The notes under the pieces: generated by a model
What the model saw: only the letters and a program-made list of their open reading frames with translations
Told to the model about the DNA's origin: nothing
The model's database searches: none
Shown: in pieces, positions 1 to 64,000 of the stretch
Layout of the letters: each line of letters opens with the position of its first letter
Position numbering within the stretch: position 1 is the first letter of the stretch
Program-made: the position numbers and the translations under genes
Sequence record: OR896832.1
DNA length: 64,000 bases
DNA from: Escherichia phage GoldenSnicker
Strand: one strand, 5' to 3'

Positions 1-977
1 CATATAATTTAAACACTGTCACTGTTAAACTATCGGTTGATTCGAAATTAATTGCAAGGGAACGTGATTTAATTAATTTTGATGCGACTAAGATCTATTA
101 TGGTAACGTTCTTGATACGTTGGTCTTCCGAAGTAAAGATGAGCCTACCATTTTTGTTAATGGCAGAGAAGGTCGTTTTTATCACACCAACAATAAACCA
201 ACTAAAGCCGATGTTGGACTAGGTAATGTCACCAATGATGCGCAGGTTAAACGTGCTGGTGATATTATGGAAGGTAACTTGCAAGCGCCTAGAATGTTGG
301 CGACAAACGATCCTGCTGGTCCTAATGAATTGGTTCGTTTGAGCTACTTTGAGAGAAAATCAATGGTAGCAAATCCAACCATCATTGGAAACGTTGATTG
401 GAACACTCTTATTAATCGCGGTATCTATCGTGTGGAAAATGCTGGGTCGGGTACTAATAAACCGTCTGATAGCTATTATAACGGCGTTTTGATGGTATAT
501 CGCCCAGAAGATGCGGTCGGTACTCGTCGAATTGTTCAGGTGTATTATCCTGAATCTATTGACCATCCGATGTGCTGGCGTTCGTGTTCTAATGAATCAT
601 GGACTGCATGGAACTATGTAGATCACCGTAAATTGGCTGATATTCGCTATGTTAACGTAACTGGCGATACCATGACAGGACCGTTAACTGTTCCGGCTGC
701 AAATGGCGTTAGAACAGCTAAAACTAACTATAACGGGGATAACTGTTATGCGGCGTTAAGCGGTGCTGATGGTACTGCTATGATTCACCGCATTAGTGAT
801 ATTAAAGGGACCGAAAAGCTGGGGATCACCCACGACTCAAAGGTCGTGTTTTTCCGTTCTAGAAACAATACTCAAACCGTGGACCGCTATCAGCTTTATC
901 ATGAAGGTAATAAACCTACTCCGGCTGATGTTGGCGCGGTTCCACTTAATGCGGTGATTGATTTTGGTACTTTCTAA
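1..977 (+). CDS. long tail fiber protein, gp36-like (5' partial; frame open to window start)
   Basis: Frame of ORF 120..977 has no stop back to nt 3 (track start is an internal TTG); NKPT-x-ADVG motifs shared with downstream gp37; immediately upstream of gene 37. Confidence 0.6.
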   Translation, partial: YNLNTVTVKLSVDSKLIARERDLINFDATKIYYGNVLDTLVFRSKDEPTIFVNGREGRFYHTNNKPTKADVGLGNVTNDAQVKRAGDIMEGNLQAPRMLATNDPAGPNELVRLSYFERKSMVANPTIIGNVDWNTLINRGIYRVENAGSGTNKPSDSYYNGVLMVYRPEDAVGTRRIVQVYYPESIDHPMCWRSCSNESWTAWNYVDHRKLADIRYVNVTGDTMTGPLTVPAANGVRTAKTNYNGDNCYAALSGADGTAMIHRISDIKGTEKLGITHDSKVVFFRSRNNTQTVDRYQLYHEGNKPTPADVGAVPLNAVIDFGTF

Positions 978-981
978 TTTT

Positions 982-1010
982 AGCGGGGATTATCTCCCCG
1001 CTTTTCTAAA
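982..1010 (+). terminator. stem-loop/terminator-like element between gp36-like gene and gene 37
   Basis: 8-bp perfect stem AGCGGGGA-ttatc-TCCCCGCT followed by TTTTCTAAAT. Confidence 0.5.
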
Positions 1011-1047
1011 TAATATTATTCTAATAACCGTTTAAGGATTTTATAAA

Positions 1048-3951
1048 ATGGCAGATTTAAGCAGAATCCAATTTAAACGTACTAGCACTAAAGGCCGTCG
1101 ACCTGATGCTGGTACGATGAATCCGGGGGAATTGGCAATCAACCTTGCGGATCAATATCTTCTTACTAAAAATGATTCCGGTGCTATTATCAATTTAAGT
1201 TGTCCTCCGGTTTATGACAGCGATGTTACAATGGCGGGTAAGGTTAAAGGAAATAATTATATTTTAAGTAAAACCGCTAATTATTTTGAAGACCAAACCG
1301 CGCGAGATCTTAATTATTTTGGTGCGTTTCGACCGAATAATGCTGATGGTTGGTCTAACTTGATTCTGAACATTCCTCATCCCAGCGGTAAAGCACACGG
1401 TCGCGGGTTTGAATTTGAATATGGTTCTAGTTCCTCTCAGGTTAAAACCTATGGCTTTGATAAGGATGGTAACAAGAGATTCAGCTTTCGCATGTATCAC
1501 GAAGGTGATAAACCTACTCCCTCAGAATTGAACGTCTATAGCAAACAAGAAATTGACCGTATGTTTGTTAAGAACGTTAAAATGTCCACTCCTTCCGGTG
1601 AAGCAACCCGTGGTTATTTTAAAATTGCATCCGCAATGATCCCGCAGAGTGGTCGGATGGCGTTTCTGCGAATCTATGGTGGGAACGGATTTAATGTTAA
1701 CTCCTACGATCAGGTGGATTTCCTTGAAATTGTGATTCGTAGTGGTAATAATAACCCTAAAGGCGTTAGTATTGCTGCATATCGTCGAAATTCTTTGAAC
1801 GTCCATGAAGTATTTGCAATTAATACTTCCGGTGATAACTATGACATTTATGTTAACTATGGTCGCTTCACCGATAACGTTATTGTAGAGTTTGGAAAAA
1901 CTGTTGATGTTGCATTGACTGTTCACGATGTTCCTGAATTTTCGGCGACTAAACCAGAAACCGGAACTAAATTTGATGCTCGTGTTATTACCATGTTCAA
2001 CACCGAAAACAAAGCAGGAACGTTGATGTTTGATAATAACTCACAAGCAACCTATGATATTGTGAGCCTTAGCAATGCACCTGATAATAGCCGAAATTAT
2101 CTGCGTAAATTCCGTAGCAAAGCGAATGAAACAATATGGCATGAAACTGTTCAAGGTGATGTGTATCGTTTGGCTACTGGTTCCACCGACCAAAAAGAAG
2201 TATTAAAAATTGTTGGTAGTGATGGTTTATTTGTCAATAGACTTCATCTGCAAGGCAATAACGCGATTCGTATGTGGCGTCCTACTGGTTGTAGTAACTA
2301 TTTTGAATATATGGATCAGCGAGACGGGGCTAATAAACGTCAAGGGTGGTTTGGTTTTGGTTCTACAGAAACCAACGATTTTCAATGGTATAGTGACGAA
2401 GGTAAAAACTTTGTTAAGCTAGAAGCAAGTGGTCAAGTATCTTTAAGCGCAGGTGCAACCAAAATTGTATACACTAATGGTCAATATGTAGCTGCCAATT
2501 CTGATGCATACCGTATGATCTTTGGTAATTATGGTGCATTCTGGCGTAATGACGGCACTAAAGTTTATCTTATGTCTACTGCCGAAAATGATAGATTTGG
2601 TGGCTGGAATGCCTATCGTCCATTCATTTATGATTTAACTTCCGGTAACGTTCAATTAGGCGGTGATGGTAACGAAGATGCATTAACGTTAGAAAGTGCT
2701 TCTCGTGCCGCTCGCTTTAGTAATGACGTTTACATTAAGAAAGGGCTTTTGACTTTCGACGCTGGACGATTAGGATCTCGTGATTTCTTTAAAATCAACC
2801 ATTGGGGTGATAGCAATAACGCCCGTGATAACATTTTGCAGTTTGAAGACAGTCAGGGCGCACATTTTACCACTGAACGTGCTATGGGTACTGGTAACAT
2901 AACAGCACGTTTTAAAGGCTTTGTTCGTGTAGAATCTGGCGAAATTGCATTTGATGCTAATCGGGGGTCGCAGTCTCAATTTACCTTACACACATGGGGT
3001 AACGAGCAACGCAAACAGGTTTTTGAATGTAAGGATGCTACAAGTTATCACTGGTATACTGAACGTACTCAGGGTGGCACTGGACCTATTCTGTTCTGTA
3101 TGGCTGGTAGTCTAAACGTTGGTAGCAATATCACAACAACTGGTGCTGATATTACGTTTAAACGCGCTGGCAATAAGCACATCTGGTTTAGAGATCCAGA
3201 CGGTTTAGAGTTGGGCTTGATGTATTGCGATGACGCTGGTGTTATTCGCTTCCGTGGTCAGAAACAAGCCCAGGCGTGGAAATTTGCAGATAAAATGATC
3301 CAGTTGGAATCTGGTACTGTATCTGGTGGCGGTAATGGCCTGATTCGTGGTGAAGTTGCTGGCGGTAGTTGGGCTAGCTGGCGTGACCGTGCTGCTGGCC
3401 TTATGGTTGGGTGTCCTCAATCAACCGATTCCGCTCATAACATCTGGAAAGCTACTCATTGGGGTAAATATCACATCGCAGCAATGGGTGTACACGTTCC
3501 TAGCGGTACTATCGGTAATGCTATAGCTCGCCTAAACGTTCATGACGCCAACTTTGAATTTAGCGCCTCCGGTGACATGTCGGCAGGGCGTAACGGTTCG
3601 TTTAACGATGTTTATATTCGTTCTGATACTCGCCTTAAAATCAATAAGGAAGAGTATAAGGAGAATGCCACCGATAAAGTTAATCGCTTGACGGTATACA
3701 CCTATGACAAGGTTAAATCTTTAACCGACCGTACTGTCATTGCTCATGAAGTTGGTATTATTGCTCAGGATCTTGAAAAAGAATTGCCGGAAGCCGTAAC
3801 AACTTCTAAGATCGGCGATCCTGATAAGCCAGAAGAGATCTTAACAATTTCTAACTCTGCTGTCAACGCTCTTTTAATTAAGGCGTTTCAGGAAATGAGC
3901 GAAGAACTTAAAGCCGTTAAAGCTGAACTAGCGGAACTTAAAAAGAATTAA
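1048..3951 (+). CDS. 37: long tail fiber distal subunit gp37 with C-terminal intramolecular chaperone-like domain
   Basis: 967 aa; N-terminus MADLSRIQFKRTSTKG..GELAINL matches T4 gp37 N-terminus; C-terminal ~110 aa (..VIAHEVGIIAQDLEKELPEAV..ALLIKAFQEM..coiled coil) resembles S74-type auto-cleaving chaperone domains; RBS AAGGA. Confidence 0.88.
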   Translation: MADLSRIQFKRTSTKGRRPDAGTMNPGELAINLADQYLLTKNDSGAIINLSCPPVYDSDVTMAGKVKGNNYILSKTANYFEDQTARDLNYFGAFRPNNADGWSNLILNIPHPSGKAHGRGFEFEYGSSSSQVKTYGFDKDGNKRFSFRMYHEGDKPTPSELNVYSKQEIDRMFVKNVKMSTPSGEATRGYFKIASAMIPQSGRMAFLRIYGGNGFNVNSYDQVDFLEIVIRSGNNNPKGVSIAAYRRNSLNVHEVFAINTSGDNYDIYVNYGRFTDNVIVEFGKTVDVALTVHDVPEFSATKPETGTKFDARVITMFNTENKAGTLMFDNNSQATYDIVSLSNAPDNSRNYLRKFRSKANETIWHETVQGDVYRLATGSTDQKEVLKIVGSDGLFVNRLHLQGNNAIRMWRPTGCSNYFEYMDQRDGANKRQGWFGFGSTETNDFQWYSDEGKNFVKLEASGQVSLSAGATKIVYTNGQYVAANSDAYRMIFGNYGAFWRNDGTKVYLMSTAENDRFGGWNAYRPFIYDLTSGNVQLGGDGNEDALTLESASRAARFSNDVYIKKGLLTFDAGRLGSRDFFKINHWGDSNNARDNILQFEDSQGAHFTTERAMGTGNITARFKGFVRVESGEIAFDANRGSQSQFTLHTWGNEQRKQVFECKDATSYHWYTERTQGGTGPILFCMAGSLNVGSNITTTGADITFKRAGNKHIWFRDPDGLELGLMYCDDAGVIRFRGQKQAQAWKFADKMIQLESGTVSGGGNGLIRGEVAGGSWASWRDRAAGLMVGCPQSTDSAHNIWKATHWGKYHIAAMGVHVPSGTIGNAIARLNVHDANFEFSASGDMSAGRNGSFNDVYIRSDTRLKINKEEYKENATDKVNRLTVYTYDKVKSLTDRTVIAHEVGIIAQDLEKELPEAVTTSKIGDPDKPEEILTISNSAVNALLIKAFQEMSEELKAVKAELAELKKN

Positions 3952-3992
3952 GGAAACTCCCAGGGAAGGGGAACTACTAAGGAGAAACGGCT

Positions 3993-4232
3993 ATGGTCTA
4001 TAATATCGTCATTGGTGCTTTGTCTAATTTCGGAATGAAATTATTGTCAAAGTTAATTAGTGAAAAGATGCTCACTAAAATTTTCTTCTATTGCGCTCGT
4101 CGTCTTGCGGCTTATACCAATACGCCAATTGATGATCGTTTTGTGGAAGAACTTTATAAGGAGTTTAATAAAGATCAGTCAGAAGATAGTAACGAGCAAG
4201 ATAAACCTAGTGATAGTCAACTACCTAAATAA
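3993..4232 (+). CDS. hypothetical small protein (hydrophobic N-terminus, acidic C-terminus)
   Basis: 79-aa ORF with AAGGAG RBS 9 nt upstream; sits between gene 37 and holin where T2/T4 carry gene 38. Confidence 0.5.
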   Translation: MVYNIVIGALSNFGMKLLSKLISEKMLTKIFFYCARRLAAYTNTPIDDRFVEELYKEFNKDQSEDSNEQDKPSDSQLPK

Positions 4233-4265
4233 GAGTACACTGTCATAGTTATCTTAGGGCATTAT

Positions 4266-4922
4266 ATGCAAGTTTCTGAAAAAGGGAAAGACTTTGCTAT
4301 CTCAAATGTCCTGCGCGCTATTTTCACAACTAAAAGCACGGAGTTGCTCGTACTTCGTGTTTTTGCTGCCGTCGTGTTGTCCATATTGGCATTTGTCGTT
4401 TATAGTAAAAACGAGTTATTTGCGCTTTATAAAGAGACTCGTTATGAGACTTATGCTCACATTCTCCAGGTAGAGAAAGACCGCAATTTTGATAATGCAG
4501 CACAGGAGCAGTTACAGATAGTTCATGTGTCGGCTGATGCCGATTTTTCTGCTGTTTTTAGTTTTCGTCCGAAAAACCTAAACTATTTTGTTGATTTGGT
4601 GGCATATGAAGGAAAGCTACCACACACAATCGATGAAAAAAATTTAGGCGGATTCCCTATCAATAAAACGAGTGAAGAATATCGTAGGCATCTTTTAGGT
4701 AAATCATATTTTACCGATAAAGATTTCCAGTATATTCCATCAAGAGAAAAGAAATTAGAGAATATCGATATAGGTTTCATGTATTCTTGTCCTATATTCA
4801 ATCTCGATAATGTCTATTCTGGTAGTATCGCCATTTCATGGAAGAATAAACCGGATATTGACATTGAGAATTTAGATACTCTTTGCAATCAATCTGCCAG
4901 AATCCTCGGAAGGATTAGATAA
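4266..4922 (+). CDS. t: holin T
   Basis: 218 aa, single N-terminal TM segment; EQLQIVHVSADADFSAVFSFRPKNLNYFVDLVAYEGKLP nearly identical to T4 holin T; same length as T4 T. Confidence 0.92.
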   Translation: MQVSEKGKDFAISNVLRAIFTTKSTELLVLRVFAAVVLSILAFVVYSKNELFALYKETRYETYAHILQVEKDRNFDNAAQEQLQIVHVSADADFSAVFSFRPKNLNYFVDLVAYEGKLPHTIDEKNLGGFPINKTSEEYRRHLLGKSYFTDKDFQYIPSREKKLENIDIGFMYSCPIFNLDNVYSGSIAISWKNKPDIDIENLDTLCNQSARILGRIR

Positions 4923-4928
4923 CTTAAA

Positions 4929-4960
4929 GGGGAAGCCTTTCGGCCTCCCCTTCTTTTTAT
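4929..4960. terminator. bidirectional rho-independent terminator between convergent holin and minus-strand operon
   Basis: Hairpin GGGGAAGCC-TTTC-GGCCTCCCC followed by TTCTTTTTATT on + strand; A-rich on other side. Confidence 0.7.
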
Positions 4961-5205
4961 TGGCGCATAGACGCGCCTGAATCGCATTTTGACGCTGTAT
5001 GATGAAAACAGGTAGCGTACCAGTCATTGGCTTGTTTGTCTTCGTCAGAAAACGCGTAATTGCGTTGTATGCCGTTTTCTACTTTGACCAGTGCAATAGC
5101 TGTTTCTGGAAGATCAATCAATCGGACAAAATCACCATCTTCCCACTCTACACGAGCAATATCATAGCCCATCTCAAAGTATACAATCGCTTGTTCTAAT
5201 TTCAT
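4957..5205 (-). CDS. hypothetical protein (82 aa)
   Basis: Track ORF; last gene of minus-strand operon, followed by terminator 4929..4960. Confidence 0.5.
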   Translation of the reverse strand: MKLEQAIVYFEMGYDIARVEWEDGDFVRLIDLPETAIALVKVENGIQRNYAFSDEDKQANDWYATCFHHTASKCDSGASMRQ

Positions 5206-5531
5206 TCTGGAAACTTCCCGTAAACATTCTCTGCCAGCTTACGTGCATCTTTTACAATATCTTTCATGTAATGACTATAATTTTTAGCTAGATCAATGAT
5301 GCAGTCAACAAAGAAGTAATAGCGTCGCAGTGCTACCAGCTCAACATCTTCAAGATGACCATTTTCTCCAATCGCTGAAATATGTTTAAATTCCTTTTGG
5401 ATCGCGTCCATCGCTACATTAACTTCTTTTATAATATCTTTCGTATTATATGCACCTCGACTAATCAAAATTTTGGTTAGGTCTTCTGCTTTTTCGTGAA
5501 AGTTGTCAATTTCAAACTCGATCATAATCAC
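5202..5531 (-). CDS. hypothetical protein (109 aa), paralog of 5640..5972
   Basis: Track ORF; shares helical pattern and C-terminal ..AENVYGKF motif with neighbour. Confidence 0.55.
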   Translation of the reverse strand: MIMIEFEIDNFHEKAEDLTKILISRGAYNTKDIIKEVNVAMDAIQKEFKHISAIGENGHLEDVELVALRRYYFFVDCIIDLAKNYSHYMKDIVKDARKLAENVYGKFPE

Positions 5532-5639
5532 CTCTCATAATTTCACGCTGTTGTTTCAACATTTTTTCGTGGTTTGCTAATTCTATACCTTGTAATAGCA
5601 TAACCAGTGCAATTTTCAATGATTCATCATCTTTCATAA

Positions 5640-5972
5640 TCAAAATTTACCGAAAATATTCTCTGTCATAATTCTTGCTTCGTCGATTATTTTCGTCATG
5701 TTCATGGTGTAGTTATGATCATTTAGTGCCTTAATGACAACGAGCAAGGAATCTAAAAACACTCGATACCGGGTATATTCTACGCTATTTGTGAATACCG
5801 ATGTTTTCTCTACTTTATCGATCAGATAGCCTAAAACCGATAGCGCCTCGTTTACTTCCCTTGTTACTTTATCTGCGCTAAACAACACCGGATAAAGACG
5901 CGGTGTGATTAACCGCGCTGCCTCTTTCAATTCTGTCGCTTTCCATGATTCATATTTGTCATAGTTAAACAT
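5640..5972 (-). CDS. hypothetical protein (110 aa), paralog of 5202..5531
   Basis: Track ORF; C-terminal ..TENIFGKF similar to neighbour. Confidence 0.55.
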   Translation of the reverse strand: MFNYDKYESWKATELKEAARLITPRLYPVLFSADKVTREVNEALSVLGYLIDKVEKTSVFTNSVEYTRYRVFLDSLLVVIKALNDHNYTMNMTKIIDEARIMTENIFGKF

Positions 5973-5984
5973 TGTATAATCTCC

Positions 5985-6317
5985 TTACAGATGAAAACCT
6001 GTTACGATCACCGCATCGATCATACCGCTAGGAATAAACGGTTCACCCTCTTTTATTTCAACTTTGAATTGATGCCATTTCGCTAATACTTCTTCCGGTA
6101 CACCCAGCGATTCGGCGTCTGCTTTAGTTTCATCCATAATCCAACTAGGCTGCATGAGAGCATAGTTTACATAGTCCATTTCTGGGGTCATGTCATCAAT
6201 GTTAATATATTTGCAGTTGACGCGTTTCAGAATTTCAAATTCTTTATTGTCAACCTGTACCATGTATAATTCAGTAGTTTCTGGAATCAGTTCCCACACA
6301 ATCAGTACATTTTTCAT
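5985..6317 (-). CDS. hypothetical protein (110 aa)
   Basis: Track ORF; AAGGAG RBS; tightly packed in operon. Confidence 0.55.
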   Translation of the reverse strand: MKNVLIVWELIPETTELYMVQVDNKEFEILKRVNCKYINIDDMTPEMDYVNYALMQPSWIMDETKADAESLGVPEEVLAKWHQFKVEIKEGEPFIPSGMIDAVIVTGFHL

Positions 6318-6325
6318 AGTTCACC

Positions 6326-6694
6326 TCACTTAACAAAGATTTTCTTTAATGCTTTCAGGATCGTTGCTTCCGGCGCTTCTTCCGGTGGAGGAAGCAATTC
6401 TACCACTTCCTCTTCCAACTCGATATAGTCTACCAGATATTCTACATAGAATGCAAGTGCTTCCATGAAATTAAATGCTACATCCGATTCACCACAAGCG
6501 CCTACATGCATTGTATAAACATCACTGCGATCAAGTTTGTGGATGCTTCCCAGATAGTTCCGGTTATACCAGACTTCCCACACTTTCAGCTTTCCGGTTT
6601 TGGTTGCTGTTTTATAATCGGTTTCGTAATGATGCAATTGACGTTGCAGATCATTGATAATAACACATTTTTCGTAATTATTTTGAATTTCCAT
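6326..6694 (-). CDS. hypothetical protein (122 aa)
   Basis: Track ORF in co-directional array. Confidence 0.5.
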   Translation of the reverse strand: MEIQNNYEKCVIINDLQRQLHHYETDYKTATKTGKLKVWEVWYNRNYLGSIHKLDRSDVYTMHVGACGESDVAFNFMEALAFYVEYLVDYIELEEEVVELLPPPEEAPEATILKALKKIFVK

Positions 6695-6704
6695 GATGTA
6701 ATCC

Positions 6705-6896
6705 TCACTTATCGTTAAGAAGTTCTAAAACTTTCTGTCGTACTTTGTCAATATTAGTTGATTCAAAAACTGTACGGTATCCCCAGCTTTGACCGTATGA
6801 GCGGTTGCAATCTCCATATCCCCATTGTTCAACCTGATAGTATTCAAGGAATGGGTGCTGCCGAACTATGATACCATCGCGATTAAAAATTACCAT
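6705..6896 (-). CDS. hypothetical protein (63 aa)
   Basis: Track ORF in co-directional array. Confidence 0.45.
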   Translation of the reverse strand: MVIFNRDGIIVRQHPFLEYYQVEQWGYGDCNRSYGQSWGYRTVFESTNIDKVRQKVLELLNDK

Positions 6897-6919
6897 AATA
6901 TAATCCTCACGTCAACAAC

Positions 6920-7207
6920 TTATTTTCGGTTGTGGTCGCGATATGTTTTAAAATATCCCTCGTACCACGGTAAAATATCTGGATTTTTACCACTATACAG
7001 ACCTTTAACCATCATGTCAATAAGGCCATCTGGTGTTTGATAGTTTCCAGCTTTTATAAGCTCTCTGATTAAAATCTCTCTGTATATGTCTTTCGGATCT
7101 TCGTAATCAACTTGTATTGTGGTTGTGGTCTCATTCAATTTGGTTTCTGGAGTATCTCGCATTGCATCCCACCAATCTTTTGTGACCTTCATGTTATTGA
7201 ATTGCAT
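6920..7207 (-). CDS. hypothetical protein (95 aa)
   Basis: Track ORF in co-directional array. Confidence 0.5.
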   Translation of the reverse strand: MQFNNMKVTKDWWDAMRDTPETKLNETTTTIQVDYEDPKDIYREILIRELIKAGNYQTPDGLIDMMVKGLYSGKNPDILPWYEGYFKTYRDHNRK

Positions 7208-7218
7208 AATTTAACCTC

Positions 7219-7977
7219 TTACTTGCAAACGTATTGATCTACATCAATTGCGCCACCGAATGTAGGGTGACGTTTTTCAAATCGAATAGTTCCGTCGTTT
7301 GGTTCGAAAACGGAGTATTCATATAGATCTTTCTTGCCAACATTCTTATAAAACCCGCCTTTAGTCATAACGGTTTCTTGTACGTTTGCTTTGTGTACGT
7401 TGTATTCATCAATGTATACAAAATCAACCATCTTCCCATTTTTAATGGTTACTTTAAGATCCCCTGGCTTGTTTCCATATTTTGCATACAGTGGAGCTTC
7501 TTTAATTTTGGTGGAAATTCCATCTTTCATACTCCACTCATAACGAACGGTGCATTGATAGGTAAAAGTTTCGACCTTCTGTTCTTCCACCATTTTTTCT
7601 TCCTGTTTCGGTTGTTCTTCGTCAACCTTCACAGAAGTCTCTGAATCGCTTTCTGACGCGGTTTCTTCTTTAGGTAATACATTCATCAAGTTTTGGATTT
7701 GAGCGTTGTATACAGCCTCCAGTGGCTGAATCTGCCCGATATTGATCATTGTATCACGAACAGTTTTATTCCAGTTGCGTTGCTCTTGTTTCAGAGACGG
7801 ATCAATCTTAACAGCCTTAACATATACTTCATGAAGTTTAGAATCCAGTGCGGAGATTGACTCATTAGCACAAATAAACTTCTCTGATTTTGTAGTGGCT
7901 TTAGCGCAATCAAAGGACGCAGCATTAGCACCGAAAGCAGTAGCGGAAAGAACGATAGCAGCGATAATGTTTTTCAT
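7219..7977 (-). CDS. secreted protein with N-terminal DUF1311/LprI-like (lysozyme-inhibitor-like) domain
   Basis: Signal peptide MKNIIAAIVLSATAFGANA; FDCAKATTKSEKFICANESISALDSKLHEVY..QEQRNWNKTVRD fits C..A.T..E..IC..L..LD..L..Y..QR.W...RD pattern; first gene after promoter 8014..8042. Confidence 0.6.
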   Translation of the reverse strand: MKNIIAAIVLSATAFGANAASFDCAKATTKSEKFICANESISALDSKLHEVYVKAVKIDPSLKQEQRNWNKTVRDTMINIGQIQPLEAVYNAQIQNLMNVLPKEETASESDSETSVKVDEEQPKQEEKMVEEQKVETFTYQCTVRYEWSMKDGISTKIKEAPLYAKYGNKPGDLKVTIKNGKMVDFVYIDEYNVHKANVQETVMTKGGFYKNVGKKDLYEYSVFEPNDGTIRFEKRHPTFGGAIDVDQYVCK

Positions 7978-8013
7978 AATATATTCCTCAGTGTTTTTTG
8001 TCTTGATGGGAGT

Positions 8014-8042
8014 ATCTTACTACTCCCTTAATCCGGTGTCAA
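8014..8042 (-). promoter_or_regulatory. sigma70-type early promoter (TTGACA-17-TAAGAT) with hairpin GGGAGTA-N6-TACTCCC overlapping -10
   Basis: Minus-strand TTGACACCGGATTAAGGGAGTAGTAAGATACTCCC; ~35 nt upstream of ATG at 7977. Confidence 0.6.
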
Positions 8043-8049
8043 CTACTTT

Positions 8050-8205
8050 TTAAATTTCTTCTACAGTAAAGTCTTCAATGTTGTTGTGCTCGGAGAACGT
8101 TGCCAGACCAGCATTCCATGCATCATCCTCAGAGAAGAATACACCGTAACGTTCATATCCTTTAGCGCCTTCAAATTTAATCATTAATTTGTGAGTATGT
8201 TTCAT
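8050..8205 (-). CDS. hypothetical protein (51 aa)
   Basis: Start moved to internal ATG preceded by AAGGAGAATCAAA leader; downstream of promoter 8237..8265. Confidence 0.55.
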   Translation of the reverse strand: MKHTHKLMIKFEGAKGYERYGVFFSEDDAWNAGLATFSEHNNIEDFTVEEI

Positions 8206-8236
8206 TTTGATTCTCCTTCGTTGTCTTGATGGGTTT

Positions 8237-8265
8237 AGTATAGGGGATCGCCGATCCCCTGTCAA
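8237..8265 (-). promoter_or_regulatory. sigma70-type early promoter (TTGACA-17-TATACT) with palindromic GATC-containing spacer
   Basis: Minus-strand TTGACA GGGGATCGGCGATCCCC TATACT; spacer is a perfect inverted repeat with two GATC sites. Confidence 0.7.
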
Positions 8266-8275
8266 CAACTATTTT

Positions 8276-8488
8276 TTAATTTTTACCCGCTCGTGCATTA
8301 ATACGCATTTTCTGCATAGCCATGATCTGGCTTACTGCTTCTTCTTTACGTTCTTGCGTGATAACGTGACCAGATTCCGCAAACTCTCCCGCAACTTCTT
8401 CTACGATCTCGCGAACTTGAGAACGTCCAAAGATGCGGTTTCCTTCGTAGCTCATAAATTCAGTCACTACTTGCTCAATAGATTTCAT
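8276..8488 (-). CDS. hypothetical protein (70 aa)
   Basis: Track ORF; GGAGAATCAC leader upstream of ATG. Confidence 0.55.
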   Translation of the reverse strand: MKSIEQVVTEFMSYEGNRIFGRSQVREIVEEVAGEFAESGHVITQERKEEAVSQIMAMQKMRINARAGKN

Positions 8489-8517
8489 GTGATTCTCCTT
8501 TCGTTTGGTATGGGAGT

Positions 8518-8546
8518 ATGTTACTACTCCCTTATCTTTACGTCAA
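8518..8546 (-). promoter_or_regulatory. sigma70-type early promoter (TTGACG-17-TAACAT) with hairpin GGGAGTA-N6-TACTCCC
   Basis: Minus-strand TTGACGTAAAGATAAGGGAGTAGTAACATACTCCC upstream of ATG at 8488. Confidence 0.55.
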
Positions 8547-8549
8547 CAA

Positions 8550-8711
8550 CTATTTTAAATTATTTTCGACCTTCACCCATTCCGCGTATTCTTGCGCGGC
8601 TACTTTCGGATTTAGTCCGTCTTCGTACATTGCATCAAGTAATTCTTTGTCGGTGGGCTTATACCCTAGATAAGCCTCCACCTGATTTTTCCAAATTTTA
8701 TACCAGTTCAT
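8550..8711 (-). CDS. hypothetical protein (53 aa)
   Basis: Track ORF trimmed to ATG 5 nt after upstream stop (TGA-TAAT-ATG). Confidence 0.45.
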   Translation of the reverse strand: MNWYKIWKNQVEAYLGYKPTDKELLDAMYEDGLNPKVAAQEYAEWVKVENNLK

Positions 8712-8715
8712 ATTA

Positions 8716-8988
8716 TCACCAGTCAAGAGCGCGTGTCTCTGCGTCTTCCCATGCTTGATCCATAACAGCCTTGAAAACATATTCTAGAGTATCATCTTTA
8801 GAGAATCCGAAGACTTTAGACGGAATATCTTCGATTGCTACTCCCGCAACTTCTGCATTACGCGCTTGGCAATAATGCAACTCTAAGTTATCGAGATAGC
8901 GACCGCCTAATTTCTCCATATCATCCCAACATTTCCAGTAACCTACTTTATCTGCAATTGCCAACACTTTGCTGTTTTCGTTGTTCAT
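8716..8988 (-). CDS. hypothetical protein (90 aa)
   Basis: Start at internal ATG preceded by AAGGAGAATCAAAG; downstream of promoter 9020..9048. Confidence 0.55.
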   Translation of the reverse strand: MNNENSKVLAIADKVGYWKCWDDMEKLGGRYLDNLELHYCQARNAEVAGVAIEDIPSKVFGFSKDDTLEYVFKAVMDQAWEDAETRALDW

Positions 8989-9019
8989 CTTTGATTCTCC
9001 TTTTGTTTGGTATGGGTGT

Positions 9020-9048
9020 ATTATGCAATGCTGGATTATGGAAGTCAA
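9020..9048 (-). promoter_or_regulatory. sigma70-type early promoter (TTGACT-17-CATAAT)
   Basis: Minus-strand TTGACTTCCATAATCCAGCATTGCATAAT immediately after terminator 9060..9089. Confidence 0.55.
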
Positions 9049-9059
9049 ACAACTTTTCA

Positions 9060-9089
9060 AATAAAAAAAGCCGACCACAAGGATCGGCT
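9060..9089 (-). terminator. rho-independent terminator
   Basis: Minus-strand AAGCCGATCCTTGTGGTCGGCTTTTTTTATTT after stop of 9100..9495. Confidence 0.75.
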
Positions 9090-9099
9090 TAATAGTCAG

Positions 9100-9495
9100 T
9101 TACTTACTAAATTTCTTTTTGGCTTCGTCTACTGCATGAGATGCCAGCACCGCTGCCGCATGTGCACTTTTATCTGTGTTGCATAGAACACCCAGATAAA
9201 CATCACGCCAAAGTTTAATCATCTCGTAGATCATATCAATATCATTTTCTTGTTTGTTGGCGATGCTATTCGTCGTTATCTGGTAAGGCAACGGCTTGAT
9301 CTGTACTGGTTCCGCCATCGGGCTAATCGGTTTCGGATCAGTCATAATAGGTGCTGTTGTTGGTGGTGTTTTCCATACATCATTATTCCACGGTTTAATC
9401 GTTGTATCGTAAAGTTTATAAGGATTTTTGTCTGGATTAACCATCCAGGCATGATGAGTACCCAAACCATTTGAAGTAATGCGTCGTTCAGTCAT
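9100..9495 (-). CDS. hypothetical protein (131 aa)
   Basis: Track ORF; followed by terminator. Confidence 0.55.
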   Translation of the reverse strand: MTERRITSNGLGTHHAWMVNPDKNPYKLYDTTIKPWNNDVWKTPPTTAPIMTDPKPISPMAEPVQIKPLPYQITTNSIANKQENDIDMIYEMIKLWRDVYLGVLCNTDKSAHAAAVLASHAVDEAKKKFSK

Positions 9496-9697
9496 ACTTT
9501 CCCTCCAAAAATTCTTTCATCAAATAGTCTATCGTTGCTCTGTGTTCTGGTGTGTTTGTTATCTCTGCTAACTTGTTCAGAGATTCAATAGTGATCCGGT
9601 TGGCTTCTTCCATAGTCTCAAAGACCATCGGTACAATCTTTTTATTGTTGTACACGAAAGCCACATAACCGCCTTCTGGATATTCTTTCATAATCAA
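9488..9697 (-). CDS. hypothetical protein (69 aa)
   Basis: Track ORF; overlaps stop of gene 52 (translational coupling). Confidence 0.5.
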   Translation of the reverse strand: MIMKEYPEGGYVAFVYNNKKIVPMVFETMEEANRITIESLNKLAEITNTPEHRATIDYLMKEFLEGKYD

Positions 9698-11055
9698 CCC
9701 TTCTTAAGTTCTTTAAGATCTTTCTTATATTCCTTCATTGCGGTCGTCTTTGTCCAATACTCATATTCACTATGATGTTTATCGGCATCTTTGACCAGTC
9801 GATCATACTCTTCTTGAGTAACGCTATACAATGGCATAGAAACTAGCTTATCGGCGTATGGACGCAGTTTTTCATGTCCATTGATGGATTGCATTACCTC
9901 GGCCTTTTTCTTTCCCTGTAGCTCGATTTCTCCCTTAATTACGCGATCGATAAATTCGGCTTTAGCCATTGCATAATTGTATGCTTCCAGCGTTTCCGCT
10001 TGCATCAATTCAATGCGTTTATCGACATACCCTAAGCGAATTTCGACGAATCGACGGATCAGATCGCTCGCTTTCTCGAATACTTCAACTAAACCACGTT
10101 CATTAACCACTACGATATTCTGGGCTACTAACTGCGTTAGTTTAAAATCCTTCATGATTTGCTCATGTCGAGCGGATTCATCTTCACTTTTGAAATAATC
10201 GCGTTTCAGTGTTACTTCAAATCTGAATCCATCCTTAGAGCAACGGTCATTATATGAGACAATCAGATCTTTTTCTTCCAGTGCATCCAGTACCGCTACA
10301 TATTCTTCACGGTCGAACTTATAAGGAACTTCTGATATTGTCAGTTTAGTCTTGCCGTTTAGTTCATATGTACCCTCAAGAATCACACCATCGCGATCAT
10401 CTCGCGGGATAACTTTACCCGTGAATTTCGGGAATTGAACACTAGGTTCTTTATCCAGTTTTCCGGCAAGTGCTAGCTCTGTGCATTCAATAAGGCTTTC
10501 CAGTGAATGCGGTAAAATGTCAGTTTTATACCCTGTAGCAATACCACTAATACCATTAGCCAATACCATTGGCACAACTGGCAAGTAGAACGCTGGCGGG
10601 ATGTGTTCCAGATCTTCGTGCTTGGGTGCGCAATTCATATCTTTATAGATTTTAAAGAAGTTTTCATGCACGCGAGCAAAGATATAACGTGCCGCACCTG
10701 CTTTCTGGACTAAACGCGATCCGAAGTTACCTTGACCGTCAAGCAGTGGAGTATTATTGCTCCATGTATTCGCCATGAGTGATCCGGCTTCTACGGCATT
10801 AGTTTCCCCGTGGTGATAACCCAACTCAGCAACACCAGATCCAATATCTGCCATCTTACGGAATTTCTTACGGTCGCCTTTACTCTTTTGTAAAGCACAT
10901 TCCATAACAAAGCGTTGCACTGGTTTAAGCCCATCCACTAATTGAGGAATCCCGCGTTCCTCGGCAGAATAGATCGCATATTCCTTAGCTTCATTATGTA
11001 CAATGCTTTCAAGGCTGCGGTAAGTAACTGATTTATTCATCTTCACCTCATACAC
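9694..11055 (-). CDS. 52: DNA topoisomerase II medium subunit gp52 (GyrA-like)
   Basis: 453 aa; N-terminal ..RGIPQLVDGLKPVQRFVM.. topoisomerase IIA motif; size and position as T4 gp52. Confidence 0.88.
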   Translation of the reverse strand: MYEVKMNKSVTYRSLESIVHNEAKEYAIYSAEERGIPQLVDGLKPVQRFVMECALQKSKGDRKKFRKMADIGSGVAELGYHHGETNAVEAGSLMANTWSNNTPLLDGQGNFGSRLVQKAGAARYIFARVHENFFKIYKDMNCAPKHEDLEHIPPAFYLPVVPMVLANGISGIATGYKTDILPHSLESLIECTELALAGKLDKEPSVQFPKFTGKVIPRDDRDGVILEGTYELNGKTKLTISEVPYKFDREEYVAVLDALEEKDLIVSYNDRCSKDGFRFEVTLKRDYFKSEDESARHEQIMKDFKLTQLVAQNIVVVNERGLVEVFEKASDLIRRFVEIRLGYVDKRIELMQAETLEAYNYAMAKAEFIDRVIKGEIELQGKKKAEVMQSINGHEKLRPYADKLVSMPLYSVTQEEYDRLVKDADKHHSEYEYWTKTTAMKEYKKDLKELKKG

Positions 11056-11410
11056 GCTTACAAATCACATTCTTTACTTTATCAGATTTATCAGCCCAAT
11101 CCAATAGCCATTTTAACGGAAGGATTGACACAATAAACGGGGCAGCAATCAAAGCAAACATGATACACCTGATAATCAGGAAAACGCAAGTGACAAAACT
11201 AGCGATAGTGATCCCGACAAAACAAAATACCATAGAAAACAGAGTAATGATATAGAAAGGCCAGAATACCCACTCCCGCATCTTAACGCCTTTGTATTCT
11301 CTGAATTGCTTAAAATCTACAAACAACTCTCGGATAGACGCGTACAGGACCGAAAAATCATCTTTCATTGCTCTGAATGAGCAATCTTCTATTTTAGAAT
11401 GACCTAGCAT
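11048..11410 (-). CDS. hypothetical membrane protein (120 aa)
   Basis: Track ORF; two long hydrophobic segments. Confidence 0.5.
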   Translation of the reverse strand: MLGHSKIEDCSFRAMKDDFSVLYASIRELFVDFKQFREYKGVKMREWVFWPFYIITLFSMVFCFVGITIASFVTCVFLIIRCIMFALIAAPFIVSILPLKWLLDWADKSDKVKNVICKRV

Positions 11411-11412
11411 TA

Positions 11413-11706
11413 TTAACCGCCTTTCATCATTGATACTGGAATTGTTTTCTGATTTGTGTATAACTGGCCTACTTCAATTTTTTCTTGAATCAACACGACG
11501 TTACAATATCCACTGTCTTTAAGTTTTCTGATAATGACTCGCTTTTGTTCGTCGGTGATAGGATTGACTGTTCTCACCAATTCACCGCAAATAATAGCAC
11601 CATCTTTACAATTGCCAGTAACTTTCATGCTACGACCGTGAACAACAACCACATCACCGTAAATCACATTTTCGTCGTCGTATTTGGTAATAACCGTGAC
11701 CGTCAT
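11413..11706 (-). CDS. hypothetical protein (97 aa)
   Basis: Track ORF; RBS GAGGGAATACATT. Confidence 0.5.
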   Translation of the reverse strand: MTVTVITKYDDENVIYGDVVVVHGRSMKVTGNCKDGAIICGELVRTVNPITDEQKRVIIRKLKDSGYCNVVLIQEKIEVGQLYTNQKTIPVSMMKGG

Positions 11707-11726
11707 AATGTATTCCCTCTAAGAAA

Positions 11727-11744
11727 GGCCGCGCAAAGCGGCCT
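11727..11744 (-). terminator. stem-loop (possible weak terminator/attenuator)
   Basis: AGGCCGC-gcaaa-GCGGCCT between 11752..12078 and 11413..11706; weak T-run. Confidence 0.4.
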
Positions 11745-11751
11745 ATGTTTA

Positions 11752-12078
11752 TTATTGTTCTACAGTATAACTGTTGTTTTCAAGCCATGCAATAACAATC
11801 TTTTCGCCAATTTCATCGAGCATTTCATCAGAGCCATATTCTTTGATGAAAATCGATGGATCGTTATTGCTTACTACGTGCTGGATCACAACATGTTCAG
11901 GAATTGCGTCTAGCAGTTCGCTATGATCATACTCATTAACGATATCTTCAACACTAACATTATTAACCAAATCAACATCATCCATAGTCACAGTAACGCG
12001 ACCGGACGGACGCAATGAATATTGGCTACTTTCAACTTCAACATGTGCACTTTCGCAAGTAACTTTCATATCAACCAT
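11752..12078 (-). CDS. hypothetical acidic protein (108 aa)
   Basis: Track ORF in co-directional array. Confidence 0.5.
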   Translation of the reverse strand: MVDMKVTCESAHVEVESSQYSLRPSGRVTVTMDDVDLVNNVSVEDIVNEYDHSELLDAIPEHVVIQHVVSNNDPSIFIKEYGSDEMLDEIGEKIVIAWLENNSYTVEQ

Positions 12079-12092
12079 AATTAATTCCTCTG

Positions 12093-13094
12093 TTAGTAAT
12101 GGCTAAAACCTTCGGTTACATCTTCAACCACATAGTAACGATGACAGCGCATTTTGGCATTCGCATAATCTTTCGGGATACTTACAACGTGACGCGGATC
12201 AACTTTACATTTAATGATTCGGCCTCGTCCACCGCCATAGTGCGGAATATAGTGTTTCGCTGCAACGTGGAGGCCATTAGAGCAAGTGCGATCATCATCT
12301 GGGTCCACGTCTTTACGCTTCATTTTAACCGTGCGCCCTGGGCTATTATCAAACGTATGCGTAAAGAAATCTTTATAATCAACATCAACACGTTTCCATG
12401 CATAGAAGCAACCATCTTCCCCGATCTCAATGTCGTTGTGCTCTAAGAAGTCAAATAGACGATCTACGGCCTTACGGCTAGGGTTTTTCTTGCACTTCTC
12501 AAAGAAGTTCAGATAGTGCGTATATGGCTTATTCTCTTTAATCGACTCCACAACTCGACGAGTCAGATTATTATCAAGAACAATATTATGATAATACACA
12601 ATACCATTTTCGATACGGAAAGCGCCGTGATAATATACTTCAACCGCTTTCTTAATGTCAATCAGCGTAATTGCTTTAATAAAATCATTCTGCTTAACTG
12701 CTTCCAGTGCTTCATTAAAGTTAACATGTGATGGATCAGCAGTATAAACAATGTCACCACATGTAATAGTAATAAACTTAGTTGAGGCTATGGCTACGAT
12801 TTTTGAGGAAGTAGTCACGGGCTTTTTTGCGCGTTCACCGCCTTTTCCTTTACTGGTTTTACGGCGTGCTTTACGTTTTTCTAGTGCCTTGCGGCCTTCC
12901 GCTACTGCGTCTTTCTGAATCAGTAATACACGGGAAGCAGTGCGACGAGATACACCAAATGCTGCCGCAAGTGCTTCGCGGGTAGTAAACTTACCTTCAC
13001 CCCACTGTTTAGCCAGTTTGATTTGTTTCGCAGAATCCAGGCATTGAACGTTACGGTCAGAGACGGTGATTTTTGCTTTAGTCATAGTATTCAT
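12093..13094 (-). CDS. rIIB: rIIB lysis-inhibition/RexAB-exclusion protein
   Basis: 333 aa; C-terminal SRLFDFLEHNDIEIGEDGCFYAWK..FDNSPGRTVKM..DDDRTCSNGLHV..DPRHVVSIP.DYANAKMRC..YVVEDVTE closely matches T4 rIIB; N-terminal HTH. Confidence 0.88.
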   Translation of the reverse strand: MNTMTKAKITVSDRNVQCLDSAKQIKLAKQWGEGKFTTREALAAAFGVSRRTASRVLLIQKDAVAEGRKALEKRKARRKTSKGKGGERAKKPVTTSSKIVAIASTKFITITCGDIVYTADPSHVNFNEALEAVKQNDFIKAITLIDIKKAVEVYYHGAFRIENGIVYYHNIVLDNNLTRRVVESIKENKPYTHYLNFFEKCKKNPSRKAVDRLFDFLEHNDIEIGEDGCFYAWKRVDVDYKDFFTHTFDNSPGRTVKMKRKDVDPDDDRTCSNGLHVAAKHYIPHYGGGRGRIIKCKVDPRHVVSIPKDYANAKMRCHRYYVVEDVTEGFSHY

Positions 13095-13147
13095 TCCTCT
13101 ATTAGTTGGGCGACTCTCGCCGCCCGATTCACATCATTATACCAGAA

Positions 13148-13279
13148 TTATTTTGCTTCTACAACCTTGCGGATTGTGCGGTCTGATACATTATAGATTC
13201 GTGCCAGTTCGCCTTTAGTCAAGCCGCGAGCGTATTGTTTACGGATGGTTTCTTTCTGGATATCGGTCAGTTTAGTCAT
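13148..13279 (-). CDS. small HTH protein (43 aa), not in ORF track
   Basis: Translated by hand: MTKLTDIQKETIRKQYARGLTKGELARIYNVSDRTIRKVVEAK; strong RBS GAGGTGATATT; between rIIA stop and rIIB start. Confidence 0.5.
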   Translation of the reverse strand: MTKLTDIQKETIRKQYARGLTKGELARIYNVSDRTIRKVVEAK

Positions 13280-13290
13280 AATATCACCTC

Positions 13291-15399
13291 TTAAAATTTA
13301 ACATTCTTAACCAGTTTCATAAAGTCTTGTGCGCGTTTGTCATTATGCAGAATACGATACCAGTTATCTACAATATCATACAGTAACGGGCTATTCTCTT
13401 TAAACTTCGCACAAACTGCTTTAATTCGTTCGTTTGCTGCCGTGAATTTTTCATCACAGATCTTTTTAGTTTCTTCGTCCATAATCCAACGAGTACGAAG
13501 GAGTAACTTGGAAACCTCTTTATTATAATGACGACCGTACAGTCTGTCAATAAATTCTGGAACACAGCGTTCTAGTTCATCGTCATGAAACAACATAGTG
13601 ATCACACCAAGATATTCGCCATACCCCAGATGATTGGTCTTAACCTTCTTAGCCAGACCAGCCAGCTTACCGCGAACAAATTCTAGCGCACATTCCAATT
13701 GTTCGTCAACGAGATATTTTTGTGTCTCGTTACGAGTAATAATATACTTTGTTACCCCGAAGTAGTCAAGCGCCGTGTGTAATGTATTTTCACTATGGAT
13801 CGATTTACGACTACGGCTTTCGAATGCATCACCTACGCGGAACATGTGCAAGCCTGATAACTCGCGAATCTCTGCCGCTTTCATGTGATGGCTGGTTTTA
13901 TGCCAACTGTCACCAATCTTTTCCATGATATACACGTTAGGCAGCTTAGGAGTCGCTTCACGTTGTGTACGCTCGGTCTTCTCCGGTTTAACTGCTTTAG
14001 CACGCAGATCATCGGCCTCAGACACTTTAATCACGGTCATTTCAGAATCATCATAATACTGTTTGATGTACTCGAAAGTCTCCATATGTTTTTCGTTGCG
14101 CTGACGGAACACAAGTACCTTTTTATTGATGCCGTATTCCTGGACCATGCCGTTAAGAGTCAGTGCACGCAGTTTCGGTTTATCGGTATCATCAATAAGA
14201 CACGTAATATCTTCTTTATGCATCCATACAAAATGCGTAATGTTGTATTGACTGCTAACGAAAGCAGGGCGCAATTTACTTATTGTGTGACGAGTACGAT
14301 ACAGAGTATACACCTGACCTTCTACGTCATTAGGCGAATCTTTACCCGCATTCACAAACTTATTATAGATTGCTACCGGATCATCCCACTTCCCGATCTT
14401 ACCCATCTTGCTAATAATATTGCGTTGAGTCGATGAATACTCGCTCATAAATTGCGCAAGTTTACGCTCTGTTTTAATGTTGGCGATCTTCTCTTTAACC
14501 TTTTCCAACATCATTTCATTGATTTCTGCAATGCGTTTTTCGATGTTCGCTTTAGTCTCAATTGACAAGTGAACTTCTTCACGCGATGGCATCAGGTCCA
14601 GATCACCCAACTCAAAATTAATGTAAATGGTCTGGTGCTGGCGGTTTACAGCTTCTAACCATGTTCCGCGAACATATTCATACGGGATCGGATACTGGAT
14701 CTTACCCATGATTGCATATACTACATAGGAATCGTTATCACGCCCATTACAAACATAATAATTATCAAAGCTAGGGAAATAATTAATTTCGATTGCATTG
14801 ATATTAGGTTTGTGTTCCCCAAAATGACGCAGTACAAATTGCGCTTCTCGATGCCATGTCTGAATATCTTTTTCTTTCACTGGAATAGTGATTTTCAGAC
14901 CATTGTCTTCATCAGTCGGTTCGTCGAAAATCTGCACCATTTTCGGCATCGAGTTTTGCACAAATGCCGTAAAGCCATAAGCGCGACCATTGTAATAGTT
15001 TACGATTGTAAAGGTGTCGGTATAGCTATAAGCAGACTTCGCACCCAAACCAAAAGACCCGATATAGTCATTAGTCTGGTCTTTTGTTGATTCAAAGTAA
15101 ACCGTAAACAGTTGTTCTAATTCTTTCTTAGACGGAATACCAGTACCATAATCACGCACAGAAAAATACGGTTCGATTGCAGTCGGTAAATGAATATCAA
15201 ACGGACGATCTAAGGTTCCGGCTTCTTTGTGAGTGTCGGTAGCATTGCACGAATACTCACGGACGCAAGCACGCTCACAATATTGATAAGTGTTCTTAGA
15301 AAGCACCATAAAAGCCTTGCTACTTGCTTTCAGTGAAAAATCAACCGCACCGCTCAAGTCACTGCCAAATACTTCTTCATTATCAATATGCATTTTCAT
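13291..15399 (-). CDS. rIIA: rIIA protein (GHKL/HATPase-like ATPase domain)
   Basis: 702 aa; N-terminal ATPase-like motifs (..DYGTGIP.., ..GSFGLGAKSAY..); size and position upstream of rIIB as in T4. Confidence 0.85.
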   Translation of the reverse strand: MKMHIDNEEVFGSDLSGAVDFSLKASSKAFMVLSKNTYQYCERACVREYSCNATDTHKEAGTLDRPFDIHLPTAIEPYFSVRDYGTGIPSKKELEQLFTVYFESTKDQTNDYIGSFGLGAKSAYSYTDTFTIVNYYNGRAYGFTAFVQNSMPKMVQIFDEPTDEDNGLKITIPVKEKDIQTWHREAQFVLRHFGEHKPNINAIEINYFPSFDNYYVCNGRDNDSYVVYAIMGKIQYPIPYEYVRGTWLEAVNRQHQTIYINFELGDLDLMPSREEVHLSIETKANIEKRIAEINEMMLEKVKEKIANIKTERKLAQFMSEYSSTQRNIISKMGKIGKWDDPVAIYNKFVNAGKDSPNDVEGQVYTLYRTRHTISKLRPAFVSSQYNITHFVWMHKEDITCLIDDTDKPKLRALTLNGMVQEYGINKKVLVFRQRNEKHMETFEYIKQYYDDSEMTVIKVSEADDLRAKAVKPEKTERTQREATPKLPNVYIMEKIGDSWHKTSHHMKAAEIRELSGLHMFRVGDAFESRSRKSIHSENTLHTALDYFGVTKYIITRNETQKYLVDEQLECALEFVRGKLAGLAKKVKTNHLGYGEYLGVITMLFHDDELERCVPEFIDRLYGRHYNKEVSKLLLRTRWIMDEETKKICDEKFTAANERIKAVCAKFKENSPLLYDIVDNWYRILHNDKRAQDFMKLVKNVKF

Positions 15400-15413
15400 A
15401 ATATAATCCTCAC

Positions 15414-15671
15414 TTAATTAAAATCTTCTTTGTCCATCTCTGCGTAGATTACATCCCACGCCCATAAATCAATAAACGCATTATATGTCACGGTGCAATC
15501 GTTGTCAATCACTTCTTTCGCATATTTCTTGATGTTTTCGTAGGAAACTTGCGGGTCAATTTTGTGTTTACGAAGGTGCGCATATTCATATCTCAGACAT
15601 TTCATAAATAGGTCCATCGATTTCTTTTCTCGATGACACTTGGCGATCATAAAATCAAAACTTCGACTCAT
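15414..15671 (-). CDS. hypothetical protein (85 aa)
   Basis: Track ORF; RBS GGAG. Confidence 0.5.
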   Translation of the reverse strand: MSRSFDFMIAKCHREKKSMDLFMKCLRYEYAHLRKHKIDPQVSYENIKKYAKEVIDNDCTVTYNAFIDLWAWDVIYAEMDKEDFN

Positions 15672-15682
15672 TTTTCTACTCC

Positions 15683-15877
15683 TTATACATTTTCAATTAC
15701 CCATTGCAGATGGGCTTCTGCGTCAACCAGTTCAGCGCGGCTTTTCTCTAAGCACTTGCTGTATTCTTTACGTTCCCACTCGGCAATTTCGTTTTTCAGG
15801 ACTTCTTCATAGTAAGCAATTACGCCTTTCAGGTCTGAAACTTTACGGCTTGCCAATTCGATGTAATGGTTACGCAT
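15683..15877 (-). CDS. hypothetical protein (64 aa)
   Basis: Track ORF. Confidence 0.5.
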   Translation of the reverse strand: MRNHYIELASRKVSDLKGVIAYYEEVLKNEIAEWERKEYSKCLEKSRAELVDAEAHLQWVIENV

Positions 15878-16064
15878 TTTGATTCTCCTTTGTTACTAGA
15901 TAACGAATTTGGTCTTGCATTGCGATCAGTTCCCAGCGTGCTACTTTCATCATGGAAACTGACTCTTTGAACATAATATTAGCTTTTTCCTTATCCCCTG
16001 TCAAGTAGATTTCTGCAATTTTTTCACAAAATTTTTGAGTTTCTTCATTCTTAAACGGTTTCAT
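15870..16064 (-). CDS. hypothetical protein (64 aa)
   Basis: Track ORF trimmed to first ATG (track start is TTG); downstream of promoter 16095..16123. Confidence 0.5.
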   Translation of the reverse strand: MKPFKNEETQKFCEKIAEIYLTGDKEKANIMFKESVSMMKVARWELIAMQDQIRYLVTKENQNA

Positions 16065-16094
16065 ATAAGTCAACCTTTTGTTTTCTATGGGGAT

Positions 16095-16123
16095 ATTATG
16101 ATATATCCCCGATCCAGTGTCAA
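16095..16123 (-). promoter_or_regulatory. sigma70-type early promoter (TTGACA-17-CATAAT) with palindrome GGGGATAT-N6-ATATCCCC
   Basis: Minus-strand TTGACACTGGATCGGGGATATATCATAATATCCCC. Confidence 0.55.
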
Positions 16124-16131
16124 CGGATTTT

Positions 16132-16431
16132 TTAATCTTTTTTCAGTGCATCCATTACTCGCTCTGCGATCAGTTCTCTTAAGCACTGATAACCATGATA
16201 TTTGATGGCAATGTCACGCAGATCATTAACCAGTTCCCGTACTTCATGGTCTTTCAGATCGTCTCTGTATTTCGATTTAATCGTATCTTTAGGTGGATTG
16301 CGGATAACCTGAAAACCTTGTTCTGCAATCACTGCGGCTTCGCGCTGGCGTTCATGTTGTACTGTATTTTTGATCAGGTCTGCTTCCATGAACTTTGCCA
16401 TACTCATCATCATGTTATTCTTTTTGCTCAT
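16132..16431 (-). CDS. hypothetical protein (99 aa)
   Basis: Start moved to ATG preceded by GAGGATTTAATA; downstream of promoter 16466..16493. Confidence 0.5.
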   Translation of the reverse strand: MSKKNNMMMSMAKFMEADLIKNTVQHERQREAAVIAEQGFQVIRNPPKDTIKSKYRDDLKDHEVRELVNDLRDIAIKYHGYQCLRELIAERVMDALKKD

Positions 16432-16465
16432 TATTAAATCCTCATAAAAGAAAAGGGAGACTCCC

Positions 16466-16493
16466 ATTATAGAGAATCTCCCTTGTATGTCAA
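16466..16493 (-). promoter_or_regulatory. sigma70-type early promoter (TTGACA-16-TATAAT) followed by GGGAGTCTCCC palindrome
   Basis: Minus-strand TTGACATACAAGGGAGATTCTCTATAATGGGAGTCTCCC just after gene 39 stop. Confidence 0.6.
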
Positions 16494-16496
16494 GTG

Positions 16497-18320
16497 TTAT
16501 GATTGCATCCAAATTTTGCGCTGATCTGCATCTTCACTATAGAGCAAATCGAATAGCTCTTTATAGTTTTCCGGTAACGTGATGATCTCCATGACAGGAT
16601 CGTTGATCACGCGATGATAGTCTGATTCTGTGAGCGATGCTAAACCTTTTATATATCGAATGTTGTAACCTTTGATATTATCTCGGTCGTTCTCGAAATC
16701 TTCTAGGTCATAATACCATCGAACATCATCACCTTTCTTTGGTTCAGCAATGATAATAGGTGTTTTGATAAACCGGATTCGTCCATCTTCGAACAATTCA
16801 GGCCAACGTGCAAAGAAAGAGATCAGACTAGGCTTAATAGACCCGATCCCGTCGGTATCAGCGTCTGTCATAATCGCAATATTTTTGTATTGCATAACTT
16901 CCAATGCATCAACACCAAATTGCAAACCAGTGATCGCCATGATGTTAAAAATTTCGGCGTTCTTAACGATCTTTGCCTCTGGTTGCTCCCACGTTGTAAG
17001 AGTTTTACCTCGCAACGGGAAACCTCCATGTAAATCTTGATCACGTACAGAGATCAGATAGTTGATCGCGGAATCACCTTCCGTCAAAAACAGGGTAGTT
17101 TCTGCGTCAGTTCCAATAAGGTTAGCTTTAACGTGTTTTGCTACCTTAGCCCGTTTTGCTGCCTTTGCTGCCTTAGTCGCTGCCGCTTTATCTGCTGCCT
17201 CTTTGCGTGCCAGGACTACAGCAATAATAGGCATGATAATGTTTTCTTTCTTCGCAATGACTTTAGCCAGTTTTTTAAAGTCCAGATCAATGTGTCGCTT
17301 GATATCACCAGTTGGATTAGTCAAGCGTTCTTTTGTCTGTGAATCAAAGCGCAAGTTAGGCAATTCACGAACAATAAGAATACAGGTCAATCCAGACTTA
17401 ACCGCAGCTTTAGTAACATCAACCTTATATTCTTTCTTGATTCGTTTTACAATCTCTTCACAAAGATCATCTGTCACGTAGTCTACGTGTGTTCCCCCGT
17501 TTTTGGTAAACAGACCATTAGCAAAGGATACTGATTTAAAACCTTCTCCCTCGACCGCCGGAACTAGAGCAAGTGAAAAGTTTTTATCTTCAATGACAAA
17601 CGGATCATCATTGTATAGTTTAGCATAATCCTTGAACTTACTAACAATACGTTTACCATTAAACTTAAACGTGATCTTAGGAAAGATTACGCTCAATGAT
17701 TGCAGACGATCATGAACAATATCTAAAACAGAGTTGTCCATCATATAACCTTCGAAGTGGTCGAAGTCTGGGCAAAATGTAACCTTTGTTCCCTTCAATT
17801 TTGATGGTTTTGACGACCATGTGATATTTTCAGCGCCGTTTGTGCACTGTACGGTCATTTCTGTTTCGCCGTCACATGTTACACCAGTAAACCAATCGCT
17901 AAAGAAATTTGACAACGACGACCCCACACCGTTCATCCCTTGCGTTAATCGATTGGTATCATCAAAGTTAGACCCTGCTTTTGTTCGTGTCCATGCGGCT
18001 ACAGGTTGCGGAATCTGCGTACCCTCTGGGGTAGTAACCATATGTTGAGGAATACCGCGACCATTGTCTGTTACCGTAACAATATTGTTTTGGATATCGA
18101 CGCTAATCACATTGGCAAATTCAAAGTTAGTGCGGATCGCCTCGTCTACAGAGTTGTCGATGATCTCATCAATGATTTTAACCAGTCCAGGAACATATGA
18201 AATTTTTGTCCACTTACCGAACAGGAAACGTTGATGTTCTTCGTAAGTTGTTGATCCTATATACATTCCTGCACGCTTAAGGACATGTTCACGATCAGAT
18301 AAAATGCGAAACTCACTCAT
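16497..18320 (-). CDS. 39: DNA topoisomerase II large subunit gp39 (GyrB-like ATPase), unsplit
   Basis: 607 aa; GHKL ATPase/toprim motifs (..GDSAINYL.., ..DADTDG..); single ORF covering T4 39+60. Confidence 0.9.
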   Translation of the reverse strand: MSEFRILSDREHVLKRAGMYIGSTTYEEHQRFLFGKWTKISYVPGLVKIIDEIIDNSVDEAIRTNFEFANVISVDIQNNIVTVTDNGRGIPQHMVTTPEGTQIPQPVAAWTRTKAGSNFDDTNRLTQGMNGVGSSLSNFFSDWFTGVTCDGETEMTVQCTNGAENITWSSKPSKLKGTKVTFCPDFDHFEGYMMDNSVLDIVHDRLQSLSVIFPKITFKFNGKRIVSKFKDYAKLYNDDPFVIEDKNFSLALVPAVEGEGFKSVSFANGLFTKNGGTHVDYVTDDLCEEIVKRIKKEYKVDVTKAAVKSGLTCILIVRELPNLRFDSQTKERLTNPTGDIKRHIDLDFKKLAKVIAKKENIIMPIIAVVLARKEAADKAAATKAAKAAKRAKVAKHVKANLIGTDAETTLFLTEGDSAINYLISVRDQDLHGGFPLRGKTLTTWEQPEAKIVKNAEIFNIMAITGLQFGVDALEVMQYKNIAIMTDADTDGIGSIKPSLISFFARWPELFEDGRIRFIKTPIIIAEPKKGDDVRWYYDLEDFENDRDNIKGYNIRYIKGLASLTESDYHRVINDPVMEIITLPENYKELFDLLYSEDADQRKIWMQS

Positions 18321-18382
18321 TATTAAACCTCTTCATAACATAACCATAACTTACTGCAACCGCCACAAAGACGGCTGCAACA

Positions 18383-18410
18383 ATCATATTAAAAATTGAG
18401 TGATTGTCAA
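18383..18410 (-). promoter_or_regulatory. sigma70-type promoter (TTGACA-16-TATGAT) upstream of gene 39
   Basis: Minus-strand TTGACAATCACTCAATTTTTAATATGAT ~60 nt upstream of gene 39 ATG. Confidence 0.45.
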
Positions 18411-18419
18411 GTATATGAC

Positions 18420-18593
18420 TCATGACACGCGCACATTTTTATCGTAATACCCGCCATTAATCCCGCGCGGGGCAGTCAATCCCTGTTTGCATTCTTTACC
18501 GCATTCAGGGCATTCTGCCTTTTCACGCTCGGAAATTTTGCGGATTTTCTGAAATTGACCGTGTTCTTCACAAGAATAATCGTATAATGGCAT
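18420..18593 (-). CDS. small zinc-ribbon protein (57 aa)
   Basis: Track ORF trimmed to ATG after dexA stop; CxxC..CPECG motifs. Confidence 0.5.
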   Translation of the reverse strand: MPLYDYSCEEHGQFQKIRKISEREKAECPECGKECKQGLTAPRGINGGYYDKNVRVS

Positions 18594-18594
18594 A

Positions 18595-19263
18595 TTATCC
18601 CCTTTGTTTCTTAACTGAATTTGGATCTGGATTTTCTGGTAGGTCTTCCAGACCCATAGCATAACGTTGTGCATAGATTAGCATAAGAATATCGCGAGCG
18701 CAATCATGAATTGCATCATGTGCGATAAAACCATCTAGCGTACCCATTGGTAACGGACACTCACACATCCCGCGATGCATCAATGTACGCTCAATGGCGG
18801 TGCGAACATCTCGGATATTCCAGAATCGCACAGGTTCAAGGCTGAACGTCTCTCGTGTATTGTGTGCACGGCGGATCATATCAACTAGTAACGGAATATC
18901 AAACGCATTACCGCGTGACCACAATACGGATTTAACCGGATCTACTCCTACGGCTTCACAGAATGCGTTAAAACGCGCTAAACCTTCTTTAGTTGATACT
19001 TCCGTACCATTTGTGATTAATTGCTTTCTCATGCCTTCTGAGGCGGTATTCTTCCACCATTCAACCACACCATGATCAAACACCCTTACACCTTTCTGGG
19101 AAGGAATATCAAATTTTACCAGAAAGGAATTGTCAACCAGTTCTTTAAATGTAGGTGGATTGTGCGGATCTTCTTTAAATCCGATTGCCGCCATATTGAT
19201 AACCGCCCCATCAGGCGGATAACCTAAACTTTCAAAGTCAATCATTAAATCCACTGGAAGCAT
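18595..19263 (-). CDS. dexA: exonuclease A (DexA, DEDDh 3'-5' exonuclease)
   Basis: 222 aa; N-terminal ..IDFESLG.. exonuclease motif; size and position as T4 dexA. Confidence 0.8.
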   Translation of the reverse strand: MLPVDLMIDFESLGYPPDGAVINMAAIGFKEDPHNPPTFKELVDNSFLVKFDIPSQKGVRVFDHGVVEWWKNTASEGMRKQLITNGTEVSTKEGLARFNAFCEAVGVDPVKSVLWSRGNAFDIPLLVDMIRRAHNTRETFSLEPVRFWNIRDVRTAIERTLMHRGMCECPLPMGTLDGFIAHDAIHDCARDILMLIYAQRYAMGLEDLPENPDPNSVKKQRG

Positions 19264-19264
19264 T

Positions 19265-19504
19265 TTAAATATCCTCCGCGATATGCCGGAACAACTCCAG
19301 ATCGTTTTTATCTAACACTAGATTGCATTTGGTTGACCGATAATTGCAAACATTAATCAGTAAACTTTCCATCGCCTGTACCGACTGTACTTTATGTCGA
19401 AAAGACATTACATGTTGTGCATAATCAGCGTGAATTTTATCACGATGGAATGTTACGATGGCATCTAAACATAACAGTTTATCAAGTTCATCAATAATCA
19501 TCAT
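19265..19504 (-). CDS. hypothetical protein (79 aa)
   Basis: Track ORF between dda and dexA. Confidence 0.5.
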   Translation of the reverse strand: MMIIDELDKLLCLDAIVTFHRDKIHADYAQHVMSFRHKVQSVQAMESLLINVCNYRSTKCNLVLDKNDLELFRHIAEDI

Positions 19505-19505
19505 A

Positions 19506-19688
19506 TCAGTAACCCCGCTTAGTGAAGTGATCTATCATGGAATTAATACAATCGGCCTCGCTGATTCCAGATATACCCCATCCGTAGTTACCCCACCTGA
19601 AATGCATGTATACACATTCGCCATGATACGATACTTTCACTTCGTCAAATTCTGGGATACTTCGCATAATCATAATAATATTCCTCAA
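19506..19688 (-). CDS. hypothetical protein (60 aa)
   Basis: Track ORF; overlaps dda stop. Confidence 0.45.
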   Translation of the reverse strand: MRNIIMIMRSIPEFDEVKVSYHGECVYMHFRWGNYGWGISGISEADCINSMIDHFTKRGY

Positions 19689-21076
19689 ATATAGTCTACA
19701 CGATACCGTGCACGGGTAACACCCACATATAATAACTGCATTGCCAATTCAAAGTCAACATTATCTGTACACATGCAAGGGGTATACAGGAACACGCGGT
19801 CTACGCTGATTCCTTGTGACTTATGAATAGTGCAAGCTGGTAATGCTTTTACATTCAAGAACATACGCTTCATCGTCCAGAAAGAATCCCAATCCGGTTT
19901 AAATTTTGGATTCTCTTTCTTCATTTCGCGATATTGTCCGGCGACCGTATTCAGATAGATAGAGAAAATGTTCTTCTGACGTTGTTCTGTCAGAATGTTG
20001 ATTTCTACTAAATCTGGTTTATCTGTAGTGATTCCGACTGCATCTAACCCTACTTTCTGATTTAGGATTTCTTTGTCTTCGTCATCATCGACGCTTTCCA
20101 CTTTCAGAGTATATCCTAAAACTGGTTGCGGATCTACCCCCGTGCAACGTAATGTAAATTCACGCGGGATGACCTCTTTAACTCGGATCATCTCACCATT
20201 GTTAAAAATAACATTGGGAATCTTCTTCCCGCGTTCATCTCGCAGATATTCGATCAATGGTTCCTGAGTAACCAGAATTTCATCTACAATCACTGGTTCA
20301 TCGGTGTTATAAACGCGCTTACGTACAATTTCATTGAGTTTTTCGACGCTCTTGTTAGTGTAAGCCAGAATACGGTTTTCTAGAAGGTCTTCCGGCGTTT
20401 TAACGGTTTCGAAATAATGCTTCATAAACTCCGGCAGAGTTGAGCTATGGAATACACCCTCGTTACCGCACTGCTTTTCGAATACCCATTTACCATTACG
20501 GACAGCGGTTGCAACGTCAATTATTGGTGCATTGGACCGTTTAATCTCTGTGAGTTCTACATTCTGGAAATTTTCATCCGTGAAGAAAGGAGAGATCGAC
20601 GTTGCACCGCTCGGATCAACTGGTCGTAACTGGTGAGGATCGCCAACTGCAATAACAACAATTCGACCGTTGATACTCTTCATGAGAATATCAAATAGTT
20701 TCTTATCGACCATACTCGCTTCATCAACAATGATGATCTGAACATCATCTAGCTTAGGAGTATCTTTTTGCTCAAATACTTGAGTATCTTCATAGTTGGT
20801 CGGGTTAAGACGCAATAAAGCATGTAAAGTAAATGCTTGACGACCTACCGCTTTACTCAAAACTTTTTTAGCCTGGTGGGTAGGCGTTGCCAAAACCACA
20901 CCAGTTACACCACGGCGGACCATTTCCTGAACAATGAATTTCATCATTGCGGTTTTACCAGTACCCGCCGCACCACGGACAGTTGTATGCTTCTTTTGTT
21001 CAATGCGTTTCATTAGAACATCAAAAGCATGTTTTTGCCCGTCTGTTAACATATCGAAAGTTAATACTCTGCTCAT
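19685..21076 (-). CDS. dda: Dda SF1 DNA helicase
   Basis: 463 aa; Walker A GAAGTGKT, Walker B IIIVDEASMV; position as T4 dda. Confidence 0.85.
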   Translation of the reverse strand: MSRVLTFDMLTDGQKHAFDVLMKRIEQKKHTTVRGAAGTGKTAMMKFIVQEMVRRGVTGVVLATPTHQAKKVLSKAVGRQAFTLHALLRLNPTNYEDTQVFEQKDTPKLDDVQIIIVDEASMVDKKLFDILMKSINGRIVVIAVGDPHQLRPVDPSGATSISPFFTDENFQNVELTEIKRSNAPIIDVATAVRNGKWVFEKQCGNEGVFHSSTLPEFMKHYFETVKTPEDLLENRILAYTNKSVEKLNEIVRKRVYNTDEPVIVDEILVTQEPLIEYLRDERGKKIPNVIFNNGEMIRVKEVIPREFTLRCTGVDPQPVLGYTLKVESVDDDEDKEILNQKVGLDAVGITTDKPDLVEINILTEQRQKNIFSIYLNTVAGQYREMKKENPKFKPDWDSFWTMKRMFLNVKALPACTIHKSQGISVDRVFLYTPCMCTDNVDFELAMQLLYVGVTRARYRVDYI

Positions 21077-21390
21077 TATCCTAAAATCCTCACCTTGCGA
21101 ACACAGATAGTATTGAGTTCTCGCCGTACCCGTTCTTTCTCATATTCAGGAATTTTGTATTCTATACCATCCCGAACAATTTCAGAAGACCGGATTATAC
21201 CAAATTTTCGTTTAGGCACAACCTTGTATTTCGGTTCACCTGCCAATAGACTCTCACAATAATCTATCTGATCACACATTGACGCTAACGCAGCATCATG
21301 TGTTTCGCAAGTTAGGACGCGACCCTTCGCGTCCACTGAGTATTGAAAGAATCCGTCTTTATCACGATAACATACAGCAAATACATGCAT
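21076..21390 (-). CDS. hypothetical protein (104 aa)
   Basis: Track ORF. Confidence 0.5.
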   Translation of the reverse strand: MHVFAVCYRDKDGFFQYSVDAKGRVLTCETHDAALASMCDQIDYCESLLAGEPKYKVVPKRKFGIIRSSEIVRDGIEYKIPEYEKERVRRELNTICVRKVRILG

Positions 21391-22145
21391 TATAAACCTA
21401 CCTTCGCTTTCATCAATTCAATCCACGACGCATCAATCGGAAGCCCGTATTTCACGCGTTCTTTTTGTGCTGGCGTTAAGTTCTCATACTTAGAAAGAGA
21501 TTCAATCAAAACGCTGGTATATTTTAGCACGATTTCGGTATTGTTTGCAATAGCCTTAAGTTTTTCTTCTTTCTTGTTGATTTCGCTAAGGGCTTGCTTG
21601 AGATCTGCAATTTTCTGATAACGTTCTTCCATACGGAAGAGAGTATTTTTAATCGCTCGCTCGGCTGCCTCTGCTTTCTCCGGTTCGTTGTGCTTTTTGT
21701 GGCGCTCGATTGCTAATTTCTTTTCTTCGATTGCCATTTCCTGATTTTTGATGCGATTCTCGTTAAGTTCGATCCACTCGATGTACTTCGCACGTAGGGC
21801 AATTTCATCATCAGAAAGTTTACCGTTAGTTCCTAGTTCCTGGATCTCTTTAAGAGATTCGATAGTGTGATTGCCACGGAAAGAATTGTATTTCAGTTTA
21901 ACCGGAATTACATTGCCATCAACATATCCCAGATTGCAATCAATGCGCTCTAAGGAGAGTCCGTCATCACCTTCACCGAAAGCCTCACCTGAATAGGCAC
22001 AATGAGTCTGGCGGTAAATGTTACGAACAGTGACTAAGCTCATAGAGAAGTCTTTGTTGCGACGTGAAGCACCAGCCATGATAGAGTTCAGCCGGAAAAC
22101 AACCAGCGCCAATTCTTCGTTAGATTTAAAAGCAAACAGTTTCAT
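21390..22145 (-). CDS. hypothetical protein with C-terminal coiled coil (possibly Srd-like by size and synteny)
   Basis: 251 aa; sits between dda and Mod-like gene where T4 has srd; no motif-level confirmation. Confidence 0.4.
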   Translation of the reverse strand: MKLFAFKSNEELALVVFRLNSIMAGASRRNKDFSMSLVTVRNIYRQTHCAYSGEAFGEGDDGLSLERIDCNLGYVDGNVIPVKLKYNSFRGNHTIESLKEIQELGTNGKLSDDEIALRAKYIEWIELNENRIKNQEMAIEEKKLAIERHKKHNEPEKAEAAERAIKNTLFRMEERYQKIADLKQALSEINKKEEKLKAIANNTEIVLKYTSVLIESLSKYENLTPAQKERVKYGLPIDASWIELMKAKVGL

Positions 22146-22174
22146 AATTGATTCTCCTTAGTTGGCATGTGTGT

Positions 22175-22203
22175 ATTATTGTCTATCTGGTTTGTGCTGT
22201 CAA
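22175..22203 (-). promoter_or_regulatory. sigma70-type early promoter (TTGACA-17-AATAAT)
   Basis: Minus-strand TTGACAGCACAAACCAGATAGACAATAAT then conserved ..AAGGAGAATCAATT ATG leader. Confidence 0.5.
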
Positions 22204-22206
22204 CAC

Positions 22207-22710
22207 TTAAATTAAAGAAAATTTGTAAATCTCTATCAGATCGCCGTTACACGCGTAAACTTCCTCGATCTCATCAAGGATCATGGTCGTCCCTGTCTTG
22301 TATATGCACTCGCGCTCATCTGCCAACATAGCATACAAAGACAGTCGAGTAGTCGGATTGTCATACTCTTTAGACACCACTCGGTCAATAGCATGTTCGT
22401 AATAATTCATGCAAGGCTTGGTAGGTTTTATTGCAATAATCTTTCCTGTTGCATAAACATCGGTTGCAAAGTCCTCTGCTGTTGATTGTAGTGGCGTAAA
22501 GCTCATAGGACGCTCTACAACGAAAGAATCACCCACAATTAAGGTATCCAGCTTACGGCCTTCTCTTTTGCTCACACCGCGATACAAGGCTTCATGATGC
22601 ACTAACCGTTCAGTCTTTTCGATCAATCCATTAAGGATCGACATATCGATATTTTCTTTAGAGTTCATCACTTCATCAATGATGTTAAGTTCTTCTGGTG
22701 TAAATTGCAT
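22207..22710 (-). CDS. putative ADP-ribosyltransferase (ModA/ModB-like)
   Basis: Start at ATG after GGAGGC RBS; candidate R (LYRGVSK), S-x-T (MSFTPLQS) and E-R-E motifs; position of T4 modA/modB. Confidence 0.45.
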   Translation of the reverse strand: MQFTPEELNIIDEVMNSKENIDMSILNGLIEKTERLVHHEALYRGVSKREGRKLDTLIVGDSFVVERPMSFTPLQSTAEDFATDVYATGKIIAIKPTKPCMNYYEHAIDRVVSKEYDNPTTRLSLYAMLADERECIYKTGTTMILDEIEEVYACNGDLIEIYKFSLI

Positions 22711-22742
22711 AATAAAAAGCCTCCAATCTTTCGACGGGAGGC
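22711..22742 (-). terminator. terminator-like hairpin whose 3' arm is the downstream RBS
   Basis: Minus-strand GCCTCC-CGTCGAAAGATT-GGAGGC followed by TTTTTATT ATG. Confidence 0.45.
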
Positions 22743-22778
22743 ATAATAAAACCATTATAGAGTAGTGTCAACTAATTT

Positions 22779-23303
22779 TTAGTAGCCGCGTTCTTGACGG
22801 GCGAAGTTTTCAGCATTTTTCAGATAGTACAGAATAAAGAGTTCTTGAGCGTCAATACCCAGCGGGATCATCTTTGACAGAATGAAGTGGATCGCGTCCA
22901 CAAATTCAAATTTCACTTCAAGCTGATCTTCTGGTGACAGTTCAGAGAATTTACGCGCTCGCGCTTCCCCGTGGTTCTTTTTCCACATTTTCCAGATTGC
23001 ACTTGCATCTTTACCATTGGACATTCCACCCAGCGATGTGTAAAGCTCTCGTGTTTCGTCTGCGATAGCGTCATCCATCCGTTGCATCCAATCCAGCATT
23101 TCACCGCAAGTCTCTAGCTTAGTTGGATTTGGGACCCAATCAAATTTTTCGGATAATGCAACCTGCAAACCAGTTTGCATTTCGAGCATCACCTGAAACG
23201 GATCTTTACCTTCTGCAATAGCGTGATGATATGCGGCGATAGCCGCGTTAATATCTTTTTCGTTAACCAGACCAGCACAAGAATTAAATTCTGACATATT
23301 CAC
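22779..23303 (-). CDS. 56: gp56-like dCTP/dNTP pyrophosphatase (MazG-like)
   Basis: 174 aa; acidic E-x-x-E ... E-x-x-x-D helical motifs; immediately downstream of gene 61 as in T4. Confidence 0.6.
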   Translation of the reverse strand: MNMSEFNSCAGLVNEKDINAAIAAYHHAIAEGKDPFQVMLEMQTGLQVALSEKFDWVPNPTKLETCGEMLDWMQRMDDAIADETRELYTSLGGMSNGKDASAIWKMWKKNHGEARARKFSELSPEDQLEVKFEFVDAIHFILSKMIPLGIDAQELFILYYLKNAENFARQERGY

Positions 23304-23311
23304 CTCATTAA

Positions 23312-24340
23312 TTAAAATTTACAATATTTCATAAACCGCATTTTAGCCATCAGACCTTGTACGGTGTTCTCTTTGATGTATTCCATGATCTGGTCGCGTG
23401 TAGCGCCCTCGTCCTGAATCATGGCGTTAACGTCTTTAGAATGCCACGGGCAGCGATCCCACAAAACAATCTTTTCCCCTGCATTGATAAACTTTTCCAG
23501 TCGGTGCATTGTATCGGCAGACCGTGGTTCCGCATCAAGTACAAACACTCGCTGATCAGGGAAAGGAATTTCATCTAATCCCAAAGTACCGCCAGTAATT
23601 GCACACCCGTTATCAATAAACAATGAATCGATCGGACCTTCTAAGAAATACACTGGCCTACTCGGATCGGCGCGTTCAAGACCATAGACCTTACTCGCTA
23701 ACTCATGAGTTTTAATCGTCATATATTTGGTCTTTCCGTAATCCTTTCTCAATGCTCGCCCCTGAATGGATTCTATCTTGTTCTCGCGGTTAAAGATAGG
23801 AATCACTAAACGCGGTTCAGGTTGTGGATTCTTGAAAGTATCAGCCTTAATGTGATTTGCTACCTTTTGCCATTCTCTCGTGAAATACAGAAGATCCCAT
23901 TTATCGTGGGGAATGCAACGATCACTGACATACTTTATTATAGGATGATTAGCCGGAAGAGTATCTAATCTCTCGCAGAAAGGCAATGTTTGCACTTTCT
24001 TAATCTCCGGCTTTTCTACCTTTTTCAGTGGCTTGAACGTGGTGTTCTTGTGGTCGCCTTGTTCCTTCCGTCGTTCCATAAGCCATTCCCTGAATAGGTC
24101 CGGCTTATATTGTTTAAGAAATTCACCTAACGGCTGATTGTAGTTACAGTTGAAACAACCACAACGCAAACTATCCTTATAGGTATAGATACGGAATCGC
24201 GCTTGAGTATGATTTTTCTTTGAGTCACCGCAGATCGGACAACTACAGACCAGCGTAAATGAGCTAGTATGCAACCGTTTAAAATTTCGTTCGCCGTATA
24301 TGGCTTTTTCCGCTATTTCATAATCTGCGTAGTAAATCAT
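23312..24340 (-). CDS. 61: DNA primase gp61
   Basis: 342 aa (same as T4 gp61); N-terminal zinc ribbon CSCPICGD..CGCFNC; toprim-like C-terminal region. Confidence 0.85.
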   Translation of the reverse strand: MIYYADYEIAEKAIYGERNFKRLHTSSFTLVCSCPICGDSKKNHTQARFRIYTYKDSLRCGCFNCNYNQPLGEFLKQYKPDLFREWLMERRKEQGDHKNTTFKPLKKVEKPEIKKVQTLPFCERLDTLPANHPIIKYVSDRCIPHDKWDLLYFTREWQKVANHIKADTFKNPQPEPRLVIPIFNRENKIESIQGRALRKDYGKTKYMTIKTHELASKVYGLERADPSRPVYFLEGPIDSLFIDNGCAITGGTLGLDEIPFPDQRVFVLDAEPRSADTMHRLEKFINAGEKIVLWDRCPWHSKDVNAMIQDEGATRDQIMEYIKENTVQGLMAKMRFMKYCKF

Positions 24341-24349
24341 AATAACCTC

Positions 24350-24553
24350 TTATAGCTCAAATTTCATGAAAGTTCCTACACTTTCATTTTCATTCTCTCC
24401 GTTTTCATCTAAGCCAAATTTATAGACACTACCATCTGGCGATGTGTAAGAGAATACACGAAAACGGCCTACCGGGTCAAGTTCTGTAAATTCATATTCT
24501 TTTCCGGCTTCAAAAAGTGCATATGTGCTTTTAAGACATTTCATCGTAATCAT
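24350..24553 (-). CDS. hypothetical protein (67 aa)
   Basis: Track ORF; ATG overlaps stop of upstream small ORF (ATGA). Confidence 0.5.
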   Translation of the reverse strand: MITMKCLKSTYALFEAGKEYEFTELDPVGRFRVFSYTSPDGSVYKFGLDENGENENESVGTFMKFEL

Positions 24554-24693
24554 TTAAGTGCCACCGACAACAGAATGAGAACTACACCAACATACATTGT
24601 GATCTCGGATAACTTTTCTGTTTTTGTTTTGTGTCCAGATAATCCGAAAACAACAACACCGACAATAGCGGACAGCAAGCCAACGATAAACAT
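24550..24693 (-). CDS. small membrane protein (47 aa, two predicted TM helices), not in ORF track
   Basis: Hand translation MFIVGLLSAIVGVVVFGLSGHKTKTEKLSEITMYVGVVLILLSVALK; stop overlaps next ATG. Confidence 0.4.
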   Translation of the reverse strand: MFIVGLLSAIVGVVVFGLSGHKTKTEKLSEITMYVGVVLILLSVALK

Positions 24694-24700
24694 GATGATA

Positions 24701-24877
24701 CTAAGCACCGTCTTTCTCCTTTTTGCGTTTTTCTTTACCCGCTACACTAGGTCCACGATTGGTAATAGATCCGCTCGTTTCACCTGCTGCGATCTTCTCA
24801 GGATTGCCGCCAGCATCGCCAGCGGTCATATCTTCTTTGAGTTTATTTTCTTCAACAAACTGTTTAAATCCAATCAT
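24701..24877 (-). CDS. small hydrophilic protein (58 aa), not in ORF track
   Basis: Hand translation MIGFKQFVEENKLKEDMTAGDAGGNPEK..; ATG overlaps stop of 24874..25251 (ATGA). Confidence 0.35.
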   Translation of the reverse strand: MIGFKQFVEENKLKEDMTAGDAGGNPEKIAAGETSGSITNRGPSVAGKEKRKKEKDGA

Positions 24878-25251
24878 AGAATAATCTCTTTCAGTAAGTC
24901 AACAATCTGGTCTTTCGTCAGTTTATCCTGATTCTCTACAATCTTGATAACACAAGCGTTAACATCTTTGCGAGTCACTCGGGAGATCGTTTTAATACGA
25001 TGAAACGGTTCGTAGAAATATACTGCTTCATTATAGAGCGCAGCAATTTTTCGACGCATTTGATCTTTATCTGACAAGAAAACAAGTGCTGTTTTATGAC
25101 CTTCTACACCCGCCACGTTATATAGTTCAGCAACACCCCAGCGACCTTCCGGTTCAATCATTCCGGCGTGTTTACCGTCGATAAAAATAAGAATATCTCC
25201 GTTGAATGCGGTTTTGAATGCTACATCTTCCGGCGTAATCATATTTTTCAT
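24874..25251 (-). CDS. hypothetical protein (125 aa)
   Basis: Track ORF. Confidence 0.5.
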   Translation of the reverse strand: MKNMITPEDVAFKTAFNGDILIFIDGKHAGMIEPEGRWGVAELYNVAGVEGHKTALVFLSDKDQMRRKIAALYNEAVYFYEPFHRIKTISRVTRKDVNACVIKIVENQDKLTKDQIVDLLKEIIL

Positions 25252-25281
25252 AATATCGTCTCCTTAGAGTTTCATTATAGA

Positions 25282-25917
25282 TCAAGCGAATGTAGAAAGC
25301 AAACGTTTTGTTTCTTTCAGTTGTCGTTCAAGATCTTTGCGTTTCTCTTTAAGTTGCATTTTAGCATTATTTCGCTGTTTTTCAACATCTTTATCAATGC
25401 TCTTATTCCAGTTATCAATATCAGAATAAGTTGGTATACCCAATTCTAGACCTAATGCGGTTGGATACAGGGTAACAGTCCATAAACCGCTAATCTTCTT
25501 AAATAGGTCGGGGTGTAGTGTACTATCTACATCTTCCGGTGTCAACTCTTTTTCTTCTTTCAGTGGTGGGATCTCGTCATATGGTTCCAGTGCATTTACT
25601 TTAATATCAGATACCTCATCAAAGAATCCGCGTACATCCGCAGGAAATACACAAGCAATTTCCCAACCGTGATCACGCAGAGAAGTAATATTTTTCACTC
25701 CCCCACCATGTGTGATGATTGATGTGACATTGCCATCAAGGTCCACCGAATTTACGAGAAATGGCTTATCGTCTGTCAGATCATTATAAAACTGTGCTTC
25801 GGCTGTAGTCATCTCCAGAAACAGATCTCGGATCGGACGACCATCAGGTGCGTTACCTTCCTTGAGAGTATAAAAGCGACTTACGATCCATTTTGGCGGT
25901 AAAGCATTAGCGATCAT
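25282..25917 (-). CDS. hypothetical protein (211 aa)
   Basis: Track ORF; RBS AGGAGATAT. Confidence 0.5.
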   Translation of the reverse strand: MIANALPPKWIVSRFYTLKEGNAPDGRPIRDLFLEMTTAEAQFYNDLTDDKPFLVNSVDLDGNVTSIITHGGGVKNITSLRDHGWEIACVFPADVRGFFDEVSDIKVNALEPYDEIPPLKEEKELTPEDVDSTLHPDLFKKISGLWTVTLYPTALGLELGIPTYSDIDNWNKSIDKDVEKQRNNAKMQLKEKRKDLERQLKETKRLLSTFA

Positions 25918-25967
25918 GTTATATCTCCTATCAAATCATTCACCAGCGCCCCGCAGGGCGCATTTTA

Positions 25968-27380
25968 TTAGAAAGTCATGTTATTTGCTAGCTCGTCGAG
26001 TTTTTCTCGTTTCTCGGCTTGCTGTGCGCTTTGTGGTTTAACTTGTGCATTCTCCTGATCTGCGATCTGGTTTGGTACTTCATACCAACGCTGATTGCCT
26101 TTTTTCACACCAACGTTAAACCGTGAATAATAGTTCTTATCACCGTAACGAGACTTGATCTGCTTCATGAGTTGGACGCCCATTTTAGCCAGGTCTTCGG
26201 TTTCGATAACACCCAACATAAAGTCGGCAGTAGCCGGAAGACCTGCTGATTCAGCGGTATCACTCATGTTAAGGTCGGAAGCATCCCAACCCGCGCGGGT
26301 AGTCTGTGCCGCAGTCCAACCAACAACATCCCACTTAACAAAAAATCCTCGCAGTTCTTCCGCAATCGCCTTAACTAGTGTGTAACTATTTTCAGAGTAT
26401 ACACGCAAGCGAGACGATGCGCAAATCCCCAGATAGTCAACAATCACAACATCAGGTTTAAACTGTTTCTTGAGTCGCAATTCATTCATTAACGCCTCAA
26501 AGTGATTGGAGTTCGCGCCACCAGTCGGATACTGCTTGATCATCAATTTTCCAACCGGACGATCTCCGATCTTCTTATTCTTAACACGCTTCATACGTGC
26601 GGAATATTCCGCAAAAGAAACATTACCATTATCCAATTCATCTAATGTAATGTCAAGCAAGTTTGCGTCGATACGTTTGGCTACGACATGCTCTGCCATC
26701 TCCATTGAGATATACAATACATCATAACCACATTCCATATAATCCGCAGCAAGAGAACATAATCCAAGCGATTTACCAACATTTACACCAGCAAGCAACA
26801 CATTTAGCGTTTTTCTTTCCGCACCTCCTTTCGTGATTTTATTCAACATCGGCAGCTTAAACGGGATCTTATTCGCCTTAGTCTGATATAGCAAGAATCG
26901 TTTTTCAAAGTCATTAAACCAGTCATGACCTACATCAGAATCAAACGTAATGGATAGTGCTTCCTGCATGATCTCAGGAATAGCACCCTCACTCGGCAAT
27001 TTCTTATTCTGTTTCTCTTTTGGTAGTTGTGCGTTCGCCTGAATCTCTAGCGCCCGTGACATTGCATTATACATGGCACGGTCACGAATAAATTTTTCGG
27101 TTTCCTTCATTAACCAATCAAGGTCTTCCGGTGTATTCTCAAGCGAATCAAGAAGAGTTTTAGCCCCTTCATATGTTGTCTGATTGCCTCTCTCCTTGTC
27201 TAAAGCAATCTGTAATGCAGTTGGCGTAGGAATGTTGGAATATTCGTCTACGTGCTTTTTAATCAGCTTATAAATCAGTTTTTCTTCGTCTTCGGTGAAG
27301 TAGTCCGCTTTAAGGTGAGGCCATACATTCGTAAAGAATGCGCCATTGTAAATCAACTGTGAAAAGATAGTTTTAATCAT
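25968..27380 (-). CDS. 41: replicative DNA helicase gp41 (DnaB-like)
   Basis: 470 aa; Walker A LLAGVNVGKS; RecA-like C-terminal domain; position between 61 and uvsX. Confidence 0.9.
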   Translation of the reverse strand: MIKTIFSQLIYNGAFFTNVWPHLKADYFTEDEEKLIYKLIKKHVDEYSNIPTPTALQIALDKERGNQTTYEGAKTLLDSLENTPEDLDWLMKETEKFIRDRAMYNAMSRALEIQANAQLPKEKQNKKLPSEGAIPEIMQEALSITFDSDVGHDWFNDFEKRFLLYQTKANKIPFKLPMLNKITKGGAERKTLNVLLAGVNVGKSLGLCSLAADYMECGYDVLYISMEMAEHVVAKRIDANLLDITLDELDNGNVSFAEYSARMKRVKNKKIGDRPVGKLMIKQYPTGGANSNHFEALMNELRLKKQFKPDVVIVDYLGICASSRLRVYSENSYTLVKAIAEELRGFFVKWDVVGWTAAQTTRAGWDASDLNMSDTAESAGLPATADFMLGVIETEDLAKMGVQLMKQIKSRYGDKNYYSRFNVGVKKGNQRWYEVPNQIADQENAQVKPQSAQQAEKREKLDELANNMTF

Positions 27381-27694
27381 ACATAGCCCCCAACTACACG
27401 CATAACAAAGGTCTTGAGTTTATACCAGAAAGTTTCTTTTTTCAACTTTTCTTCTGCTTCTTTGATCTGCGCGGTTAACGCCTTAATGACGTGTGGATAT
27501 ACCACATCACGATCTGACGGCGTGGAGTAGTCGACCACAATACCTTTAGTGTCTGGATCGTATTCAACATTATGAATATAGACAATATGATGCTCTCCCT
27601 CTTCATCAACAATTATCAATTCCTGAATAACTGTCTTCATTGCTTCTTGAATCAAGCCGTGTGCTTCTTCTAAACTTGTTGGTTTCTTATCCAT
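27377..27694 (-). CDS. hypothetical protein (105 aa), in the position of T4 gene 40
   Basis: Track ORF; conserved leader GAGAGGATTATATT ATG; overlaps gene 41 start. Confidence 0.45.
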   Translation of the reverse strand: MDKKPTSLEEAHGLIQEAMKTVIQELIIVDEEGEHHIVYIHNVEYDPDTKGIVVDYSTPSDRDVVYPHVIKALTAQIKEAEEKLKKETFWYKLKTFVMRVVGGYV

Positions 27695-27714
27695 AATATA
27701 ATCCTCTCTAGATA

Positions 27715-27740
27715 TGAAAAAGGGGCACGTAGCCCCTTTA
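27715..27740 (-). terminator. rho-independent terminator after uvsX
   Basis: Minus-strand AAAGGGGCTACGTGCCCCTTTTTC. Confidence 0.7.
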
Positions 27741-27749
27741 CTACCATTG

Positions 27750-28820
27750 TTATGCTAACATATCTTCGATTTCTTTGTCAACTGCTTCGTCGCTGATCAC
27801 TTGCCCCAGCTTATAATGATCGTTGATTGCTTCGTTAAACTTATCGTTTGTCAGAAGCGGTTTCCAGAACTCAATGCTATTGGTTTCTTTAGCACGGAAC
27901 TTGCGTTCTTCGGTTTCCATCTCTCCGGTCTCAGTATTCAGGATTGAACGAGAATACCAGCCGTTTGACGGTTTCACTACCCAACCTAACTCTACAGCCA
28001 ACTCCAGCAAACCGGAATAAGGATCGATGCCACCGCTAAATGTTACGCTAATCGGGAACTTAGATTTTTCTTTAACGGTTCGTGATTTTTCCGCATTCAG
28101 GATAAAATCATAACCAGTAATTTCGGTTCCTTCTTTCTGCTGACGACGACCAATAATGAAAACTTCATTGGCTGAATACATCGCGCCCGTACCGCCGGAC
28201 ATAACGGTCTTACTAAACATTTCTTGTGTTTCGTAAGTGTGGTTAATAGCGATGCACGGGATATCATTCATAGTCAGATATGGCGTCACCATACGGAACA
28301 AGCCTTTAAGTGCTTTAGCTCGCGTCATATCCTGTGCAGATTTCTCATTAATCGCGTCTTCAACTTCTTTTTTACTTGCTAAGTTACCGATTGAGTCAAT
28401 AAAGATGATCACTTTATCTTCACGGGTAATTTGCTCAAGCTGGTTCATGATTTCAAATTTAAGTTCTTCGATGTTCTTGATTGGAACATGCACCACGCGA
28501 TCAGGGTCTACACCCATAGACTCCAGATATGCGGAAGTAATACCAAACTCAGAATCAAAGAACAAGCACGCCGCATCAGGATTCTGTTTCATGTATGCAC
28601 TAACGCAAGTTAATCCCATGTTTGATTTAAAGTGCTTAGACGGACCAGCAAAGAAAATCAGACCAGATTGAAAGCCTTTTTTAAGATCACCTGAAAACGC
28701 AATATTCAGCATCGGGATCTTAGTGCGAGTATTTGTTTTTTCGTTAAAGAAGCTGGATTTAGACAGTACCGCAGTAGTTTTCAGGGTAGAGTTCTTTTTC
28801 AGTTTTTCCAGTACAGACAT
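27750..28820 (-). CDS. uvsX: UvsX recombinase (RecA/Rad51-like)
   Basis: 356 aa; RecA-fold motifs (..IFFAGPSKHFKSN.., ..VIIFIDSIGNL..); position as T4 uvsX. Confidence 0.88.
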   Translation of the reverse strand: MSVLEKLKKNSTLKTTAVLSKSSFFNEKTNTRTKIPMLNIAFSGDLKKGFQSGLIFFAGPSKHFKSNMGLTCVSAYMKQNPDAACLFFDSEFGITSAYLESMGVDPDRVVHVPIKNIEELKFEIMNQLEQITREDKVIIFIDSIGNLASKKEVEDAINEKSAQDMTRAKALKGLFRMVTPYLTMNDIPCIAINHTYETQEMFSKTVMSGGTGAMYSANEVFIIGRRQQKEGTEITGYDFILNAEKSRTVKEKSKFPISVTFSGGIDPYSGLLELAVELGWVVKPSNGWYSRSILNTETGEMETEERKFRAKETNSIEFWKPLLTNDKFNEAINDHYKLGQVISDEAVDKEIEDMLA

Positions 28821-28831
28821 TATTAATACCT

Positions 28832-29020
28832 CTATTCAGTTAATCCGTAATACTTTAATTGCTTCATTGTTATTCGATCTTTGTAGTGCTCTTGAATTAA
28901 CTTTTTCATCGCATCAACATCGATCGTCACAAATACTTCGTTGCTGTGATTTCCGTGAACTTTCTTGAAATGCTCTATGCCTTCCTCACGTTCACGTTTA
29001 ATCTTTTCAATGTCTCTCAT
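28832..29020 (-). CDS. hypothetical protein (62 aa)
   Basis: Track ORF trimmed to first ATG; only gene between gp43 and uvsX. Confidence 0.45.
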   Translation of the reverse strand: MRDIEKIKREREEGIEHFKKVHGNHSNEVFVTIDVDAMKKLIQEHYKDRITMKQLKYYGLTE

Positions 29021-29064
29021 CGTATATTTCTCACGTTGGCGGGTATCGTCACCCAACACCCGCC

Positions 29065-29092
29065 ATTATACACACTTTATCTTAAATGTCAA
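29065..29092 (-). promoter_or_regulatory. sigma70-type promoter (TTGACA-16-TATAAT) overlapping 3' end of gene 43
   Basis: Minus-strand TTGACATTTAAGATAAAGTGTGTATAAT; -35 lies within last codons of gene 43; followed by GGCGGGT..ACCCGCC stem-loop. Confidence 0.55.
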
Positions 29093-31760
29093 ACAGGTCA
29101 GTCAGAGAAGCAACTTTCTCATATTGCAGCTTTGCAGCCGTGGTAATGTTCTCCAGTGGTTTGACGAAAGTCTTATTAAACAACAAAGGCCAGTCTAACC
29201 ACTTTAACACCTCTGATTCAATTTCTGGTGGAATACGAGTACCGGACAACCAACCAAAACAGATTTCTCCAAACGGATTTCGATCTTTCAGCGGTACAAT
29301 CATAACCTTCTCGCCCTCACGAATCGGATCTAGTCCAAATTTTCGAGCATTACGATTATAACACAATACACTCTTAACCGCATACGGACAACCCTTAATC
29401 GGATACCCGTTTGAATCGCTGTATTTCTGTAGGTTGTTTGCAGATGATACCGCAGCAACATCAAGATAGTCAAGTTTTCTAAATTCTTGCTCAAAAATAC
29501 CGTAGTATTCCTGCAATGACTCTTCCCCTTCCTGCAACATACGGCGAATACATTCTTTCAGTGATTTCTGACATGCTTTAGGGGTGGAGCTACGTTGCGT
29601 TTCCAAGCCCATGATTTTTAGCTTAGGTTCAGCAAAGCGCGTTCCTTCCATATCCCAAACATTAAGAGCATAACGTTTTTTGCCAGTCCAGAATCCACCG
29701 ATACCCGCAGATTTCAACGGAGGACCAGCAATTGCCTCGCGGTCCATAAACATCAAGTGCTCATAGTTGTTCATGTACTCGCATAACTCGCGATATCCCT
29801 TGTCGATAATAGGTTCCATTCGATGTTTACCGAAATTATCAAGGAAGTCAACAAGTTTTTCGGTATCGTCGAAACGGTCTTCCCCGCCAACCTTATCAAC
29901 AACATTGTTAACCAGCACATAAACGGAGTCAGTATCACAATAACGAACATATGCAAAATCGGTTGTTCCGCAAAGCTCGTTTAAGTATTCGTTAATCTTA
30001 CGCTCAATCCACTGAATTGCAAGCTGACCAAACAAGGTGATCGCACTAGCGTTACGGAGATCATAAAAACGGAATTTAGGATTCCCCAACGCACCATAAA
30101 GGGAGTTGATCAAAACTTTACGAGAAAGCTGGTTTGTATTGCACAAGATCGACTCGTCTTTACATTCTTCCAGCAATTTCTCTAAGGCATCTTTACTTAA
30201 TTCAGAAAGCATCGATTTAAACGCTTCATCAAAGTCGTGACGCACTTCAACGCTATAGCTAATGGTCCCCCCATAAACATGATTTTCATCGTGTAGAATC
30301 GCTTTACATAGTTCAGCATTGCGATCACATGCCAACATCATGTTTTTGTACTGCTTACGCTGATCGAATACCTTTTTAATCTCAATCGGTACGATACCAT
30401 GAATATCTTTTCGATACATCCATCCGTTAGGCGAGCAAGAATACTCATCACTCGGACGTGGTGCAGTTTTATTGATATACTCGTGCATCGGTGCAGCATC
30501 AAAAGATCCGGCGATTGTTTCCGGCGAAATATTAACCTGTCGAATAATAGATGGATACAGACTTGTTAAGTCAAAGCTCATCATCCAACGGTAAGCATTA
30601 GGTACTGGCTCTTTTACAAATGCGCCCGGATAAGTCTGCTTAGGCTGTATCTTGTTCTCCGGTACTACTTTACCCTCAGCTTTCAGAGATCCGAAAATAA
30701 TAGCATCCCATACTTTCATCGGGTTATAAACATGGTTAAATTTAATCTTTGCATAGAAACATAGACTATACACAAGATCGATAAATCCACGCTTTTTATC
30801 AATCGCCAGCACACGATCAACGTCGCCGATGTTATAATCGATGTAAAGTTGATGGTTATCATCACGCAATTTCTTTAACGGACCATCATAATCAACCTTA
30901 CCGATTCCTGTCTCATATTCAGCAACATAATCTAATGCATATGTTGGTTGAGTAGTAAAGCTAAATTTCTTGTACAGGTCAATATAATCAAGGCTTTCGA
31001 TCCCCATGATCGTAAATGCTTCACGCTCGTTGCCAAAATCATCCTGTGAGATTCGGGATTTAATCTTACCGCACGGGCTTAGACGGTTAGCGGTTCTACT
31101 TCCGAACTTATTGCTGATACGTTTAATGATATATGGAATATCGAATGTTTCTGTGTTCCAGCCAGTGAAACCAACTGGTCGGTTTTCCTCAAAGAATCGG
31201 ATGTATTCTAACAGCAATTCATCTTCTGTGTCATAGACGTTATAAACAACGCGCTCTACAATATCAGGTCGAAGAATAGACTTGCTTGCTTCCCAGATTT
31301 CACCGTTTTTTCCTTTCAAATCAAATACAAAGAAACGATCATGTACGGAATCATAATGCGTAATTGCATCGATAGGATATTTCGCTTCTTCTGGTTTAGG
31401 AAATTCCGGTGCAGTGACCTCGATATCAACCCATGCTACACGGATTTTATTTCGGTCATATCGAATCTCGCCTTTATATGTATCGGACAGATAGGAGATG
31501 ATAAAATCATCCATCCCTAGTGCCTCCTGCCCCATTTCTCCCATCTTTTTACGCCATTTGTTGGCCTCGTTCATAGATGGGAATTTTTTAGCAATGCAAG
31601 GCTTGCCGTAGATATCTTTATAATTCGTAACCATACCAGGCGCGGCATGATGAAATAAAGTTGGCGTATATTCAACGTAACGCTCTTGTTCTTGTCCAGC
31701 ATCATCAATATAACGCTCGTAGATCTTATCACCCACTCGCTCACATGACAGAAAATACAT
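29082..31760 (-). CDS. 43: DNA polymerase gp43 (family B)
   Basis: 892 aa from ATG preceded by GAAGGAG; exo and pol motifs (..YCDTDS..); position between uvsX and regA. Confidence 0.92.
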   Translation of the reverse strand: MYFLSCERVGDKIYERYIDDAGQEQERYVEYTPTLFHHAAPGMVTNYKDIYGKPCIAKKFPSMNEANKWRKKMGEMGQEALGMDDFIISYLSDTYKGEIRYDRNKIRVAWVDIEVTAPEFPKPEEAKYPIDAITHYDSVHDRFFVFDLKGKNGEIWEASKSILRPDIVERVVYNVYDTEDELLLEYIRFFEENRPVGFTGWNTETFDIPYIIKRISNKFGSRTANRLSPCGKIKSRISQDDFGNEREAFTIMGIESLDYIDLYKKFSFTTQPTYALDYVAEYETGIGKVDYDGPLKKLRDDNHQLYIDYNIGDVDRVLAIDKKRGFIDLVYSLCFYAKIKFNHVYNPMKVWDAIIFGSLKAEGKVVPENKIQPKQTYPGAFVKEPVPNAYRWMMSFDLTSLYPSIIRQVNISPETIAGSFDAAPMHEYINKTAPRPSDEYSCSPNGWMYRKDIHGIVPIEIKKVFDQRKQYKNMMLACDRNAELCKAILHDENHVYGGTISYSVEVRHDFDEAFKSMLSELSKDALEKLLEECKDESILCNTNQLSRKVLINSLYGALGNPKFRFYDLRNASAITLFGQLAIQWIERKINEYLNELCGTTDFAYVRYCDTDSVYVLVNNVVDKVGGEDRFDDTEKLVDFLDNFGKHRMEPIIDKGYRELCEYMNNYEHLMFMDREAIAGPPLKSAGIGGFWTGKKRYALNVWDMEGTRFAEPKLKIMGLETQRSSTPKACQKSLKECIRRMLQEGEESLQEYYGIFEQEFRKLDYLDVAAVSSANNLQKYSDSNGYPIKGCPYAVKSVLCYNRNARKFGLDPIREGEKVMIVPLKDRNPFGEICFGWLSGTRIPPEIESEVLKWLDWPLLFNKTFVKPLENITTAAKLQYEKVASLTDLFDI

Positions 31761-31792
31761 AATATAAACTCCTTCACTTACGAAAGACACTC

Positions 31793-31821
31793 ATTATAGG
31801 GGAATCGACTTAGTTTGTCAA
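31793..31821 (-). promoter_or_regulatory. sigma70-type promoter (TTGACA-17-TATAAT) for gene 43, flanked by inverted repeat ATAGGGG/CCCCTAT
   Basis: Minus-strand GGGATAGGGGTATTGACAAACTAAGTCGATTCCCCTATAAT. Confidence 0.6.
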
Positions 31822-31842
31822 TACCCCTATCCCATCAGTATC

Positions 31843-32205
31843 TTAGCGTCCGATCTGATATTTCTCGATCAGAGTCCACTCTTCTTTCTGTTTGAAAGAC
31901 AGTACACGGAAATTATTAACTTCGGTAGTTTCAAAATCACTATCAATCAGGGTACACAGATTCCACTGCGCCAGAAGTTTTGCAATGTTATTACGGCGTA
32001 ATTCATCTTCCCACGTCATTTTAACACTACGACCATCTAATTTCAACAACTCCTTGAAATGAACGATGTAATAGCGCCCTTTCTTCTGGAGAATATGACA
32101 AGACTGATACAGTGTCTTGTCTCGATTGTTGGCAATGCCGCAGCGGGTTAAAGTCTCCTTAATTTTAAGGAAGTTTTCAGGACTAATCAAATTAATTTCA
32201 ATCAT
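31843..32205 (-). CDS. regA: translational repressor RegA
   Basis: 120 aa; MIEINLISPENFLKIKETLTRCGIANNRDKTLYQSCHILQKKGRYYIVHFKE closely matches T4 RegA. Confidence 0.9.
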   Translation of the reverse strand: MIEINLISPENFLKIKETLTRCGIANNRDKTLYQSCHILQKKGRYYIVHFKELLKLDGRSVKMTWEDELRRNNIAKLLAQWNLCTLIDSDFETTEVNNFRVLSFKQKEEWTLIEKYQIGR

Positions 32206-32206
32206 T

Positions 32207-32785
32207 TTACCACCTTTCTATAATCTTTTTAAGTCGTTTCCTTTCTGTCTGATTCTTCGTAACACCCGCCAAAAGTTCATCGGTCGCATACGGTTTAATG
32301 TGCTTCAATAACTTGTCCATATATCCCTTTTCATTAGCCAAATCGAGATAAAACCGGGCGTCATCCATATTTACACAATATGCTTTCGCCACTGCCATTA
32401 AAACCAATTTTTGGTCCAATTCTTCTGTTAGTTTAGCCCATTTACCGTATCGTTTCCCCTTAGAAATACTCTGTAAGAGATAATCAAAATGCATTTGATC
32501 TGGGAGGCCATGACCGATTAAATTCATCACATACGCGCTATATAGACAATCTGCGTGCTGCGAAAGAGCGGTATTAATCCATCTCTGATTGTATGCAGAA
32601 TTGTTTCCCACATTAACGCGCTGTTTATCTAAGGTGATATGATCCATCAGAGCAAATAATGCATTGTCGGTTTTCTCGGTGAATGTATCCGCTAATTCAG
32701 ACACTTTTTCCCAATCACGAGAGCGCCATGCAATTTCATGCTCGTTTAATTGTGTATCATCTTCACCGAAAAATTGACCTAACAT
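32207..32785 (-). CDS. 62: clamp loader small subunit gp62
   Basis: 192 aa; size and position between regA and gene 44 as in T4. Confidence 0.75.
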   Translation of the reverse strand: MLGQFFGEDDTQLNEHEIAWRSRDWEKVSELADTFTEKTDNALFALMDHITLDKQRVNVGNNSAYNQRWINTALSQHADCLYSAYVMNLIGHGLPDQMHFDYLLQSISKGKRYGKWAKLTEELDQKLVLMAVAKAYCVNMDDARFYLDLANEKGYMDKLLKHIKPYATDELLAGVTKNQTERKRLKKIIERW

Positions 32786-33759
32786 TATACGAACTCCAAT
32801 TCAACCATTAATTGCATTAACAAAAAGACAATGTGAATCTCTTTATCAGCCGCGTGCGCAAACATCTGATTATTTTCACCGATAATCTCAGTGAGACGAA
32901 TAATAGACGCTGGCTTAACTTGAGTATACAACTCATTATAAAGTTTCTTGACAAATTGAGCGTATGTATTGGTATAGCGTGGTGCGAGTTTACGCACATT
33001 AGCAAACTGTTTAGTTTTAAGTGCTTCCACCACATCGGTTACTTCGGTATTGCTACTTTCGATAACCATGCTCAATACGCCAGCATCAATTTTACCATGT
33101 TTAGCGTAGCGGTCCAAAAGTTTCATTACGCGTCGGAAGTCTGGGAAGTTCTGCTTAACCAGTTCCGCCAATACGCGCATTTCTTCTACTGGCACACCTT
33201 CTTTATCAAGAATTGCTTTACACCGGACGATCATTTCTTTCATCATGCGAAGCTGATCATCTTTAGTAGGAGATCCAAACGTGATGGGATCAAATCGAGA
33301 TCGTAACGCTGGGATAATACCTTCTAGATCGTTTGCTGTGATAATGAATGTCACGTTGTTTGAGTATGCCTCAGAGAAACTACGCAAGTGTCTTTGAGCG
33401 TCAGCCAAACCCGCTCGGTCATACTCATCGATAATAACAACTTTGCCTTTTTCTCGTTTTTCTTCATCAAGTGATACACTCTGCGCAAAGCGTGTAATCT
33501 CATCGCGGATAAAATCAATCTTACAATCTGCGCCGTTAACAAACAGATAATCGACACCCACATCTTCGCAAAGCGCCTTAGCAACGGTTGTTTTACCAGT
33601 ACCCGGCGATGGGCTATGCAGAATCATTGAAGGGATTCGGCCTTGCTTAACAATCTGCGCGAAGATCTTTTTATCTGCTTCCGGCAGAATACATTCAGAA
33701 ATTGATTTCGGACGGTATTTCTGTTCCCACTGAAACTCATTTTCATTAACACTCAGCAT
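32785..33759 (-). CDS. 44: clamp loader large subunit gp44 (AAA+)
   Basis: Start at ATG after GAGGTGAT RBS; EQKYRPKSISECILP and Walker A GTGKTT as in T4 gp44. Confidence 0.88.
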   Translation of the reverse strand: MLSVNENEFQWEQKYRPKSISECILPEADKKIFAQIVKQGRIPSMILHSPSPGTGKTTVAKALCEDVGVDYLFVNGADCKIDFIRDEITRFAQSVSLDEEKREKGKVVIIDEYDRAGLADAQRHLRSFSEAYSNNVTFIITANDLEGIIPALRSRFDPITFGSPTKDDQLRMMKEMIVRCKAILDKEGVPVEEMRVLAELVKQNFPDFRRVMKLLDRYAKHGKIDAGVLSMVIESSNTEVTDVVEALKTKQFANVRKLAPRYTNTYAQFVKKLYNELYTQVKPASIIRLTEIIGENNQMFAHAADKEIHIVFLLMQLMVELEFV

Positions 33760-33785
33760 ATAATCACCTCTCACAAATTACATCA

Positions 33786-33812
33786 TTAAAACGGGGAGTA
33801 TTTACACTCCCC
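33786..33812 (-). terminator. rho-independent terminator/attenuator between genes 45 and 44
   Basis: Minus-strand GGGGAGTGTAAATACTCCCCGTTTTAAT. Confidence 0.6.
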
Positions 33813-33824
33813 ACAAACATTATA

Positions 33825-34511
33825 TTAGTCGGTGTAGCTGGAGTCAAGGTCACACGCGATCATATAAGATACGGTTTCACTTGCCAGCCATACAGCCTTA
33901 CGGCGAGTGAAGCTCAGTTTGTAATCGCCAAAGTCAGTAGCAACCAGTTTCATGTTATCTTTACGAATAAAGAAATGGAAGTCTGCGGTTCCGGTATATT
34001 CGCCCATATCAAGACAAAACATCTCATTAGGATTATTTTTGTCAATCTCTTCCCAACCTTTGATCATCAGACGACCATCAATCGGAAGAAATTCAAGGCG
34101 GTCCACTTTAAGCTGATTGCTCATTTTCATAAGCTGTTTCAGATCGTCGTTGCTCAGTTCGTAATCTACATCGCTTGCAGGTGGAGTAACTCGGCCTTTC
34201 GGTGATACGATAGCAGCAGCACTAGCACCAGGATAATTAATTTTCAGACGATCATTAGACACACGAATGTTACCAGTGCGGTTATCAACCGTAATATCTG
34301 CTTCATCGCCTACCAGATTCAGAATACCCAAGAAAGAGTTAAGATCATAGATCCCAATTTCGTGTTCCAGTTCTTGATTCAGAGTCGCTTCACCATATAC
34401 AACGTTTGTCATGTTTTTGGTGATCAGGACGTTTCCTTTTTTCAGGATGATACCTGGGTTAATAGCGGAAAAGTTTTTCAGGGTAGCAATGGTTTCTTTA
34501 GTCAGTTTCAT
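33825..34511 (-). CDS. 45: sliding clamp gp45
   Basis: 228 aa from second Met; MKLTKETIATLKNFSAINPGIIL matches T4 gp45 N-terminus. Confidence 0.9.
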   Translation of the reverse strand: MKLTKETIATLKNFSAINPGIILKKGNVLITKNMTNVVYGEATLNQELEHEIGIYDLNSFLGILNLVGDEADITVDNRTGNIRVSNDRLKINYPGASAAAIVSPKGRVTPPASDVDYELSNDDLKQLMKMSNQLKVDRLEFLPIDGRLMIKGWEEIDKNNPNEMFCLDMGEYTGTADFHFFIRKDNMKLVATDFGDYKLSFTRRKAVWLASETVSYMIACDLDSSYTD

Positions 34512-34541
34512 CAAATCACCTTTATCATGTTAATCAATTAA

Positions 34542-34940
34542 TTACGGGTTTACTTCGTGCTCATTTTGAATCTTTAGCATTCTTTCGATAAATTTTTTCT
34601 CGGCTTCCTTATCGGATGAGTGAGTATACTTCAATCCAATGTAAGCTGTCAAGTATTGTTGCAGAGCATAGACAGTAACAGGATTCTTTGCGGTCTTTTT
34701 TCCGTCGAGATATACCAGATCACCACGAACATCAAACGCAAGTTTACGACGAATCACATCATCAACAAATTTATCTAGGACAAAATACCACTCAATACAC
34801 TCTATCCCGTGACGGTAGTTCATTACATCATTATCTTTGATATAGTCAAACGGAATATGACATAATTTACTATTTTGTAGGATGAATAGCATTTGTTCTT
34901 TTAAGCTCATACGTTTCATTCTATCACTTCCCATCAGCAA
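34542..34940 (-). CDS. hypothetical protein (132 aa); RpbA candidate by synteny
   Basis: Track ORF immediately upstream of gene 45. Confidence 0.45.
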   Translation of the reverse strand: MLMGSDRMKRMSLKEQMLFILQNSKLCHIPFDYIKDNDVMNYRHGIECIEWYFVLDKFVDDVIRRKLAFDVRGDLVYLDGKKTAKNPVTVYALQQYLTAYIGLKYTHSSDKEAEKKFIERMLKIQNEHEVNP

Positions 34941-35316
34941 TTGCGATCAGACGAGTTACTACTACGCTAGCGGCTTCAATCAGCAGTTCATCAGTGTCAA
35001 TCTGATAACCCTTTTCGAGAATATCTTTACCTCGAATAGTTTTAGCACCTTTAGCAATTGAATCATCGTAATACTTGCGCATTGCCGCGATCCATTCTTT
35101 TTGCACCATATCATCAATATGCGCGTACAGTTCAAAGCGTGCTTGCTGCGGGATAACCTTCATTTTAGCTTTCTCGCTTTCTGGCATTTGTAGTACCCAC
35201 GCTTTACGGATCTTGTTCATTGCTCGGTCAAATTCGAGACTGGTTTTCTTGTTCTGAATGTCTGCTACAGTAATTTTAGCCAGGTTTGCGGAAGTAGTCA
35301 TAATATTAATCTCCAA
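34924..35316 (-). CDS. hypothetical protein (130 aa); alternative RpbA candidate
   Basis: Track ORF between gene 46 and 45. Confidence 0.45.
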   Translation of the reverse strand: MEINIMTTSANLAKITVADIQNKKTSLEFDRAMNKIRKAWVLQMPESEKAKMKVIPQQARFELYAHIDDMVQKEWIAAMRKYYDDSIAKGAKTIRGKDILEKGYQIDTDELLIEAASVVVTRLIAIADGK

Positions 35317-35331
35317 AATAAAATCAGTATA

Positions 35332-35562
35332 TCACGTTCTAAAGTTTGTTGCAACCCCAGCATCAGGGTAATCAAGTTTATCAAAGTTGGGGACCAGCAT
35401 AAACTCATGATGACGGCAAGACAACATTTTTGTTATGTCTTCATCGCTGTATATGCTGTTTTTCATATCCCCCATACTAACTACATATTCTTCACCGGAA
35501 TATAGATTGATTAAGGTATACAATTCTAACTCCGGCTGCGTTACTCTGTCAAATGTTAACAT
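35332..35562 (-). CDS. hypothetical protein (76 aa)
   Basis: Track ORF overlapping gene 46 stop. Confidence 0.45.
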   Translation of the reverse strand: MLTFDRVTQPELELYTLINLYSGEEYVVSMGDMKNSIYSDEDITKMLSCRHHEFMLVPNFDKLDYPDAGVATNFRT

Positions 35563-37231
35563 TCATTTCAGTGAATCGCCCACGTTTAACCATCTTGAGA
35601 TGACGGCTAAAATCATCAGGGTTATGGTCACGATGGCTGATAATATACACGTTATCATCTAACTTGTCAATGATGGAATCAAGTGCTTTTACGCCTTGAA
35701 CATCCGTAGCCCCATCATAAATTTCGTCGAGTACCAACAAAGAAATATTAGTACCAGATACTTTACCAGCAACATCACGCCATGTAAAGAGCATCGCAAG
35801 GTCAATACGTGCCTTTTCGCCTTGACTGAATGATGTATACGAAAACGATTCACGCCCCCGTGATTTGATTGTTTCGTTAAACTCTTCATCTAGCGTAAAG
35901 ATATAATCCGCTTCCATGATATCAAGATAATATGCAATCCGATCATTGAAATATGGAATATATTTCTTGACGATAGACGCCTTAACACCGGAATCCTTCA
36001 ACATTTCTGTTACAAATCCACGGTGATATTTTTCAAGAACTAGCTTTGATTTTTCATTAGTAATCTCTACCAGTTCGTGTTCCAGTTTAGCAAGTTCTTC
36101 GGAATTGTCAACCCTTTCTTTTTGTAATTCCTGAATTGCTTTCTGGATCTGTTTAGCACGACCTACAGATGCCGTTAAATTCGCTCGCTGCGACTCTATA
36201 GCGCGTTTAATTTCCAAGACCTTAGTTTGTGCTGCCTGGAAAGAATTGGCTTTCTCTGCGTATTCTACGCGTTTCTCGTCAATCAGAGACAGTTTATGTT
36301 CCGCTTGTGCTTTTTGTTCGCGTACAGCCTGATCATTACCCTGAATGATCGGTTGTGTGCACGTAGGACAGATCCCGCCTTTCTCGTGCATATGGATAAC
36401 ACGGTCAAAGTTCTGGATCTGCGCACCAATCTGTGCGATAGCAGTATTAATTTTAGCCAATGCCGCGCTAGGATCTTCCGGCATAACAACAGCCAATAGC
36501 TCATCGGTCAAGCGTGTTTCTTCGGCTTTAAATGCTTTAGCCGATTCTACCTCTTTATCATACATATTCTGTAAACGCTGGAGATTCTCGGCACTCGCCT
36601 TGCTAGCGTCTTCTATGTACTTTTTATGAGTGTTGATTTGTTGCTGAACGTGATTAGCTTTCATTTCCTGCATTTGGATATTCTGGGTAATCTCGCGCAC
36701 ATACGCTTTATTCAGTTTATCCATTTCGCCTAGCGTAGCAATATCAAGCAAATCCTCGACCAGTTTACGGCGACCCGCTGCCGGAAGACTCATAAACGGA
36801 ACATAACCAGCAGTGCCTAAAACAACGATCTGTTTGAAGCTGGCTAGGTTCATGCCTATGATACCTTCAAAATATTCCTGAAAGTCTTTGGTGCTTGCGC
36901 TCTCGTCGATCTTTTGACCGTCGCGATGCACTTCGAATACTTCCGGTTTTTGACCACGTTTTATATAAAACTCTTTCCCGTCCAGTTCAAACCAGACTTC
37001 GACTAACAGTTTCTTTTTGTTGACGCTGTTAATCAATTGGCCTTTCTTGATACTACGAAACGGTTTACCGAACAACACAAAGCAAAGCGCCTCGATCATT
37101 GTTGATTTACCAGCACCGTTAACACCAGTGATTAGTGTCTTTTTGAATCCGTCTAGCTGAATCTCAACAGGTTCAGCACCCACGCTCATTATATTTTGAT
37201 AGCGCAAGGTTTTAAAATTTAACTTTGCCAT
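35549..37231 (-). CDS. 46: recombination nuclease subunit gp46 (Rad50/SbcC-like ATPase)
   Basis: Start at MAKLNFKTLRYQNIMSVG..; Walker A GVNGAGKST; long coiled coil; ABC signature; position as T4 gene 46. Confidence 0.88.
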   Translation of the reverse strand: MAKLNFKTLRYQNIMSVGAEPVEIQLDGFKKTLITGVNGAGKSTMIEALCFVLFGKPFRSIKKGQLINSVNKKKLLVEVWFELDGKEFYIKRGQKPEVFEVHRDGQKIDESASTKDFQEYFEGIIGMNLASFKQIVVLGTAGYVPFMSLPAAGRRKLVEDLLDIATLGEMDKLNKAYVREITQNIQMQEMKANHVQQQINTHKKYIEDASKASAENLQRLQNMYDKEVESAKAFKAEETRLTDELLAVVMPEDPSAALAKINTAIAQIGAQIQNFDRVIHMHEKGGICPTCTQPIIQGNDQAVREQKAQAEHKLSLIDEKRVEYAEKANSFQAAQTKVLEIKRAIESQRANLTASVGRAKQIQKAIQELQKERVDNSEELAKLEHELVEITNEKSKLVLEKYHRGFVTEMLKDSGVKASIVKKYIPYFNDRIAYYLDIMEADYIFTLDEEFNETIKSRGRESFSYTSFSQGEKARIDLAMLFTWRDVAGKVSGTNISLLVLDEIYDGATDVQGVKALDSIIDKLDDNVYIISHRDHNPDDFSRHLKMVKRGRFTEMNVNI

Positions 37232-37475
37232 TAATCCACTCCGCAATCACACATTCCATAATATTAAATGCTAACACATCTTCATCAATATTGTAAACAC
37301 TTGCCGCCTTCACTTTAACTAATGTGTCTCTGCGATCTGGCAACATGATCACATAATCCAGTGTCGCCGGATCATATGTCATAAAGGGATCAACATAAAT
37401 CCCTTTATTCAATGCCAGATATTCGCGAAGACCTTCTATAACCCTGTGTCTAAGGTAGGTCATCGATAGAATCAT
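37212..37475 (-). CDS. hypothetical protein (87 aa)
   Basis: Track ORF between genes 47 and 46. Confidence 0.5.
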   Translation of the reverse strand: MILSMTYLRHRVIEGLREYLALNKGIYVDPFMTYDPATLDYVIMLPDRRDTLVKVKAASVYNIDEDVLAFNIMECVIAEWINGKVKF

Positions 37476-38056
37476 TTTAGTTTATGTTCCTCTAAAAATT
37501 CTTCAATTTCACCTTGCAGGTCTTCCGCTTGTTGTTCCAGAATATCGCGAAATTCACCTACAGTCAAGCGATAATCACACTTCACCAGTCGATGTGGGAG
37601 AATATACCCTTTATACATCGTCTCTGACGCTTCCAGGAATACCCCACTATGCATGACAGAGATCCAACCTGTTAGCGTCAATGGAGTATTCGGAAAATAA
37701 TATTTGCTGGATTGTTTCCACTGGACGAAAGCACCATATACAATCGGATTATATTCACCAACCACACTCTTAATAATGGATTCTACTTTGTCTTTTACAA
37801 AGTCGCCAATATCCATAGTTATCATCAACTCTTTTGGATTAATGATTTTAAGGTAACGACGGTAGCCGTCATCATACCACATCTTAACAACTGACCGATC
37901 AATATTCGCTTTCAGATAGCCATAGATCGGATTCTTGTAATATGATTGTTTTAGTGTGTATGTGTGCACCAATTTAATAAAATGTTCCATTACCAACAAA
38001 TCAGAATCAGCCGCGACCATAGTCGTATTCATAATATGTTCCTCGTTCAATCTCAT
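37472..38056 (-). CDS. hypothetical protein (194 aa)
   Basis: Track ORF. Confidence 0.5.
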   Translation of the reverse strand: MRLNEEHIMNTTMVAADSDLLVMEHFIKLVHTYTLKQSYYKNPIYGYLKANIDRSVVKMWYDDGYRRYLKIINPKELMITMDIGDFVKDKVESIIKSVVGEYNPIVYGAFVQWKQSSKYYFPNTPLTLTGWISVMHSGVFLEASETMYKGYILPHRLVKCDYRLTVGEFRDILEQQAEDLQGEIEEFLEEHKLK

Positions 38057-38324
38057 ATTGTTTCAGGTCTTCTAAAAGTTCATCCACTGCTTGTTTCAGC
38101 ACATGACGCAGCGTAAAGTAATAGCTTTCATCAAATTCTATTTCCGCGCGAGGAATAGAACGAAACTTACACTTAACAGTAGTATCAGTGAGTCGCTTTT
38201 CGACCATCATCCGAACTTCTTCATGCTCTTTGGAATACCATACATCAACGGAGATCCCCTTACGTCGAGCAAACATAGGCAATGCCGCATTAAATTCCAT
38301 TACCTTTTGTGCAAGTGTTTTCAT
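38007..38324 (-). CDS. hypothetical protein (105 aa)
   Basis: Track ORF; overlaps neighbour by ~50 nt, start uncertain. Confidence 0.4.
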   Translation of the reverse strand: MKTLAQKVMEFNAALPMFARRKGISVDVWYSKEHEEVRMMVEKRLTDTTVKCKFRSIPRAEIEFDESYYFTLRHVLKQAVDELLEDLKQYEIERGTYYEYDYGRG

Positions 38325-38572
38325 CGTACAGACCCCATAGATCCACGCGCAATAACATTCTGGGTAATATCAGCAACCTTACGGGATACAATGTTTGTTA
38401 GCCCCTCTTTGGTGATATGTTCACGATCAAATGGGATTTCGTCATGAGTCCACAAACCATAGTTAGACCGAAATGATAGCATATACTGACCATCTCGCAC
38501 AACCTCAAATACATGGATCTTAGTGAATTTCGATAAACCTTCGTTGATTTCTTTCAGTGCATTAGCAATCAT
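38321..38572 (-). CDS. hypothetical protein (83 aa)
   Basis: Track ORF trimmed to ATG after TTGGAGGTTGTT; downstream of promoter 38598..38626. Confidence 0.5.
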   Translation of the reverse strand: MIANALKEINEGLSKFTKIHVFEVVRDGQYMLSFRSNYGLWTHDEIPFDREHITKEGLTNIVSRKVADITQNVIARGSMGSVR

Positions 38573-38597
38573 AACAACCTCCAATCAATTTTTAGAG

Positions 38598-38626
38598 AGT
38601 ATACCGGGGATTTCTCCCCGCGTCAA
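38598..38626 (-). promoter_or_regulatory. sigma70-type promoter (TTGACG-17-TATACT) with palindromic spacer CGGGGA-gaaa-TCCCCG
   Basis: Minus-strand TTGACGCGGGGAGAAATCCCCGGTATACT directly after gene 47 stop. Confidence 0.6.
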
Positions 38627-39652
38627 CTAACTTTTTGCGCTATTTACTTCGGCTAAAAGTTCATCAGAAATACGCTTGACCGCCGCAAGTTCTTCCGGTT
38701 CTAGGTTTTGTTCTTCCAGATATTCATAGACCATCTGAATAGTGCTTTTAACTTCAATAACACCTGTTTCCTGTGATGCGCTACTCTCCAGTTTATGGAC
38801 CACTTTTAGCTTGTGTACAACGGCCTCTAACGCGCTTTCTAACTTAGTTAACCCATTATCAGCAACCGTTGCAATAAGACGCACACTAAGCCCCTTAAAG
38901 CGTTCTACATCGATTTTATCATCTGACGGGTAAGTGATACGCACATGATAAGTTTTGTCATTCTGGATAAACTCTTTTTTGTGTGTATCGGTATCGAATA
39001 CCCAAAAACCACGCGGATCGTTTTCGTCACCAGCCGTTAGTGTGTATGGTGTACCAATATACGTTACGTTACCGCCATCACTGATAGTATGAAAGTGACC
39101 AGAAAACACTTCACGGTATTTCTTGAGGAAGTCCGCGCTATAACCTTCTGATTTTAGCCCTTTATAGAAATAGTAACCGGACAATTCCCAATGGCCTACA
39201 CAATATTCGCTGAATGAGTTTTGAATAAACTCTAAAATCTCTGATTTATTGTCATCACAAAACCACGGGAACAGATCAAATGATACACCATCAAAGGTAA
39301 CTGTTTCCGGTTTATCAATAACTTTAATACAATCATACTGGCTTAACACTTCACGCGGTGCGTTAGGCTGGATCTTGTTTCGTTTAAACATATCATGGTT
39401 CCCGACCGTGGTATAACAAGTAATATCAGCCTCTTCCAGTAACGGGATGATTTTCGTTCTATTAAAACGCATAGTTGCATGTGTGATTGCTTTTCGGCAA
39501 TCAAACCAGTCCCCTGTCTGAATCCATGTCTTAATATTATGCTCTTTGGAGTATTCAACCGCTTTCTTGATGGTGTCAAGAATATACTCATGCACCCACG
39601 GATCATCGCCACCGATACCAGTATGCAGATCACCTAAAAGCAAAATTTTCAT
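38627..39652 (-). CDS. 47: recombination nuclease subunit gp47 (Mre11/SbcD-like)
   Basis: 341 aa; phosphoesterase motifs (MKILLLGDLH.., ..GNHD.., ..GHFH..); position as T4 gene 47. Confidence 0.88.
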   Translation of the reverse strand: MKILLLGDLHTGIGGDDPWVHEYILDTIKKAVEYSKEHNIKTWIQTGDWFDCRKAITHATMRFNRTKIIPLLEEADITCYTTVGNHDMFKRNKIQPNAPREVLSQYDCIKVIDKPETVTFDGVSFDLFPWFCDDNKSEILEFIQNSFSEYCVGHWELSGYYFYKGLKSEGYSADFLKKYREVFSGHFHTISDGGNVTYIGTPYTLTAGDENDPRGFWVFDTDTHKKEFIQNDKTYHVRITYPSDDKIDVERFKGLSVRLIATVADNGLTKLESALEAVVHKLKVVHKLESSASQETGVIEVKSTIQMVYEYLEEQNLEPEELAAVKRISDELLAEVNSAKS

Positions 39653-39684
39653 AGTCTCTTCCTCTCTTCGTTTTCGATGCTCTC

Positions 39685-39713
39685 ACTATATCACAGAAAA
39701 ATAAAAAGGGAAA
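39685..39713 (-). promoter_or_regulatory. possible extended -10 promoter (TGaTATAGT) upstream of gene 47
   Basis: Minus-strand ..TTATTTTTCTGTGATATAGTGAGAG; poor -35. Confidence 0.35.
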
Positions 39714-39722
39714 CCCCTTTAA
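39697..39722 (-). terminator. weak terminator-like hairpin
   Basis: Minus-strand AAAGGG-GTTT-CCCTTT followed by TTATTTTTC. Confidence 0.4.
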
Positions 39723-39743
39723 GAGTCTCCCTTATAAAAGCCA

Positions 39744-40031
39744 TTACAGCATACTTAATACCGTTTGCCGTGTACTAATCCACATAGCAGAAAGCAGTTC
39801 TGGCGTGTGTGGCTGTTTGTAGATATCACGTAACTTTCCGATAGCGTAGATATACGCATCACGATTATCATCGATGATAGCTTGTTCAGCCCACCGCTTA
39901 AGGCGTGCAATCTCTCGCGAGTTCTTACGCAAGATCTTTTCCGCTTTCTTAGCGGCTTTAGCCTCTAGTTCTGCTTGTACTTTGTCTACTTCATTCACTG
40001 CAATCTGGTCATGCTGTTCATCGTAAGTCAT
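39744..40031 (-). CDS. hypothetical protein (95 aa)
   Basis: Track ORF. Confidence 0.5.
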   Translation of the reverse strand: MTYDEQHDQIAVNEVDKVQAELEAKAAKKAEKILRKNSREIARLKRWAEQAIIDDNRDAYIYAIGKLRDIYKQPHTPELLSAMWISTRQTVLSML

Positions 40032-40032
40032 G

Positions 40033-40266
40033 TTATTTTCCTTCTGGGATATAGTCGATGATTAAAGAAAATTCATCTTCTGATACATTATAGCTATGTG
40101 AGATTGTACCCGTAAAGACCTCAAGATCCGGTGATTTGATATTGCACGGATCGATAATCACCGGAACGCCGCAATCTCTCAAAAATAATTTGGCGAAATA
40201 CGGCACGAGGTCAGTTTCAAACTCTGCTTCTTCCAGCAAACGGGAAATGTTAATTTTCAATCTCAT
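40033..40266 (-). CDS. hypothetical protein (77 aa)
   Basis: Track ORF overlapping gene 55 stop. Confidence 0.5.
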
Positions 40267-40783
40267 AAAATTGGTCCAGGCTAGGCAATTCCTCGGTCAA
40301 TACATCTTCAACCTTTGGCGCTTTCGGTTTATTGACCGATTCCTCGTAGTTGTTGATTTTATCGTAAATGTCCTGTATGAATGCCTCATCAGCAATCTGG
40401 CACATATCAGCGTCGCGTTCGTCATATACATGATGCACAAAATATTTGTATTTTGCGGCTGTCGCTGTTCTCTCTTTTTTAATGCGCTGTACAAAAGCAT
40501 TAAAGCACGCTTGCGTGATGTAAGCATGAGGATTTTTATACTTTGTCTCGTCAAAATTAATCAAACCCTTGACCGCCGCTTCGATTCCGTCGTCGATCAT
40601 TTCTTCGCGCCATGTTTGACTATAACCAGAAAAGTTAAAACGACGTGATAGATTTTTAGAGATTTGCATAATTGCTAGGCCGATTTGATCGCTCATTGGA
40701 ACTTGCCGACCTTGTGCTGCAATTTGTTGTTTCCAACGGCAAATTTCTTCGTAAAGCTCTTTATTGTTTACATAATCAGACAC
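40250..40783 (-). CDS. 55: late-transcription sigma factor gp55
   Basis: 177 aa (GTG start); ..[58 protein letters not shown].. near-identical to T4 gp55 core. Confidence 0.9.
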
Positions 40784-40823
40784 TTCGCACCCTCGCTATT
40801 ATTTAGGAAATAACCCTTTCGGG

Positions 40824-42293
40824 CTATTCCCCATTGCCATTATACTTTCTTTGCTTAGTTATCCACACTCTAACCATCTCTACTGATTCACCGTCAGACG
40901 GATCAAGAGTTTTTCCCTTTTTCTTCATGCGGTACTTAAATCCGTTAAATCTTGCATTCTCTTGCTCGTTAAAGTCGAACATCTTTTTAAATGATTTTCG
41001 CCCTTTACGCTCACCACATTCTAGCGGAATCATTCGGTCTGTTATTACATTGGCATTAGGTAGAAACGTTTTTAGATAATCTACCAACGCCCAATCAGGA
41101 ACATATAGATTAACATTCTCCTTGCTCTCGTTGTCTCTCAGGTTACAACGCAAACATAATTGAAATGCTGGTTCCAGATAATCAGACACATGACGCGCTT
41201 TCAAAAACTCATTTGTCGGGAGATCACAACTATTAGCAAGACCTTTTAAAATATCAATCTCCCATCGTTGAGGGTTAAAGCTGAACATCACAGCAACATT
41301 TTTATGATGAATGTAAGAGTTAAGACCATAAGACCCGTAAGGTATCCGCTCACCAATACCATTTGTACACGCTTCTCGGTCCCGATTCACGGTATAAATG
41401 AAGTCATCGCCACATTCATTTTTAACCATATCAACAAGACGTTCAAAGGTATTGTTTGTTTCTGACTGGTGACGCGACCATCGTTCAGAGTCCGTCATAA
41501 GGATGATATTAACTCTATCTGTATTTTTATACTCTTTGAAATATAGTCTGGATTCTAGCGCACTCGGAACAAAATCGCAATTTGCATAGTATCGTAGATA
41601 CTTCCCACTATATGTATCAAATAGATTTGCACATGCTATCGTAACCTTTTTAAAGTCTCCCCACGTACCGTGTTTGTTATCGTTCAAGAAAACAATTTTC
41701 GACCCATTCTTCCGGTGTCCTTCGTTATGTTTTACCATAACGTTGATTTTCTTCTCTAATAACGCCTCATAAAGCCCTCTAAGAGAAGAATCGATCATAT
41801 CAGTACCATCCTTTGCACTTTCTATCTTTTCTTTGATAGCGGCCTTCTCAGAGTCTTTTAGAACTAAGTTCTGTAGGCATTCCGATTCGTCGGCGATTGG
41901 TTCGCAATGCTTCGTGATAAGTTCAAGATTAGACTTAAACGGATACTCATTAAATTCAACCAGTTGAGGAACTTCATCAATGTAAAGAGCATATTCACCA
42001 AACATTTTTGAACGTTCCATATTAGATAACGCTGTATGTGTAATGAATATCACATCAGCACCGTCTTTAACTGATTGCATTATCGACGCTTGCACTGTCT
42101 TAAGGCTTCTTAGTCTTGTGCTATCAATCAAGACAGCACGACCGCCCATTCTTTTAAACTTATTGTAAGATTGTTCACTTAAAACACGAGATGGCGAAGC
42201 AATAACCGCTTTTTCTTTTGTCTCTAGGACGTGGGAAAGTATAGCATCAGTTTTCCCCGCCGCTGGCAATGCGATTAATGTTTCAATCTTCAT
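40824..42293 (-). CDS. P-loop NTPase of unknown function (489 aa)
   Basis: Walker A LIALPAAGKTD and Walker B-like LYIDEVPQ in N-terminal ~170 aa; ~300-aa C-terminal region without recognisable motifs. Confidence 0.6.
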   Translation of the reverse strand: MKIETLIALPAAGKTDAILSHVLETKEKAVIASPSRVLSEQSYNKFKRMGGRAVLIDSTRLRSLKTVQASIMQSVKDGADVIFITHTALSNMERSKMFGEYALYIDEVPQLVEFNEYPFKSNLELITKHCEPIADESECLQNLVLKDSEKAAIKEKIESAKDGTDMIDSSLRGLYEALLEKKINVMVKHNEGHRKNGSKIVFLNDNKHGTWGDFKKVTIACANLFDTYSGKYLRYYANCDFVPSALESRLYFKEYKNTDRVNIILMTDSERWSRHQSETNNTFERLVDMVKNECGDDFIYTVNRDREACTNGIGERIPYGSYGLNSYIHHKNVAVMFSFNPQRWEIDILKGLANSCDLPTNEFLKARHVSDYLEPAFQLCLRCNLRDNESKENVNLYVPDWALVDYLKTFLPNANVITDRMIPLECGERKGRKSFKKMFDFNEQENARFNGFKYRMKKKGKTLDPSDGESVEMVRVWITKQRKYNGNGE

Positions 42294-42580
42294 TAGAAAC
42301 CCTTACGTCGTGCTTTCTGGCATTTCTTGATCATTTTATCAGAAATTTCGCGCTTAGGTGCAATCTCTTTCACACCGAAAGCACTAATGCCAAATTCAGA
42401 GAGAATATATTCAACCAACAATTCACGCACACGCGCTTTACCGATATTCACGCCGTTATTTTTCAGATATGTCTGGCCTTCGACTTGCATCAGATCTAAA
42501 TCTGCGTCGGTAATATTGATTTCTTCCATGCGCCCAAATCGAGAATAAACCATGTGTGCGATTGCATTGTGTACTAACAT
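42293..42580 (-). CDS. hypothetical protein (95 aa)
   Basis: Start at ATG after GAGGAATATATT RBS. Confidence 0.5.
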   Translation of the reverse strand: MLVHNAIAHMVYSRFGRMEEINITDADLDLMQVEGQTYLKNNGVNIGKARVRELLVEYILSEFGISAFGVKEIAPKREISDKMIKKCQKARRKGF

Positions 42581-42601
42581 AATATATTCCTCACTCAAGA
42601 A

Positions 42602-42760
42602 TTACTTAATGATACTTACTTTACCAGATCCGTGACAATGAGCGCAACACCCATCACCGCGCAATCCTGTTCCGTTACAGTGTTTACACTTCTTCAACGG
42701 TAAAGTCATTATAGCAAATAAAGCAATAATGAACACCGAAACTAAATTCTCAATAATCAT
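42602..42760 (-). CDS. small membrane-anchored DnaJ-type zinc-finger protein (52 aa), not in ORF track
   Basis: Hand translation MIIENLVSVFIIALFAIMTLPLKKCKHCNGTGLRGDGCCAHCHGSGKVSIIK; two CxxCxGxG repeats after a TM helix. Confidence 0.45.
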   Translation of the reverse strand: MIIENLVSVFIIALFAIMTLPLKKCKHCNGTGLRGDGCCAHCHGSGKVSIIK

Positions 42761-43019
42761 AAATAGCCCTCAGTTCTTTATAGCCTCCAATGTGCTCGTT
42801 GTCAATGAATATCTGGGGGTATACAAACCGGAGGCTCTTTGAGTTTAGCCTCCCCGCCAGTTCTTCAATCATATCACGGTCGGGAATAATGTCAACCCCA
42901 ACCTGCTTGAATACTGGTTTAAGTGTATACGGAATACCCAGATCATCCAGTAGCTTCATTGCACCAATACAACCATAACAATGATAAGCCTCTTTCGGTA
43001 TACCGTATATCTCGATCAT
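42750..43019 (-). CDS. nrdH: glutaredoxin-like protein (NrdH-like)
   Basis: 89 aa; CYGC redox motif near N-terminus; position of T4 nrdH upstream of nrdG. Confidence 0.6.
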   Translation of the reverse strand: MIEIYGIPKEAYHCYGCIGAMKLLDDLGIPYTLKPVFKQVGVDIIPDRDMIEELAGRLNSKSLRFVYPQIFIDNEHIGGYKELRAIYDY

Positions 43020-43492
43020 TTCTCAGCCTTTAATCTTTCTAGTTCTTCTTCCAGTTCCTTGATCCGTTGGTCACGTTCAAAGTCACGCTGTAACTTAGTG
43101 GCGAATACTCGTTTAAACTGATTGTAATCATCGATTTTAAACACTTCTTCTTCGCCATAGCGACGCACAGAAACTTCGTAGTTATTGAAGAATTGTTGCA
43201 TCATTGCTTCGGATGATAGCTCTGCTGATACCACTTTAAAATATTGATCTTCTGTAGGCGAAAACCAATTACAAGCATAAAGATAAACCTTTTCATTGTC
43301 TGGACACTGGTAAGCCTTACCATCGATTTCAATCACAGAAACATATTCAGGTATACTAGATGAATCAATAGCTAAGACTTTAAACGCACGGTCCCCGATA
43401 AACTCGGAGATCACACGATTCGCATCACTGGTTGCAAATGCTTTACGCGCTTGTTCGTTTTTCCACTGATAGGTCATACCAACAACAAACAT
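43016..43492 (-). CDS. hypothetical protein, member of W-x-GKTY paralog family
   Basis: Start at MFVVGMTYQWKNE.. after GAGGA RBS; shares ~90-aa domain (..FKVL..IEIDGK.Y..F..EV) with 43494..45327 and 49703..51791 genes. Confidence 0.55.
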   Translation of the reverse strand: MFVVGMTYQWKNEQARKAFATSDANRVISEFIGDRAFKVLAIDSSSIPEYVSVIEIDGKAYQCPDNEKVYLYACNWFSPTEDQYFKVVSAELSSEAMMQQFFNNYEVSVRRYGEEEVFKIDDYNQFKRVFATKLQRDFERDQRIKELEEELERLKAEK

Positions 43493-43493
43493 A

Positions 43494-44318
43494 TTACCAT
43501 CCTCGCTCTTTACCAATCAAAAATTCAACTTCACGACGTTTAATGTCTTCTTGAAGGTCTTTAATCTTCTGGCGATCTTGCATGATTTCATCCATCTTGT
43601 CAAGTGCCGCAATGAAATCATCGAAACGTTCAAAGGTTTTACCTTCATTTGCTTCGCCAAATTTAACCATTGTCAGGCCGTAACGACTACTAAACAGACG
43701 TTTCAACTGTCCAACGATTTTAGAATCAGTGGTTATAACTTCCAATTCTTCTACTTCACGAAAGATTTTTCTATCAGAATCAATAAACCAGCTAGTTCCT
43801 TTATGGTCTCTATCTTCGGTTGCGCTCATTAGAGTATGGTCTTTACCATCAATTTCAATTACATCAATTTGCCCACATGGACTAACATTTTTAACAGTAA
43901 AAGGTCTATAATTTATTGCTCGTGCAATAACATAATTAAGGTTAGATACGTTTTCAGCATAATGGCAGAAGTCGGTCATAGCATTCGCATCTTTCCAAGT
44001 ATAAGTTTTACCAACTTCCCATTTCTGGGGAACTTCTTCAACTTCACGAAAGAATTTTCTATCGAATGGACTAAAGAAATATGTTGCCGTCCAAATGTCT
44101 TTTCCTGTAGCAGTTTTCGCCGTATGATAAACACCGTCTAGCTCTATTGCATCAATCCAACCGTTACCATCGATCTCGATGATGGTAAATGGCTTGTCAC
44201 CAATAGCTGCACTAATATCGCTGTTAAGTGGAGAAAGAACACCTTCTCCGTTAGTAATAAACTCAGTTTTAGCGTTTTCGTCTTTCCAGGTGTAAGTTTT
44301 ACCAATTTCCCATTTCAT
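43494..44318 (-). CDS. hypothetical protein with two tandem copies of the W-E-x-GKTY-x-WKD domain
   Basis: 274 aa; MKWEIGKTYTWKDENAK.. and internal ..QKWEVGKTYTWKDANAM.. repeats, each followed by ..IEIDG..F.REVEE. Confidence 0.6.
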   Translation of the reverse strand: MKWEIGKTYTWKDENAKTEFITNGEGVLSPLNSDISAAIGDKPFTIIEIDGNGWIDAIELDGVYHTAKTATGKDIWTATYFFSPFDRKFFREVEEVPQKWEVGKTYTWKDANAMTDFCHYAENVSNLNYVIARAINYRPFTVKNVSPCGQIDVIEIDGKDHTLMSATEDRDHKGTSWFIDSDRKIFREVEELEVITTDSKIVGQLKRLFSSRYGLTMVKFGEANEGKTFERFDDFIAALDKMDEIMQDRQKIKDLQEDIKRREVEFLIGKERGW

Positions 44319-44330
44319 AATATATTCCCC

Positions 44331-44795
44331 TTAACCGATTTTATCAAGTTCGTTTAATGCTTTCTCTGCTTCCTGTATAGCTTGCACCCTTTCCGGCATT
44401 TTGTCAAGAAAATCTTTCAACTCTTCAAAACTGGAGATATGACGCAATGCGTTAGCACCGATAGCCGCATGTGATTTGCATTCAAAGCGGATTTTATAAT
44501 TATCCATCGCCAACTTGAGAAGATCAATTAATTTAGATTCTTCTGGAATAATAATTTCTTCAAATCTGCTACGGTCATGATCCAGAAACCAACAAGATAG
44601 ACCTACATCGGTTGAACTCATATAAGTTCCATCATGAAGATAAACAGACCGCACGTATCCTTTTTTCGCATCAACCGACGCAACTTTAAACGGTAATCGC
44701 AGATATTTCAAATAATCAACATCATACCATTTAAAAAATTGGTTTGCATCTTTTACATCTTTCCACGCATAGGTCTTACCAGCTTCCCATTTCAT
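44331..44795 (-). CDS. hypothetical protein, W-E-x-GKTY paralog family
   Basis: Start at MKWEAGKTYAWKD; C-terminal coiled coil. Confidence 0.55.
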   Translation of the reverse strand: MKWEAGKTYAWKDVKDANQFFKWYDVDYLKYLRLPFKVASVDAKKGYVRSVYLHDGTYMSSTDVGLSCWFLDHDRSRFEEIIIPEESKLIDLLKLAMDNYKIRFECKSHAAIGANALRHISSFEELKDFLDKMPERVQAIQEAEKALNELDKIG

Positions 44796-44799
44796 AATA

Positions 44800-45327
44800 T
44801 CATCTCTCATTTTTGATACGTGATTCTAATTGGATCATACGGTCGCGCGTTTGTTTGTATTCTCGGATAGCACCGATCCGGCTAGGCATACCATCCAGTA
44901 CGCTCTTAATACCTTCTAGGGTAGTAATTTTGGCAATGCTATTATGTAACCCCATCTTATCGATCAACTGAATGTCGTAGGCTTCCATAAGCAGACCCAG
45001 GTGTTCTAAAGTTAGGTCTTCTTCTTTTTCTTCCGAATCTGGAATCTTAGGTTCAATAATAACTTCGGTAAAGAAACGACGCTCACCCGACCAAAACCAC
45101 ACACCGGAACAGCCAATAGGGGATTCTTTTAACGTCATAGAGTCGAAATCACTACCAATAATAGTAATTTCTCTAACATCACCATCATCGTCAAGGTCTT
45201 CTACCCTAAACGGGCGACCAGCCAACAAGTCAACAATACATCTGTTAATAGACGACGAAAATTTAGTCAGTTCGGCTTTCGACGCTTCGCATTCAATCTT
45301 GTAAGTTTTACCAACTTCCCATTCCAT
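44800..45327 (-). CDS. hypothetical protein, W-E-x-GKTY paralog family
   Basis: Start at MEWEVGKTYKIE after GAGGTGATTATT RBS. Confidence 0.55.
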   Translation of the reverse strand: MEWEVGKTYKIECEASKAELTKFSSSINRCIVDLLAGRPFRVEDLDDDGDVREITIIGSDFDSMTLKESPIGCSGVWFWSGERRFFTEVIIEPKIPDSEEKEEDLTLEHLGLLMEAYDIQLIDKMGLHNSIAKITTLEGIKSVLDGMPSRIGAIREYKQTRDRMIQLESRIKNER

Positions 45328-45337
45328 AATAATCACC

Positions 45338-45847
45338 TCAAATAATTTTCACTGGAATACTATTAACAATCTTGTATTGTACTTGATTGTCAGACCCCCG
45401 CCACGGCTTCTTCGTTGGCATATCTTTAATATAACGCCCATCGATGAACATGTCAACTGATTCTACAATTTTTCTTTGCTCATCATTCAATTGGTCAAGG
45501 GTATAACCAGACCATAGCCAAATATCTTTATTTGGCATCCATGATTTTACTTCATCGATGATCCGCTGTACACCCTTTAAATTGCGTTTATACAGTGGAT
45601 CGCCACCTAAGAATGTTAGCCCCTGAATAAAATCAGGTCTAAGCAGGTCCAGAATCAATCCCATTGTATCATCGGTGAATGGTTCCCCGTTCTTAGGATT
45701 GAGTAGGCTAGCATTAAAGCAACCATCACATGCGTGTGAACATCCGGTAACGTAAAGGGAGACTCTCACTCCCTCACCGTTAACCATATCACAATCTTTA
45801 ATATCGGCATAGCGTAGTTTGCCGTATGTATCAGAACTCATATTCAA
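45338..45847 (-). CDS. nrdG: anaerobic ribonucleotide reductase activating protein NrdG (radical SAM)
   Basis: 169 aa; radical-SAM cysteine cluster GCSHACDGC; upstream of nrdD. Confidence 0.85.
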   Translation of the reverse strand: MNMSSDTYGKLRYADIKDCDMVNGEGVRVSLYVTGCSHACDGCFNASLLNPKNGEPFTDDTMGLILDLLRPDFIQGLTFLGGDPLYKRNLKGVQRIIDEVKSWMPNKDIWLWSGYTLDQLNDEQRKIVESVDMFIDGRYIKDMPTKKPWRGSDNQVQYKIVNSIPVKII

Positions 45848-45983
45848 TTACCCCGAACTCGTTTACAATCTGCGCTTTATAGTAACCACCGCGAGATGCT
45901 AATAGATAAGCTGGGCTTAGGTATTCGTATTCACGGATTTCTACTTGTGCGTTTTCAGTTTCCCAAATCAGTAAAGTCCACAT
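45831..45983 (-). CDS. hypothetical protein (50 aa)
   Basis: Start at ATG preceded by CAGGAGAATCAAAT; downstream of promoter 46026..46054. Confidence 0.45.
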   Translation of the reverse strand: MWTLLIWETENAQVEIREYEYLSPAYLLASRGGYYKAQIVNEFGVIEYEF

Positions 45984-46025
45984 ATTTGATTCTCCTGTAA
46001 AGTTGTATCTCGTCTTGATGAATAT

Positions 46026-46054
46026 AGTATAGGGGATCTCGCGATCCCCGTCAA
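46026..46054 (-). promoter_or_regulatory. sigma70-type promoter (TTGACG-17-TATACT) with palindromic GATC-containing spacer
   Basis: Minus-strand TTGACGGGGATCGCGAGATCCCCTATACT. Confidence 0.65.
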
Positions 46055-46058
46055 GCAT

Positions 46059-46592
46059 TTATTTTAACTTTTTTCGAATGTATTCAGACCATTCCTTCCC
46101 TGTCATTTCGGACCCGTTCTGGAAACTGAAATATTCATACGGCATCGAGTCAAGATAAAACAGGATCATACATCGCGCCATATAATACCAATCACGATTA
46201 AAGTAAACTACGTTATCACCAGTACCTTCAACCCCTTTATCATAACCATCGCGGGTACGGGCGACCCATTGAATAGTATCATTTTTCTCGCGGATCGTAA
46301 CAGGTTCCCAATATCCAGCACATCCAGCATGACCACACGAACAAGTCAGGAAATATTGACCTTTTGCTTTGTTGTCATCCCATTCACGATGGATTGGTTC
46401 GATCTCGTGAAACAGTGCTAAGCAATCATGATTATGCAACACTGGCTTACCATCAATCAATGCATGGAATGTATACAAACGACCAGTAGACAAATAGCTA
46501 TCCTCACGCTCAACCAGTTCAATAGCAATCTTTTTAGCTCGTTCTTTGTGTCGTTGTGCTTTACGCTTACGGTTTAATGATTTCATAGTCAC
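46059..46592 (-). CDS. hypothetical protein (177 aa)
   Basis: Track ORF; basic N-terminus, Cys/His-rich core. Confidence 0.5.
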   Translation of the reverse strand: MTMKSLNRKRKAQRHKERAKKIAIELVEREDSYLSTGRLYTFHALIDGKPVLHNHDCLALFHEIEPIHREWDDNKAKGQYFLTCSCGHAGCAGYWEPVTIREKNDTIQWVARTRDGYDKGVEGTGDNVVYFNRDWYYMARCMILFYLDSMPYEYFSFQNGSEMTGKEWSEYIRKKLK

Positions 46593-46603
46593 CTCACATT
46601 ATT

Positions 46604-47146
46604 TCAAAGATCGCGATATTGTACATTATGAAAATGAGAACTTGCATTACCAATATTGTAGATAACAAATTCTTCATCCGGCGCTTGCGCTACAAATTGA
46701 GTATGAGCAACCGCTACGACTTTAAAAATACGATCCGTGATCTTGTGCTTAATTTCTGCCCCTACTTCCATAGGAACATATTCATTTGTTTCTGTTTCAG
46801 TCGCAAAACAGCCATCTTCTTCATAAGCACGAACAAATCGGTCGCAATCAGTACGCTTAACAAATTCAAGAGTATATAATTCTCGTGAATTGTCGGTATA
46901 GACCAATACAGAATTATTATGATAGCGAATCACATACAGGTTATTATCATCGTCAATTACGCAAAAGCTACGGATTCCTTCGCCTTGACTCCAGCAGATA
47001 TTAACCACCGTTCCTCTAATAAAAAAACTTTCCTTTAAATTAAAACTAGCCAATGTGCTAGCGTGCATTTTAACAACAACACCATCGCCAATTTCCAGTT
47101 TACGAAGTTTAACTTCTTTGCTCAGTACACAAAACATCATCATCAT
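46604..47146 (-). CDS. hypothetical protein (180 aa)
   Basis: Track ORF; RBS GAGAGGACAAC; downstream of promoter 47176..47203. Confidence 0.5.
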   Translation of the reverse strand: MMMMFCVLSKEVKLRKLEIGDGVVVKMHASTLASFNLKESFFIRGTVVNICWSQGEGIRSFCVIDDDNNLYVIRYHNNSVLVYTDNSRELYTLEFVKRTDCDRFVRAYEEDGCFATETETNEYVPMEVGAEIKHKITDRIFKVVAVAHTQFVAQAPDEEFVIYNIGNASSHFHNVQYRDL

Positions 47147-47175
47147 GTTGTCCTCTCGTTGTTTTCGATGTGAGC

Positions 47176-47203
47176 ATTATACATTAGATAATCATGTTGT
47201 CAA
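47176..47203 (-). promoter_or_regulatory. sigma70-type promoter (TTGACA-16-TATAAT)
   Basis: Minus-strand TTGACAACATGATTATCTAATGTATAAT immediately after nrdD terminator. Confidence 0.6.
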
Positions 47204-47210
47204 CACCCCA

Positions 47211-47241
47211 AAACGAAAAAGCCGACCCTTTCGGATCGGCT
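47211..47241 (-). terminator. rho-independent terminator after nrdD
   Basis: Minus-strand AGCCGATCCGAAAGGGTCGGCTTTTTCGTTTT. Confidence 0.7.
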
Positions 47242-47246
47242 GAAAA

Positions 47247-49109
47247 TTACATGTGCTTAACGCGGTTTACCATCTCGGAGTGTTTCCCGTGGTTAAATGG
47301 ACGCAGATCAACAGATCCAAGATATCCACTAACGCGGCGGATAACATTCATCTTTTCCAGATTGTCGTTGCCGCAATCAGGACAAACAAAACCAGACTCG
47401 GTCGCTCTCATTTCCTTATTAGATCCGCATACATGACATACATCAGAAGGAGTATTAACACCGAAGTAGTGCAATTTATCCATTGCATAGTCTACTACAG
47501 TTTCAAGACCTTTCAGGTTGTTTTTCATGTCTGGGAACTCAACATAAGAGATCATGCCACCGGACGCCAGCCAGTGATAATCTTTCTCAAAGTCAATTTT
47601 CTCAAACGGTGTAACCTTCCGGTCTACGTCAAGGTGGAATGAGTTGGTGTACCAGTCTTTATCGGTAGCACCCTTAACAATACCAAATTGCTCTCTGTCC
47701 AGTCGATTAAATCGATAGCAAAGGCTCTCGGCTGGCGTACCGTAAAGACTAAACCCAAGTCCGGTTTCGTCCTTCCATTTTTCAGTATAATGACGCAAGA
47801 TCTTAAGAATATGTTTACCGTATCGCTGCGCATCTTCCGAATCAAACGGATGAACACCAAACAGGACGCTCAATACCTCATGTAAACCAATATATCCAAG
47901 AGAGATACTAGCGCGACCATCTTTCAGCACTTCCAAAATTTCATCGTTTTGATGAATACGGAAAAATGCACCTTCTGTATACAGCACCGGAGCAACATTG
48001 GCTTTAGCCCCTTTTAAAGCGTCTACGCGACTCATGAGCGCATCAAAGCAAATAGGCATACGATTAGCTAGCTCTTGTTCGAATAGCTCAATTCTGCGCA
48101 TTACAGACGCTTTACCAGCACGACGAGCGGCAATAAGGGCAATACGCGGAAGATTCAGAGTCACAACACCTAAGTTATTGCGTCCGTCTAATACTTCCTC
48201 GCCTTTCTCATTATGCCACACACCCAGGAAGCTACGACAACCCATCGGGCTAACCGGAACACTAGATCCAGTGATGCTACGGTTATTCTTCGCAGAGATA
48301 TAATCAGGGTAAAGACGCTTACTCGAACATTCCAATGCAAGTTGCTTAATGTCGTAGTTCGGATCTTCCGGTTTAAGGTTTAATCCTTCTTCTAAGAACA
48401 TCACCAGCTTAGGAAACACCGGAGTTATACCATCTTTACCTAAACCTTTAGTTCGAACTTTCAGGATCGCTTTCTGAATCAGTTTTTCTTCCCAGCTAGT
48501 ACCCATACCAAAGGTTAAAGTCACAAAAGGCGTTTGACCGTTGGTGGAGAACAAAGTGTTGATTTCATATTCCAACGCTTGATACCCGTCTAACGTTTCT
48601 TTTTCTGTCTTCTCTTGTGCATAGAGAGTATCAGCTTTGATTCCGTAGGTTTCGGCATCAGCAAGGTGTTTATGATATGTTTTCTCAACGTATGGCGCTA
48701 AAACCTGATCGATGTTTGCAATTGTGGTCCCGCCATATTGATGACTTGCCACCTGTGCGATAATTTGAGCGGTTACAGCACATGCAACACCGATCGATTT
48801 AGGACTTTCGATTTGTGCGCTACCCAATTTAAAACCATTCTCTAGCATGTCTTTAAGATTAACAAGACAGCAGTTAGTAAACGGCATAGCGGGTGCATAA
48901 TCCATATCATGATAATGAATATCACCGTCTACATGCGCTTTATAGATGTGCTCAGGTAACACGGTTTTAGCAATCTGTTTAGACACAGCACCAGCAATCA
49001 GGTCTCGACGTGTCGGGAATGTTCGCGCGTCTTTGTTCGCGTTCTCTTTGCTTACTTCGTTTTCTTTACCCGTTGCGATCTCTGTAATGTCTTTGATTAG
49101 TTTTTCCAT
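47247..49109 (-). CDS. nrdD: anaerobic ribonucleoside-triphosphate reductase NrdD
   Basis: 620 aa; C-terminal glycyl-radical region ..RVSGYLG.. and zinc-ribbon cysteines; uninterrupted ORF. Confidence 0.9.
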   Translation of the reverse strand: MEKLIKDITEIATGKENEVSKENANKDARTFPTRRDLIAGAVSKQIAKTVLPEHIYKAHVDGDIHYHDMDYAPAMPFTNCCLVNLKDMLENGFKLGSAQIESPKSIGVACAVTAQIIAQVASHQYGGTTIANIDQVLAPYVEKTYHKHLADAETYGIKADTLYAQEKTEKETLDGYQALEYEINTLFSTNGQTPFVTLTFGMGTSWEEKLIQKAILKVRTKGLGKDGITPVFPKLVMFLEEGLNLKPEDPNYDIKQLALECSSKRLYPDYISAKNNRSITGSSVPVSPMGCRSFLGVWHNEKGEEVLDGRNNLGVVTLNLPRIALIAARRAGKASVMRRIELFEQELANRMPICFDALMSRVDALKGAKANVAPVLYTEGAFFRIHQNDEILEVLKDGRASISLGYIGLHEVLSVLFGVHPFDSEDAQRYGKHILKILRHYTEKWKDETGLGFSLYGTPAESLCYRFNRLDREQFGIVKGATDKDWYTNSFHLDVDRKVTPFEKIDFEKDYHWLASGGMISYVEFPDMKNNLKGLETVVDYAMDKLHYFGVNTPSDVCHVCGSNKEMRATESGFVCPDCGNDNLEKMNVIRRVSGYLGSVDLRPFNHGKHSEMVNRVKHM

Positions 49110-49120
49110 TGTATCACCTA

Positions 49121-49144
49121 TTAAAAAGCGGGATTTCTCCCGCT
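49121..49144 (-). terminator. rho-independent terminator
   Basis: Minus-strand AGCGGGAGAAATCCCGCTTTTTAAT after stop of 49154..49648. Confidence 0.65.
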
Positions 49145-49153
49145 CGTTGATAG

Positions 49154-49648
49154 TTATTTTACCAGTTCTGCTAATTCTTTTTCTTTAGCTTCTAGTTCAG
49201 CTTTAAGCTGTTTAATCTCTTGTCGCTTCTTATTAGCGGCTTCCTGCTTACTATTTCGGATAATCTGATCTAGATACAACTCCCAATCCTGAATATTTTT
49301 GATAATGTAACCGTCAACATTAATTGGTCGTAGATTCAGTACAGCTTCCAGTTTAGTTGCAAAAACTTTAATTGCTGGGGTGAAGTATTCATATTCGTTA
49401 TCTTCAAACCAATAACCTAGACTTGCATTCTCAATACGAAGATGAAGTTTAAGATCAAGGTCTTTATCATCGGTATATAGGTCTTTTACACAACCCATAG
49501 AATTAACAACAACTTTAAAACGAATTTTATCTACACCACCAAAAACATCTTCAAGAATATCAGCAATTGAGCTATTAGCGCAAGATTGGTCGCTGAATGC
49601 GTCAAGGTTTTCTTTAGTTACAGTATACCAAACATCTTGTACCCACAT
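49154..49648 (-). CDS. hypothetical protein (164 aa) with C-terminal coiled coil
   Basis: Track ORF; conserved leader GAGAGGATTATATT ATG; downstream of promoter 49679..49706. Confidence 0.55.
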   Translation of the reverse strand: MWVQDVWYTVTKENLDAFSDQSCANSSIADILEDVFGGVDKIRFKVVVNSMGCVKDLYTDDKDLDLKLHLRIENASLGYWFEDNEYEYFTPAIKVFATKLEAVLNLRPINVDGYIIKNIQDWELYLDQIIRNSKQEAANKKRQEIKQLKAELEAKEKELAELVK

Positions 49649-49678
49649 AATATAATCCTCTCGTTGTTAAGTGGGAGT

Positions 49679-49706
49679 ATTATAGCATACTCCCTTCGCA
49701 TGTCAA
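49679..49706 (-). promoter_or_regulatory. sigma70-type promoter (TTGACA-16-TATAAT) with hairpin GGGAGTA-N-TACTCCC
   Basis: Minus-strand TTGACATGCGAAGGGAGTATGCTATAATACTCCC; -35 overlaps upstream stop codon. Confidence 0.65.
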
Positions 49707-50881
49707 GCACTAACTTTTTTCTTTACTGCTTTCACCTTCTGGCGAATTGCTCGAATCTCTTCGATCTCTTTTTCAGTCTCTTTAACAATTTCTTTGCGAT
49801 TCTGAATATCTGTATCGAGATTATCATCAAGTTTAGGCAGCATGTCAATCAAGAACTTTTTAAAGTCTTTCAGGTTTCGAATAACAGCACCTTCGCCCAT
49901 TACCGCAACACCCACACCATCCGGCAGATCACCAAACAGCTTAACCAGTTCAGACAGATGATCATGATCTTCTAGTGCTTCTTCCGGTTCAGATGGCAGT
50001 TCAACAAAGTTATAACGTTCATCATTGCTGATCAAGTGATACCAGCAAAGCCCGAAAGATTTCGGTGTATATTCTACACCATCAATTTCAACCGCGTCAA
50101 CACTTCCATAATCATCTACTTTAGTTACCTTAAATCCTTGTCCCAGCTTTTGAACAATTTCAACAACATGACTTGATACAGTTTCAGCGGTAAACCAATA
50201 TGGCAAATTATGCTGATTTGGTTTGTAGCGTTCACCTACTTTAAATCTCTGACCATCCGCTTGCATAGAATGAAATTGTTGTTTCGTGATTTCCGCGAAG
50301 TATTCAAATTCGCTACCGTCAAACAAGCAATTCCATTGATCACAAAAACGGTCCGCCTTAACAGTTTCACCTTTCGCGGTGATCATGGTAGCCGATCCAT
50401 GAAATTCTTCTTCAACCAAAAAGCCATATTCGACAAAATCAACAAGTTTCATGGCTTCTTTGTGCTCTGGGTCATGCTCTCCCCAGAATCGCTTAAATTC
50501 TTGCAAACCTTCTGGTGTAAACGAATAACATTTACCTTTTTCAAAGTAAGTCGGCATTGCATCCTCTTTCTTGTTCATCGCTTCGTATGCCTCTTTTGAG
50601 ATACGTTTAAAGTATTTGCGCTCATTGTGCATAATCATAGTAGCCCAATAATAAACGATATCCTCAGCGGAATAAACTACATCTCCAGCTTCAATAGTAA
50701 TAACATGACCGTGGTCATCTTTTTCTAATACTTTAAAGCCCTTTTCTACGATTTCAGCAACCCGAATATGACCACGGCGCGAAGCATCGGTCAGAATAAT
50801 TGAATAGCGAGAAAAGTCTAGAAACTCATCTTTACCGCCTTCACGGAATGCATAGTAATGACCTTCAAAGAATTTAGCCAT
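49703..50881 (-). CDS. hypothetical protein (392 aa), multi-domain member of the paralog family
   Basis: Shares NERKYFKRI[ST]K motif with 50938..51504 and ..FKVTKVDDYGSVDAVEIDGVEYT.. with the 43-45 kb family; acidic/coiled-coil C-terminus. Confidence 0.6.
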   Translation of the reverse strand: MAKFFEGHYYAFREGGKDEFLDFSRYSIILTDASRRGHIRVAEIVEKGFKVLEKDDHGHVITIEAGDVVYSAEDIVYYWATMIMHNERKYFKRISKEAYEAMNKKEDAMPTYFEKGKCYSFTPEGLQEFKRFWGEHDPEHKEAMKLVDFVEYGFLVEEEFHGSATMITAKGETVKADRFCDQWNCLFDGSEFEYFAEITKQQFHSMQADGQRFKVGERYKPNQHNLPYWFTAETVSSHVVEIVQKLGQGFKVTKVDDYGSVDAVEIDGVEYTPKSFGLCWYHLISNDERYNFVELPSEPEEALEDHDHLSELVKLFGDLPDGVGVAVMGEGAVIRNLKDFKKFLIDMLPKLDDNLDTDIQNRKEIVKETEKEIEEIRAIRQKVKAVKKKVSA

Positions 50882-50912
50882 AATATAATCCTCTCGTTGT
50901 TTAGACGGGAGT

Positions 50913-50941
50913 ATCTTACTACTCCCGTTTCATCATGTCAA
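50913..50941 (-). promoter_or_regulatory. sigma70-type promoter (TTGACA-17-TAAGAT) with hairpin GGGAGTA-N6-TACTCCC
   Basis: Minus-strand TTGACATGATGAAACGGGAGTAGTAAGATACTCCC. Confidence 0.6.
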
Positions 50942-51504
50942 GCGTTAAATGACTTTTGGATCTCTTTCAGTTCAGCTACTTTATCGGCGCTGAATTTAGC
51001 GTAGGTATCATGTCGAATAATTTCACTTTCAAGAAAGGTTTCCAGCCGAGATCTATTTTCAATAAGGAACTCTTTCAGGTCTTCCGCGTTCTTGATAAAG
51101 ATTTTATTGTCGGTAATGTCATCTTCAATCGCAAAGGAGATAGAGCGAACTTTACCAAACAAGTTAATCAGATCTTCCAGAGATTCTTCTTTCTTAATTG
51201 GTTTCATTTCTTCAAACTGCTTTTTAGTGATGCGTTTAAAGTATTTGCGCTCGTTTGCAGCAATCAGAACAGATGCACCTTCATACTCATGAGTTTCTAC
51301 CAGATACACACGCCCCATCGCATCAACAGTGAGAACTTTAAAGCCGTTACAAAGCACGTCATGCAAGAACTTATTATGTTGCGGACATCGTTTGATAAAT
51401 TCTGCGACTGTTTCTGCACTACGGAAAGTATAGTAACGACCTCGTTCAAAAACAGCATCATTTGAAGACTTAGCCGGATACAATTTATACGTTTTCTGTA
51501 CCAT
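50938..51504 (-). CDS. hypothetical protein (188 aa), paralog family member
   Basis: Start at MVQKTYKLYPAK after GAGGATTATATT; NERKYFKRITK motif. Confidence 0.55.
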   Translation of the reverse strand: MVQKTYKLYPAKSSNDAVFERGRYYTFRSAETVAEFIKRCPQHNKFLHDVLCNGFKVLTVDAMGRVYLVETHEYEGASVLIAANERKYFKRITKKQFEEMKPIKKEESLEDLINLFGKVRSISFAIEDDITDNKIFIKNAEDLKEFLIENRSRLETFLESEIIRHDTYAKFSADKVAELKEIQKSFNA

Positions 51505-51518
51505 AATATAATCCTCTA

Positions 51519-51791
51519 TCATTTCACTAATTGAACAGCACGAAACAGAATGCGGTCACACGGAAGAAGCATAAATTCCCAACGCGGATCAAAGTCTTTA
51601 GCGGTATATGTTTTCCCATCAACCGAGATTTCACTTACATAACCAATAGGTGACACTTTAAGAACAGTAAACCCATTCTTGATGGCTTCGTAGGTATCTT
51701 TCAATCCTTCGTAGTCATCCTCTAGGAAGTCTTTACGTGCTTGCTCAGATTTAAAAACATAGGCAACACCGGATTTAAACATCTTACGCAT
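51519..51791 (-). CDS. hypothetical protein (90 aa), paralog family member
   Basis: Start at ATG after AAGGAGAATCAACA; ..FKSEQARKDF..FTVLKVSPIGYVSEISVDGKTY.. resembles 43016..43492. Confidence 0.55.
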   Translation of the reverse strand: MRKMFKSGVAYVFKSEQARKDFLEDDYEGLKDTYEAIKNGFTVLKVSPIGYVSEISVDGKTYTAKDFDPRWEFMLLPCDRILFRAVQLVK

Positions 51792-51822
51792 TGTTGATTC
51801 TCCTTCTTGATTAGATGGGAGT

Positions 51823-51851
51823 ATTTTACTACTCCCATTTCTTATTGTCAA
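51823..51851 (-). promoter_or_regulatory. sigma70-type promoter (TTGACA-17-TAAAAT) with hairpin GGGAGTA-N6-TACTCCC
   Basis: Minus-strand TTGACAATAAGAAATGGGAGTAGTAAAATACTCCC. Confidence 0.6.
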
Positions 51852-51854
51852 CTA

Positions 51855-52328
51855 CTATCTTAATCTTTGTATAAATTGTTTCTTATACTTCTTCGTGATC
51901 TCTTCTCGTGTATCAGCGTCGCAGTAATCGAAACCTTCTGCGTCCATAATAGCAACCATCTCCGCGCGTGTCAAGCGTGAAAATCGTTTTACTTTATCAA
52001 CAGCATATTGAGGATGTAAATGATTGTTGGTGTAGTCTCCTTTGATGTAATTAACATAGTTTGTAGCCCAAACAACGAAATCAGCACCTAAAGCACCAAC
52101 ACCAAACCGTTTAAAGTCTCCGGTCAACGATCCTTCTAGGCGGTTGCAACACGAATGAAGCAATCCCCTTACGCGGCCTTGCCCTTTACCATCTAGATCG
52201 TGGTCGTGGTCAAGATGGTTTTTGCTCATATCCTCAAAAAGTGGCAATTGACAAAGGGGGCAAATGCCCCCCTGTTTTTCGAATAGTTCTTGTTTGTACT
52301 CTTTAGCACTATTAGCAGTCAGTAACAT
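51855..52328 (-). CDS. 49: recombination endonuclease VII (gp49)
   Basis: Start at MLLTANSAKEY after GGAGGGTG; ..NHLDHDHDLDGKGQGRVRGLL..CN..EG.. H-N-H/zinc motifs closely match T4 endo VII. Confidence 0.88.
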   Translation of the reverse strand: MLLTANSAKEYKQELFEKQGGICPLCQLPLFEDMSKNHLDHDHDLDGKGQGRVRGLLHSCCNRLEGSLTGDFKRFGVGALGADFVVWATNYVNYIKGDYTNNHLHPQYAVDKVKRFSRLTRAEMVAIMDAEGFDYCDADTREEITKKYKKQFIQRLR

Positions 52329-52352
52329 AAATTCACCCTCCAAAGAAGGTAT

Positions 52353-52634
52353 TTAACCATTAATCTTGTTTTTGACTACAAAGGATCGGAACTCATCAAA
52401 GCCACCGATATAATCACCATCATAGAAAATCTGCGGCATGGTGGCAATAACTTCTACCCCTGCGCGATCCTGAATGTCGGCAATGATAGAATCAATCTTT
52501 ACCGGACGACCGTTTTCGTCCACACCATCATTGACAGGAATATAGATGTAAGGGATCTTACGCGATTCACAAAGGCGCTTTGCATTCTGGCAATACTTAC
52601 AGTTGTAACCTTCAAAACCAAAAATTTCTACCAT
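52353..52634 (-). CDS. nrdC: thioredoxin/glutaredoxin NrdC
   Basis: Start at MVEIFGFEG; CKYCQNAKRL redox motif and ..MPQIF..G..IGGFDEF.. match T4 NrdC. Confidence 0.75.
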   Translation of the reverse strand: MVEIFGFEGYNCKYCQNAKRLCESRKIPYIYIPVNDGVDENGRPVKIDSIIADIQDRAGVEVIATMPQIFYDGDYIGGFDEFRSFVVKNKING

Positions 52635-52642
52635 GTTGTACC

Positions 52643-53455
52643 TCAATCTACGTTAGTTACATAAACTTCTTGTGTATCAGAAGACTTACCACCTGAACGA
52701 TCTAGGCAATAGGTCTTATTCAACAGGACGCAGTTTAAATCATTCCGCTTGATAAAGTCAAGAAGATGATCATTTACCTTTCCCTTATGATGTGTGACAT
52801 TACTGATACCAAACTGAAAACCACGCGCCATAATAGATTCTACCCACTGATAGAATTTAATCTCTTCCTCGTCACTCCAGAACTTATTATATTCCGCAGA
52901 AGTGATAAGGTACGGCGGGTCCAAATAAACGAAATCACCTGGCAAGATCTCGATCTCGTCATAACGACCAGACGTAAAACTGATTCGACCGTCTTTGTTT
53001 TCTTCCTTAAAATTCAGGACACGCTCTACCGCGTTTTCGTTAAAAGTCCGGCGACCAAAATTAGCATTAAATTCGCCCTTCCGGTTATGGCGGTTAAGGT
53101 TGCTAAAACTGTGCTGAATCAACACAAACAGCGATAGCGGATCTGGATTCTCGTTATACTTCTTACGGAATGCCATGTAAGCATCTTTATCATCGCGAGA
53201 CAAACCATTTTCGGCAATAATCCGCTTGATCGTAAAAACCGGATCAGGACACTCGTCAATGGCCTTGTAAGCATCAATTAAGCGGTGATCATAGTCATTA
53301 GCCAGAACATCCCCTTCGACGTACAGAGACACGCTCAAACCGCCACAAAAGGCATCGACAAAGCGGTTATAGTGCTTAGGGAAATATTTACTAACACCGG
53401 GCAATAACTTTTCCTTATTGCCCGTATAGGGAATTAAACCTAATGCTTTCTTCAT
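52643..53455 (-). CDS. dam: DNA adenine methyltransferase Dam (GATC N6-A MTase)
   Basis: 270 aa; AdoMet motif FVDAFCGGLSVSL and catalytic DPPY (GDFVYLDPPYLITSAEYNKFWS) closely match T4 Dam. Confidence 0.88.
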   Translation of the reverse strand: MKKALGLIPYTGNKEKLLPGVSKYFPKHYNRFVDAFCGGLSVSLYVEGDVLANDYDHRLIDAYKAIDECPDPVFTIKRIIAENGLSRDDKDAYMAFRKKYNENPDPLSLFVLIQHSFSNLNRHNRKGEFNANFGRRTFNENAVERVLNFKEENKDGRISFTSGRYDEIEILPGDFVYLDPPYLITSAEYNKFWSDEEEIKFYQWVESIMARGFQFGISNVTHHKGKVNDHLLDFIKRNDLNCVLLNKTYCLDRSGGKSSDTQEVYVTNVD

Positions 53456-53886
53456 TATCCCTTCCTCAAATAAGTTCGTTCAATCTCTACCAGTTCGAAA
53501 AATTCTTGCCAATCACACGGAAAGTTGCAGTTTCCAAAATGGTCTTCGTTATAGAGTTCTTTACCGGATGGCAACTTAATATCTGTTACAGTATACCAAC
53601 CGCAACAATCGCAATCACCCTCAGCAACAGAAACCTTCGTAGGAATTTGCATCATTGCCAGATAGGTTGGCACGTCAGACTGTTCAAAGATCATGTAACC
53701 TTCATGGTCAAACGAGACAAAATTGTCATCACCCAAAAAAGGAATGTAATGGTCATAATCGGTTACATATTGACCGTGCAATTCCCACTCTACAATTTTA
53801 ACATTACCGCTAAACTTGATACCCATAATTTCAACAAGAAAATGAGTATCGTCAATGTAAATCTTACTAGGAGTTGGATAAACCAT
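53455..53886 (-). CDS. hypothetical protein (143 aa)
   Basis: Track ORF; Cys-rich segment DCDCCGW. Confidence 0.5.
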   Translation of the reverse strand: MVYPTPSKIYIDDTHFLVEIMGIKFSGNVKIVEWELHGQYVTDYDHYIPFLGDDNFVSFDHEGYMIFEQSDVPTYLAMMQIPTKVSVAEGDCDCCGWYTVTDIKLPSGKELYNEDHFGNCNFPCDWQEFFELVEIERTYLRKG

Positions 53887-53896
53887 TATATAATCC

Positions 53897-54193
53897 TCAT
53901 ATCTCAGAGAATAGAATCTCTGTTAGCTTCACTGACTGCTCTCTGAATGTTAGCGTATACTCGAAAGGAAAGTCAACACCCAACTTCAAAAGAGAATAGC
54001 CTACCGCCTCTTTATGCTTATCGGTTAGGGCGATCCTAACCAATTCCCGTTGAATCTCTTTAGGCGGTGAATGGATAGTAACACGGGTATCATGTAATGT
54101 CCAATCACCATTTCGAATTAAGATTAACGGTTTATCATCATTGAAGATCACCGACCCCTTTCCGGTCGGTGAATGTTTTATATTAATCATCAA
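53897..54193 (-). CDS. hypothetical protein (98 aa)
   Basis: Track ORF. Confidence 0.5.
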   Translation of the reverse strand: MMINIKHSPTGKGSVIFNDDKPLILIRNGDWTLHDTRVTIHSPPKEIQRELVRIALTDKHKEAVGYSLLKLGVDFPFEYTLTFREQSVKLTEILFSEI

Positions 54194-54404
54194 ATTCTAA
54201 GAAATATTCTGGAACGATATAACCGTTAAAGTCATTGCACTTATAAAAATGTGGTGCATTTAATGCTGGGTGAGCGTTTGTAAACCGCACGTCAGCCAGA
54301 AACAGAACGTAATTAATAGGTCTAATACCGACAGAATCAGGGTCTAAACCTTTTTCTTTCAGTTCAGCCAGCGTTAAAACTCGTCCAGATCGTAACTTAG
54401 CCAT
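54183..54404 (-). CDS. hypothetical protein (73 aa)
   Basis: Track ORF. Confidence 0.45.
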   Translation of the reverse strand: MAKLRSGRVLTLAELKEKGLDPDSVGIRPINYVLFLADVRFTNAHPALNAPHFYKCNDFNGYIVPEYFLEFDD

Positions 54405-54690
54405 GATTTACCCCCAATTCATCAAGATTATGTCGCAGCATTTCAGAGTATTTTTCTACTTCCTTGATCTTAGTGTGGATCTCCACGATCTCATCTTCAC
54501 TATCAGAAAGTTTAATGGTAATAGGGGTGCTGCTTTTACCCGCCTTGATCGCTTCTTTCAGTTCAACCAACATGTCCGCGTGTTTCAATAGTAATTCTTC
54601 ACGCTGAACATAAGCGACGGTCAAAGCCTCATCAGCAATTTCTAAAGCATTTTCAGCGACACCAACAACCATTTTACGAGTAGACAGCAT
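54397..54690 (-). CDS. hypothetical protein (97 aa)
   Basis: Track ORF. Confidence 0.5.
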   Translation of the reverse strand: MLSTRKMVVGVAENALEIADEALTVAYVQREELLLKHADMLVELKEAIKAGKSSTPITIKLSDSEDEIVEIHTKIKEVEKYSEMLRHNLDELGVNHG

Positions 54691-54704
54691 AAATTCACCT
54701 CACA

Positions 54705-55013
54705 TTATTTCACGTTAACGCCGTCATCAATCCAGCCGACGCTATTTGGTTTAACAGTTTTACCATAGGATGCATACTTAATCAAGCATGGTTTAACATC
54801 GTTATCAAATCTTCCTAAGCGTACTCCAAAGTCAGGAATATCCATGTAAGCGGCTTTATATCCCCATGTACCATATTCAGAATCAATCTCAACCGGACGG
54901 CCTTTAAAAGCATACACTACACCGTGACGGTCAACGATAACATAGCAATAGCCAGCCGGAAGATACACAGTTTCACCGTAAACTTTAACTGGAGTAGCAG
55001 AAGAGATAAACAT
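54705..55013 (-). CDS. hypothetical protein (102 aa)
   Basis: Start at ATG after GAGGATTATATT leader; downstream of promoter 55048..55076. Confidence 0.5.
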   Translation of the reverse strand: MFISSATPVKVYGETVYLPAGYCYVIVDRHGVVYAFKGRPVEIDSEYGTWGYKAAYMDIPDFGVRLGRFDNDVKPCLIKYASYGKTVKPNSVGWIDDGVNVK

Positions 55014-55047
55014 AATATAATCCTCACATCGTTCATTTGATGCGGTC

Positions 55048-55076
55048 ATTATATGATAACCGCATTTTCATGTCAA
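55048..55076 (-). promoter_or_regulatory. sigma70-type promoter (TTGACA-17-TATAAT)
   Basis: Minus-strand TTGACATGAAAATGCGGTTATCATATAAT. Confidence 0.6.
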
Positions 55077-55082
55077 CAGTTT

Positions 55083-55391
55083 TTAAAAATCTTCTTCCGG
55101 TTTATATCGACCGTCGTCTTCTTGTTTTGGAGTAAATCCTTTATGCGTGCGCGGCTTCGCTTCCGGTTTCCCCGCGATCGATAGTCCAAGCCATTTAAGA
55201 AGTTTGTATGAGTAAGCGATGATCACAACTACCCACGTTAAAGGCCATACAATAGAACAAATGGCATATGCTCCAGTATCGACCTCTTTGGTGTCCTTAT
55301 CGAATCTGGCATACAAGCAAATTATAAGATAGGTGATCATTGCACCAGTAGGCCAGATATAAAGAACATTAACAATATCTTGTGTTGTCAC
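55083..55391 (-). CDS. hypothetical membrane protein (~102 aa, start uncertain)
   Basis: Track ORF trimmed to GTG preceded by GGAGGA directly after upstream stop; two hydrophobic segments. Confidence 0.4.
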   Translation of the reverse strand: MTTQDIVNVLYIWPTGAMITYLIICLYARFDKDTKEVDTGAYAICSIVWPLTWVVVIIAYSYKLLKWLGLSIAGKPEAKPRTHKGFTPKQEDDGRYKPEEDF

Positions 55392-55401
55392 GTTATCCTC
55401 C

Positions 55402-55680
55402 TTACATGTCTTGCAGTGCATAAAAGCATTTTTCTTCGTAGTCATAGAAAATGTCAAAGTATGCTTTTTCTACATACTCGCCATTGATCCAAGCGGCAGT
55501 AACAATCAGAGTGGTCCAGTTAGAACCGCTCTCAACCGTGAAGGTTTTAATACCCAGCTTCGCTGCCAAGTCGAACGCAAACCGGACGCAACCACGGCAG
55601 GAAGTGATATTGGAAGTTTTGATTTTAAAGCCACCGCGAGTTTTAGAAATTTCTACTTTAGCGAAAGACAGGTTGCTCAT
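55402..55680 (-). CDS. hypothetical protein (92 aa)
   Basis: Start at ATG after AAGGAGAATCAAA; downstream of promoter 55723..55751. Confidence 0.5.
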   Translation of the reverse strand: MSNLSFAKVEISKTRGGFKIKTSNITSCRGCVRFAFDLAAKLGIKTFTVESGSNWTTLIVTAAWINGEYVEKAYFDIFYDYEEKCFYALQDM

Positions 55681-55722
55681 TTTGATTCTCCTTAAGAAAG
55701 TGTGTTTCGTTTTGATGTGTGT

Positions 55723-55751
55723 AGTATAGGGGATCACCGATCCCCTGTCAA
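55723..55751 (-). promoter_or_regulatory. sigma70-type promoter (TTGACA-17-TATACT) with palindromic GATC-containing spacer
   Basis: Minus-strand TTGACAGGGGATCGGTGATCCCCTATACT. Confidence 0.7.
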
Positions 55752-55759
55752 CAACTTTT

Positions 55760-56023
55760 TTATGATTTTAGTGAATTAACTACTACATCAAAATGATGTA
55801 CAGAGTACACCTTATTAAACACATACTCATCGTGTTTAGGAATAGCCCCTAATCGCTCTATTTCGCTCGCTAACACGATAAACTGTTTATCCGGTGCATT
55901 TACCTTATATGCTTCAACAACGCACGGGAAACGCGTTTCAGAGAGTTCTGGATAGTTTTCTGAATCCATCAGGACAATGAATACCCTGTTACATTGATTG
56001 TAGAATCCTGTTTTTGATTTCAT
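55760..56023 (-). CDS. hypothetical protein (start uncertain; overlaps upstream ORF)
   Basis: Track ORF 55760..56089 overlaps 55989..56330 by ~100 nt in another frame; trimmed to internal ATG. Confidence 0.35.
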   Translation of the reverse strand: MKSKTGFYNQCNRVFIVLMDSENYPELSETRFPCVVEAYKVNAPDKQFIVLASEIERLGAIPKHDEYVFNKVYSVHHFDVVVNSLKS

Positions 56024-56330
56024 CAAGTTTTCTTCTCTGTACAATTCGTGAAATCTTCCTTTCATGATTTCGTTGGTTCTTGTCTTCACAGTTTACCCAC
56101 TCAACAAGATCTTTACCTAACTCGAAAGCCCATTCTCGGTCTTGCTTTACGTTTTGTAGGTATGGACTTTCTGACACTCTACGAAGTGATGTTGTCGTAA
56201 CAAGAATGATCCCAGGAATGGTCGGATGTTCCTTTCCATATACAATAGGACGCGAGTCACTATCAATACCTTGTAAGAAGGTGTATCCTGAATCACTTAG
56301 AATCATATACTTTTTCATTTCACACATCAC
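55989..56330 (-). CDS. hypothetical protein (113 aa)
   Basis: Track ORF. Confidence 0.45.
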   Translation of the reverse strand: MMCEMKKYMILSDSGYTFLQGIDSDSRPIVYGKEHPTIPGIILVTTTSLRRVSESPYLQNVKQDREWAFELGKDLVEWVNCEDKNQRNHERKISRIVQRRKLDEIKNRILQSM

Positions 56331-56584
56331 AGTTTCCTCAACCAGTTATTCAAGCGAGTAAACCATGATGCTTTTCGTGCTTCTTTTACTTTATGTGCAC
56401 GTAAACCACTGAAACACCATTCATAATCATCACTGAAACATGATTCAACAGGAACACCCGCATTTCGTAGTTCTCTGGTCGTTATCATGAATCCTTGACA
56501 TAATGGGCGACCTTCAACAATGATAGGAAGTTTAACTTTTTCCATGAAAGTATACCCAGCACGGTCAATAATTTCAATCTTCAT
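56327..56584 (-). CDS. hypothetical protein (85 aa), KIEIID paralog
   Basis: MKIEIIDRAGYTFMEKVKLPIIVEGR.. near-duplicate of 56603..56800 N-terminus. Confidence 0.5.
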   Translation of the reverse strand: MKIEIIDRAGYTFMEKVKLPIIVEGRPLCQGFMITTRELRNAGVPVESCFSDDYEWCFSGLRAHKVKEARKASWFTRLNNWLRKL

Positions 56585-56602
56585 AATATAATCCTCAATT
56601 AG

Positions 56603-56800
56603 TTATACCGCCCAGGCTTCATTTGCACGAAAACACCATTCATACTCAGGAAAATAACCTTTAATTGGTACGCCAGCTTTTTGTAGTTCCTGCGTTTCTA
56701 CAAGATAATCAAGCCCATATCGACGACCTTCCACGATGATAGGAAGTTTAACGCCATTCATGAAAGAAAATCCACCGTCATCAATAATTTCAATTTTCAT
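56603..56800 (-). CDS. hypothetical protein (65 aa), KIEIID paralog
   Basis: MKIEIIDDGGFSFMNGVKLPIIVEGR.. Confidence 0.5.
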   Translation of the reverse strand: MKIEIIDDGGFSFMNGVKLPIIVEGRRYGLDYLVETQELQKAGVPIKGYFPEYEWCFRANEAWAV

Positions 56801-57044
56801 TTACATTATCTCCATAGATCTTTCCAGCAATATCAATTTCACCAGCGCGAACATCTAGGATAAGATGCGGTAGGTGTATGCAGTTTTCCCACCCTACGCG
56901 CTTCATTTCTGAAACAGTGACGTAAGCCCACCCGTTCGCTGTAATAAAGTCTACTTCAACCTTGAGAGGAAAGCAAGACTTTTCTATGTCTTCGAATCCG
57001 ACAATGTGTTTTGTCGTTGAATATGGAATATATCCGGTGATCAT
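56790..57044 (-). CDS. hypothetical protein (84 aa)
   Basis: Track ORF. Confidence 0.45.
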   Translation of the reverse strand: MITGYIPYSTTKHIVGFEDIEKSCFPLKVEVDFITANGWAYVTVSEMKRVGWENCIHLPHLILDVRAGEIDIAGKIYGDNVNEN

Positions 57045-57475
57045 TTTGTGATCTCCTTATACTCAACACACCATAAGCGGGTAGCCCATGATAAACGCTC
57101 ATAACGCTGGCAGAAATCGGACCATAGATATTGTGTACCGTCTTGCATGGTTGAAATATGCGTTTTCTCACCTACTTTCACGAAAGAAGTATTCGATTTT
57201 GTGATCTCGACCGGAGTATATCCGAAAGCGGGTTCCAAGTCAACATCTGAACTAAATGCCAGTTTAACAGAATTTGTTTTTCTGACCGCTGTCCGGTTTC
57301 CTTCTGGGTACAGCACAGCAGGTTTAGCGCCTAAGCGGATAAACTCAGCATTTTTAATGAACAGAATATCATGATAACCGTCATATTCCGACACTTCCAT
57401 AGTAACAGGAAAATCGATATGTGCTAAACCTGGTAGATCTCGCATATCATGAAATGTAGCCATAATCTTTTTCAT
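57041..57475 (-). CDS. hypothetical protein (144 aa)
   Basis: Start at ATG after GAGGAATATAGA RBS. Confidence 0.5.
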   Translation of the reverse strand: MKKIMATFHDMRDLPGLAHIDFPVTMEVSEYDGYHDILFIKNAEFIRLGAKPAVLYPEGNRTAVRKTNSVKLAFSSDVDLEPAFGYTPVEITKSNTSFVKVGEKTHISTMQDGTQYLWSDFCQRYERLSWATRLWCVEYKEITK

Positions 57476-57485
57476 TCTATATTCC

Positions 57486-57683
57486 TCACTCTTCTGTTTC
57501 ATTTCTTTTATATGGTACTATAACAGGATTAATACAGCAAGCACCAATTACGTTATGAGCACCACAATTTAAACATTTATAGTCATGGAACTTATTAAGG
57601 AATCGACCAAACTCATAGCCGACTAACGCCGCATGTACTTGAGTCTCGATCTCATCCATATCAGCCAATGTTTTAACCTTCAT
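57486..57683 (-). CDS. small zinc-ribbon-like protein (65 aa)
   Basis: Start at ATG after GAGGATTATATT; CLNCG..GACC cysteines. Confidence 0.45.
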   Translation of the reverse strand: MKVKTLADMDEIETQVHAALVGYEFGRFLNKFHDYKCLNCGAHNVIGACCINPVIVPYKRNETEE

Positions 57684-57693
57684 AATATAATCC

Positions 57694-57984
57694 TCAAATT
57701 GTAGTTTTGCGAAGATGGTCATTACATGCTTTTAATGCATCGGTCGCGGTGTCATAGCGAGTATTATCATAGCACCAATAACCATCTGTCAACTGATAAA
57801 TTAATCCATCCTTTTTAGCTTCAATGAAAGACAATTCTTTGAAAGTTTCTACTTTCTTTGCTGATACTCCACGGTCACGGCGCTTATAGAGTTTAGCCAA
57901 AATGCGTTCAGCTTGTTCCTCTTTATCACCAGACAGATCCCAGATGATGTTTCGGATATGCTTGATTAATTGTTCAGTGGTCAT
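57694..57984 (-). CDS. hypothetical protein (96 aa)
   Basis: Track ORF; AAGGAGAATCAAAG leader; downstream of promoter 58014..58041. Confidence 0.55.
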   Translation of the reverse strand: MTTEQLIKHIRNIIWDLSGDKEEQAERILAKLYKRRDRGVSAKKVETFKELSFIEAKKDGLIYQLTDGYWCYDNTRYDTATDALKACNDHLRKTTI

Positions 57985-58013
57985 CTTTGATTCTCCTTAG
58001 TTGGTATGCGTGC

Positions 58014-58041
58014 ATTATAGCATTGTGATTATCTTTGTCAA
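58014..58041 (-). promoter_or_regulatory. sigma70-type promoter (TTGACA-16-TATAAT)
   Basis: Minus-strand TTGACAAAGATAATCACAATGCTATAAT right after terminator 58052..58079. Confidence 0.6.
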
Positions 58042-58051
58042 CACACAAAAA

Positions 58052-58079
58052 CAAAAAAGGCTACCCCGAAGGATAGCCC
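58052..58079 (-). terminator. rho-independent terminator after gp38-like gene
   Basis: Minus-strand GGGCTATCCTTCGGGGTAGCCTTTTTTGTTTTTG. Confidence 0.7.
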
Positions 58080-58085
58080 ATAAAA

Positions 58086-58865
58086 TTACACGCGAGCACC
58101 GTAGATCGTGCCTACTTTATCCCAGCGAGGGGCATTGCCAGTAACAGCCTTACCAGCCGCTCCGCCATTATATTCCGATCCCTGTCCACGGATATTACAT
58201 TTACCACCAGCGCCACCAGCATCACCACCGTTACCGCCATTATATACACCGTTGACAGACCCTTTACCTGGAGCGGAAATAGTACCAGCAGTAGCACCCT
58301 GTTCCATATTAGCAGACCCACCAGCAGCGCCAAATGGACGACCGCCGCCACCTCCAAAAGTCAATTTCATTTGTGGAAAAGGAGACCAGTATCCTCCGCC
58401 ACCACCGCCACCGCCACCGCAAATAGCGCCGTTATTTGTGATGCGTAAGCGTGTGCCTATACCGTTGTTAATTGCATTACCACCAGCACCACCAGCGGAG
58501 TTATTGCCACCATTACCACCACGCCCCCAAACATGAACACCTGCATTAATGATCAATGTTACATATTCGTTTGTTAACGAGCTAGGGAAGTCAAGACAAG
58601 GAACGCCAGTAGATTGGGAAACAATATTACCCGTGATAGTAATTACTACAGGAGTAGATCCTTGTGCTTTCATCCAGTTAATAAGAGTGTCTTTATTGTA
58701 AGAGTTACTAGCACCAATGCTATAATGAATCTCTTTAGAGCGTCCGACCATCGCGGACATATACGCCGGACGACCTAAGCGAACAGCTTGCATTGCGGCG
58801 CTCATCCACCGTTGACCAGTCTCGGACACAGCAGATGATCCTACCCATCCAGAAGATATTGCCAT
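58086..58865 (-). CDS. 38: gp38-like glycine-rich receptor-binding adhesin (T2/T6 type)
   Basis: 259 aa; N-terminus MAISSGWVGSSAVSETGQRWMS.. and glycine-rich motifs (GRGGNGG, GGGGGGGGG, GGGGGRPFG, GGNGGDAGGAGG) ending ..TIYGARV, matching recalled T2 gp38 architecture; RBS GAGGAAATTTT. Confidence 0.7.
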   Translation of the reverse strand: MAISSGWVGSSAVSETGQRWMSAAMQAVRLGRPAYMSAMVGRSKEIHYSIGASNSYNKDTLINWMKAQGSTPVVITITGNIVSQSTGVPCLDFPSSLTNEYVTLIINAGVHVWGRGGNGGNNSAGGAGGNAINNGIGTRLRITNNGAICGGGGGGGGGYWSPFPQMKLTFGGGGGRPFGAAGGSANMEQGATAGTISAPGKGSVNGVYNGGNGGDAGGAGGKCNIRGQGSEYNGGAAGKAVTGNAPRWDKVGTIYGARV

Positions 58866-58878
58866 AAAATTTCCTCAC

Positions 58879-58901
58879 AAGAAAAGCCCCATTTAAGGGG
58901 C
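58879..58901 (-). terminator. rho-independent terminator immediately upstream of gp38-like gene
   Basis: Minus-strand GCCCCTTAAATGGGGCTTTTCTTG after stop of 58920..59141. Confidence 0.65.
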
Positions 58902-58919
58902 ATTGATTGATAATATTAC

Positions 58920-59141
58920 TTAGATGATCTCTGCTTCACCATTCAGGAAGAAAGACCATGTTTTGTTAGGATAGCGAAGCGCCCATGATTCAGCGGTTTT
59001 AACACCAGCTTCGAACAATTGACGGCTGGTTACTTTAGCCATACCATCTTCGATGGCAACGTTTTCAATAATCATCGGGTACTTAGCGCCACGCATGAAA
59101 CCGAAGCCAGCGGAAGATTTGATAATTTTAACCGTTGCCAT
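58920..59141 (-). CDS. hypothetical protein (73 aa), distant KIEIID-family relative
   Basis: MATVKIIKSSAGFGFMRGAKYPMIIENV.. ; AGGAGAATCAAAA leader; downstream of promoter 59183..59211. Confidence 0.5.
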   Translation of the reverse strand: MATVKIIKSSAGFGFMRGAKYPMIIENVAIEDGMAKVTSRQLFEAGVKTAESWALRYPNKTWSFFLNGEAEII

Positions 59142-59182
59142 TTTTGATTCTCCTAGAAAGTGTATCTCGTTTCGATGTGTGT

Positions 59183-59211
59183 ATTATGCAATAACACCGG
59201 ATCGCTGTCAA
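59183..59211 (-). promoter_or_regulatory. sigma70-type promoter (TTGACA-17-CATAAT)
   Basis: Minus-strand TTGACAGCGATCCGGTGTTATTGCATAAT. Confidence 0.55.
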
Positions 59212-59230
59212 CACTTTCTAAGAAAAATTT

Positions 59231-59515
59231 TTAAACTAATCGAATATAGCCCAGAATTTCAGCACCTTTAGCCAGTCCTAAAACTTCCCATTCAAGGTCT
59301 CCATAGTCATAATTTGCAACCATCAACTGACCATTTTTCATGCAGCAATCATGAGAGAAAATTTGCCCCGCATAAACTACGATAGTGATAAACTTTCCTG
59401 ATTCTGGCGGTGTGGAAGACAAAGCGACCATATGACCATTCAGCTTAGTCACCAGTGATGGAACAATAAAATTCGGGCTTACCTTAATACCGTTAAATTC
59501 GTTTGTGTCTTTCAT
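59231..59515 (-). CDS. hypothetical protein (94 aa)
   Basis: Track ORF. Confidence 0.5.
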   Translation of the reverse strand: MKDTNEFNGIKVSPNFIVPSLVTKLNGHMVALSSTPPESGKFITIVVYAGQIFSHDCCMKNGQLMVANYDYGDLEWEVLGLAKGAEILGYIRLV

Positions 59516-59862
59516 GCCAGACCTCGCAAAACACTAATAGCATAATCATGCTGGTTATTCATAATATCAATTGCATTGTGATAACGAGCTAAACCATCAA
59601 GGATAAATTCTTGTTTATCTTGTTTCAGTTTGGTATCACGCGCAGCCATAAGAGCATCAAGAACAGGTCCAAAGTGATTATCTAATTCATCTTCGGTTGC
59701 AATGTTTCCTATTGCCTCGTCGATCCGTGATTCTAATGCTTGCTTTTCGTTGATCACTTGCTGGGTATATTCCAACACATCAAGAATATCGCGGGTAACG
59801 TCGCCATGATAAGGTATTCCCGCATGAAGATGATCAATTAGTCGTTGAATGTCAATGTTCAT
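59512..59862 (-). CDS. hypothetical protein (116 aa)
   Basis: Track ORF. Confidence 0.5.
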   Translation of the reverse strand: MNIDIQRLIDHLHAGIPYHGDVTRDILDVLEYTQQVINEKQALESRIDEAIGNIATEDELDNHFGPVLDALMAARDTKLKQDKQEFILDGLARYHNAIDIMNNQHDYAISVLRGLA

Positions 59863-60197
59863 TTGTAACCCTCCTCTGAAAGCACATCCCAGATCGTTGA
59901 GTCAAGGTGCATTAAATTCCACATAATAGAGTCATAACTACCGAAGCCAGAAGTAAAAATTACATCACACTGGCGATAGGTCTTATGAAAATCGGTGGCT
60001 GTCTCTGCATCAATAGGCATATCGTCACCGGAAAGCACCAGACATTTAAGAATCATAACTCTGTTAGCCGTTGGCGCTTGCTTAGTCTTTTCAGCATATT
60101 TTTCGATGATCCGTTTTGCCTTTTCTTCTTTGATACGTCCAGACCAAATCCGGTTTCTATATTGATTCATAATAATTTCAATCACATCATTTTGCAT
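59859..60197 (-). CDS. hypothetical protein (112 aa)
   Basis: Track ORF. Confidence 0.5.
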   Translation of the reverse strand: MQNDVIEIIMNQYRNRIWSGRIKEEKAKRIIEKYAEKTKQAPTANRVMILKCLVLSGDDMPIDAETATDFHKTYRQCDVIFTSGFGSYDSIMWNLMHLDSTIWDVLSEEGYK

Positions 60198-60396
60198 TCT
60201 TCACGGTCTCCATAATTGTTTTGTAAGCCAGTTTAAGATGATCACCGAAAAACTTTGCGGTGTTACCCTTCGGATCGCGGAGCATGGTTTCTACGATCTC
60301 ATCGGCAGTAACAATTTCTCCTTTCTTTGCTGCATGTTCTACCATATACTTCAAAGTTTCTTCGGAAGCAAGTGCTGCGGCTACTGGATTAATCAT
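60187..60396 (-). CDS. hypothetical protein (69 aa)
   Basis: Track ORF; AAGGAGAATCAAA leader; downstream of promoter 60426..60454. Confidence 0.5.
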   Translation of the reverse strand: MINPVAAALASEETLKYMVEHAAKKGEIVTADEIVETMLRDPKGNTAKFFGDHLKLAYKTIMETVKNAK

Positions 60397-60425
60397 TTTG
60401 ATTCTCCTTTGTTGTCGATGTGTGC

Positions 60426-60454
60426 ATTATGCTATACCCTATTCCGGTTGTCAA
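60426..60454 (-). promoter_or_regulatory. sigma70-type promoter (TTGACA-17-CATAAT)
   Basis: Minus-strand TTGACAACCGGAATAGGGTATAGCATAAT just after terminator 60461..60496. Confidence 0.55.
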
Positions 60455-60460
60455 CACCTA

Positions 60461-60496
60461 AAAACGAAAAAGCCACCCTTTCGGATGGCTTTTTGA
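60461..60496. terminator. rho-independent terminator (symmetric A-run/T-run)
   Basis: AAAAACGAAAAAGCCACCCTTTCGGATGGCTTTTTG; ~230 nt downstream of stop of 60725..61123. Confidence 0.7.
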
Positions 60497-60724
60497 TTAT
60501 ATTTTATTCACGTCCATTTGTATAGTAGTGTTTGAATCGACCTTTGCTAAACTAGTTAAACATAGTAACCAATTCACCATCCCTTTCCAATGATAACACT
60601 TCCTCGTCTTAGACGGGTCTTCCGATTCGGCAGTAATTGAACACGCGAAAGTATGAGGAAGCCAAATAGTTGTGTTAATGCTAGTATTCTTTTACTTCTG
60701 GTATGCATCCCACGGTGACTAACA

Positions 60725-61123
60725 TTAAGACAGTCGAGTGAGTTTATAAATTGTTTTAAAACATAGAGCTTTGATATCGTCTAAAACGCTCTGTAACGAG
60801 CTATCAACATCATTATAAATCTCACTAGCCATTTGCGTTAACTCTTGCAAATAGGCAATTTCGCTAATCTCCTTGCGGACGACCAACGTTGGCTGATAAC
60901 GACCAGTGATCCCAATATTGGTTTCAGTGAAATCATCAACCAATTCTTGCATTTCAAGATAGAACTCTTCTAGAGCCTTATGTTTTGCATAAGATCCAGG
61001 ACCAGTTACCCCAAAATGCGCAGAATGCATATAAGTAACACTCATCAGACATTCACCGATAAAGCGGTCAACTTTATTAGCTTTCCCCTCTTCGGACGTC
61101 TTTCGAAAATCACTGAATTTCAT
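60725..61123 (-). CDS. Dps/ferritin-like four-helix-bundle protein (132 aa)
   Basis: Start at MKFSDFRK after GGAGAATCGAGAAC; ..YMHSAHFGVTGPGSYAKHKALEEFY..ELVDDFTE.. resembles Dps signature H..W..G..F..H..EE. Confidence 0.45.
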   Translation of the reverse strand: MKFSDFRKTSEEGKANKVDRFIGECLMSVTYMHSAHFGVTGPGSYAKHKALEEFYLEMQELVDDFTETNIGITGRYQPTLVVRKEISEIAYLQELTQMASEIYNDVDSSLQSVLDDIKALCFKTIYKLTRLS

Positions 61124-61412
61124 GTTCTCGATTCTCCATATTATGCAACATAACAAACTGTTGTGCGGCATATTCCCCCATAATAAAACACTGCTTAGAA
61201 TCCATACATTTACTACGAGCATACATCTTCATAATATGGGCATGAAATTTCTGGCTGGTTTCAATGGAAGGAGATATTTTGTTTACATATACTATCATTG
61301 CACCGTCGAAATAATCAGTAAAATCACCAGTTGGATCATATTGATCAGCACTGACACTTCCGACCGCAGTCAAGCATATTGCCGCTGTTAGAGTTTTACG
61401 AATAAATGACAT
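61110..61412 (-). CDS. secreted/periplasmic protein (100 aa)
   Basis: Signal peptide MSFIRKTLTAAICLTAVGSVSA; TATAAATA late-promoter-like motif ~33 nt upstream. Confidence 0.5.
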   Translation of the reverse strand: MSFIRKTLTAAICLTAVGSVSADQYDPTGDFTDYFDGAMIVYVNKISPSIETSQKFHAHIMKMYARSKCMDSKQCFIMGEYAAQQFVMLHNMENREHEIQ

Positions 61413-61445
61413 AAGTCATTCCCCCAGATTAAAAATATTCAGTTA

Positions 61446-61453
61446 TATTTATA
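61446..61453 (-). promoter_or_regulatory. T4 late-promoter-like TATAAATA box
   Basis: Minus-strand TATAAATA (plus tatttata) 33 nt upstream of ATG at 61412. Confidence 0.4.
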
Positions 61454-61480
61454 ATCTGGGGCTTTATTTATGATTAACTC

Positions 61481-62077
61481 TTATTTGGTAGTACCGTCAA
61501 TAAAATGTTTACGGCACACAGAGACATATTTATCCTCTGCACCAACTTCTATTTGAGCACCATCGCGAATAACATTACCCTCTTTATCTACACGAAGGAC
61601 CATTGTTGCTTTCTTGCCACAATGACAAATACCCTTCATTTCGACCAGTTTATCAGCAAATGCCATTAATGCCGCAGATCCTTCAAATAGATTGCCCTGA
61701 AAGTCGGTGCGAAGGCCATAGCACAGTACAGGGATATTTGCATCATCGACAAGCGCACACAAGCCTAAAACATGCTCTTTAGTCATAAATTGGGCTTCAT
61801 CTACAAATACAGCATCAGGACGCCATCGATCCGGTCTACGCTTACCTAACGATTCACGATAAACCAAATCGAAAAGATCATCCGATTTAGTGAAGGTGAT
61901 CGCTGGAGCACTTAGACCAATTCGGGAAACAACTTCACTTTCTGAATCTCGATTATCAATCGCTGGCTTAAGAATTAATACTCGCATATCACGTTCGGTA
62001 TAGTTATAAGCACTTTGTAACAGAGAAGTTGATTTGCCAGCGTTCATAGATGCATAGTAGAAATATAGTTGCGCCAT
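61481..62077 (-). CDS. tk: thymidine kinase
   Basis: 198 aa; Walker A MNAGKST, C-terminal CHCGKKA zinc ribbon; size as T4 Tk. Confidence 0.88.
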   Translation of the reverse strand: MAQLYFYYASMNAGKSTSLLQSAYNYTERDMRVLILKPAIDNRDSESEVVSRIGLSAPAITFTKSDDLFDLVYRESLGKRRPDRWRPDAVFVDEAQFMTKEHVLGLCALVDDANIPVLCYGLRTDFQGNLFEGSAALMAFADKLVEMKGICHCGKKATMVLRVDKEGNVIRDGAQIEVGAEDKYVSVCRKHFIDGTTK

Positions 62078-62370
62078 TAATTAATCTCCAAAAATCCAGC
62101 AAGACCTAAACCGATATAAGTCCAGATACAAAGGAAAAAGAAGCAAACACCCATAGCAAAGATAAATCCGCGTAGTGTCTTTGGATAACCTACCCAATAT
62201 TCCCGACCATCTTCTAACCGGATCAGCTTATTTCCTTGAGAGTCCATATCAATTACAACATGTTTATTTCTGGATTGTAACAGATATTGCTTGACAATCT
62301 CAATACCCGCCATAATAACAATAACGAAATTGAAAGTCCACATAACAAGGTTAATGGTAGTCTCAAGCAT
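62077..62370 (-). CDS. hypothetical membrane protein (97 aa)
   Basis: Track ORF; two hydrophobic helices. Confidence 0.5.
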   Translation of the reverse strand: MLETTINLVMWTFNFVIVIMAGIEIVKQYLLQSRNKHVVIDMDSQGNKLIRLEDGREYWVGYPKTLRGFIFAMGVCFFFLCIWTYIGLGLAGFLEIN

Positions 62371-62605
62371 TTTCTATCACCTCCACCCAATCAGGCGTTT
62401 CCTGAAATACTCCTTCGCCTTCGTGGTGGATGCATCCTTTATTGCTACAATACATCCACCAATCCCACATTCCCCACGGTAAACGCTGCATATCGTCGTT
62501 ACAGCAAGTGAAGACAATAGGCCAACCACATCTAACACATCGGCAGTTTTCCTTCATGTGAGCGGTATTAGGCTTCTTCATAGATGACTCCAATATAATC
62601 GACAT
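62363..62605 (-). CDS. Cys-rich small protein (80 aa)
   Basis: Track ORF; CRCVRCGW..CCNDD..C..GC. Confidence 0.45.
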   Translation of the reverse strand: MSIILESSMKKPNTAHMKENCRCVRCGWPIVFTCCNDDMQRLPWGMWDWWMYCSNKGCIHHEGEGVFQETPDWVEVIENA

Positions 62606-62772
62606 TTACATTTAGGGCAATGCGGTTCTTTAATATAATACCCGTCTGTCTTTGGAACACTAACAGGAGCGGTTTTTATATTGTATTCCGTGAAACAACG
62701 AAAACAAGTTACGTTTTCCACAGACTGACGTTTCACCCAATAACCGGAATAGAGGTCATTTTTATTTGTCAT
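62578..62772 (-). CDS. small zinc-ribbon-like protein (64 aa)
   Basis: Start at internal ATG after GGTGGTGG; CFRC..CPKCKC motifs. Confidence 0.4.
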   Translation of the reverse strand: MTNKNDLYSGYWVKRQSVENVTCFRCFTEYNIKTAPVSVPKTDGYYIKEPHCPKCKCRLYWSHL

Positions 62773-63217
62773 ATTCCACCACCACAATGTTAATGTCTGG
62801 AGTAGCAATATTAATGATTTCTTCTACACATTCCCACTCAAGGCCACCGATACCGCAACCGATTTTAGGGATATAGAAAGGCTGTATAGCACCTTCAAAA
62901 ACATCATTGAGAGTCTCAAATCCTTTCAGGATAGCACCATATTCAGCATTTGGACCCGGTCGGAATTGGGTATAGAGATTCACCCCGCACCAGTTATAAC
63001 CATTAACTTGATGCGTCCAGACACTAAACCCACCCAACTTTTCTACCTTACCGCGAGAAGTTTGCTTGTCAATCTCTAACGCTTGCGGGAACTCTTTCGC
63101 GATATCCGCAGCAATACCAGCGCCCATAGTATGAAAACAATTACAACCATGAATTAAATGACCGTTTCCTTGTTTAAACAGGGCGATGAGATCGCCCTTT
63201 ACAGTATCAATAATCAT
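62762..63217 (-). CDS. macro-domain protein (ADP-ribose binding/hydrolase-like)
   Basis: 151 aa; ..HGCNCFHTMGAGIAADIA.. and ..IGCGIGGLEW.. match macro-domain glycine-rich pockets; RBS AGAGGTTTATAAT. Confidence 0.7.
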   Translation of the reverse strand: MIIDTVKGDLIALFKQGNGHLIHGCNCFHTMGAGIAADIAKEFPQALEIDKQTSRGKVEKLGGFSVWTHQVNGYNWCGVNLYTQFRPGPNAEYGAILKGFETLNDVFEGAIQPFYIPKIGCGIGGLEWECVEEIINIATPDINIVVVEYDK

Positions 63218-63232
63218 ATTATAAACCTCTAA

Positions 63233-63592
63233 TTAGTCACGGGAAGACAACCCAGCCATAAAACGGCTTAACAGTGTGTCGCGATAAGCAAAGCATAATT
63301 GCTTATCAGGGGCAGTATCACAAAGGTTGCGTTTTGTTTTAGCAAAGCTGGCAATACTCAGATCCCACGCTCGATTTTTTCGTTTTTCGTCTCGACCTTG
63401 TTTGTATGCTTCATCAAGTTCGAGCGCGATAAAATCACTACACATGTTATCATCATCACAGAAAGTTTTAATGATCTTTTTGTTGATCTCAAATCCTTTG
63501 TATTCAAACTTTGGATAAGGGCGCTCATTACTAGCAAGCGCACCAGCAGAGAACATCATAGCAATCATAGCAATTATTGTCAACTTTTTCAT
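63233..63592 (-). CDS. secreted/periplasmic protein (119 aa)
   Basis: Signal peptide MKKLTIIAMIAMMFSAGALA; four cysteines; directly downstream of SLT-like gene. Confidence 0.5.
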   Translation of the reverse strand: MKKLTIIAMIAMMFSAGALASNERPYPKFEYKGFEINKKIIKTFCDDDNMCSDFIALELDEAYKQGRDEKRKNRAWDLSIASFAKTKRNLCDTAPDKQLCFAYRDTLLSRFMAGLSSRD

Positions 63593-63599
63593 ATATTCC

Positions 63600-64000
63600 T
63601 CAATAGCGTTTAGTTTTAAGAATGCCTTTACTCTTTAGATGGTTAGCCTTTTTTAGTACGTCATCAGCATAGCCTAACCCAGCTTTATAGTTCCATCCAG
63701 CATTGTAAGAAGCTAGCGCGAGTCGGATATTACCGTTTCTAACATCCAGCCAGTATGCTAACTCATCCATCGCGTAGAATGCAGAAACCTCGCGATTCAT
63801 GATAAAGTTGATAGTCTGGAGATCACTCATTTTAACACCGCGCTTTGCATTTTTCGCTTTCACCGTTTTAAGGTAATTTTGAAATAATCCATAAGCATGA
63901 TGATTTTTCTTTGGTGCTAAGTTTGCACCCGCGCTTGATTCTTGCCATGCGATACCCGCCAGGATGTGACCTAAACCCTTTCCGTTATAGCGAATATTCG
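63600..64000 (-). CDS. lytic transglycosylase-like protein (SLT domain), N-terminus beyond window end
   Basis: Frame open from 64000 to stop at 63600; ..WQESSAG..YGLFQ..SYNAGWN.. SLT catalytic motifs (E-S, GLxQ, AYNxG). Confidence 0.6.
   Translation of the reverse strand, partial: NIRYNGKGLGHILAGIAWQESSAGANLAPKKNHHAYGLFQNYLKTVKAKNAKRGVKMSDLQTINFIMNREVSAFYAMDELAYWLDVRNGNIRLALASYNAGWNYKAGLGYADDVLKKANHLKSKGILKTKRY

Follow-up and report, generated by a model that had tools for sequence, protein, structure and literature searches.

The distal long-tail-fibre and lysis gene block of Escherichia phage GoldenSnicker: the gp37 chaperone domain, a displaced gene 38 and a homologue of PM2 P18

Previous work on the Krischvirus RB49 showed that gp37 sheds a self-cleaving chaperone and that gp38 then attaches to the fibre as the receptor-binding protein (PMC9569957; PMC3157838). 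In the published RB49 work, the fibre is capped by a gp38 monomer, and gp38 binds OmpA or O-antigen. Efimov et al. mapped RB49 host-range changes to gp38 residues 230-231 (PMC9569957). The displacement of gene 38 is also a known feature of the RB49 arrangement (PMC3157838). The T4 fibre differs from that of GoldenSnicker in that T4 gp37 lacks an S74 domain and forms the tip itself, and the product of T4 gene 38 is an unrelated protein, an assembly chaperone. Only the T4-type gp37 combines the lack of S74 with the formation of its own tip; in T2/S16-type fibres the S74 domain and the gp38 adhesin belong together and are not alternatives.

The second described system that bears on this locus is the lysis protein P18 (gp l) of phage PM2. 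P18 is needed for disruption of the outer membrane at lysis (PMC9502842; PMC6356626). Homologues of P18 were listed in 2007 for phages including PaP3, Felix 01 and RB49 (PMC1950889). PM2, PaP3, P-SSM2/4 and S-PM2 have been listed as spanin-less, Krischviruses have two-component spanins of the T4 type, and the Felix O1-like phages also have two-component spanins (PMC6139136). As to novelty, the chaperone on gp37, the displaced gp38 and the named family of the 79-aa ORF discussed below were all published between 2007 and 2022.

Identity of the genome and layout of the locus

The window examined here is the whole 64,000-nucleotide stretch of Escherichia phage GoldenSnicker DNA that was analysed (OR896832.1). 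When positions 1-5200 of the window were used in a megablast search, 84 phage records were matched, the closest relatives being the Krischviruses RB49, JSE, Phi1, GEC-3S, TB34, PHB13 and others, with 90-96% nucleotide identity and the same gene order. Judged by these relatives, the window belongs to an RB49-like phage, i.e., a Krischvirus. The features of the locus are collected in Table 1, and the coordinates given for gene 37 and the 79-aa ORF in a preliminary description of this DNA proved correct. The counterpart stretch of RB49 is annotated 34-35-36-37-RB49ORF251w/'dc5'-t. We regard it as very probable that the window carries a standard RB49-type distal long-tail-fibre and lysis gene block, with a self-cleaving gp37, a gp38 cap and a P18-homologous 79-aa ORF.

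Table 1. Features of the distal long-tail-fibre and lysis region, with positions in the window
Feature	Coordinates	Strand	Basis
Gene 36, long-tail-fibre distal connector, 3' part (5' end outside the window)	1..977	+	phrog_16472 tail fiber, E 1.4e-205; collinear with RB49 gene 36
Gene 37, 967 aa	1048-3951	+	ORF
Gene 37, predicted mature part, aa 1-858	1048..3621	+	phrog_1699 'long tail fiber distal subunit', E 3e-182
Gene 37, predicted C-terminal S74 intramolecular chaperone, aa 859-967 plus stop	3622..3951	+	Pfam PF13884, E 9.8e-11
79-aa ORF (RB49ORF251w / 'Dc5'), PM2 P18 (gp l) family	3993..4232	+	phrog_402, E 5.2e-20
Gene t, T4-type holin, 218 aa	4266..4922	+	Pfam Phage_holin_T, E 4.5e-61; 49% identity to T4 t
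Gene 38, T2/S16-type long-tail-fibre adhesin, 259 aa	58086..58865	-	Pfam GP38 and Gp38_N; PDB 6F45_D

In a late-promoter motif search, TATAAATA was not found near genes 37 to t. Two CTAAATA sites are present, one upstream of gene 37 and the other upstream of t; CTAAATA is the published late motif of Aeh1.

The C-terminus of gp37 and the gp38 adhesin

The N-terminus of gp37 had been described as T4-like, and residues 1-71 are indeed 46% identical to T4 gp37 (E 6e-13). The likeness to T4 extends to a Gp34_trimer-like domain in residues 418-528 (Pfam Gp34_trimer, E 1.4e-29) and to the gene order 36-37-...-t. The last 110 residues or so had been said to resemble the self-cleaving chaperone of endosialidase-type fibres, and this was borne out by several lines of evidence. 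Over residues 859-918, Peptidase_S74 (PF13884) scored 42.2 bits, the Pfam cut-off being 22 (E 9.8e-11), and a match so far above that cut-off is not due to chance. The domain occupies the last 109 residues, Ser859 to Asn967, at the extreme C-terminus of the fibre protein, and it begins with S859-D-T-R-L-K864, an SDxRxK motif. Lys864 was invariant in an alignment of 20 homologues, and Ser859 nearly so (at least 90%). From the endoNF and T5 literature, we take the S74 dyad to consist of a Ser at the cleavage site and a Lys five residues downstream. The gp37 segment also aligned with S16 gp37 (PDB 6F45_A), including its SDRRIK region.

The predicted structure pointed the same way. An AlphaFold2 model of gp37 residues 810-967, made as a monomer, had a pLDDT of 79, with values of 86-93 across most of the domain. 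In Foldseek, the sole meaningful PDB matches of this model were 7DC3, the ICA domain of MyRF (E 4e-5, TM 0.60-0.68), and the endosialidase and GA-1 chaperones 3GW6 and 3GUD (probability 0.92-1.0), so that the S74-like fold anticipated earlier was in fact predicted. Both the sequence and the model indicate an intramolecular chaperone of the endosialidase type (S74) at the end of gp37. With the chaperones of endosialidase K1F, GA-1 gp12 and T5 pb1 (3GW6, 3GUD), the gp37 domain shares the C-terminal position, the Ser-Lys dyad, the predicted fold and a long C-terminal helix, whereas its identity to S74 chaperones of known structure is only 9-15% in the Foldseek alignments.

The preliminary description had further noted that another ORF, and not gene 38, comes after gene 37, and among the ORFs of the window none between genes 37 and t is a gene 38. 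From the chaperone, it had gone on to argue that gp37 folds without gp38 or gp57A and itself forms the receptor-binding tip. These arguments did not stand, in that a gene for a gp38 of the T2/S16 type lies elsewhere in the window (Table 1). The product of this gene matched GP38 (PF05268) with E 6.3e-73 and Gp38_N (PF21721) with E 3.9e-18; both the attachment domain, Gp38_N, and the glycine-rich GP38 domain are present, and the product aligned end to end with S16 gp38 (6F45_D, E 2e-50). The collinear gene of RB49 (45,367-46,143) is annotated '38; similar to T2 and RB69 gp38 adhesin'. The distance from gene 37 to gene 38 is about 54 kb in both the window and RB49, gene 38 being not directly downstream. 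A location directly 3' of gene 37 is typical of gp38 adhesins, but it is not essential to the family. The fibre tip of T2, T6 and S16 (6F45) thus has the same two parts, i.e., a gp37 end that is an S74 domain with SDxRxK and a gp38 made of Gp38_N and the glycine-rich GP38 domain, and the difference lies in the position of the GoldenSnicker gene, which is far from gene 37, on the opposite strand and near rI and tk, as in RB49. Small genes with no assigned function surround it.

Given a complete gp38 adhesin gene within the same window, it is highly improbable that gp37 folds through its own chaperone with no need of gp38 or gp57A and uses its own C-terminal region as the receptor-binding tip. 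The S74 domain on which this explanation builds is real, and gene 38 does not adjoin gene 37, but the S16 gp37 end, which is of the same kind, carries gp38 (6F45), and in RB49 the receptor-binding protein is gp38 (PMC9569957; PMC3157838), to which the host-range mutations map. Independence of gp57A is likewise not implied by the gene content, since gene 57A is annotated in the RB49 record; in a tblastn search with T4 gp57A, no Krischvirus was among the matches listed (60 sampled).

The maturation that we propose for the GoldenSnicker fibre follows RB49. Gp37 would be made as a 967-aa precursor, and its last 109 residues would serve as an S74-type chaperone aiding the folding of the trimeric fibre. 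As family membership suggests, the chaperone would then cut itself off just before Ser859 by means of the Ser859/Lys864 dyad; for GoldenSnicker gp37 this cleavage is predicted from homology and from published statements. The exposed gp37 end would be capped by one molecule of gp38, and gp38 would bind the receptor, as published for RB49. In T5, by contrast, the fibre tip binds the receptor itself, whereas the released end of GoldenSnicker gp37 is proposed to be capped by a separate adhesin.

The 79-aa ORF and the P18 family

A hydrophobic N-terminus and an acidic tail had been reported for the 79-aa ORF, and both were seen here. In an AlphaFold2 model, helices span residues 2-21, 24-41 and 45-66 and are followed by a disordered acidic tail; the N-terminal helix is hydrophobic/amphipathic, with a maximum Kyte-Doolittle hydropathy over 19 residues of 1.31, which is below a clear transmembrane level. 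The small size of the ORF, and the two nested starts annotated for it in RB49, might suggest a spurious or decaying reading frame. We find this scarcely credible in view of the conservation of the ORF, with 31 invariant positions among Krischvirus-like homologues 64-92% identical to it, the confident helical model, and the strong ribosome-binding site, AAGGAG, found 8 nt upstream. Further, about 390 phage records, which span many taxa, contained relatives in a tblastn search against annotated phages.

The ORF had also been said to have no assignable function, a statement that must now be replaced by a family assignment. The ORF matched PHROG 402 with E 5.2e-20, and PM2 gp l belongs to the same PHROG (E 8.2e-14). 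When PM2 gp l (51 aa) was compared with the profile of the 79-aa ORF family, hhalign gave a probability of 95.8% and E 6.9e-9. The precomputed Pfam label of close homologues, 61-92% identical to the ORF, is PF26925, Phage_PM2_Gpl; our own Pfam scan, for which the Pfam copy was one without PF26925, gave only a sub-threshold TPR match. A BFVD fold search with the model found uncharacterised relatives only. On these profile comparisons, the 79-aa ORF is classed as a homologue of the PM2 lysis protein P18 (gp l). It is probably unrelated to fibre folding. Like P18, its product is small and helical and has the conserved core E...T.T..DD, and its gene lies next to that of a lysis protein with a single TMD, where a late operon ends. 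It differs from P18 in length, 79 aa versus 51 aa, and in having the acidic tail as an extra.

Gene neighbourhoods and a possible role at lysis

The genes that P18-like homologues travel with are mixed, and the family is not tied to S74 fibres. In a metagenomic T4-like contig (L003), a 524-aa gp37 lacking S74 is followed by the homologue and then by holin T. Felix O1-like phages have a fibre lacking S74, then the homologue, and then an overlapping gene for a 'putative holin' with an N-terminal TMD and a coiled coil. A putative single-TMD holin adjoins the homologue in Moogle, mistaenkt and an Erwinia phage; the 'holin' labels in the Felix O1-like phages (Ounavirinae) are putative, and the PHROGs concerned have no assigned function. 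In PM2, gene l overlaps the holin-like gene k, whose product has the same N-terminal-TMD topology, and in Pseudomonas phage Bjorn the homologue adjoins gp61, a protein of similar TMD topology. The homologue of Vibrio phage 1.090.B lies 3 nt after a lysozyme-like gene and far from structural genes. Three phages have the homologue in the structural module, namely Salmonella phage 7-11, Cronobacter phage A24 and Aeromonas phage LAh_6; phrog_2941, 'virion structural protein', adjoins it in these three and in Bjorn. In sum, a lysis gene lies beside the homologue in GoldenSnicker (holin t), PM2 and Vibrio phage 1.090.B, but not in 7-11, A24 or LAh_6.

Weighing the homology to P18 and the lysis-type neighbours against the structural-module neighbourhoods and the existing spanins, we rate a lysis accessory as the likeliest function, and we give about even chances to the 79-aa protein acting at lysis alongside the adjacent holin T. 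This role is argued from homology, and the protein compared, P18, has 51 aa and comes from a virus of a very different kind. Whereas a phage of the GoldenSnicker type has spanins and an endolysin, PM2 is among the phages listed as spanin-less; because Krischviruses already have spanins, an extra disruptor of the outer membrane would be redundant. A tblastn search of the window with the T4 spanins PseT.2 and PseT.3 found nothing.

Two other roles were weighed against the same neighbourhoods. The 79-aa protein might be a virion or tail-fibre assembly accessory and not a lysis protein at all, as could be argued from the homologues that follow the distal fibre gene in Krischvirus, the metagenomic contig and the Felix O1-like phages, and from those beside phrog_2941 in the structural modules of 7-11, A24, LAh_6 and Bjorn. 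We think this unlikely: PM2 has no tail fibre and yet has P18, with a lysis phenotype, and the Vibrio phage 1.090.B homologue sits after a lysozyme-like gene, away from structural genes. Further, the fibres that precede the homologues have unrelated C-termini, with or without S74, and in the Pfam scan the 79-aa ORF had no match to the Tfa, gp38 or gp57A families. It also seems improbable to us that the 79-aa protein acts on the adjacent single-TMD holin as a regulator or helper, i.e., that it affects the timing of lysis and does not attack the outer membrane. Such a role would fit the presence of spanins in Krischviruses and the repeated placement of the gene by one for an N-terminal-TMD protein, often with overlap, as in PM2 k/l, Moogle, the Erwinia phage and Bjorn, and next to holin T here. 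The TMD partner proteins, however, come from unrelated families, and the published phenotype of PM2 P18 is one of outer-membrane disruption and not of timing.

Returning to action at lysis alongside holin T, a more specific and rather doubtful version is that the P18-like protein works with single-TMD holins, here the T4-type holin T, as a lysis factor that does not depend on spanins. In that case it would be part of a 'distal fibre - P18 - holin' block that is mobile and closes the late operon, common to Krischvirus and the Felix O1-like phages and related to PM2 k/l. If this were true, GoldenSnicker would be a T4-like coliphage able to disrupt the outer membrane by two routes, and lysis in some phages listed as spanin-less, such as PM2, PaP3, P-SSM2/4 and S-PM2, could be accounted for by P18 homologues.

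For the biology of the Krischviruses, the self-cleaving gp37 chaperone and the displaced gp38 adhesin underlie current work on host range, and gene 38 at 58 kb, not gp37, is where the receptor specificity of GoldenSnicker should be looked for. For the 'hypothetical protein' encoded after gene 37, a suitable label would be PM2 P18-like putative lysis protein.

Motif searches at genes 37, t and 38

The sequence CTAAATA is rarer than expected in the 64 kb, with three occurrences versus about 13 expected, and two of these occurrences precede a start codon by 35-36 nt, one that of gene 37, for the distal long-tail-fibre subunit, and the other that of the holin gene t. In the literature this sequence is the late-promoter motif of Aeh1 and not that of RB49, so the sites here are sequence matches only. 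A TAAATA-type late-promoter motif was looked for directly upstream of the adhesin gene, 38, and none was found; the closest such motifs on the same strand are three ATAAATA sites at ~61.45-61.53 kb. Gene 38, which encodes a late structural protein, is surrounded by small minus-strand genes without assigned function, with tk and rI upstream of this region.

Past the far side of the holin gene, and ~2.3 kb from it, is RB49ORF260c, which matches the Pfam 'lysozyme inhibitor' LprI (DUF1311) with an E value of 3.1e-5, barely above the cut-off.

Features and coordinates
Feature	Position	Strand	Remark
CTAAATA, gene 37 side	window 1006-1012	+	upstream of gene 37 start codon
79-aa ORF	window 3993-4232	+	equivalent to RB49 (L001) 7030-7269
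CTAAATA, t side	window 4225-4231	+	overlaps 79-aa ORF stop codon
RB49ORF260c, 252 aa	window 7219-7977	-	Pfam LprI match
Gene 38	window 58086-58865	-	
ATAAATA, three sites	61446-61533	-	around tk end, before rI
P18-like/partner loci of other phages	L008 3186-3560; L014 2701-3036; L018 2670-2918; L015 9780-9941		

Start site and relatives of the 79-aa ORF

The RB49 record holds two nested CDSs for the ORF between gene 37 and t, of 79 and 65 aa, the shorter named 'dc5'. Of the two, the 79-aa form is favoured, both by the ribosome-binding site and by how distant homologues align at the N-terminus.

The P18-like gene, a homologue of this ORF and of PM2 gp l, has a neighbour that it overlaps or adjoins in four unrelated virus groups; this neighbour encodes a protein with an N-terminal TMD and, after it, a coiled coil. 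The partners are PM2 gp k, the Ounavirinae putative 'holin' (phrog_4038) and Bjorn gp61 (phrog_8140); their topology is alike, with no common sequence family detectable among these three. The P18-like profile has a conserved T.T..DD segment, and P0044, a 196-aa protein of the representative library, matches it in six separate stretches, suggesting that P0044 is a relative of the family built of tandem repeats.

Follow-up and report, generated by a model that had tools for sequence, protein, structure and literature searches.

What does a virulent T4-type phage do with a small exported protein whose N-terminal part is constant and whose C-terminal part is exchanged between close relatives? The protein in question is encoded in the window analysed here (the whole 64,000-nt stretch of Escherichia phage GoldenSnicker, OR896832.1, a Krischvirus, i.e. 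an RB49-like phage of the T4 type) by a CDS at 7219..7977 on the minus strand, which starts with ATG and encodes 252 aa plus a stop; its translation matches exactly the 252-aa product that an initial annotation had quoted for 7219-7977. The gene is the orthologue of RB49p262 (NP_891833), labelled 'hypothetical' in RB49, its product belongs to PHROG 14799, and the 2 kb around it are 92–99% identical to RB49, ECD7, TB34 and others. It is not mentioned in the papers comparing RB49 and phi1, and a weak DUF1311 match (E 0.2) for the RB49 ORF was tabulated already in 2006 (PMC1524935). Our answer, which we hold tentatively, is that the protein may be a periplasmic, two-module inhibitor or binder of incoming muramidases with exchangeable specificity.

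In RB49 the gene lies among small leftward ORFs of the early region, with the holin gene t on one side and the topoisomerase gene 52 on the other. A Shine-Dalgarno-like GAGGAA can be read 6 nt 5' of the ATG (7984..7989, minus strand), and a promoter scan found, upstream of the ORF, a sigma-70-like site, TTGACA-17-TAAGAT, at 8042..8014 (minus strand), with its -35 hexamer at 8042..8037 and its -10 hexamer at 8019..8014. The -10 hexamer is contained in a hairpin with a 7-bp stem (GGGAGTA/TCTTAC/TACTCCC, 8008..8027), and scan and sequence together delimit a putative promoter-early-stem-loop (PeSL)-like element at 8008..8042 (minus strand), a layout known from the hyperplastic regions of RB49 and phi1 (PMC2839356). 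A promoter is annotated at the matching place in the GEC-3S record. Because the gene is on the early-gene strand, located between t and gene 52 and preceded by a sigma-70-like site, it is probably expressed early. A second hairpin at 8512..8531 is nearly identical to the first (GGGAGTA-loop-TACTCCC); both stand upstream of consecutive small early ORFs and resemble the PeSL cassettes that have been proposed as drivers of gene shuffling in RB49 and phi1.

The initial annotation had described the product as a signal peptide followed by a DUF1311 (LprI-like) pattern, an acidic linker and an unknown C-terminal domain, and we recovered each of these parts. The first 19 residues, MKNIIAAIVLSATAFGANA (7921..7977, minus strand), have the n/h/c layout and AxA site of a Sec-type signal peptide and contain no lipobox; cleavage at ANA/ASFDC is predicted from these sequence features, pLDDT in this segment being below 50. 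The mature protein would thus begin with ASFDC, the start of a DUF1311/LprI-type helical domain at aa 20–101 (7675..7920, minus strand) with the cysteine pair C24/C36. Pfam PF07007 (LprI/DUF1311) matches aa 24–76 with 24.7 bits, above its gathering score of 22 (E 3e-5), the match spanning only profile positions 1–71 of 106; 28 of the 29 family members match the same profile, the best with an E of 4e-29. AlphaFold2, given the 29-sequence alignment, predicts a helical bundle over aa 24–98 (pLDDT about 90) that resembles solved DUF1311 structures.

Residues A20, S21, F22, D23, C24 and C36 (the motif ASFDC...EK.IC) are invariant in all 29 sequences, and the ASFDC...C36 columns are invariant as well in the 80 best of at least 521 bacterial relatives, where ASFDC also follows directly on the AxA site. 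A second cysteine pair (CxDxxC) before the last helix, which bacterial members carry almost without exception (conservation of at least 90% among the 80 best, at C84 and C89 of their alignment), is absent from the phage protein, where the region reads RDTMINIGQIQPLEAVY; the pair is a common family feature rather than a strictly defining one. Matches in Klebsiella and Aeromonas T4-like phages, SSU5 and ev099 are confined to the N-terminal end of the query, about 70–95 aa comprising signal peptide and DUF1311, and for this reason the DUF1311 module may also occur without a barrel, with a function of its own.

The linker at aa 102–136 (7570..7674, minus strand) carries a net charge of -8 (pI 4.3) and is predicted to be disordered, with pLDDT below 50 across aa 104–132. 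It leads into the polymorphic C-terminal domain at aa 137–252 (7222..7569, minus strand; allele A1 in the window), for which AlphaFold2 confidently predicts an 8-stranded antiparallel beta-barrel of MliC/PliC size (aa 135–251, pLDDT about 90). No more than three positions of this domain are the same in every allele: C142, G153 and C251. The model places the two cysteines in the first strand (C142; 135–151) and the last (C251; 244–251), where a disulfide could link these strands. A disulfide joins the same two strands in Neisseria ACP (PMC5507604), the Cys76-Cys154 disulfide stabilises Brucella PhiA (PMC8334348), and the MliC domain of E. coli has cysteines close to its two ends (sequence checked against PDB 2f09).

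By sequence the C-terminal domain is an orphan. A word-index search for relatives came back empty, and among 1.84 billion representatives an exhaustive phmmer search matched only one family member and four other proteins; we judged these four, whose matched stretches are repeated, to be spurious, the two that we inspected being tandem-repeat proteins. Searches of the PDB by sequence, with the single sequence and with two profiles, gave nothing significant, Foldseek against the PDB gave only weak matches (best E 6e-3), and PADLOC and NCBIfam gave nothing meaningful. The closest natural soluble structural matches of the barrel include the MliC/PliC/PhiA inhibitor barrels, and of the inhibitor-type proteins PhiA ranks in the top two for each of the two alleles modelled; Cap15, OmpW, lipocalins, TbpB/fHbp and designed barrels score equal to or above them. 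Barrels of eight strands are common.

We then compared the domain directly with the MliC family. None of the 29 family members matches Pfam MliC (PF09864), and hhalign of the C-domain against the MliC alignment gave a probability of 0.5% for both allele groups; neither this comparison nor that of allele group A with group B was significant, only the first 21 residues aligning. The SxSGAxY loop and YxxxTKG strand motifs, which insert into c-type lysozyme as loop motifs (PMC5507604), are both without conservation in the C-domain alignment. Judged by its sequence, the barrel is not a member of MliC.

The nearest parallels in architecture are M. tuberculosis LprI, which combines DUF1311 and MliC domains and whose MliC part was reported to be sufficient for lysozyme resistance (PMC7933661), and a true DUF1311-to-MliC protein of Arenimonas (L049:3854-4522; LprI at 55–111, MliC at 147–213). 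All three proteins have an export signal, an N-terminal DUF1311 domain and a C-terminal 8-stranded barrel of about 70–115 aa, and both the Arenimonas MliC domain and the barrel of the window have a cysteine near each end (FDC...KCK and YQC...VCK, respectively). However, LprI and the Arenimonas protein are lipoproteins with a true MliC domain bearing an SGSGxKY motif, while the phage protein is predicted from its AxA site to be soluble, has a 35-aa acidic linker and a polymorphic barrel, and lacks MliC signal and motifs. ACP and PhiA also adopt the MliC/PliC fold without the canonical motif, but they are single-domain proteins without DUF1311 and only 6–15% identical, and PhiA inhibited neither SagA nor hen lysozyme when assayed in vitro (PMC8334348). 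The combination of DUF1311 and a barrel was known before; here it is phage-borne, soluble and polymorphic.

The polymorphism is sharply delimited. In 16 close homologues the first ~105 residues are almost identical and divergence is complete past the linker. At the DNA level, comparison of the window with Phi1, GEC-3S and UPWr_E1 gives 93–100% identity up to about nt 360 of the gene, 33–65% in the barrel and again about 88–100% in the outer flanks, with the breakpoint in the 3' part of the linker at about 7570..7618. The gene is present in all 58 matching Krischvirus records, its first 378 nt being 93.7–99.2% identical throughout. The barrel falls into at least six discrete alleles that are 20–53% identical to each other. 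Among the Krischvirus isolates we found the window type (A1) in 44 records, each 95–99% identical to the window across this allele; the Phi1 type, 37% identical to A1, in 11; the JSE type (group B) in two; and the UPWr_E1 type in one.

Such discrete, divergent barrels on a constant N-terminal module look like the outcome of an arms race with variable partners, and they would also be expected of a periplasmic exclusion or defence factor that does not act on muramidases at all. Its barrel would bind some other variable element that comes in from outside (a rival phage's tail-tip, tape-measure or ejection proteins, or the translocation domains of colicins and bacteriocins) or the periplasmic face of a receptor, with DUF1311 as a mere handle. 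We regard this reading, to which we return below, as unlikely. One form of it, blocking of the phage's own receptor, we rejected. The receptor-binding end of gp37, the distal tail-fibre tip (2749..3948, plus strand), is a mosaic with 62–99.7% aa identity among Krischviruses that are otherwise ~95% identical, the tip type of the window being found besides only in TB34 and SAP. The gp37 tip type is no guide to the barrel allele: AV108 has a Phi1-type barrel and Makalu_003 an A1 barrel, and their gp37 tips are equally similar, an independence that argues against a block of the phage's own receptor.

A toxin-immunity cassette made up of the barrel and the product of the next ORF downstream was also considered and rejected. 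This 95-aa ORF, RB49p261 (6920..7207, minus strand), occurs in two alleles, 52% identical, across Krischviruses, and its product has no family match in NCBIfam. Its alleles are not locked to those of the barrel, UPWr_E1 having another barrel with the same ORF allele, and no enzyme-like fold is predicted. A toxin-immunity pair is unlikely because the two loci do not co-vary and because the prophage copies described next retain only ~70–80 nt from the start of RB49p261.

Chromosomal copies of the gene were found in 26 of 5426 complete E. coli genomes, and in these the first 371–408 nt are 94.6–96.5% identical to the window while the remainder diverges. In the four strains examined, the gene is the last one of a lambdoid prophage (with GpA terminase and Rha) and adjoins a truncated or displaced hicB; the copy at L006:9001-9771 of the E. 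coli H2 chromosome is one example, and the loci L002 and L004 are alike. To be the last gene before an attachment-site remnant in hicB is a typical moron position, which is a point in favour of the muramidase reading, as is the presence of the gene in all 58 Krischvirus records, and also of the exclusion or defence factor without muramidase target. Homology between phage and prophage begins 6 nt 5' of the ATG, ends in the linker (nt 371–408) and, in two of the three prophage loci examined (L004 and L006), resumes after the stop at ~80% identity over 70–80 nt that correspond to the start of the Krischvirus ORF RB49p261. Because a remnant of the downstream ORF follows the prophage gene, the comparison argues that the prophage copy was captured from a Krischvirus-like virulent genome and not the reverse. 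Two barrel types, group B and the P0011-14 type, are common to prophages and virulent phages, and the P0003/P0010 type known from metagenome contigs is also seen in one E. coli prophage.

The E. coli homologues are named 'lysozyme inhibitor LprI family protein' by NCBI. This name, the LprI-like layout and the fact that prophage morons often carry host-fitness factors could suggest a classical inhibitor of animal c-type lysozyme (the MliC/PliC function), a fitness or virulence gene of the bacterial host whose presence in the phage is incidental. We find this highly improbable: the two loop motifs and any profile similarity are missing, a virulent phage would gain little from such an inhibitor within one latent period and yet the gene is universal among the Krischviruses, and transfer appears to have run from virulent phage to prophage and not the other way. 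The Pfam name is not in itself evidence of function, the DUF1311/LprI domain itself having no experimental evidence for lysozyme inhibition (PMC7933661), and insofar as the functional proposal of the initial annotation leaned on that name it was weak.

A scan of one genome per species found the start AASFDC[AT]KA in at least 521 bacterial proteins. The 80 best of these are nearly all 200–600 aa long, with a signal peptide and DUF1311 in front of a C-terminus that varies strongly and in most cases has no Pfam match; the few C-termini that Pfam recognises are DUF3298 (4), the T4 Imm family (2), MliC (1) and ankyrin repeats (1). DUF3298 also occurs in RsiV, a receptor for lysozyme (PMC5014341). 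The two Imm fusions, from betaproteobacterial MAGs (L023:3971-4735 and L025:3965-4735), have an N-terminal DUF1311, a Pro/Ala-rich linker and a T4 Imm-family (PF14373) membrane domain, a hint of a link between DUF1311 and superinfection immunity. HMMs of the phage barrels matched none of the C-termini of the 80 bacterial proteins. In Pantoea, genes with an LprI domain figure as orphan immunity candidates that neighbour lysozyme-, pesticin- and endolysin-like T6SS effectors, by genomic association only (PMC9796082; bioRxiv 10.1101/2023.03.17.533219). Gene and domain neighbourhoods, taken as context, do direct attention to cell-wall hydrolases and phage entry.

These relatives bear on the readings in different ways. 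The occurrence of the 'ASFDCAKA' module before very different C-termini, and the Imm fusions, which suggest a tie to phage entry and not to lysozyme itself, fit the exclusion factor with a non-muramidase partner; but apart from Imm and ankyrin, the recognisable partners of DUF1311 are domains of lysozyme-binding proteins. The claim of the initial annotation that the product is lysozyme-inhibitor-like therefore survives in part: the predicted MliC/PliC-sized barrel and the DUF1311 fusions with MliC, DUF3298 and Imm agree with it, but MliC motifs and profile signal do not back it.

Salmonella ScwA, which contains only LprI/DUF1311 and is a periplasmic, disulfide-stabilised member of the family, as the phage protein is predicted to be, suggests a different role. 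ScwA has no part in lysozyme resistance; it governs how much MltD and other hydrolases are present, and its overproduction leads to lysis (PMC7933661). The phage protein could likewise modulate peptidoglycan-remodelling enzymes of the host and so condition the envelope or tune the timing of lysis, and the DUF1311-only homologues in Klebsiella and Aeromonas T4-like phages, which suggest that the N-domain may act alone, as well as the position of the gene in the early region near t and rIIB, would agree with this. At the same time, conserved host enzymes would leave the polymorphism of the barrel unexplained, proximity is the sole link to the lysis genes, and ScwA is itself a different, all-helical protein that has its LprI domain at the C-terminus (PMC7933661). 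We consider such a role quite unlikely.

The muramidase reading was examined further against the lysis and exclusion genes of the phage itself. Most of what is understood about superinfection exclusion in T4-type phages comes from Imm and Spackle of T4. Homologues of T4 sp and imm were not found in RB49 by tblastn over all but 150–152 kb, which lies within the tail-fibre gene block, nor did T4 Spackle show similarity to the window gene in tblastn searches of the window and the same part of RB49. A Spackle-like stretch in the window (26121..26315, minus strand; 27% over 74 aa, E 0.04) lies inside the gene 41 helicase and was taken as chance. The niche of Spackle in RB49 thus appears unfilled. 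RB49 gp5 (L013:15150-16952) contains a Phage_lysozyme domain (aa 189–320), and the RB49 endolysin (L013:4719-5108) is a Peptidase_M15_4 protein, a non-muramidase and not a T4-type lysozyme; with an M15-peptidase endolysin, a periplasmic inhibitor of muramidases need not hinder the phage's own lysis.

Spackle (gp61.3), an inhibitor of the gp5 tail lysozyme with a part in superinfection exclusion (PMC7677548), is like the protein studied here in being phage-encoded in the early region, with a signal peptide and a periplasmic location. It is unlike it in being a 97-aa single-domain helical bundle (PMC7677548), conserved rather than polymorphic, and without sequence similarity. The phage protein would be a functional analogue of Spackle from outside the Spackle family. 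The Spackle-like role put forward in the initial annotation is consistent with the lysozyme domain of RB49 gp5, the M15 endolysin and the failure to find sp and imm, but no kinship with Spackle supports it.

The polymorphism is hard to square with one conserved target, for example the gp5 of the phage itself: gp5 is a core gene and therefore unlikely to need six deeply divergent binders, so that the targets, if they are muramidases, are probably foreign and diverse. On the two-module, muramidase-binding reading that we tentatively favour, RB49-like phages early in infection, and lysogens of the lambdoid E. coli prophage, would make a soluble periplasmic protein. A constant DUF1311 helical bundle, starting right at the signal-peptide cleavage site, would be connected through a flexible acidic tether to an exchangeable 8-stranded barrel whose cysteines could form a disulfide clamp, the arrangement seen in DUF1311-MliC lysozyme inhibitors. 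The protein would bind and neutralise peptidoglycan-cutting muramidases that enter the periplasm from outside; candidate targets are the gp5-type tail lysozymes that superinfecting phages bring with them and perhaps also muramidases of T6SS or bacteriocin origin. The barrel allele would determine which enzyme is recognised, and the outcome would be superinfection exclusion or resistance to lysis from without. A wider version, which we think rather doubtful, sees here a modular, polymorphic exclusion or anti-muramidase system whose barrels are traded by recombination in the linker between virulent T4-type phages and prophages, each allele being directed against different hydrolases of incoming phages, T6SS or bacteriocins; if true, polymorphic immunity proteins would have a counterpart in the periplasm.

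RB49-like phages are in use in phage therapy cocktails. That the gene is universal in a genus of therapeutic phages, shared with prophages and directly testable makes it moderately interesting, and its transfer from a virulent to a temperate phage appears clear-cut. If the proposed function is true, a conserved early periplasmic protein with swappable recognition barrels, common to Krischviruses and E. coli prophages, would represent a new and testable principle of exclusion or defence, and it might account in part for the resistance of certain lysogens to certain phages. We would also gain a first handle on the role of the very common proteobacterial proteins in which DUF1311 serves as a handle for a variable C-terminus.

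Follow-up and report, generated by a model that had tools for sequence, protein, structure and literature searches.

Early promoters of the minus strand

The window, i.e. the whole 64,000-nucleotide stretch of Escherichia phage GoldenSnicker [GenBank:OR896832.1] that was analysed, is a segment of a Krischvirus genome (RB49-like T4-type coliphage) with 96–99% nucleotide identity to RB49, Phi1, vB_Eco_SAP and W115. After gene calling, its early block comprises 112 genes on the minus strand and 39 intergenic gaps that are 20 nt or longer, of which 24–26 bear a promoter. We identified 24 credible and two weak promoter cassettes, all on the minus strand between positions 8014 and 60454 (first cassette 8042–8014, last beginning at 60454); both the range and the claim of at least 20 near-consensus sigma70 promoters made in the original prediction thus stand. 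The strict pattern TTGACD-N16–17-TATAAT has 10 matches, all on the minus strand, compared to 0.17 expected from shuffled sequences, and the looser TTGAC[AGT]-N16–18-TAnnnT has 46 matches on the minus strand compared to 3 on the plus strand. An independent consensus scan of positions 44001–64000 gave 12/12 and 11/12 matches exclusively on the minus strand.

The cassette consensus, AAAAAA.T.G-TTGACA-N17-TATAAT-AC.C.CATC.AAA, agrees with the RB49 early consensus of Nolan et al. (2006, PMC1524935), with which it shares the G at -33, T/C at -12 and the C-rich positions -3 to -1, and equivalent sites are already annotated in GenBank as early promoters (three in the RB49 record, nine in that of GEC-3S). 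Among the families returned by a repeat finder are the cassette sub-families D2, D3, D8, D9, D10, D12 and D15, and a 78-nt cassette used as BLAST query detects 5–10 copies per Krischvirus genome.

The leader, measured from the last base of the -10 to the ATG, is 25–62 nt long, and 25–45 nt in 21 of 24 cassettes. The downstream genes are not only small unknown ORFs but include those for DNA polymerase gp43, gp39 and gp44 and a 392-aa frd.2-like gene. Two leaders had been proposed as parts of the cassette, only one of which is tied to it: a promoter precedes 10 of the 11 copies of AAGGAGAATCA, whereas GAGGATTATAT(T/A)ATG (repeat families D4/D7) has 10 exact copies with only 3–5 behind a promoter and is a general translation-initiation context. 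The GAGGATTATATTATG leader is likewise the general ribosome-binding context of the phage, without cassette specificity. Just outside the range, an AT-rich tract with TTGACG is fused to GAGGATTATATTATG without a -10 (6894–6915, minus strand), possibly a truncated cassette. Leaders are unique at roughly eight of these 24 promoters, namely the ones preceding core replication genes, for which 'ordinary early promoter' is a better description than 'mobile repeat'.

Hairpins and their positions

The best hairpin reaches -10 kcal/mol or stronger in 20 of 26 cassettes, compared to 3% of 110-nt coding windows (Mann-Whitney P = 1e-11), and the fold z-scores of the cassettes are -1.7 to -4.9. An inverted repeat in the spacer or over the -10, which the original prediction ascribed to most cassettes, is present in 12 of the 24; four others carry the hairpin upstream of the -35, four carry it in the leader, and no hairpin was found in three to four of the 24 cassettes searched.

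The hairpin fills the spacer in four cassettes. Two belong to family D2 and have a long leader A, namely 55678–55751 (TTGACA GGGGATCGGTGATCCCC TATACT, ATG 55680) and 45981–46054 (GGGGATC-gcga-GATCCCC, TATACT, ATG 45983); the others lie at 38570–38626 (CGGGGA-gaaa-TCCCCG, TATACT, ATG 38572) and 8203–8265 (GGGGATCGGCGATCCCC, TATACT, leader A, ATG 8205).

Eight hairpins overlap the -10. Leader B follows at 55011–55076 (ATGCGGTTAT-catata-ATGACCGCAT around TATAAT, ATG 55013), 50879–50941 (ACGGGAGTA-gtaaga-TACTCCCGT, TAAGAT, ATG 50881 of the frd.2-like gene) and 49646–49706 (GGGAGTAT-gctata-ATACTCCC over TATAAT, ATG 49648), and leader A at 51789–51851 (GGGAGTA-N6-TACTCCC, TAAAAT, ATG 51791; families D3 and D9) and 8486–8546 (GGGAGTA-gtaaca-TACTCCC, TAACAT, ATG 8488). 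The cassette at 7975–8042 combines GGGAGTA-gtaaga-TACTCCC and TAAGAT with leader GAGGAATATATT (ATG 7977), while those at 16429–16493 and 16062–16123 have a 13-bp AAGGGAGATTCTC..GGGAGTCTCCCTT over TATAAT (ATG 16431) and GGGGATAT-atcata-ATATCCCC over CATAAT (ATG 16064), respectively. The exact motif GGGAGTA..TACTCCC occurs five times and GGGGATC..GATCCCC three times.

Directly upstream of the -35 in four cassettes lies a G/C-rich hairpin followed by a T-run, predicted to be a canonical intrinsic terminator. These cassettes are 60394–60494 (terminator 60494–60467, TTGACA-17-CATAAT 60454–60426, leader AAGGAGAATCAAA, ATG 60396), which has orthologues in 12 relatives and is an annotated promoter in GEC-3S; 57982–58079 (terminator 58079–58058, TTGACA-16-TATAAT 58041–58014, leader A, ATG 57984); 47144–47241 of family D8 (post-nrdD terminator 47241–47220, TTGACA-16-TATAAT 47203–47176, ATG 47146); and 8986–9090 (terminator AAGCCGATC..GGTCGGCTTTTTTT, TTGACT-17-CATAAT 9048–9020, leader A, ATG 8988).

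Leader hairpins downstream of the -10 are found at 33757–33847 before gene 44 (TTGACT-17-TATAAT, GTGGGGAGTG..TACTCCCCGT, ATG 33759), the equivalent of which is annotated as a hypothetical early promoter in the RB49 record, at 29018–29092 (TTGACA-16-TATAAT overlapping the end of gene 43, 12-bp hairpin, ATG 29020), at 22708–22771 before a modB homologue (TTGACA-17-TATTAT, GCCTCC..GGAGGC-TTTTT including the Shine-Dalgarno, ATG 22710) and at 18318–18410 before gene 39 (TTGACA-16-TATGAT, 14-bp hairpin, ATG 18320).

Outside these classes are the cassette at 59139–59211, whose hairpin is not convincing (TTGACA-17-CATAAT, 41-nt leader, TAGGAGAATCAAAA ATG 59141), one without a hairpin at 22143–22203 before an srd homologue (TTGACA-17-AATAAT, leader A, ATG 22145; family D15), the early promoter upstream of DNA polymerase gene 43 at 31758–31821 (TTGACA-17-TATAAT, ATG 31760) and a promoter within the end of dda at 19671–19758 (TTGACT-18-TATTAT, 55-nt leader, ATG 19673). 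The two weak candidates, both with leader B, are 53884–53976 (TTGACT-18-TAACAT, 60-nt leader with a CAGAGA..TCTCTG hairpin, ATG 53886) and 27692–27781 (TTGACA-18-TAGCAT, then terminator AAAGGGGCTACGTGCCCCTTTTT, ATG 27694).

Identity with PeSL elements

Promoter-early stem-loops (PeSLs) were defined in RB49 and Phi1, which hold 51 and 52 copies (Arbiol, Comeau, Kutateladze, Adamia & Krisch 2010, Genome Biol Evol 2:140; PMC2839356). Their published anatomy is an AT-rich region with an upstream stop codon, sigma70 -35 and -10 boxes, a stem-loop most commonly between the boxes or over the -10, a Shine-Dalgarno and a downstream start codon (PMC2839356), and the window agrees with this description feature for feature. 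It also shares with RB49 and Phi1 the genus (96–97% nucleotide identity), the positional classes of stem-loop, the hyperplastic regions, the nrdD neighbourhood, the link to ORF indels and the PeSL pair flanking gene 43, which is named explicitly in PMC2839356 and corresponds here to the cassettes ending at 31821 and 29092. The window cassettes are positional orthologues of those of RB49 and Phi1, with no essential difference from RB49 beyond slight variation in individual spacer and loop sequences and in the set of flanked ORFs. We therefore consider it highly probable (roughly 0.88) that these modules are the published PeSL early-promoter cassettes of RB49-type T4-like coliphages. The resemblance to T4-type PeSLs proposed originally was a correct recognition of a known feature rather than a discovery, since identity with the published elements, beyond mere resemblance, leaves nothing new in the modules.

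More distant systems share only part of this design. The PeSL-like motifs of T4/PST and KVP40/nt-1, proposed mediators of modular shuffling, are also promoter and stem-loop composites at junctions of variable genes (Comeau, Arbiol & Krisch 2014, PMC4122927), while the PeSL-like elements at T-even internal-protein loci are regarded as analogues, not homologues (PMC2839356); the T-even elements have T4-type early promoters (GTTTAC -35) and weaker AT-rich stems, in contrast to the E. coli consensus TTGACA and G/C-rich stems of the window. T4 early promoters (Pe) and the predicted RB49 set (PMC1524935; Desplats et al. 2002) share host sigma70 dependence, an A-rich UP-like element at -40 to -44 and a site 5' to early genes or novel ORFs, but their description alone lacks the stem-loop, the shared leader and the role as recombination substrate. 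Like integron gene cassettes and phage 'morons', a comparison drawn by the PeSL authors (PMC2839356), the cassettes accompany small accessory ORFs that are gained and lost together with their expression signals. Integrons, however, use an integrase and an attC-type site, whereas PeSL exchange involves neither and apparently proceeds by general homologous recombination between repeated regulatory DNA, and unlike morons the regulatory repeat is itself the crossover site.

Each cassette is a unit of ~60–100 bp, in which an A/T-rich tract, usually holding the stop codon of the upstream gene, is followed by a near-consensus host sigma70 promoter (TTGACA-N16–18-TATAAT-like). Next is a stretch rich in C that closes with a conserved CAT, the A of which is the probable transcription start; then come a short, A-rich leader, a strong Shine-Dalgarno and the start codon (ATG) of the gene that follows. 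These promoters would be used by unmodified E. coli RNA polymerase immediately after infection, giving every small early-gene block its own transcription start. This promoter function is predicted from sequence and supported by published RB49 reporter assays and 5'-end mapping. The reporter-tested PeSLs (193/192, 206/205 and 211/210) lie elsewhere in the RB49 genome, outside the equivalent of the window (PMC2839356), and it is by analogy with the literature that promoter, terminator and mini-circle activities may be extended to the window copies.

Role of the embedded hairpins

Since a spacer or -10 hairpin lies upstream of the start of its own cassette, it would form only in read-through RNA from the preceding gene, where it might insulate neighbouring units by termination, by attenuation or as a 3'-end barrier. 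Unlike intrinsic (Rho-independent) terminators, the 12 spacer and -10 hairpins have no T-run and fail the terminator sequence rule on the sense strand, the U-tract being confined to the upstream class and one or two leader hairpins. A role of the embedded hairpins as terminators, and with it an insulating step, can therefore be suggested only tentatively.

The same missing U-tract would suit RNA elements other than terminators, i.e. blocks to 3' exonucleases that define 3' ends, or processing sites, with read-through. The G+C-rich stems of 6–9 bp with small loops fit such a role, as does their conservation with sense-strand wobbles: among the 6–14 genomes compared, stems are constant and loops variable (e.g. 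GGGGAT-[CGGTG/CACGT/CGCGT/CGCCG]-ATCCCC). However, in the sole experimental test the PeSL211/210 stem-loop, placed in the transcript, lowered downstream lacZ expression to an extent comparable to rrnB T1 (PMC2839356), unexpected for a pure stabiliser, and we regard this alternative as unlikely.

That reporter result also weighs against the palindromes working as DNA, whether as sites for a phage- or host-encoded protein (a recombination factor, or a repressor that would shut off early promoters) or as cruciforms cut by a structure-specific nuclease. Perfect palindromes do sit exactly at operator positions, in the spacer or over the -10, outside their own transcript and without a U-tract; they fall into few discrete sequence families (GGGGATC.., GGGAGTA.., CGGGGA..), and the PeSL authors speculated on a DNA-binding protein recognising GGGG...CCCC (PMC2839356). 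On the other hand, the central bases vary freely, loops of 3, 4 or 5 nt would shift the half-site spacing, and when stem variants with at least two flanking Watson-Crick pairs are counted, G.U wobbles on the sense strand exceed A.C mismatches by about 9:1 overall, a bias unexpected for a duplex palindrome, although the embedded hairpins taken by themselves give only about 5–7 to 1–3, which is not significant. A role as DNA thus appears distinctly unlikely.

Gene gain and loss at cassettes

Comparison with 13 relatives revealed 11 distinct indel events, four of which are homing-endonuclease gene insertions away from cassettes. In six of the remaining seven a breakpoint lies inside a cassette, and in four of the seven both do; compared to cassettes at about 23% of gene junctions, 6/7 gives a binomial probability of ~8e-4, although the events are few and not fully independent because three cluster in one 600-bp region. 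Homology stops either within the leader or within the A/T tract immediately preceding the -35, and inserted units carry their own cassette. The gp38 module, missing here from MIZ4 and kvi, has the cassette at 57982–58079 as its right-hand breakpoint; the vacated site in these two phages holds a chimeric cassette combining a spacer hairpin of the 38626 type, found in both phages at a different locus, with a leader of the 58041 type. The cassette at 8203–8265 and its 51-aa ORF are missing from PHB13 and MIZ4, which have insertions immediately upstream of 8486–8546 (+356 bp and +502 bp, respectively) and an additional gene within the leader of 18318–18410; kvi has a 589-bp insertion immediately upstream of the -35 of 16429–16493. 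A small-ORF insertion at 57471–57497 used repeated ribosome-binding leaders and no promoter cassette. The location of six of the seven events at cassettes reproduces the published modular-shuffling model of PeSLs.

It could be argued that these are ordinary, independent early promoters, neither mobile nor recombinogenic, each drawn by selection towards a common set of optimal host signals (a UP-like A-tract, a -35 and -10 at consensus, a discriminator rich in C, an A-rich leader free of structure and a strong Shine-Dalgarno), and that indels occur there simply since intergenic sites tolerate them. Leader B is indeed a generic ribosome-binding site at many promoter-less genes, the leaders of about eight core-gene promoters are unique, as noted above, and single look-alikes exist between non-homologous flanking genes in the unrelated phages phiPsa267 (AAAATAGTTGTTGACA..CATCAA..AAGGAGATTCAAAATG) and SE_PL (TTGACA-GGGGAT..ATCCCC-TATAAT..CATC); some of the likeness among the copies may thus have arisen by convergence towards optimal signals for expression. 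As a full account this is very unlikely, given that the likeness spans positions unconstrained by promoter function (spacer and initial transcribed region, 72–89% identity over 49–78 nt within sub-families), that breakpoints fall inside cassettes and not just in intergenic DNA, enriched even relative to a gene-junction null, and that both the chimeric cassette of MIZ4 and kvi and published mini-circles with PeSL junctions exist.

Under the modular-shuffling model, the T4-type recombination machinery could cross over between cassette copies because the same 30–80 bp are repeated, always in one orientation, at many gene junctions. Breakpoint mapping among the relatives shows this pattern, and mini-circle intermediates are known only from the literature. 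Such crossovers would delete, insert or exchange small ORFs in these phages, each together with its own promoter.

Cassettes of the early gene block are PeSLs

The promoter, stem-loop and leader cassettes on the minus strand of the window are members of the published family of promoter-early stem-loops (PeSLs), in the phage group in which PeSLs were defined, and are already known. Arbiol et al. (2010) described ~100 PeSLs, 51 in RB49 and 52 in phi1, which comprise an AT-rich region with the upstream stop codon, −35 and −10 boxes of sigma70 consensus, a stem-loop, and a Shine-Dalgarno (SD) sequence with the start codon; the stem-loop is often polyG/polyC and may lie in five positions, the commonest being in the spacer or across the −10 (PMC2839356). 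Nucleotide identity to Krischvirus genomes (RB49, Phi1, JSE, GEC-3S, vB_Eco_SAP, TB34 and W115) is 96–99% for the DNA polymerase gene as well as for the 24 kb at either end of the window. Window positions 1–13290 correspond to RB49 150670–164018 and 40001–64000 to RB49 27282–51278, in identical orientation. Orthologues of every window cassette occur at the equivalent position in RB49, Phi1, PHB13, MIZ4 and kvi, and orthologues of the cassettes at 40–64 kb are also present in GEC-3S, JSE, Whisky, Makalu_003, pEJ01 and two IMG/VR contigs (orthologous cassettes were taken from GenBank phage records; querying IMG/VR for proteins related to the frd.2-like one returned three loci). The original prediction of a resemblance to PeSLs was borne out, the genome being of the RB49/phi1 type and the cassettes having the same anatomy and orthologous copies in both phages.

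Matching to published PeSLs was made via orthology to the RB49 sequence and via loci named in the text of the 2010 paper, according to which gene 43 has a bordering PeSL on either side and nrdD is also linked with PeSLs (PMC2839356). These correspond to the cassettes at 31821 and 29092 and to that adjoining nrdD at 47203 (cassettes are named here by the start of the −35 box, minus strand). The equivalents of 29092, 31821 and 33847 are annotated as hypothetical early promoters in the RB49 record, and the GEC-3S record annotates nine promoters in the segment matching 40–64 kb, which by order and spacing are 46054, 47203, 49706, 51851, 55076, 55751, 58041, 59211 and 60454. The consensus of the window cassettes agrees with that published for RB49 early promoters, which has G at −33, T or C at −12 and a C-rich stretch from −3 to −1 (Nolan et al. 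2006, PMC1524935). RB49 lacks motA and middle promoters (PMC1524935), and the literature cites 5'-end mapping of its early transcripts. Among copies outside the window, lacZ fusions were made of PeSL193/192 and PeSL206/205, with ~13,000 Miller units from a single wild-type clone, and inverse PCR gave evidence for mini-circles of ORF192 and ORF210, attributed to recombination between adjacent PeSLs (PMC2839356).

Gene layout and promoter anatomy

Late genes (tail fibre genes 36 and 37, holin t) occupy the plus strand from 1 to ~4950, and are followed up to 64000 by an unbroken minus-strand block that extends from rIIB/rIIA via gene 43 to tk and vs and comprises ~112 early and replication genes. 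This block has 111 gene junctions, 39 of which leave 20 nt or more between the genes. The T4-type late promoter motif TATAAATA has its sole copy in the 64 kb at 61446–61453 (minus strand), in the intergenic gap that precedes the rI homologue (ATG at 61412); the late tail-fibre genes within the window have no copy ahead of them on the plus strand. The block also contains a tandem family of four consecutive paralogous genes (43494–44318, 44331–44810, 44800–45327 and 45338–45847, minus strand) with a conserved 5' end common to all four (repeat family D1, 68–74% identity over 69 nt), and a further pair of paralogous small ORFs at 56327–56584 and 56603–56800 (family D6).

Near-consensus sigma70 promoters are confined almost entirely to the minus strand, as originally predicted: the strict pattern TTGACD-N16-17-TATAAT gave 10 matches, all on that strand, compared to 0.17 expected from dinucleotide shuffles, and a looser pattern gave 46 minus-strand and three plus-strand matches. 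An independent consensus scan of 44–64 kb placed all 12/12 and 11/12 matches on the minus strand. In 24 of the 39 gaps of at least 20 nt there is a promoter with no more than two mismatches from consensus followed by an SD sequence and ATG, and two more gaps contain weaker candidates; the other gaps of this size are mostly plain terminators. The 24 intergenic promoters have −35 boxes TTGACA (n = 18), TTGACG (n = 3) and TTGACT (n = 3), with −10 boxes that include TATAAT (n = 8), CATAAT (n = 4) and TATACT (n = 4), and their anchored consensus is AAAAAA.T.G-TTGACA-N17-TATAAT-AC.C.CATC.AAA. Consensus promoters inside genes (for example 63583, 57243, 51974, 50100, 45456, 36111, 35670, 13550, 12661) were discarded as cassettes because they are not followed by an SD-ATG or lie inside long ORFs.

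Upstream of the −35 the consensus is tt.aaaaaa.t.g (AT fraction 0.67, compared to 0.60 for the whole window), and in 15 of the 24 cassettes the stop codon of the upstream gene lies ~0–21 nt from the −35. All 24 end in an SD sequence and ATG 25–62 nt past the −10, this distance being 25–45 nt in 21. The array extends exactly as predicted, from 8014 to 60454 (first cassette 8042–8014, last beginning at 60454). The predicted distance of 30–45 nt to a small ORF is close to that of most leaders, but several of the downstream genes are large and known. Cassettes cluster among hypothetical ORFs at 8.0–9.1 kb, 16 kb and 46–60.5 kb, and also occur around gene 43 and beside nrdD.

Repeated leaders and cassette families

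Two leaders had been assigned to the cassettes, and only one of these is tied to them. This is AAGGAGAATCA, which comes after a promoter in 10 of its 11 copies. The second, GAGGATTATAT(T/A)ATG, has 10 exact copies, only 3–5 of which are preceded by a promoter; it also stands ahead of promoter-less genes at 57683, 56584, 51504, 15399 and 6896, and is therefore the general translation-initiation context of this phage. At 6894–6915 (minus strand) an A/T tract and TTGACG are fused directly to GAGGATTATATTATG with no −10, an arrangement that could be a cassette cut down when a −35 region recombined with a leader.

A mechanical repeat finder grouped the dispersed repeats into families, two of which (D4 and D7) include GAGGATTATAT. 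The spacer-hairpin type forms family D2 (8265, 46054, 55751 and, more loosely, 16123; 62–89% identity over 61 nt), the GGGAGTA type D3 and D9 (8042, 8546, 50941, 51851), and the terminator plus −35 type D8 (47203, 58041, 60454), while D10, D12 and D15 comprise the initial transcribed region with the AAGGAGAATCA leader. A 78-nt cassette used as query matched 5–10 places per Krischvirus genome, and in genomes with no orthologous locus it still matched paralogous copies at 80–83% identity.

Position and possible action of the stem-loops

A simple hairpin of −10 kcal/mol or lower lies within −45 to +65 of the −35 in 20 of 26 cassettes (the weaker candidates included), compared to 3% of 1500 coding windows of equal length (Mann-Whitney P = 1e-11), and ViennaRNA fold z-scores for the cassettes range from −1.7 to −4.9. 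Rfam covariance models returned nothing from the 64 kb at the gathering threshold. The hairpin fills the spacer in four cassettes (55751, 46054, 38626, 8265), overlaps the −10 in eight (55076, 51851, 50941, 49706, 16493, 16123, 8546, 8042), is a canonical terminator with a T-run upstream of the −35 in four (60454, 58041, 47203, 9048) and lies in the 5' leader downstream of the −10 in four (33847, 29092, 22771, 18410), with 3–4 cassettes having no convincing stem. These positional classes are those listed for PeSLs (PMC2839356). The original prediction had placed most repeats in the spacer or over the −10, which accounts for 12 cassettes but not for the upstream, leader and stemless ones.

Two GATC Dam sites are present in each of three spacer hairpins of the form GGGGATC..GATCCCC (8243–8259, 46032–46049, 55729–55745). 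The phage has a Dam methylase gene of its own (52643–53455); GATC is not significantly enriched in the cassettes (15 vs 10 expected, P = 0.09). In the leader of the modB homologue (22710–22771, minus strand) the hairpin GCCTCC-N12-GGAGGC-TTTTT has the Shine-Dalgarno sequence in its 3' arm and a T-run at its end, and could hide the ribosome-binding site or act as an attenuator of the transcript it lies in.

A G/C-rich hairpin followed by a T-run is present at 60494–60467, 58079–58058 and 47241–47220 and in the hairpin upstream of 9048, and in none of the 12 spacer and −10 hairpins. In the latter two classes the 3' arm stops at or before the predicted transcription start (TAAGAT-actccc-A), and these hairpins are therefore expected to be missing from the cassette's own mRNA; they would form only in DNA or in transcripts that read through from upstream. 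An insulator role, in which the embedded hairpins end or attenuate upstream transcription, is plausible but not established, since they have no T-run and terminator activity was tested for a single stem-loop, PeSL211/210, elsewhere in the RB49 genome (PMC2839356).

Stems are constant across genomes, with variation in loop bases and loop length. When only stem variants with two or more flanking Watson-Crick pairs are counted, a restriction set after inspection of the data, sense-strand G.U exceeds A.C by ~9:1; in the embedded hairpins taken by themselves the excess is weak, at only ~5–7 to 1–3. A symmetric count with stems free to extend outwards gave 15 vs 16, but is confounded because the stems then run out into the −35 and −10 hexamers. 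The G.U excess gives only a hint of strand-specific RNA structure. Action at the DNA level, which the original PeSL authors raised too (PMC2839356), is a less probable alternative. It is very improbable that the palindromes GGGGATC-N3-4-GATCCCC, GGGAGTA-N6-TACTCCC and CGGGGA-GAAA-TCCCCG are not terminators but sequence-specific DNA sites for a putative phage protein, serving recombination targeting or early-promoter shut-off, in cassettes that might also cross unrelated phage families; traffic between families is hinted at by a single look-alike of the spacer-hairpin cassette in Salmonella phages SE_PL, 7t3 and PHA46.

Look-alikes in other phages

The three Salmonella phages are jumbo phages, unrelated to T4-like phages, and each carries the layout TTGACA-GGGGAT..ATCCCC-TATAAT-..CATC in one place per genome; in SE_PL (MT001829, 6575–6661) it is intergenic and reads AAAAATAGTG TTGACA GGGGATTATTCATCCCC TATAAT AATCCCATCGAC..ATG. 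A weaker look-alike occurs in Serratia phage BF and Erwinia phage pEa_SNUABM_47. Pseudomonas phage phiPsa267 (MT670417, 59967–60043) has an intergenic sequence 77% identical to cassette 8265 over 76 nt, AAAATAGTTG TTGACA ..16 nt.. TAGACT ..CATCAAACACAACAAAGGAGATTCAAAATG, in which the spacer has no hairpin, and this hairpin-less form is also present in related Otagovirus genomes, again in one place per genome. Transfer of the SE_PL and phiPsa267 look-alikes together with a Krischvirus ORF was rejected, as a tblastn comparison of the proteins on either side with the window and every relative gave no match at E ≤1. Since they occur in one place per genome and the flanking genes are not homologous, the simplest reading of the look-alikes outside Krischvirus is convergence on strong signals for expression in the host, and the phiPsa267 type probably reflects convergent strong early expression signals.

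Insertions and deletions at cassettes

Structural differences between the window and 13 relatives were listed from chained BLAST alignments, using the homologous 64 kb of five relatives and the 24-kb right part of eight more. The early block shows 11 distinct indel events, four of which are homing-endonuclease gene insertions that touch no cassette: at 30560 inside DNA polymerase gene 43, splitting the gene (MIZ4, kvi), at 39650 upstream of gene 47 (RB49, MIZ4), at 48230 inside nrdD (JSE) and at 52700 between dam and nrdC (PHB13, GEC-3S, pEJ01). The inserted genes are mostly of HNH type, and the window carries none of the four.

Six of the seven remaining indels have a breakpoint in a cassette, where cassettes mark ~23% of junctions (binomial ~8e-4, our own calculation from junction and indel counts). 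At 8057–8266 a 51-aa ORF and one cassette are missing in PHB13 and MIZ4, both breakpoints lying in cassettes with an 18-nt overlap. Insertions immediately upstream of a −35 are found at 8266–8286 (Phi1, +282 bp containing ORF263.1) and at 8547–8568 (PHB13, +356 bp; MIZ4, +502 bp; each with its own cassette). In kvi a 589-bp gene inserted at 16493–16525 has its end exactly at the −35, and in PHB13 and MIZ4 an 805-bp gene is inserted in the gene 39 leader at 18267–18334. The sixth indel is the gp38 adhesin module (58008–58920), which is missing in MIZ4 and kvi and has its right breakpoint in the transcribed part of cassette 58041. The vacated site in both phages reads TTGACA-CGGGGAGAAATCCCCG-TATAAT-...ATACCAACTAAGGAGAATCAAAT-ATG, a chimeric cassette that joins a spacer hairpin of the 38626 type to a leader of the 58041 type. 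In the window the gp38 tail-fibre adhesin gene (58086–58865, minus strand) lies among early ORFs between a terminator (58901–58886) and cassette 58041, and in MIZ4 and kvi a gp38-type gene instead adjoins gene 37 on the plus strand.

Homology in the alignments ends in the A/T tract right before TTGACA, or in the leader. The seventh indel involves no promoter: at 57471–57497 (minus strand) PHB13 and Makalu_003 have a small ORF between two copies of the RBS leader, GAGGAATA(T/C)A(G/A)AATGAA, and repeated leaders can therefore be crossover sites without a promoter. The enrichment of breakpoints in cassettes backs the model of gene shuffling by PeSLs, and is supportive rather than conclusive because the events are few and three of them lie within 600 bp.

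Conclusions

The result for this window is one of confirmation, in that the cassettes sit where the 2010 paper (PMC2839356) places PeSLs. Hairpins that lack a U-tract, and a possible dedicated protein that recognizes them, are a modest matter for phage specialists and no new phenomenon. Indel breakpoints still fall in cassettes when the comparison is widened from the original two genomes to 13 relatives. PeSLs are among the few concrete mechanisms proposed for the gain and loss of accessory genes in large virulent phages, their repeated regulatory DNA being at once an expression signal and a linker for modular exchange.
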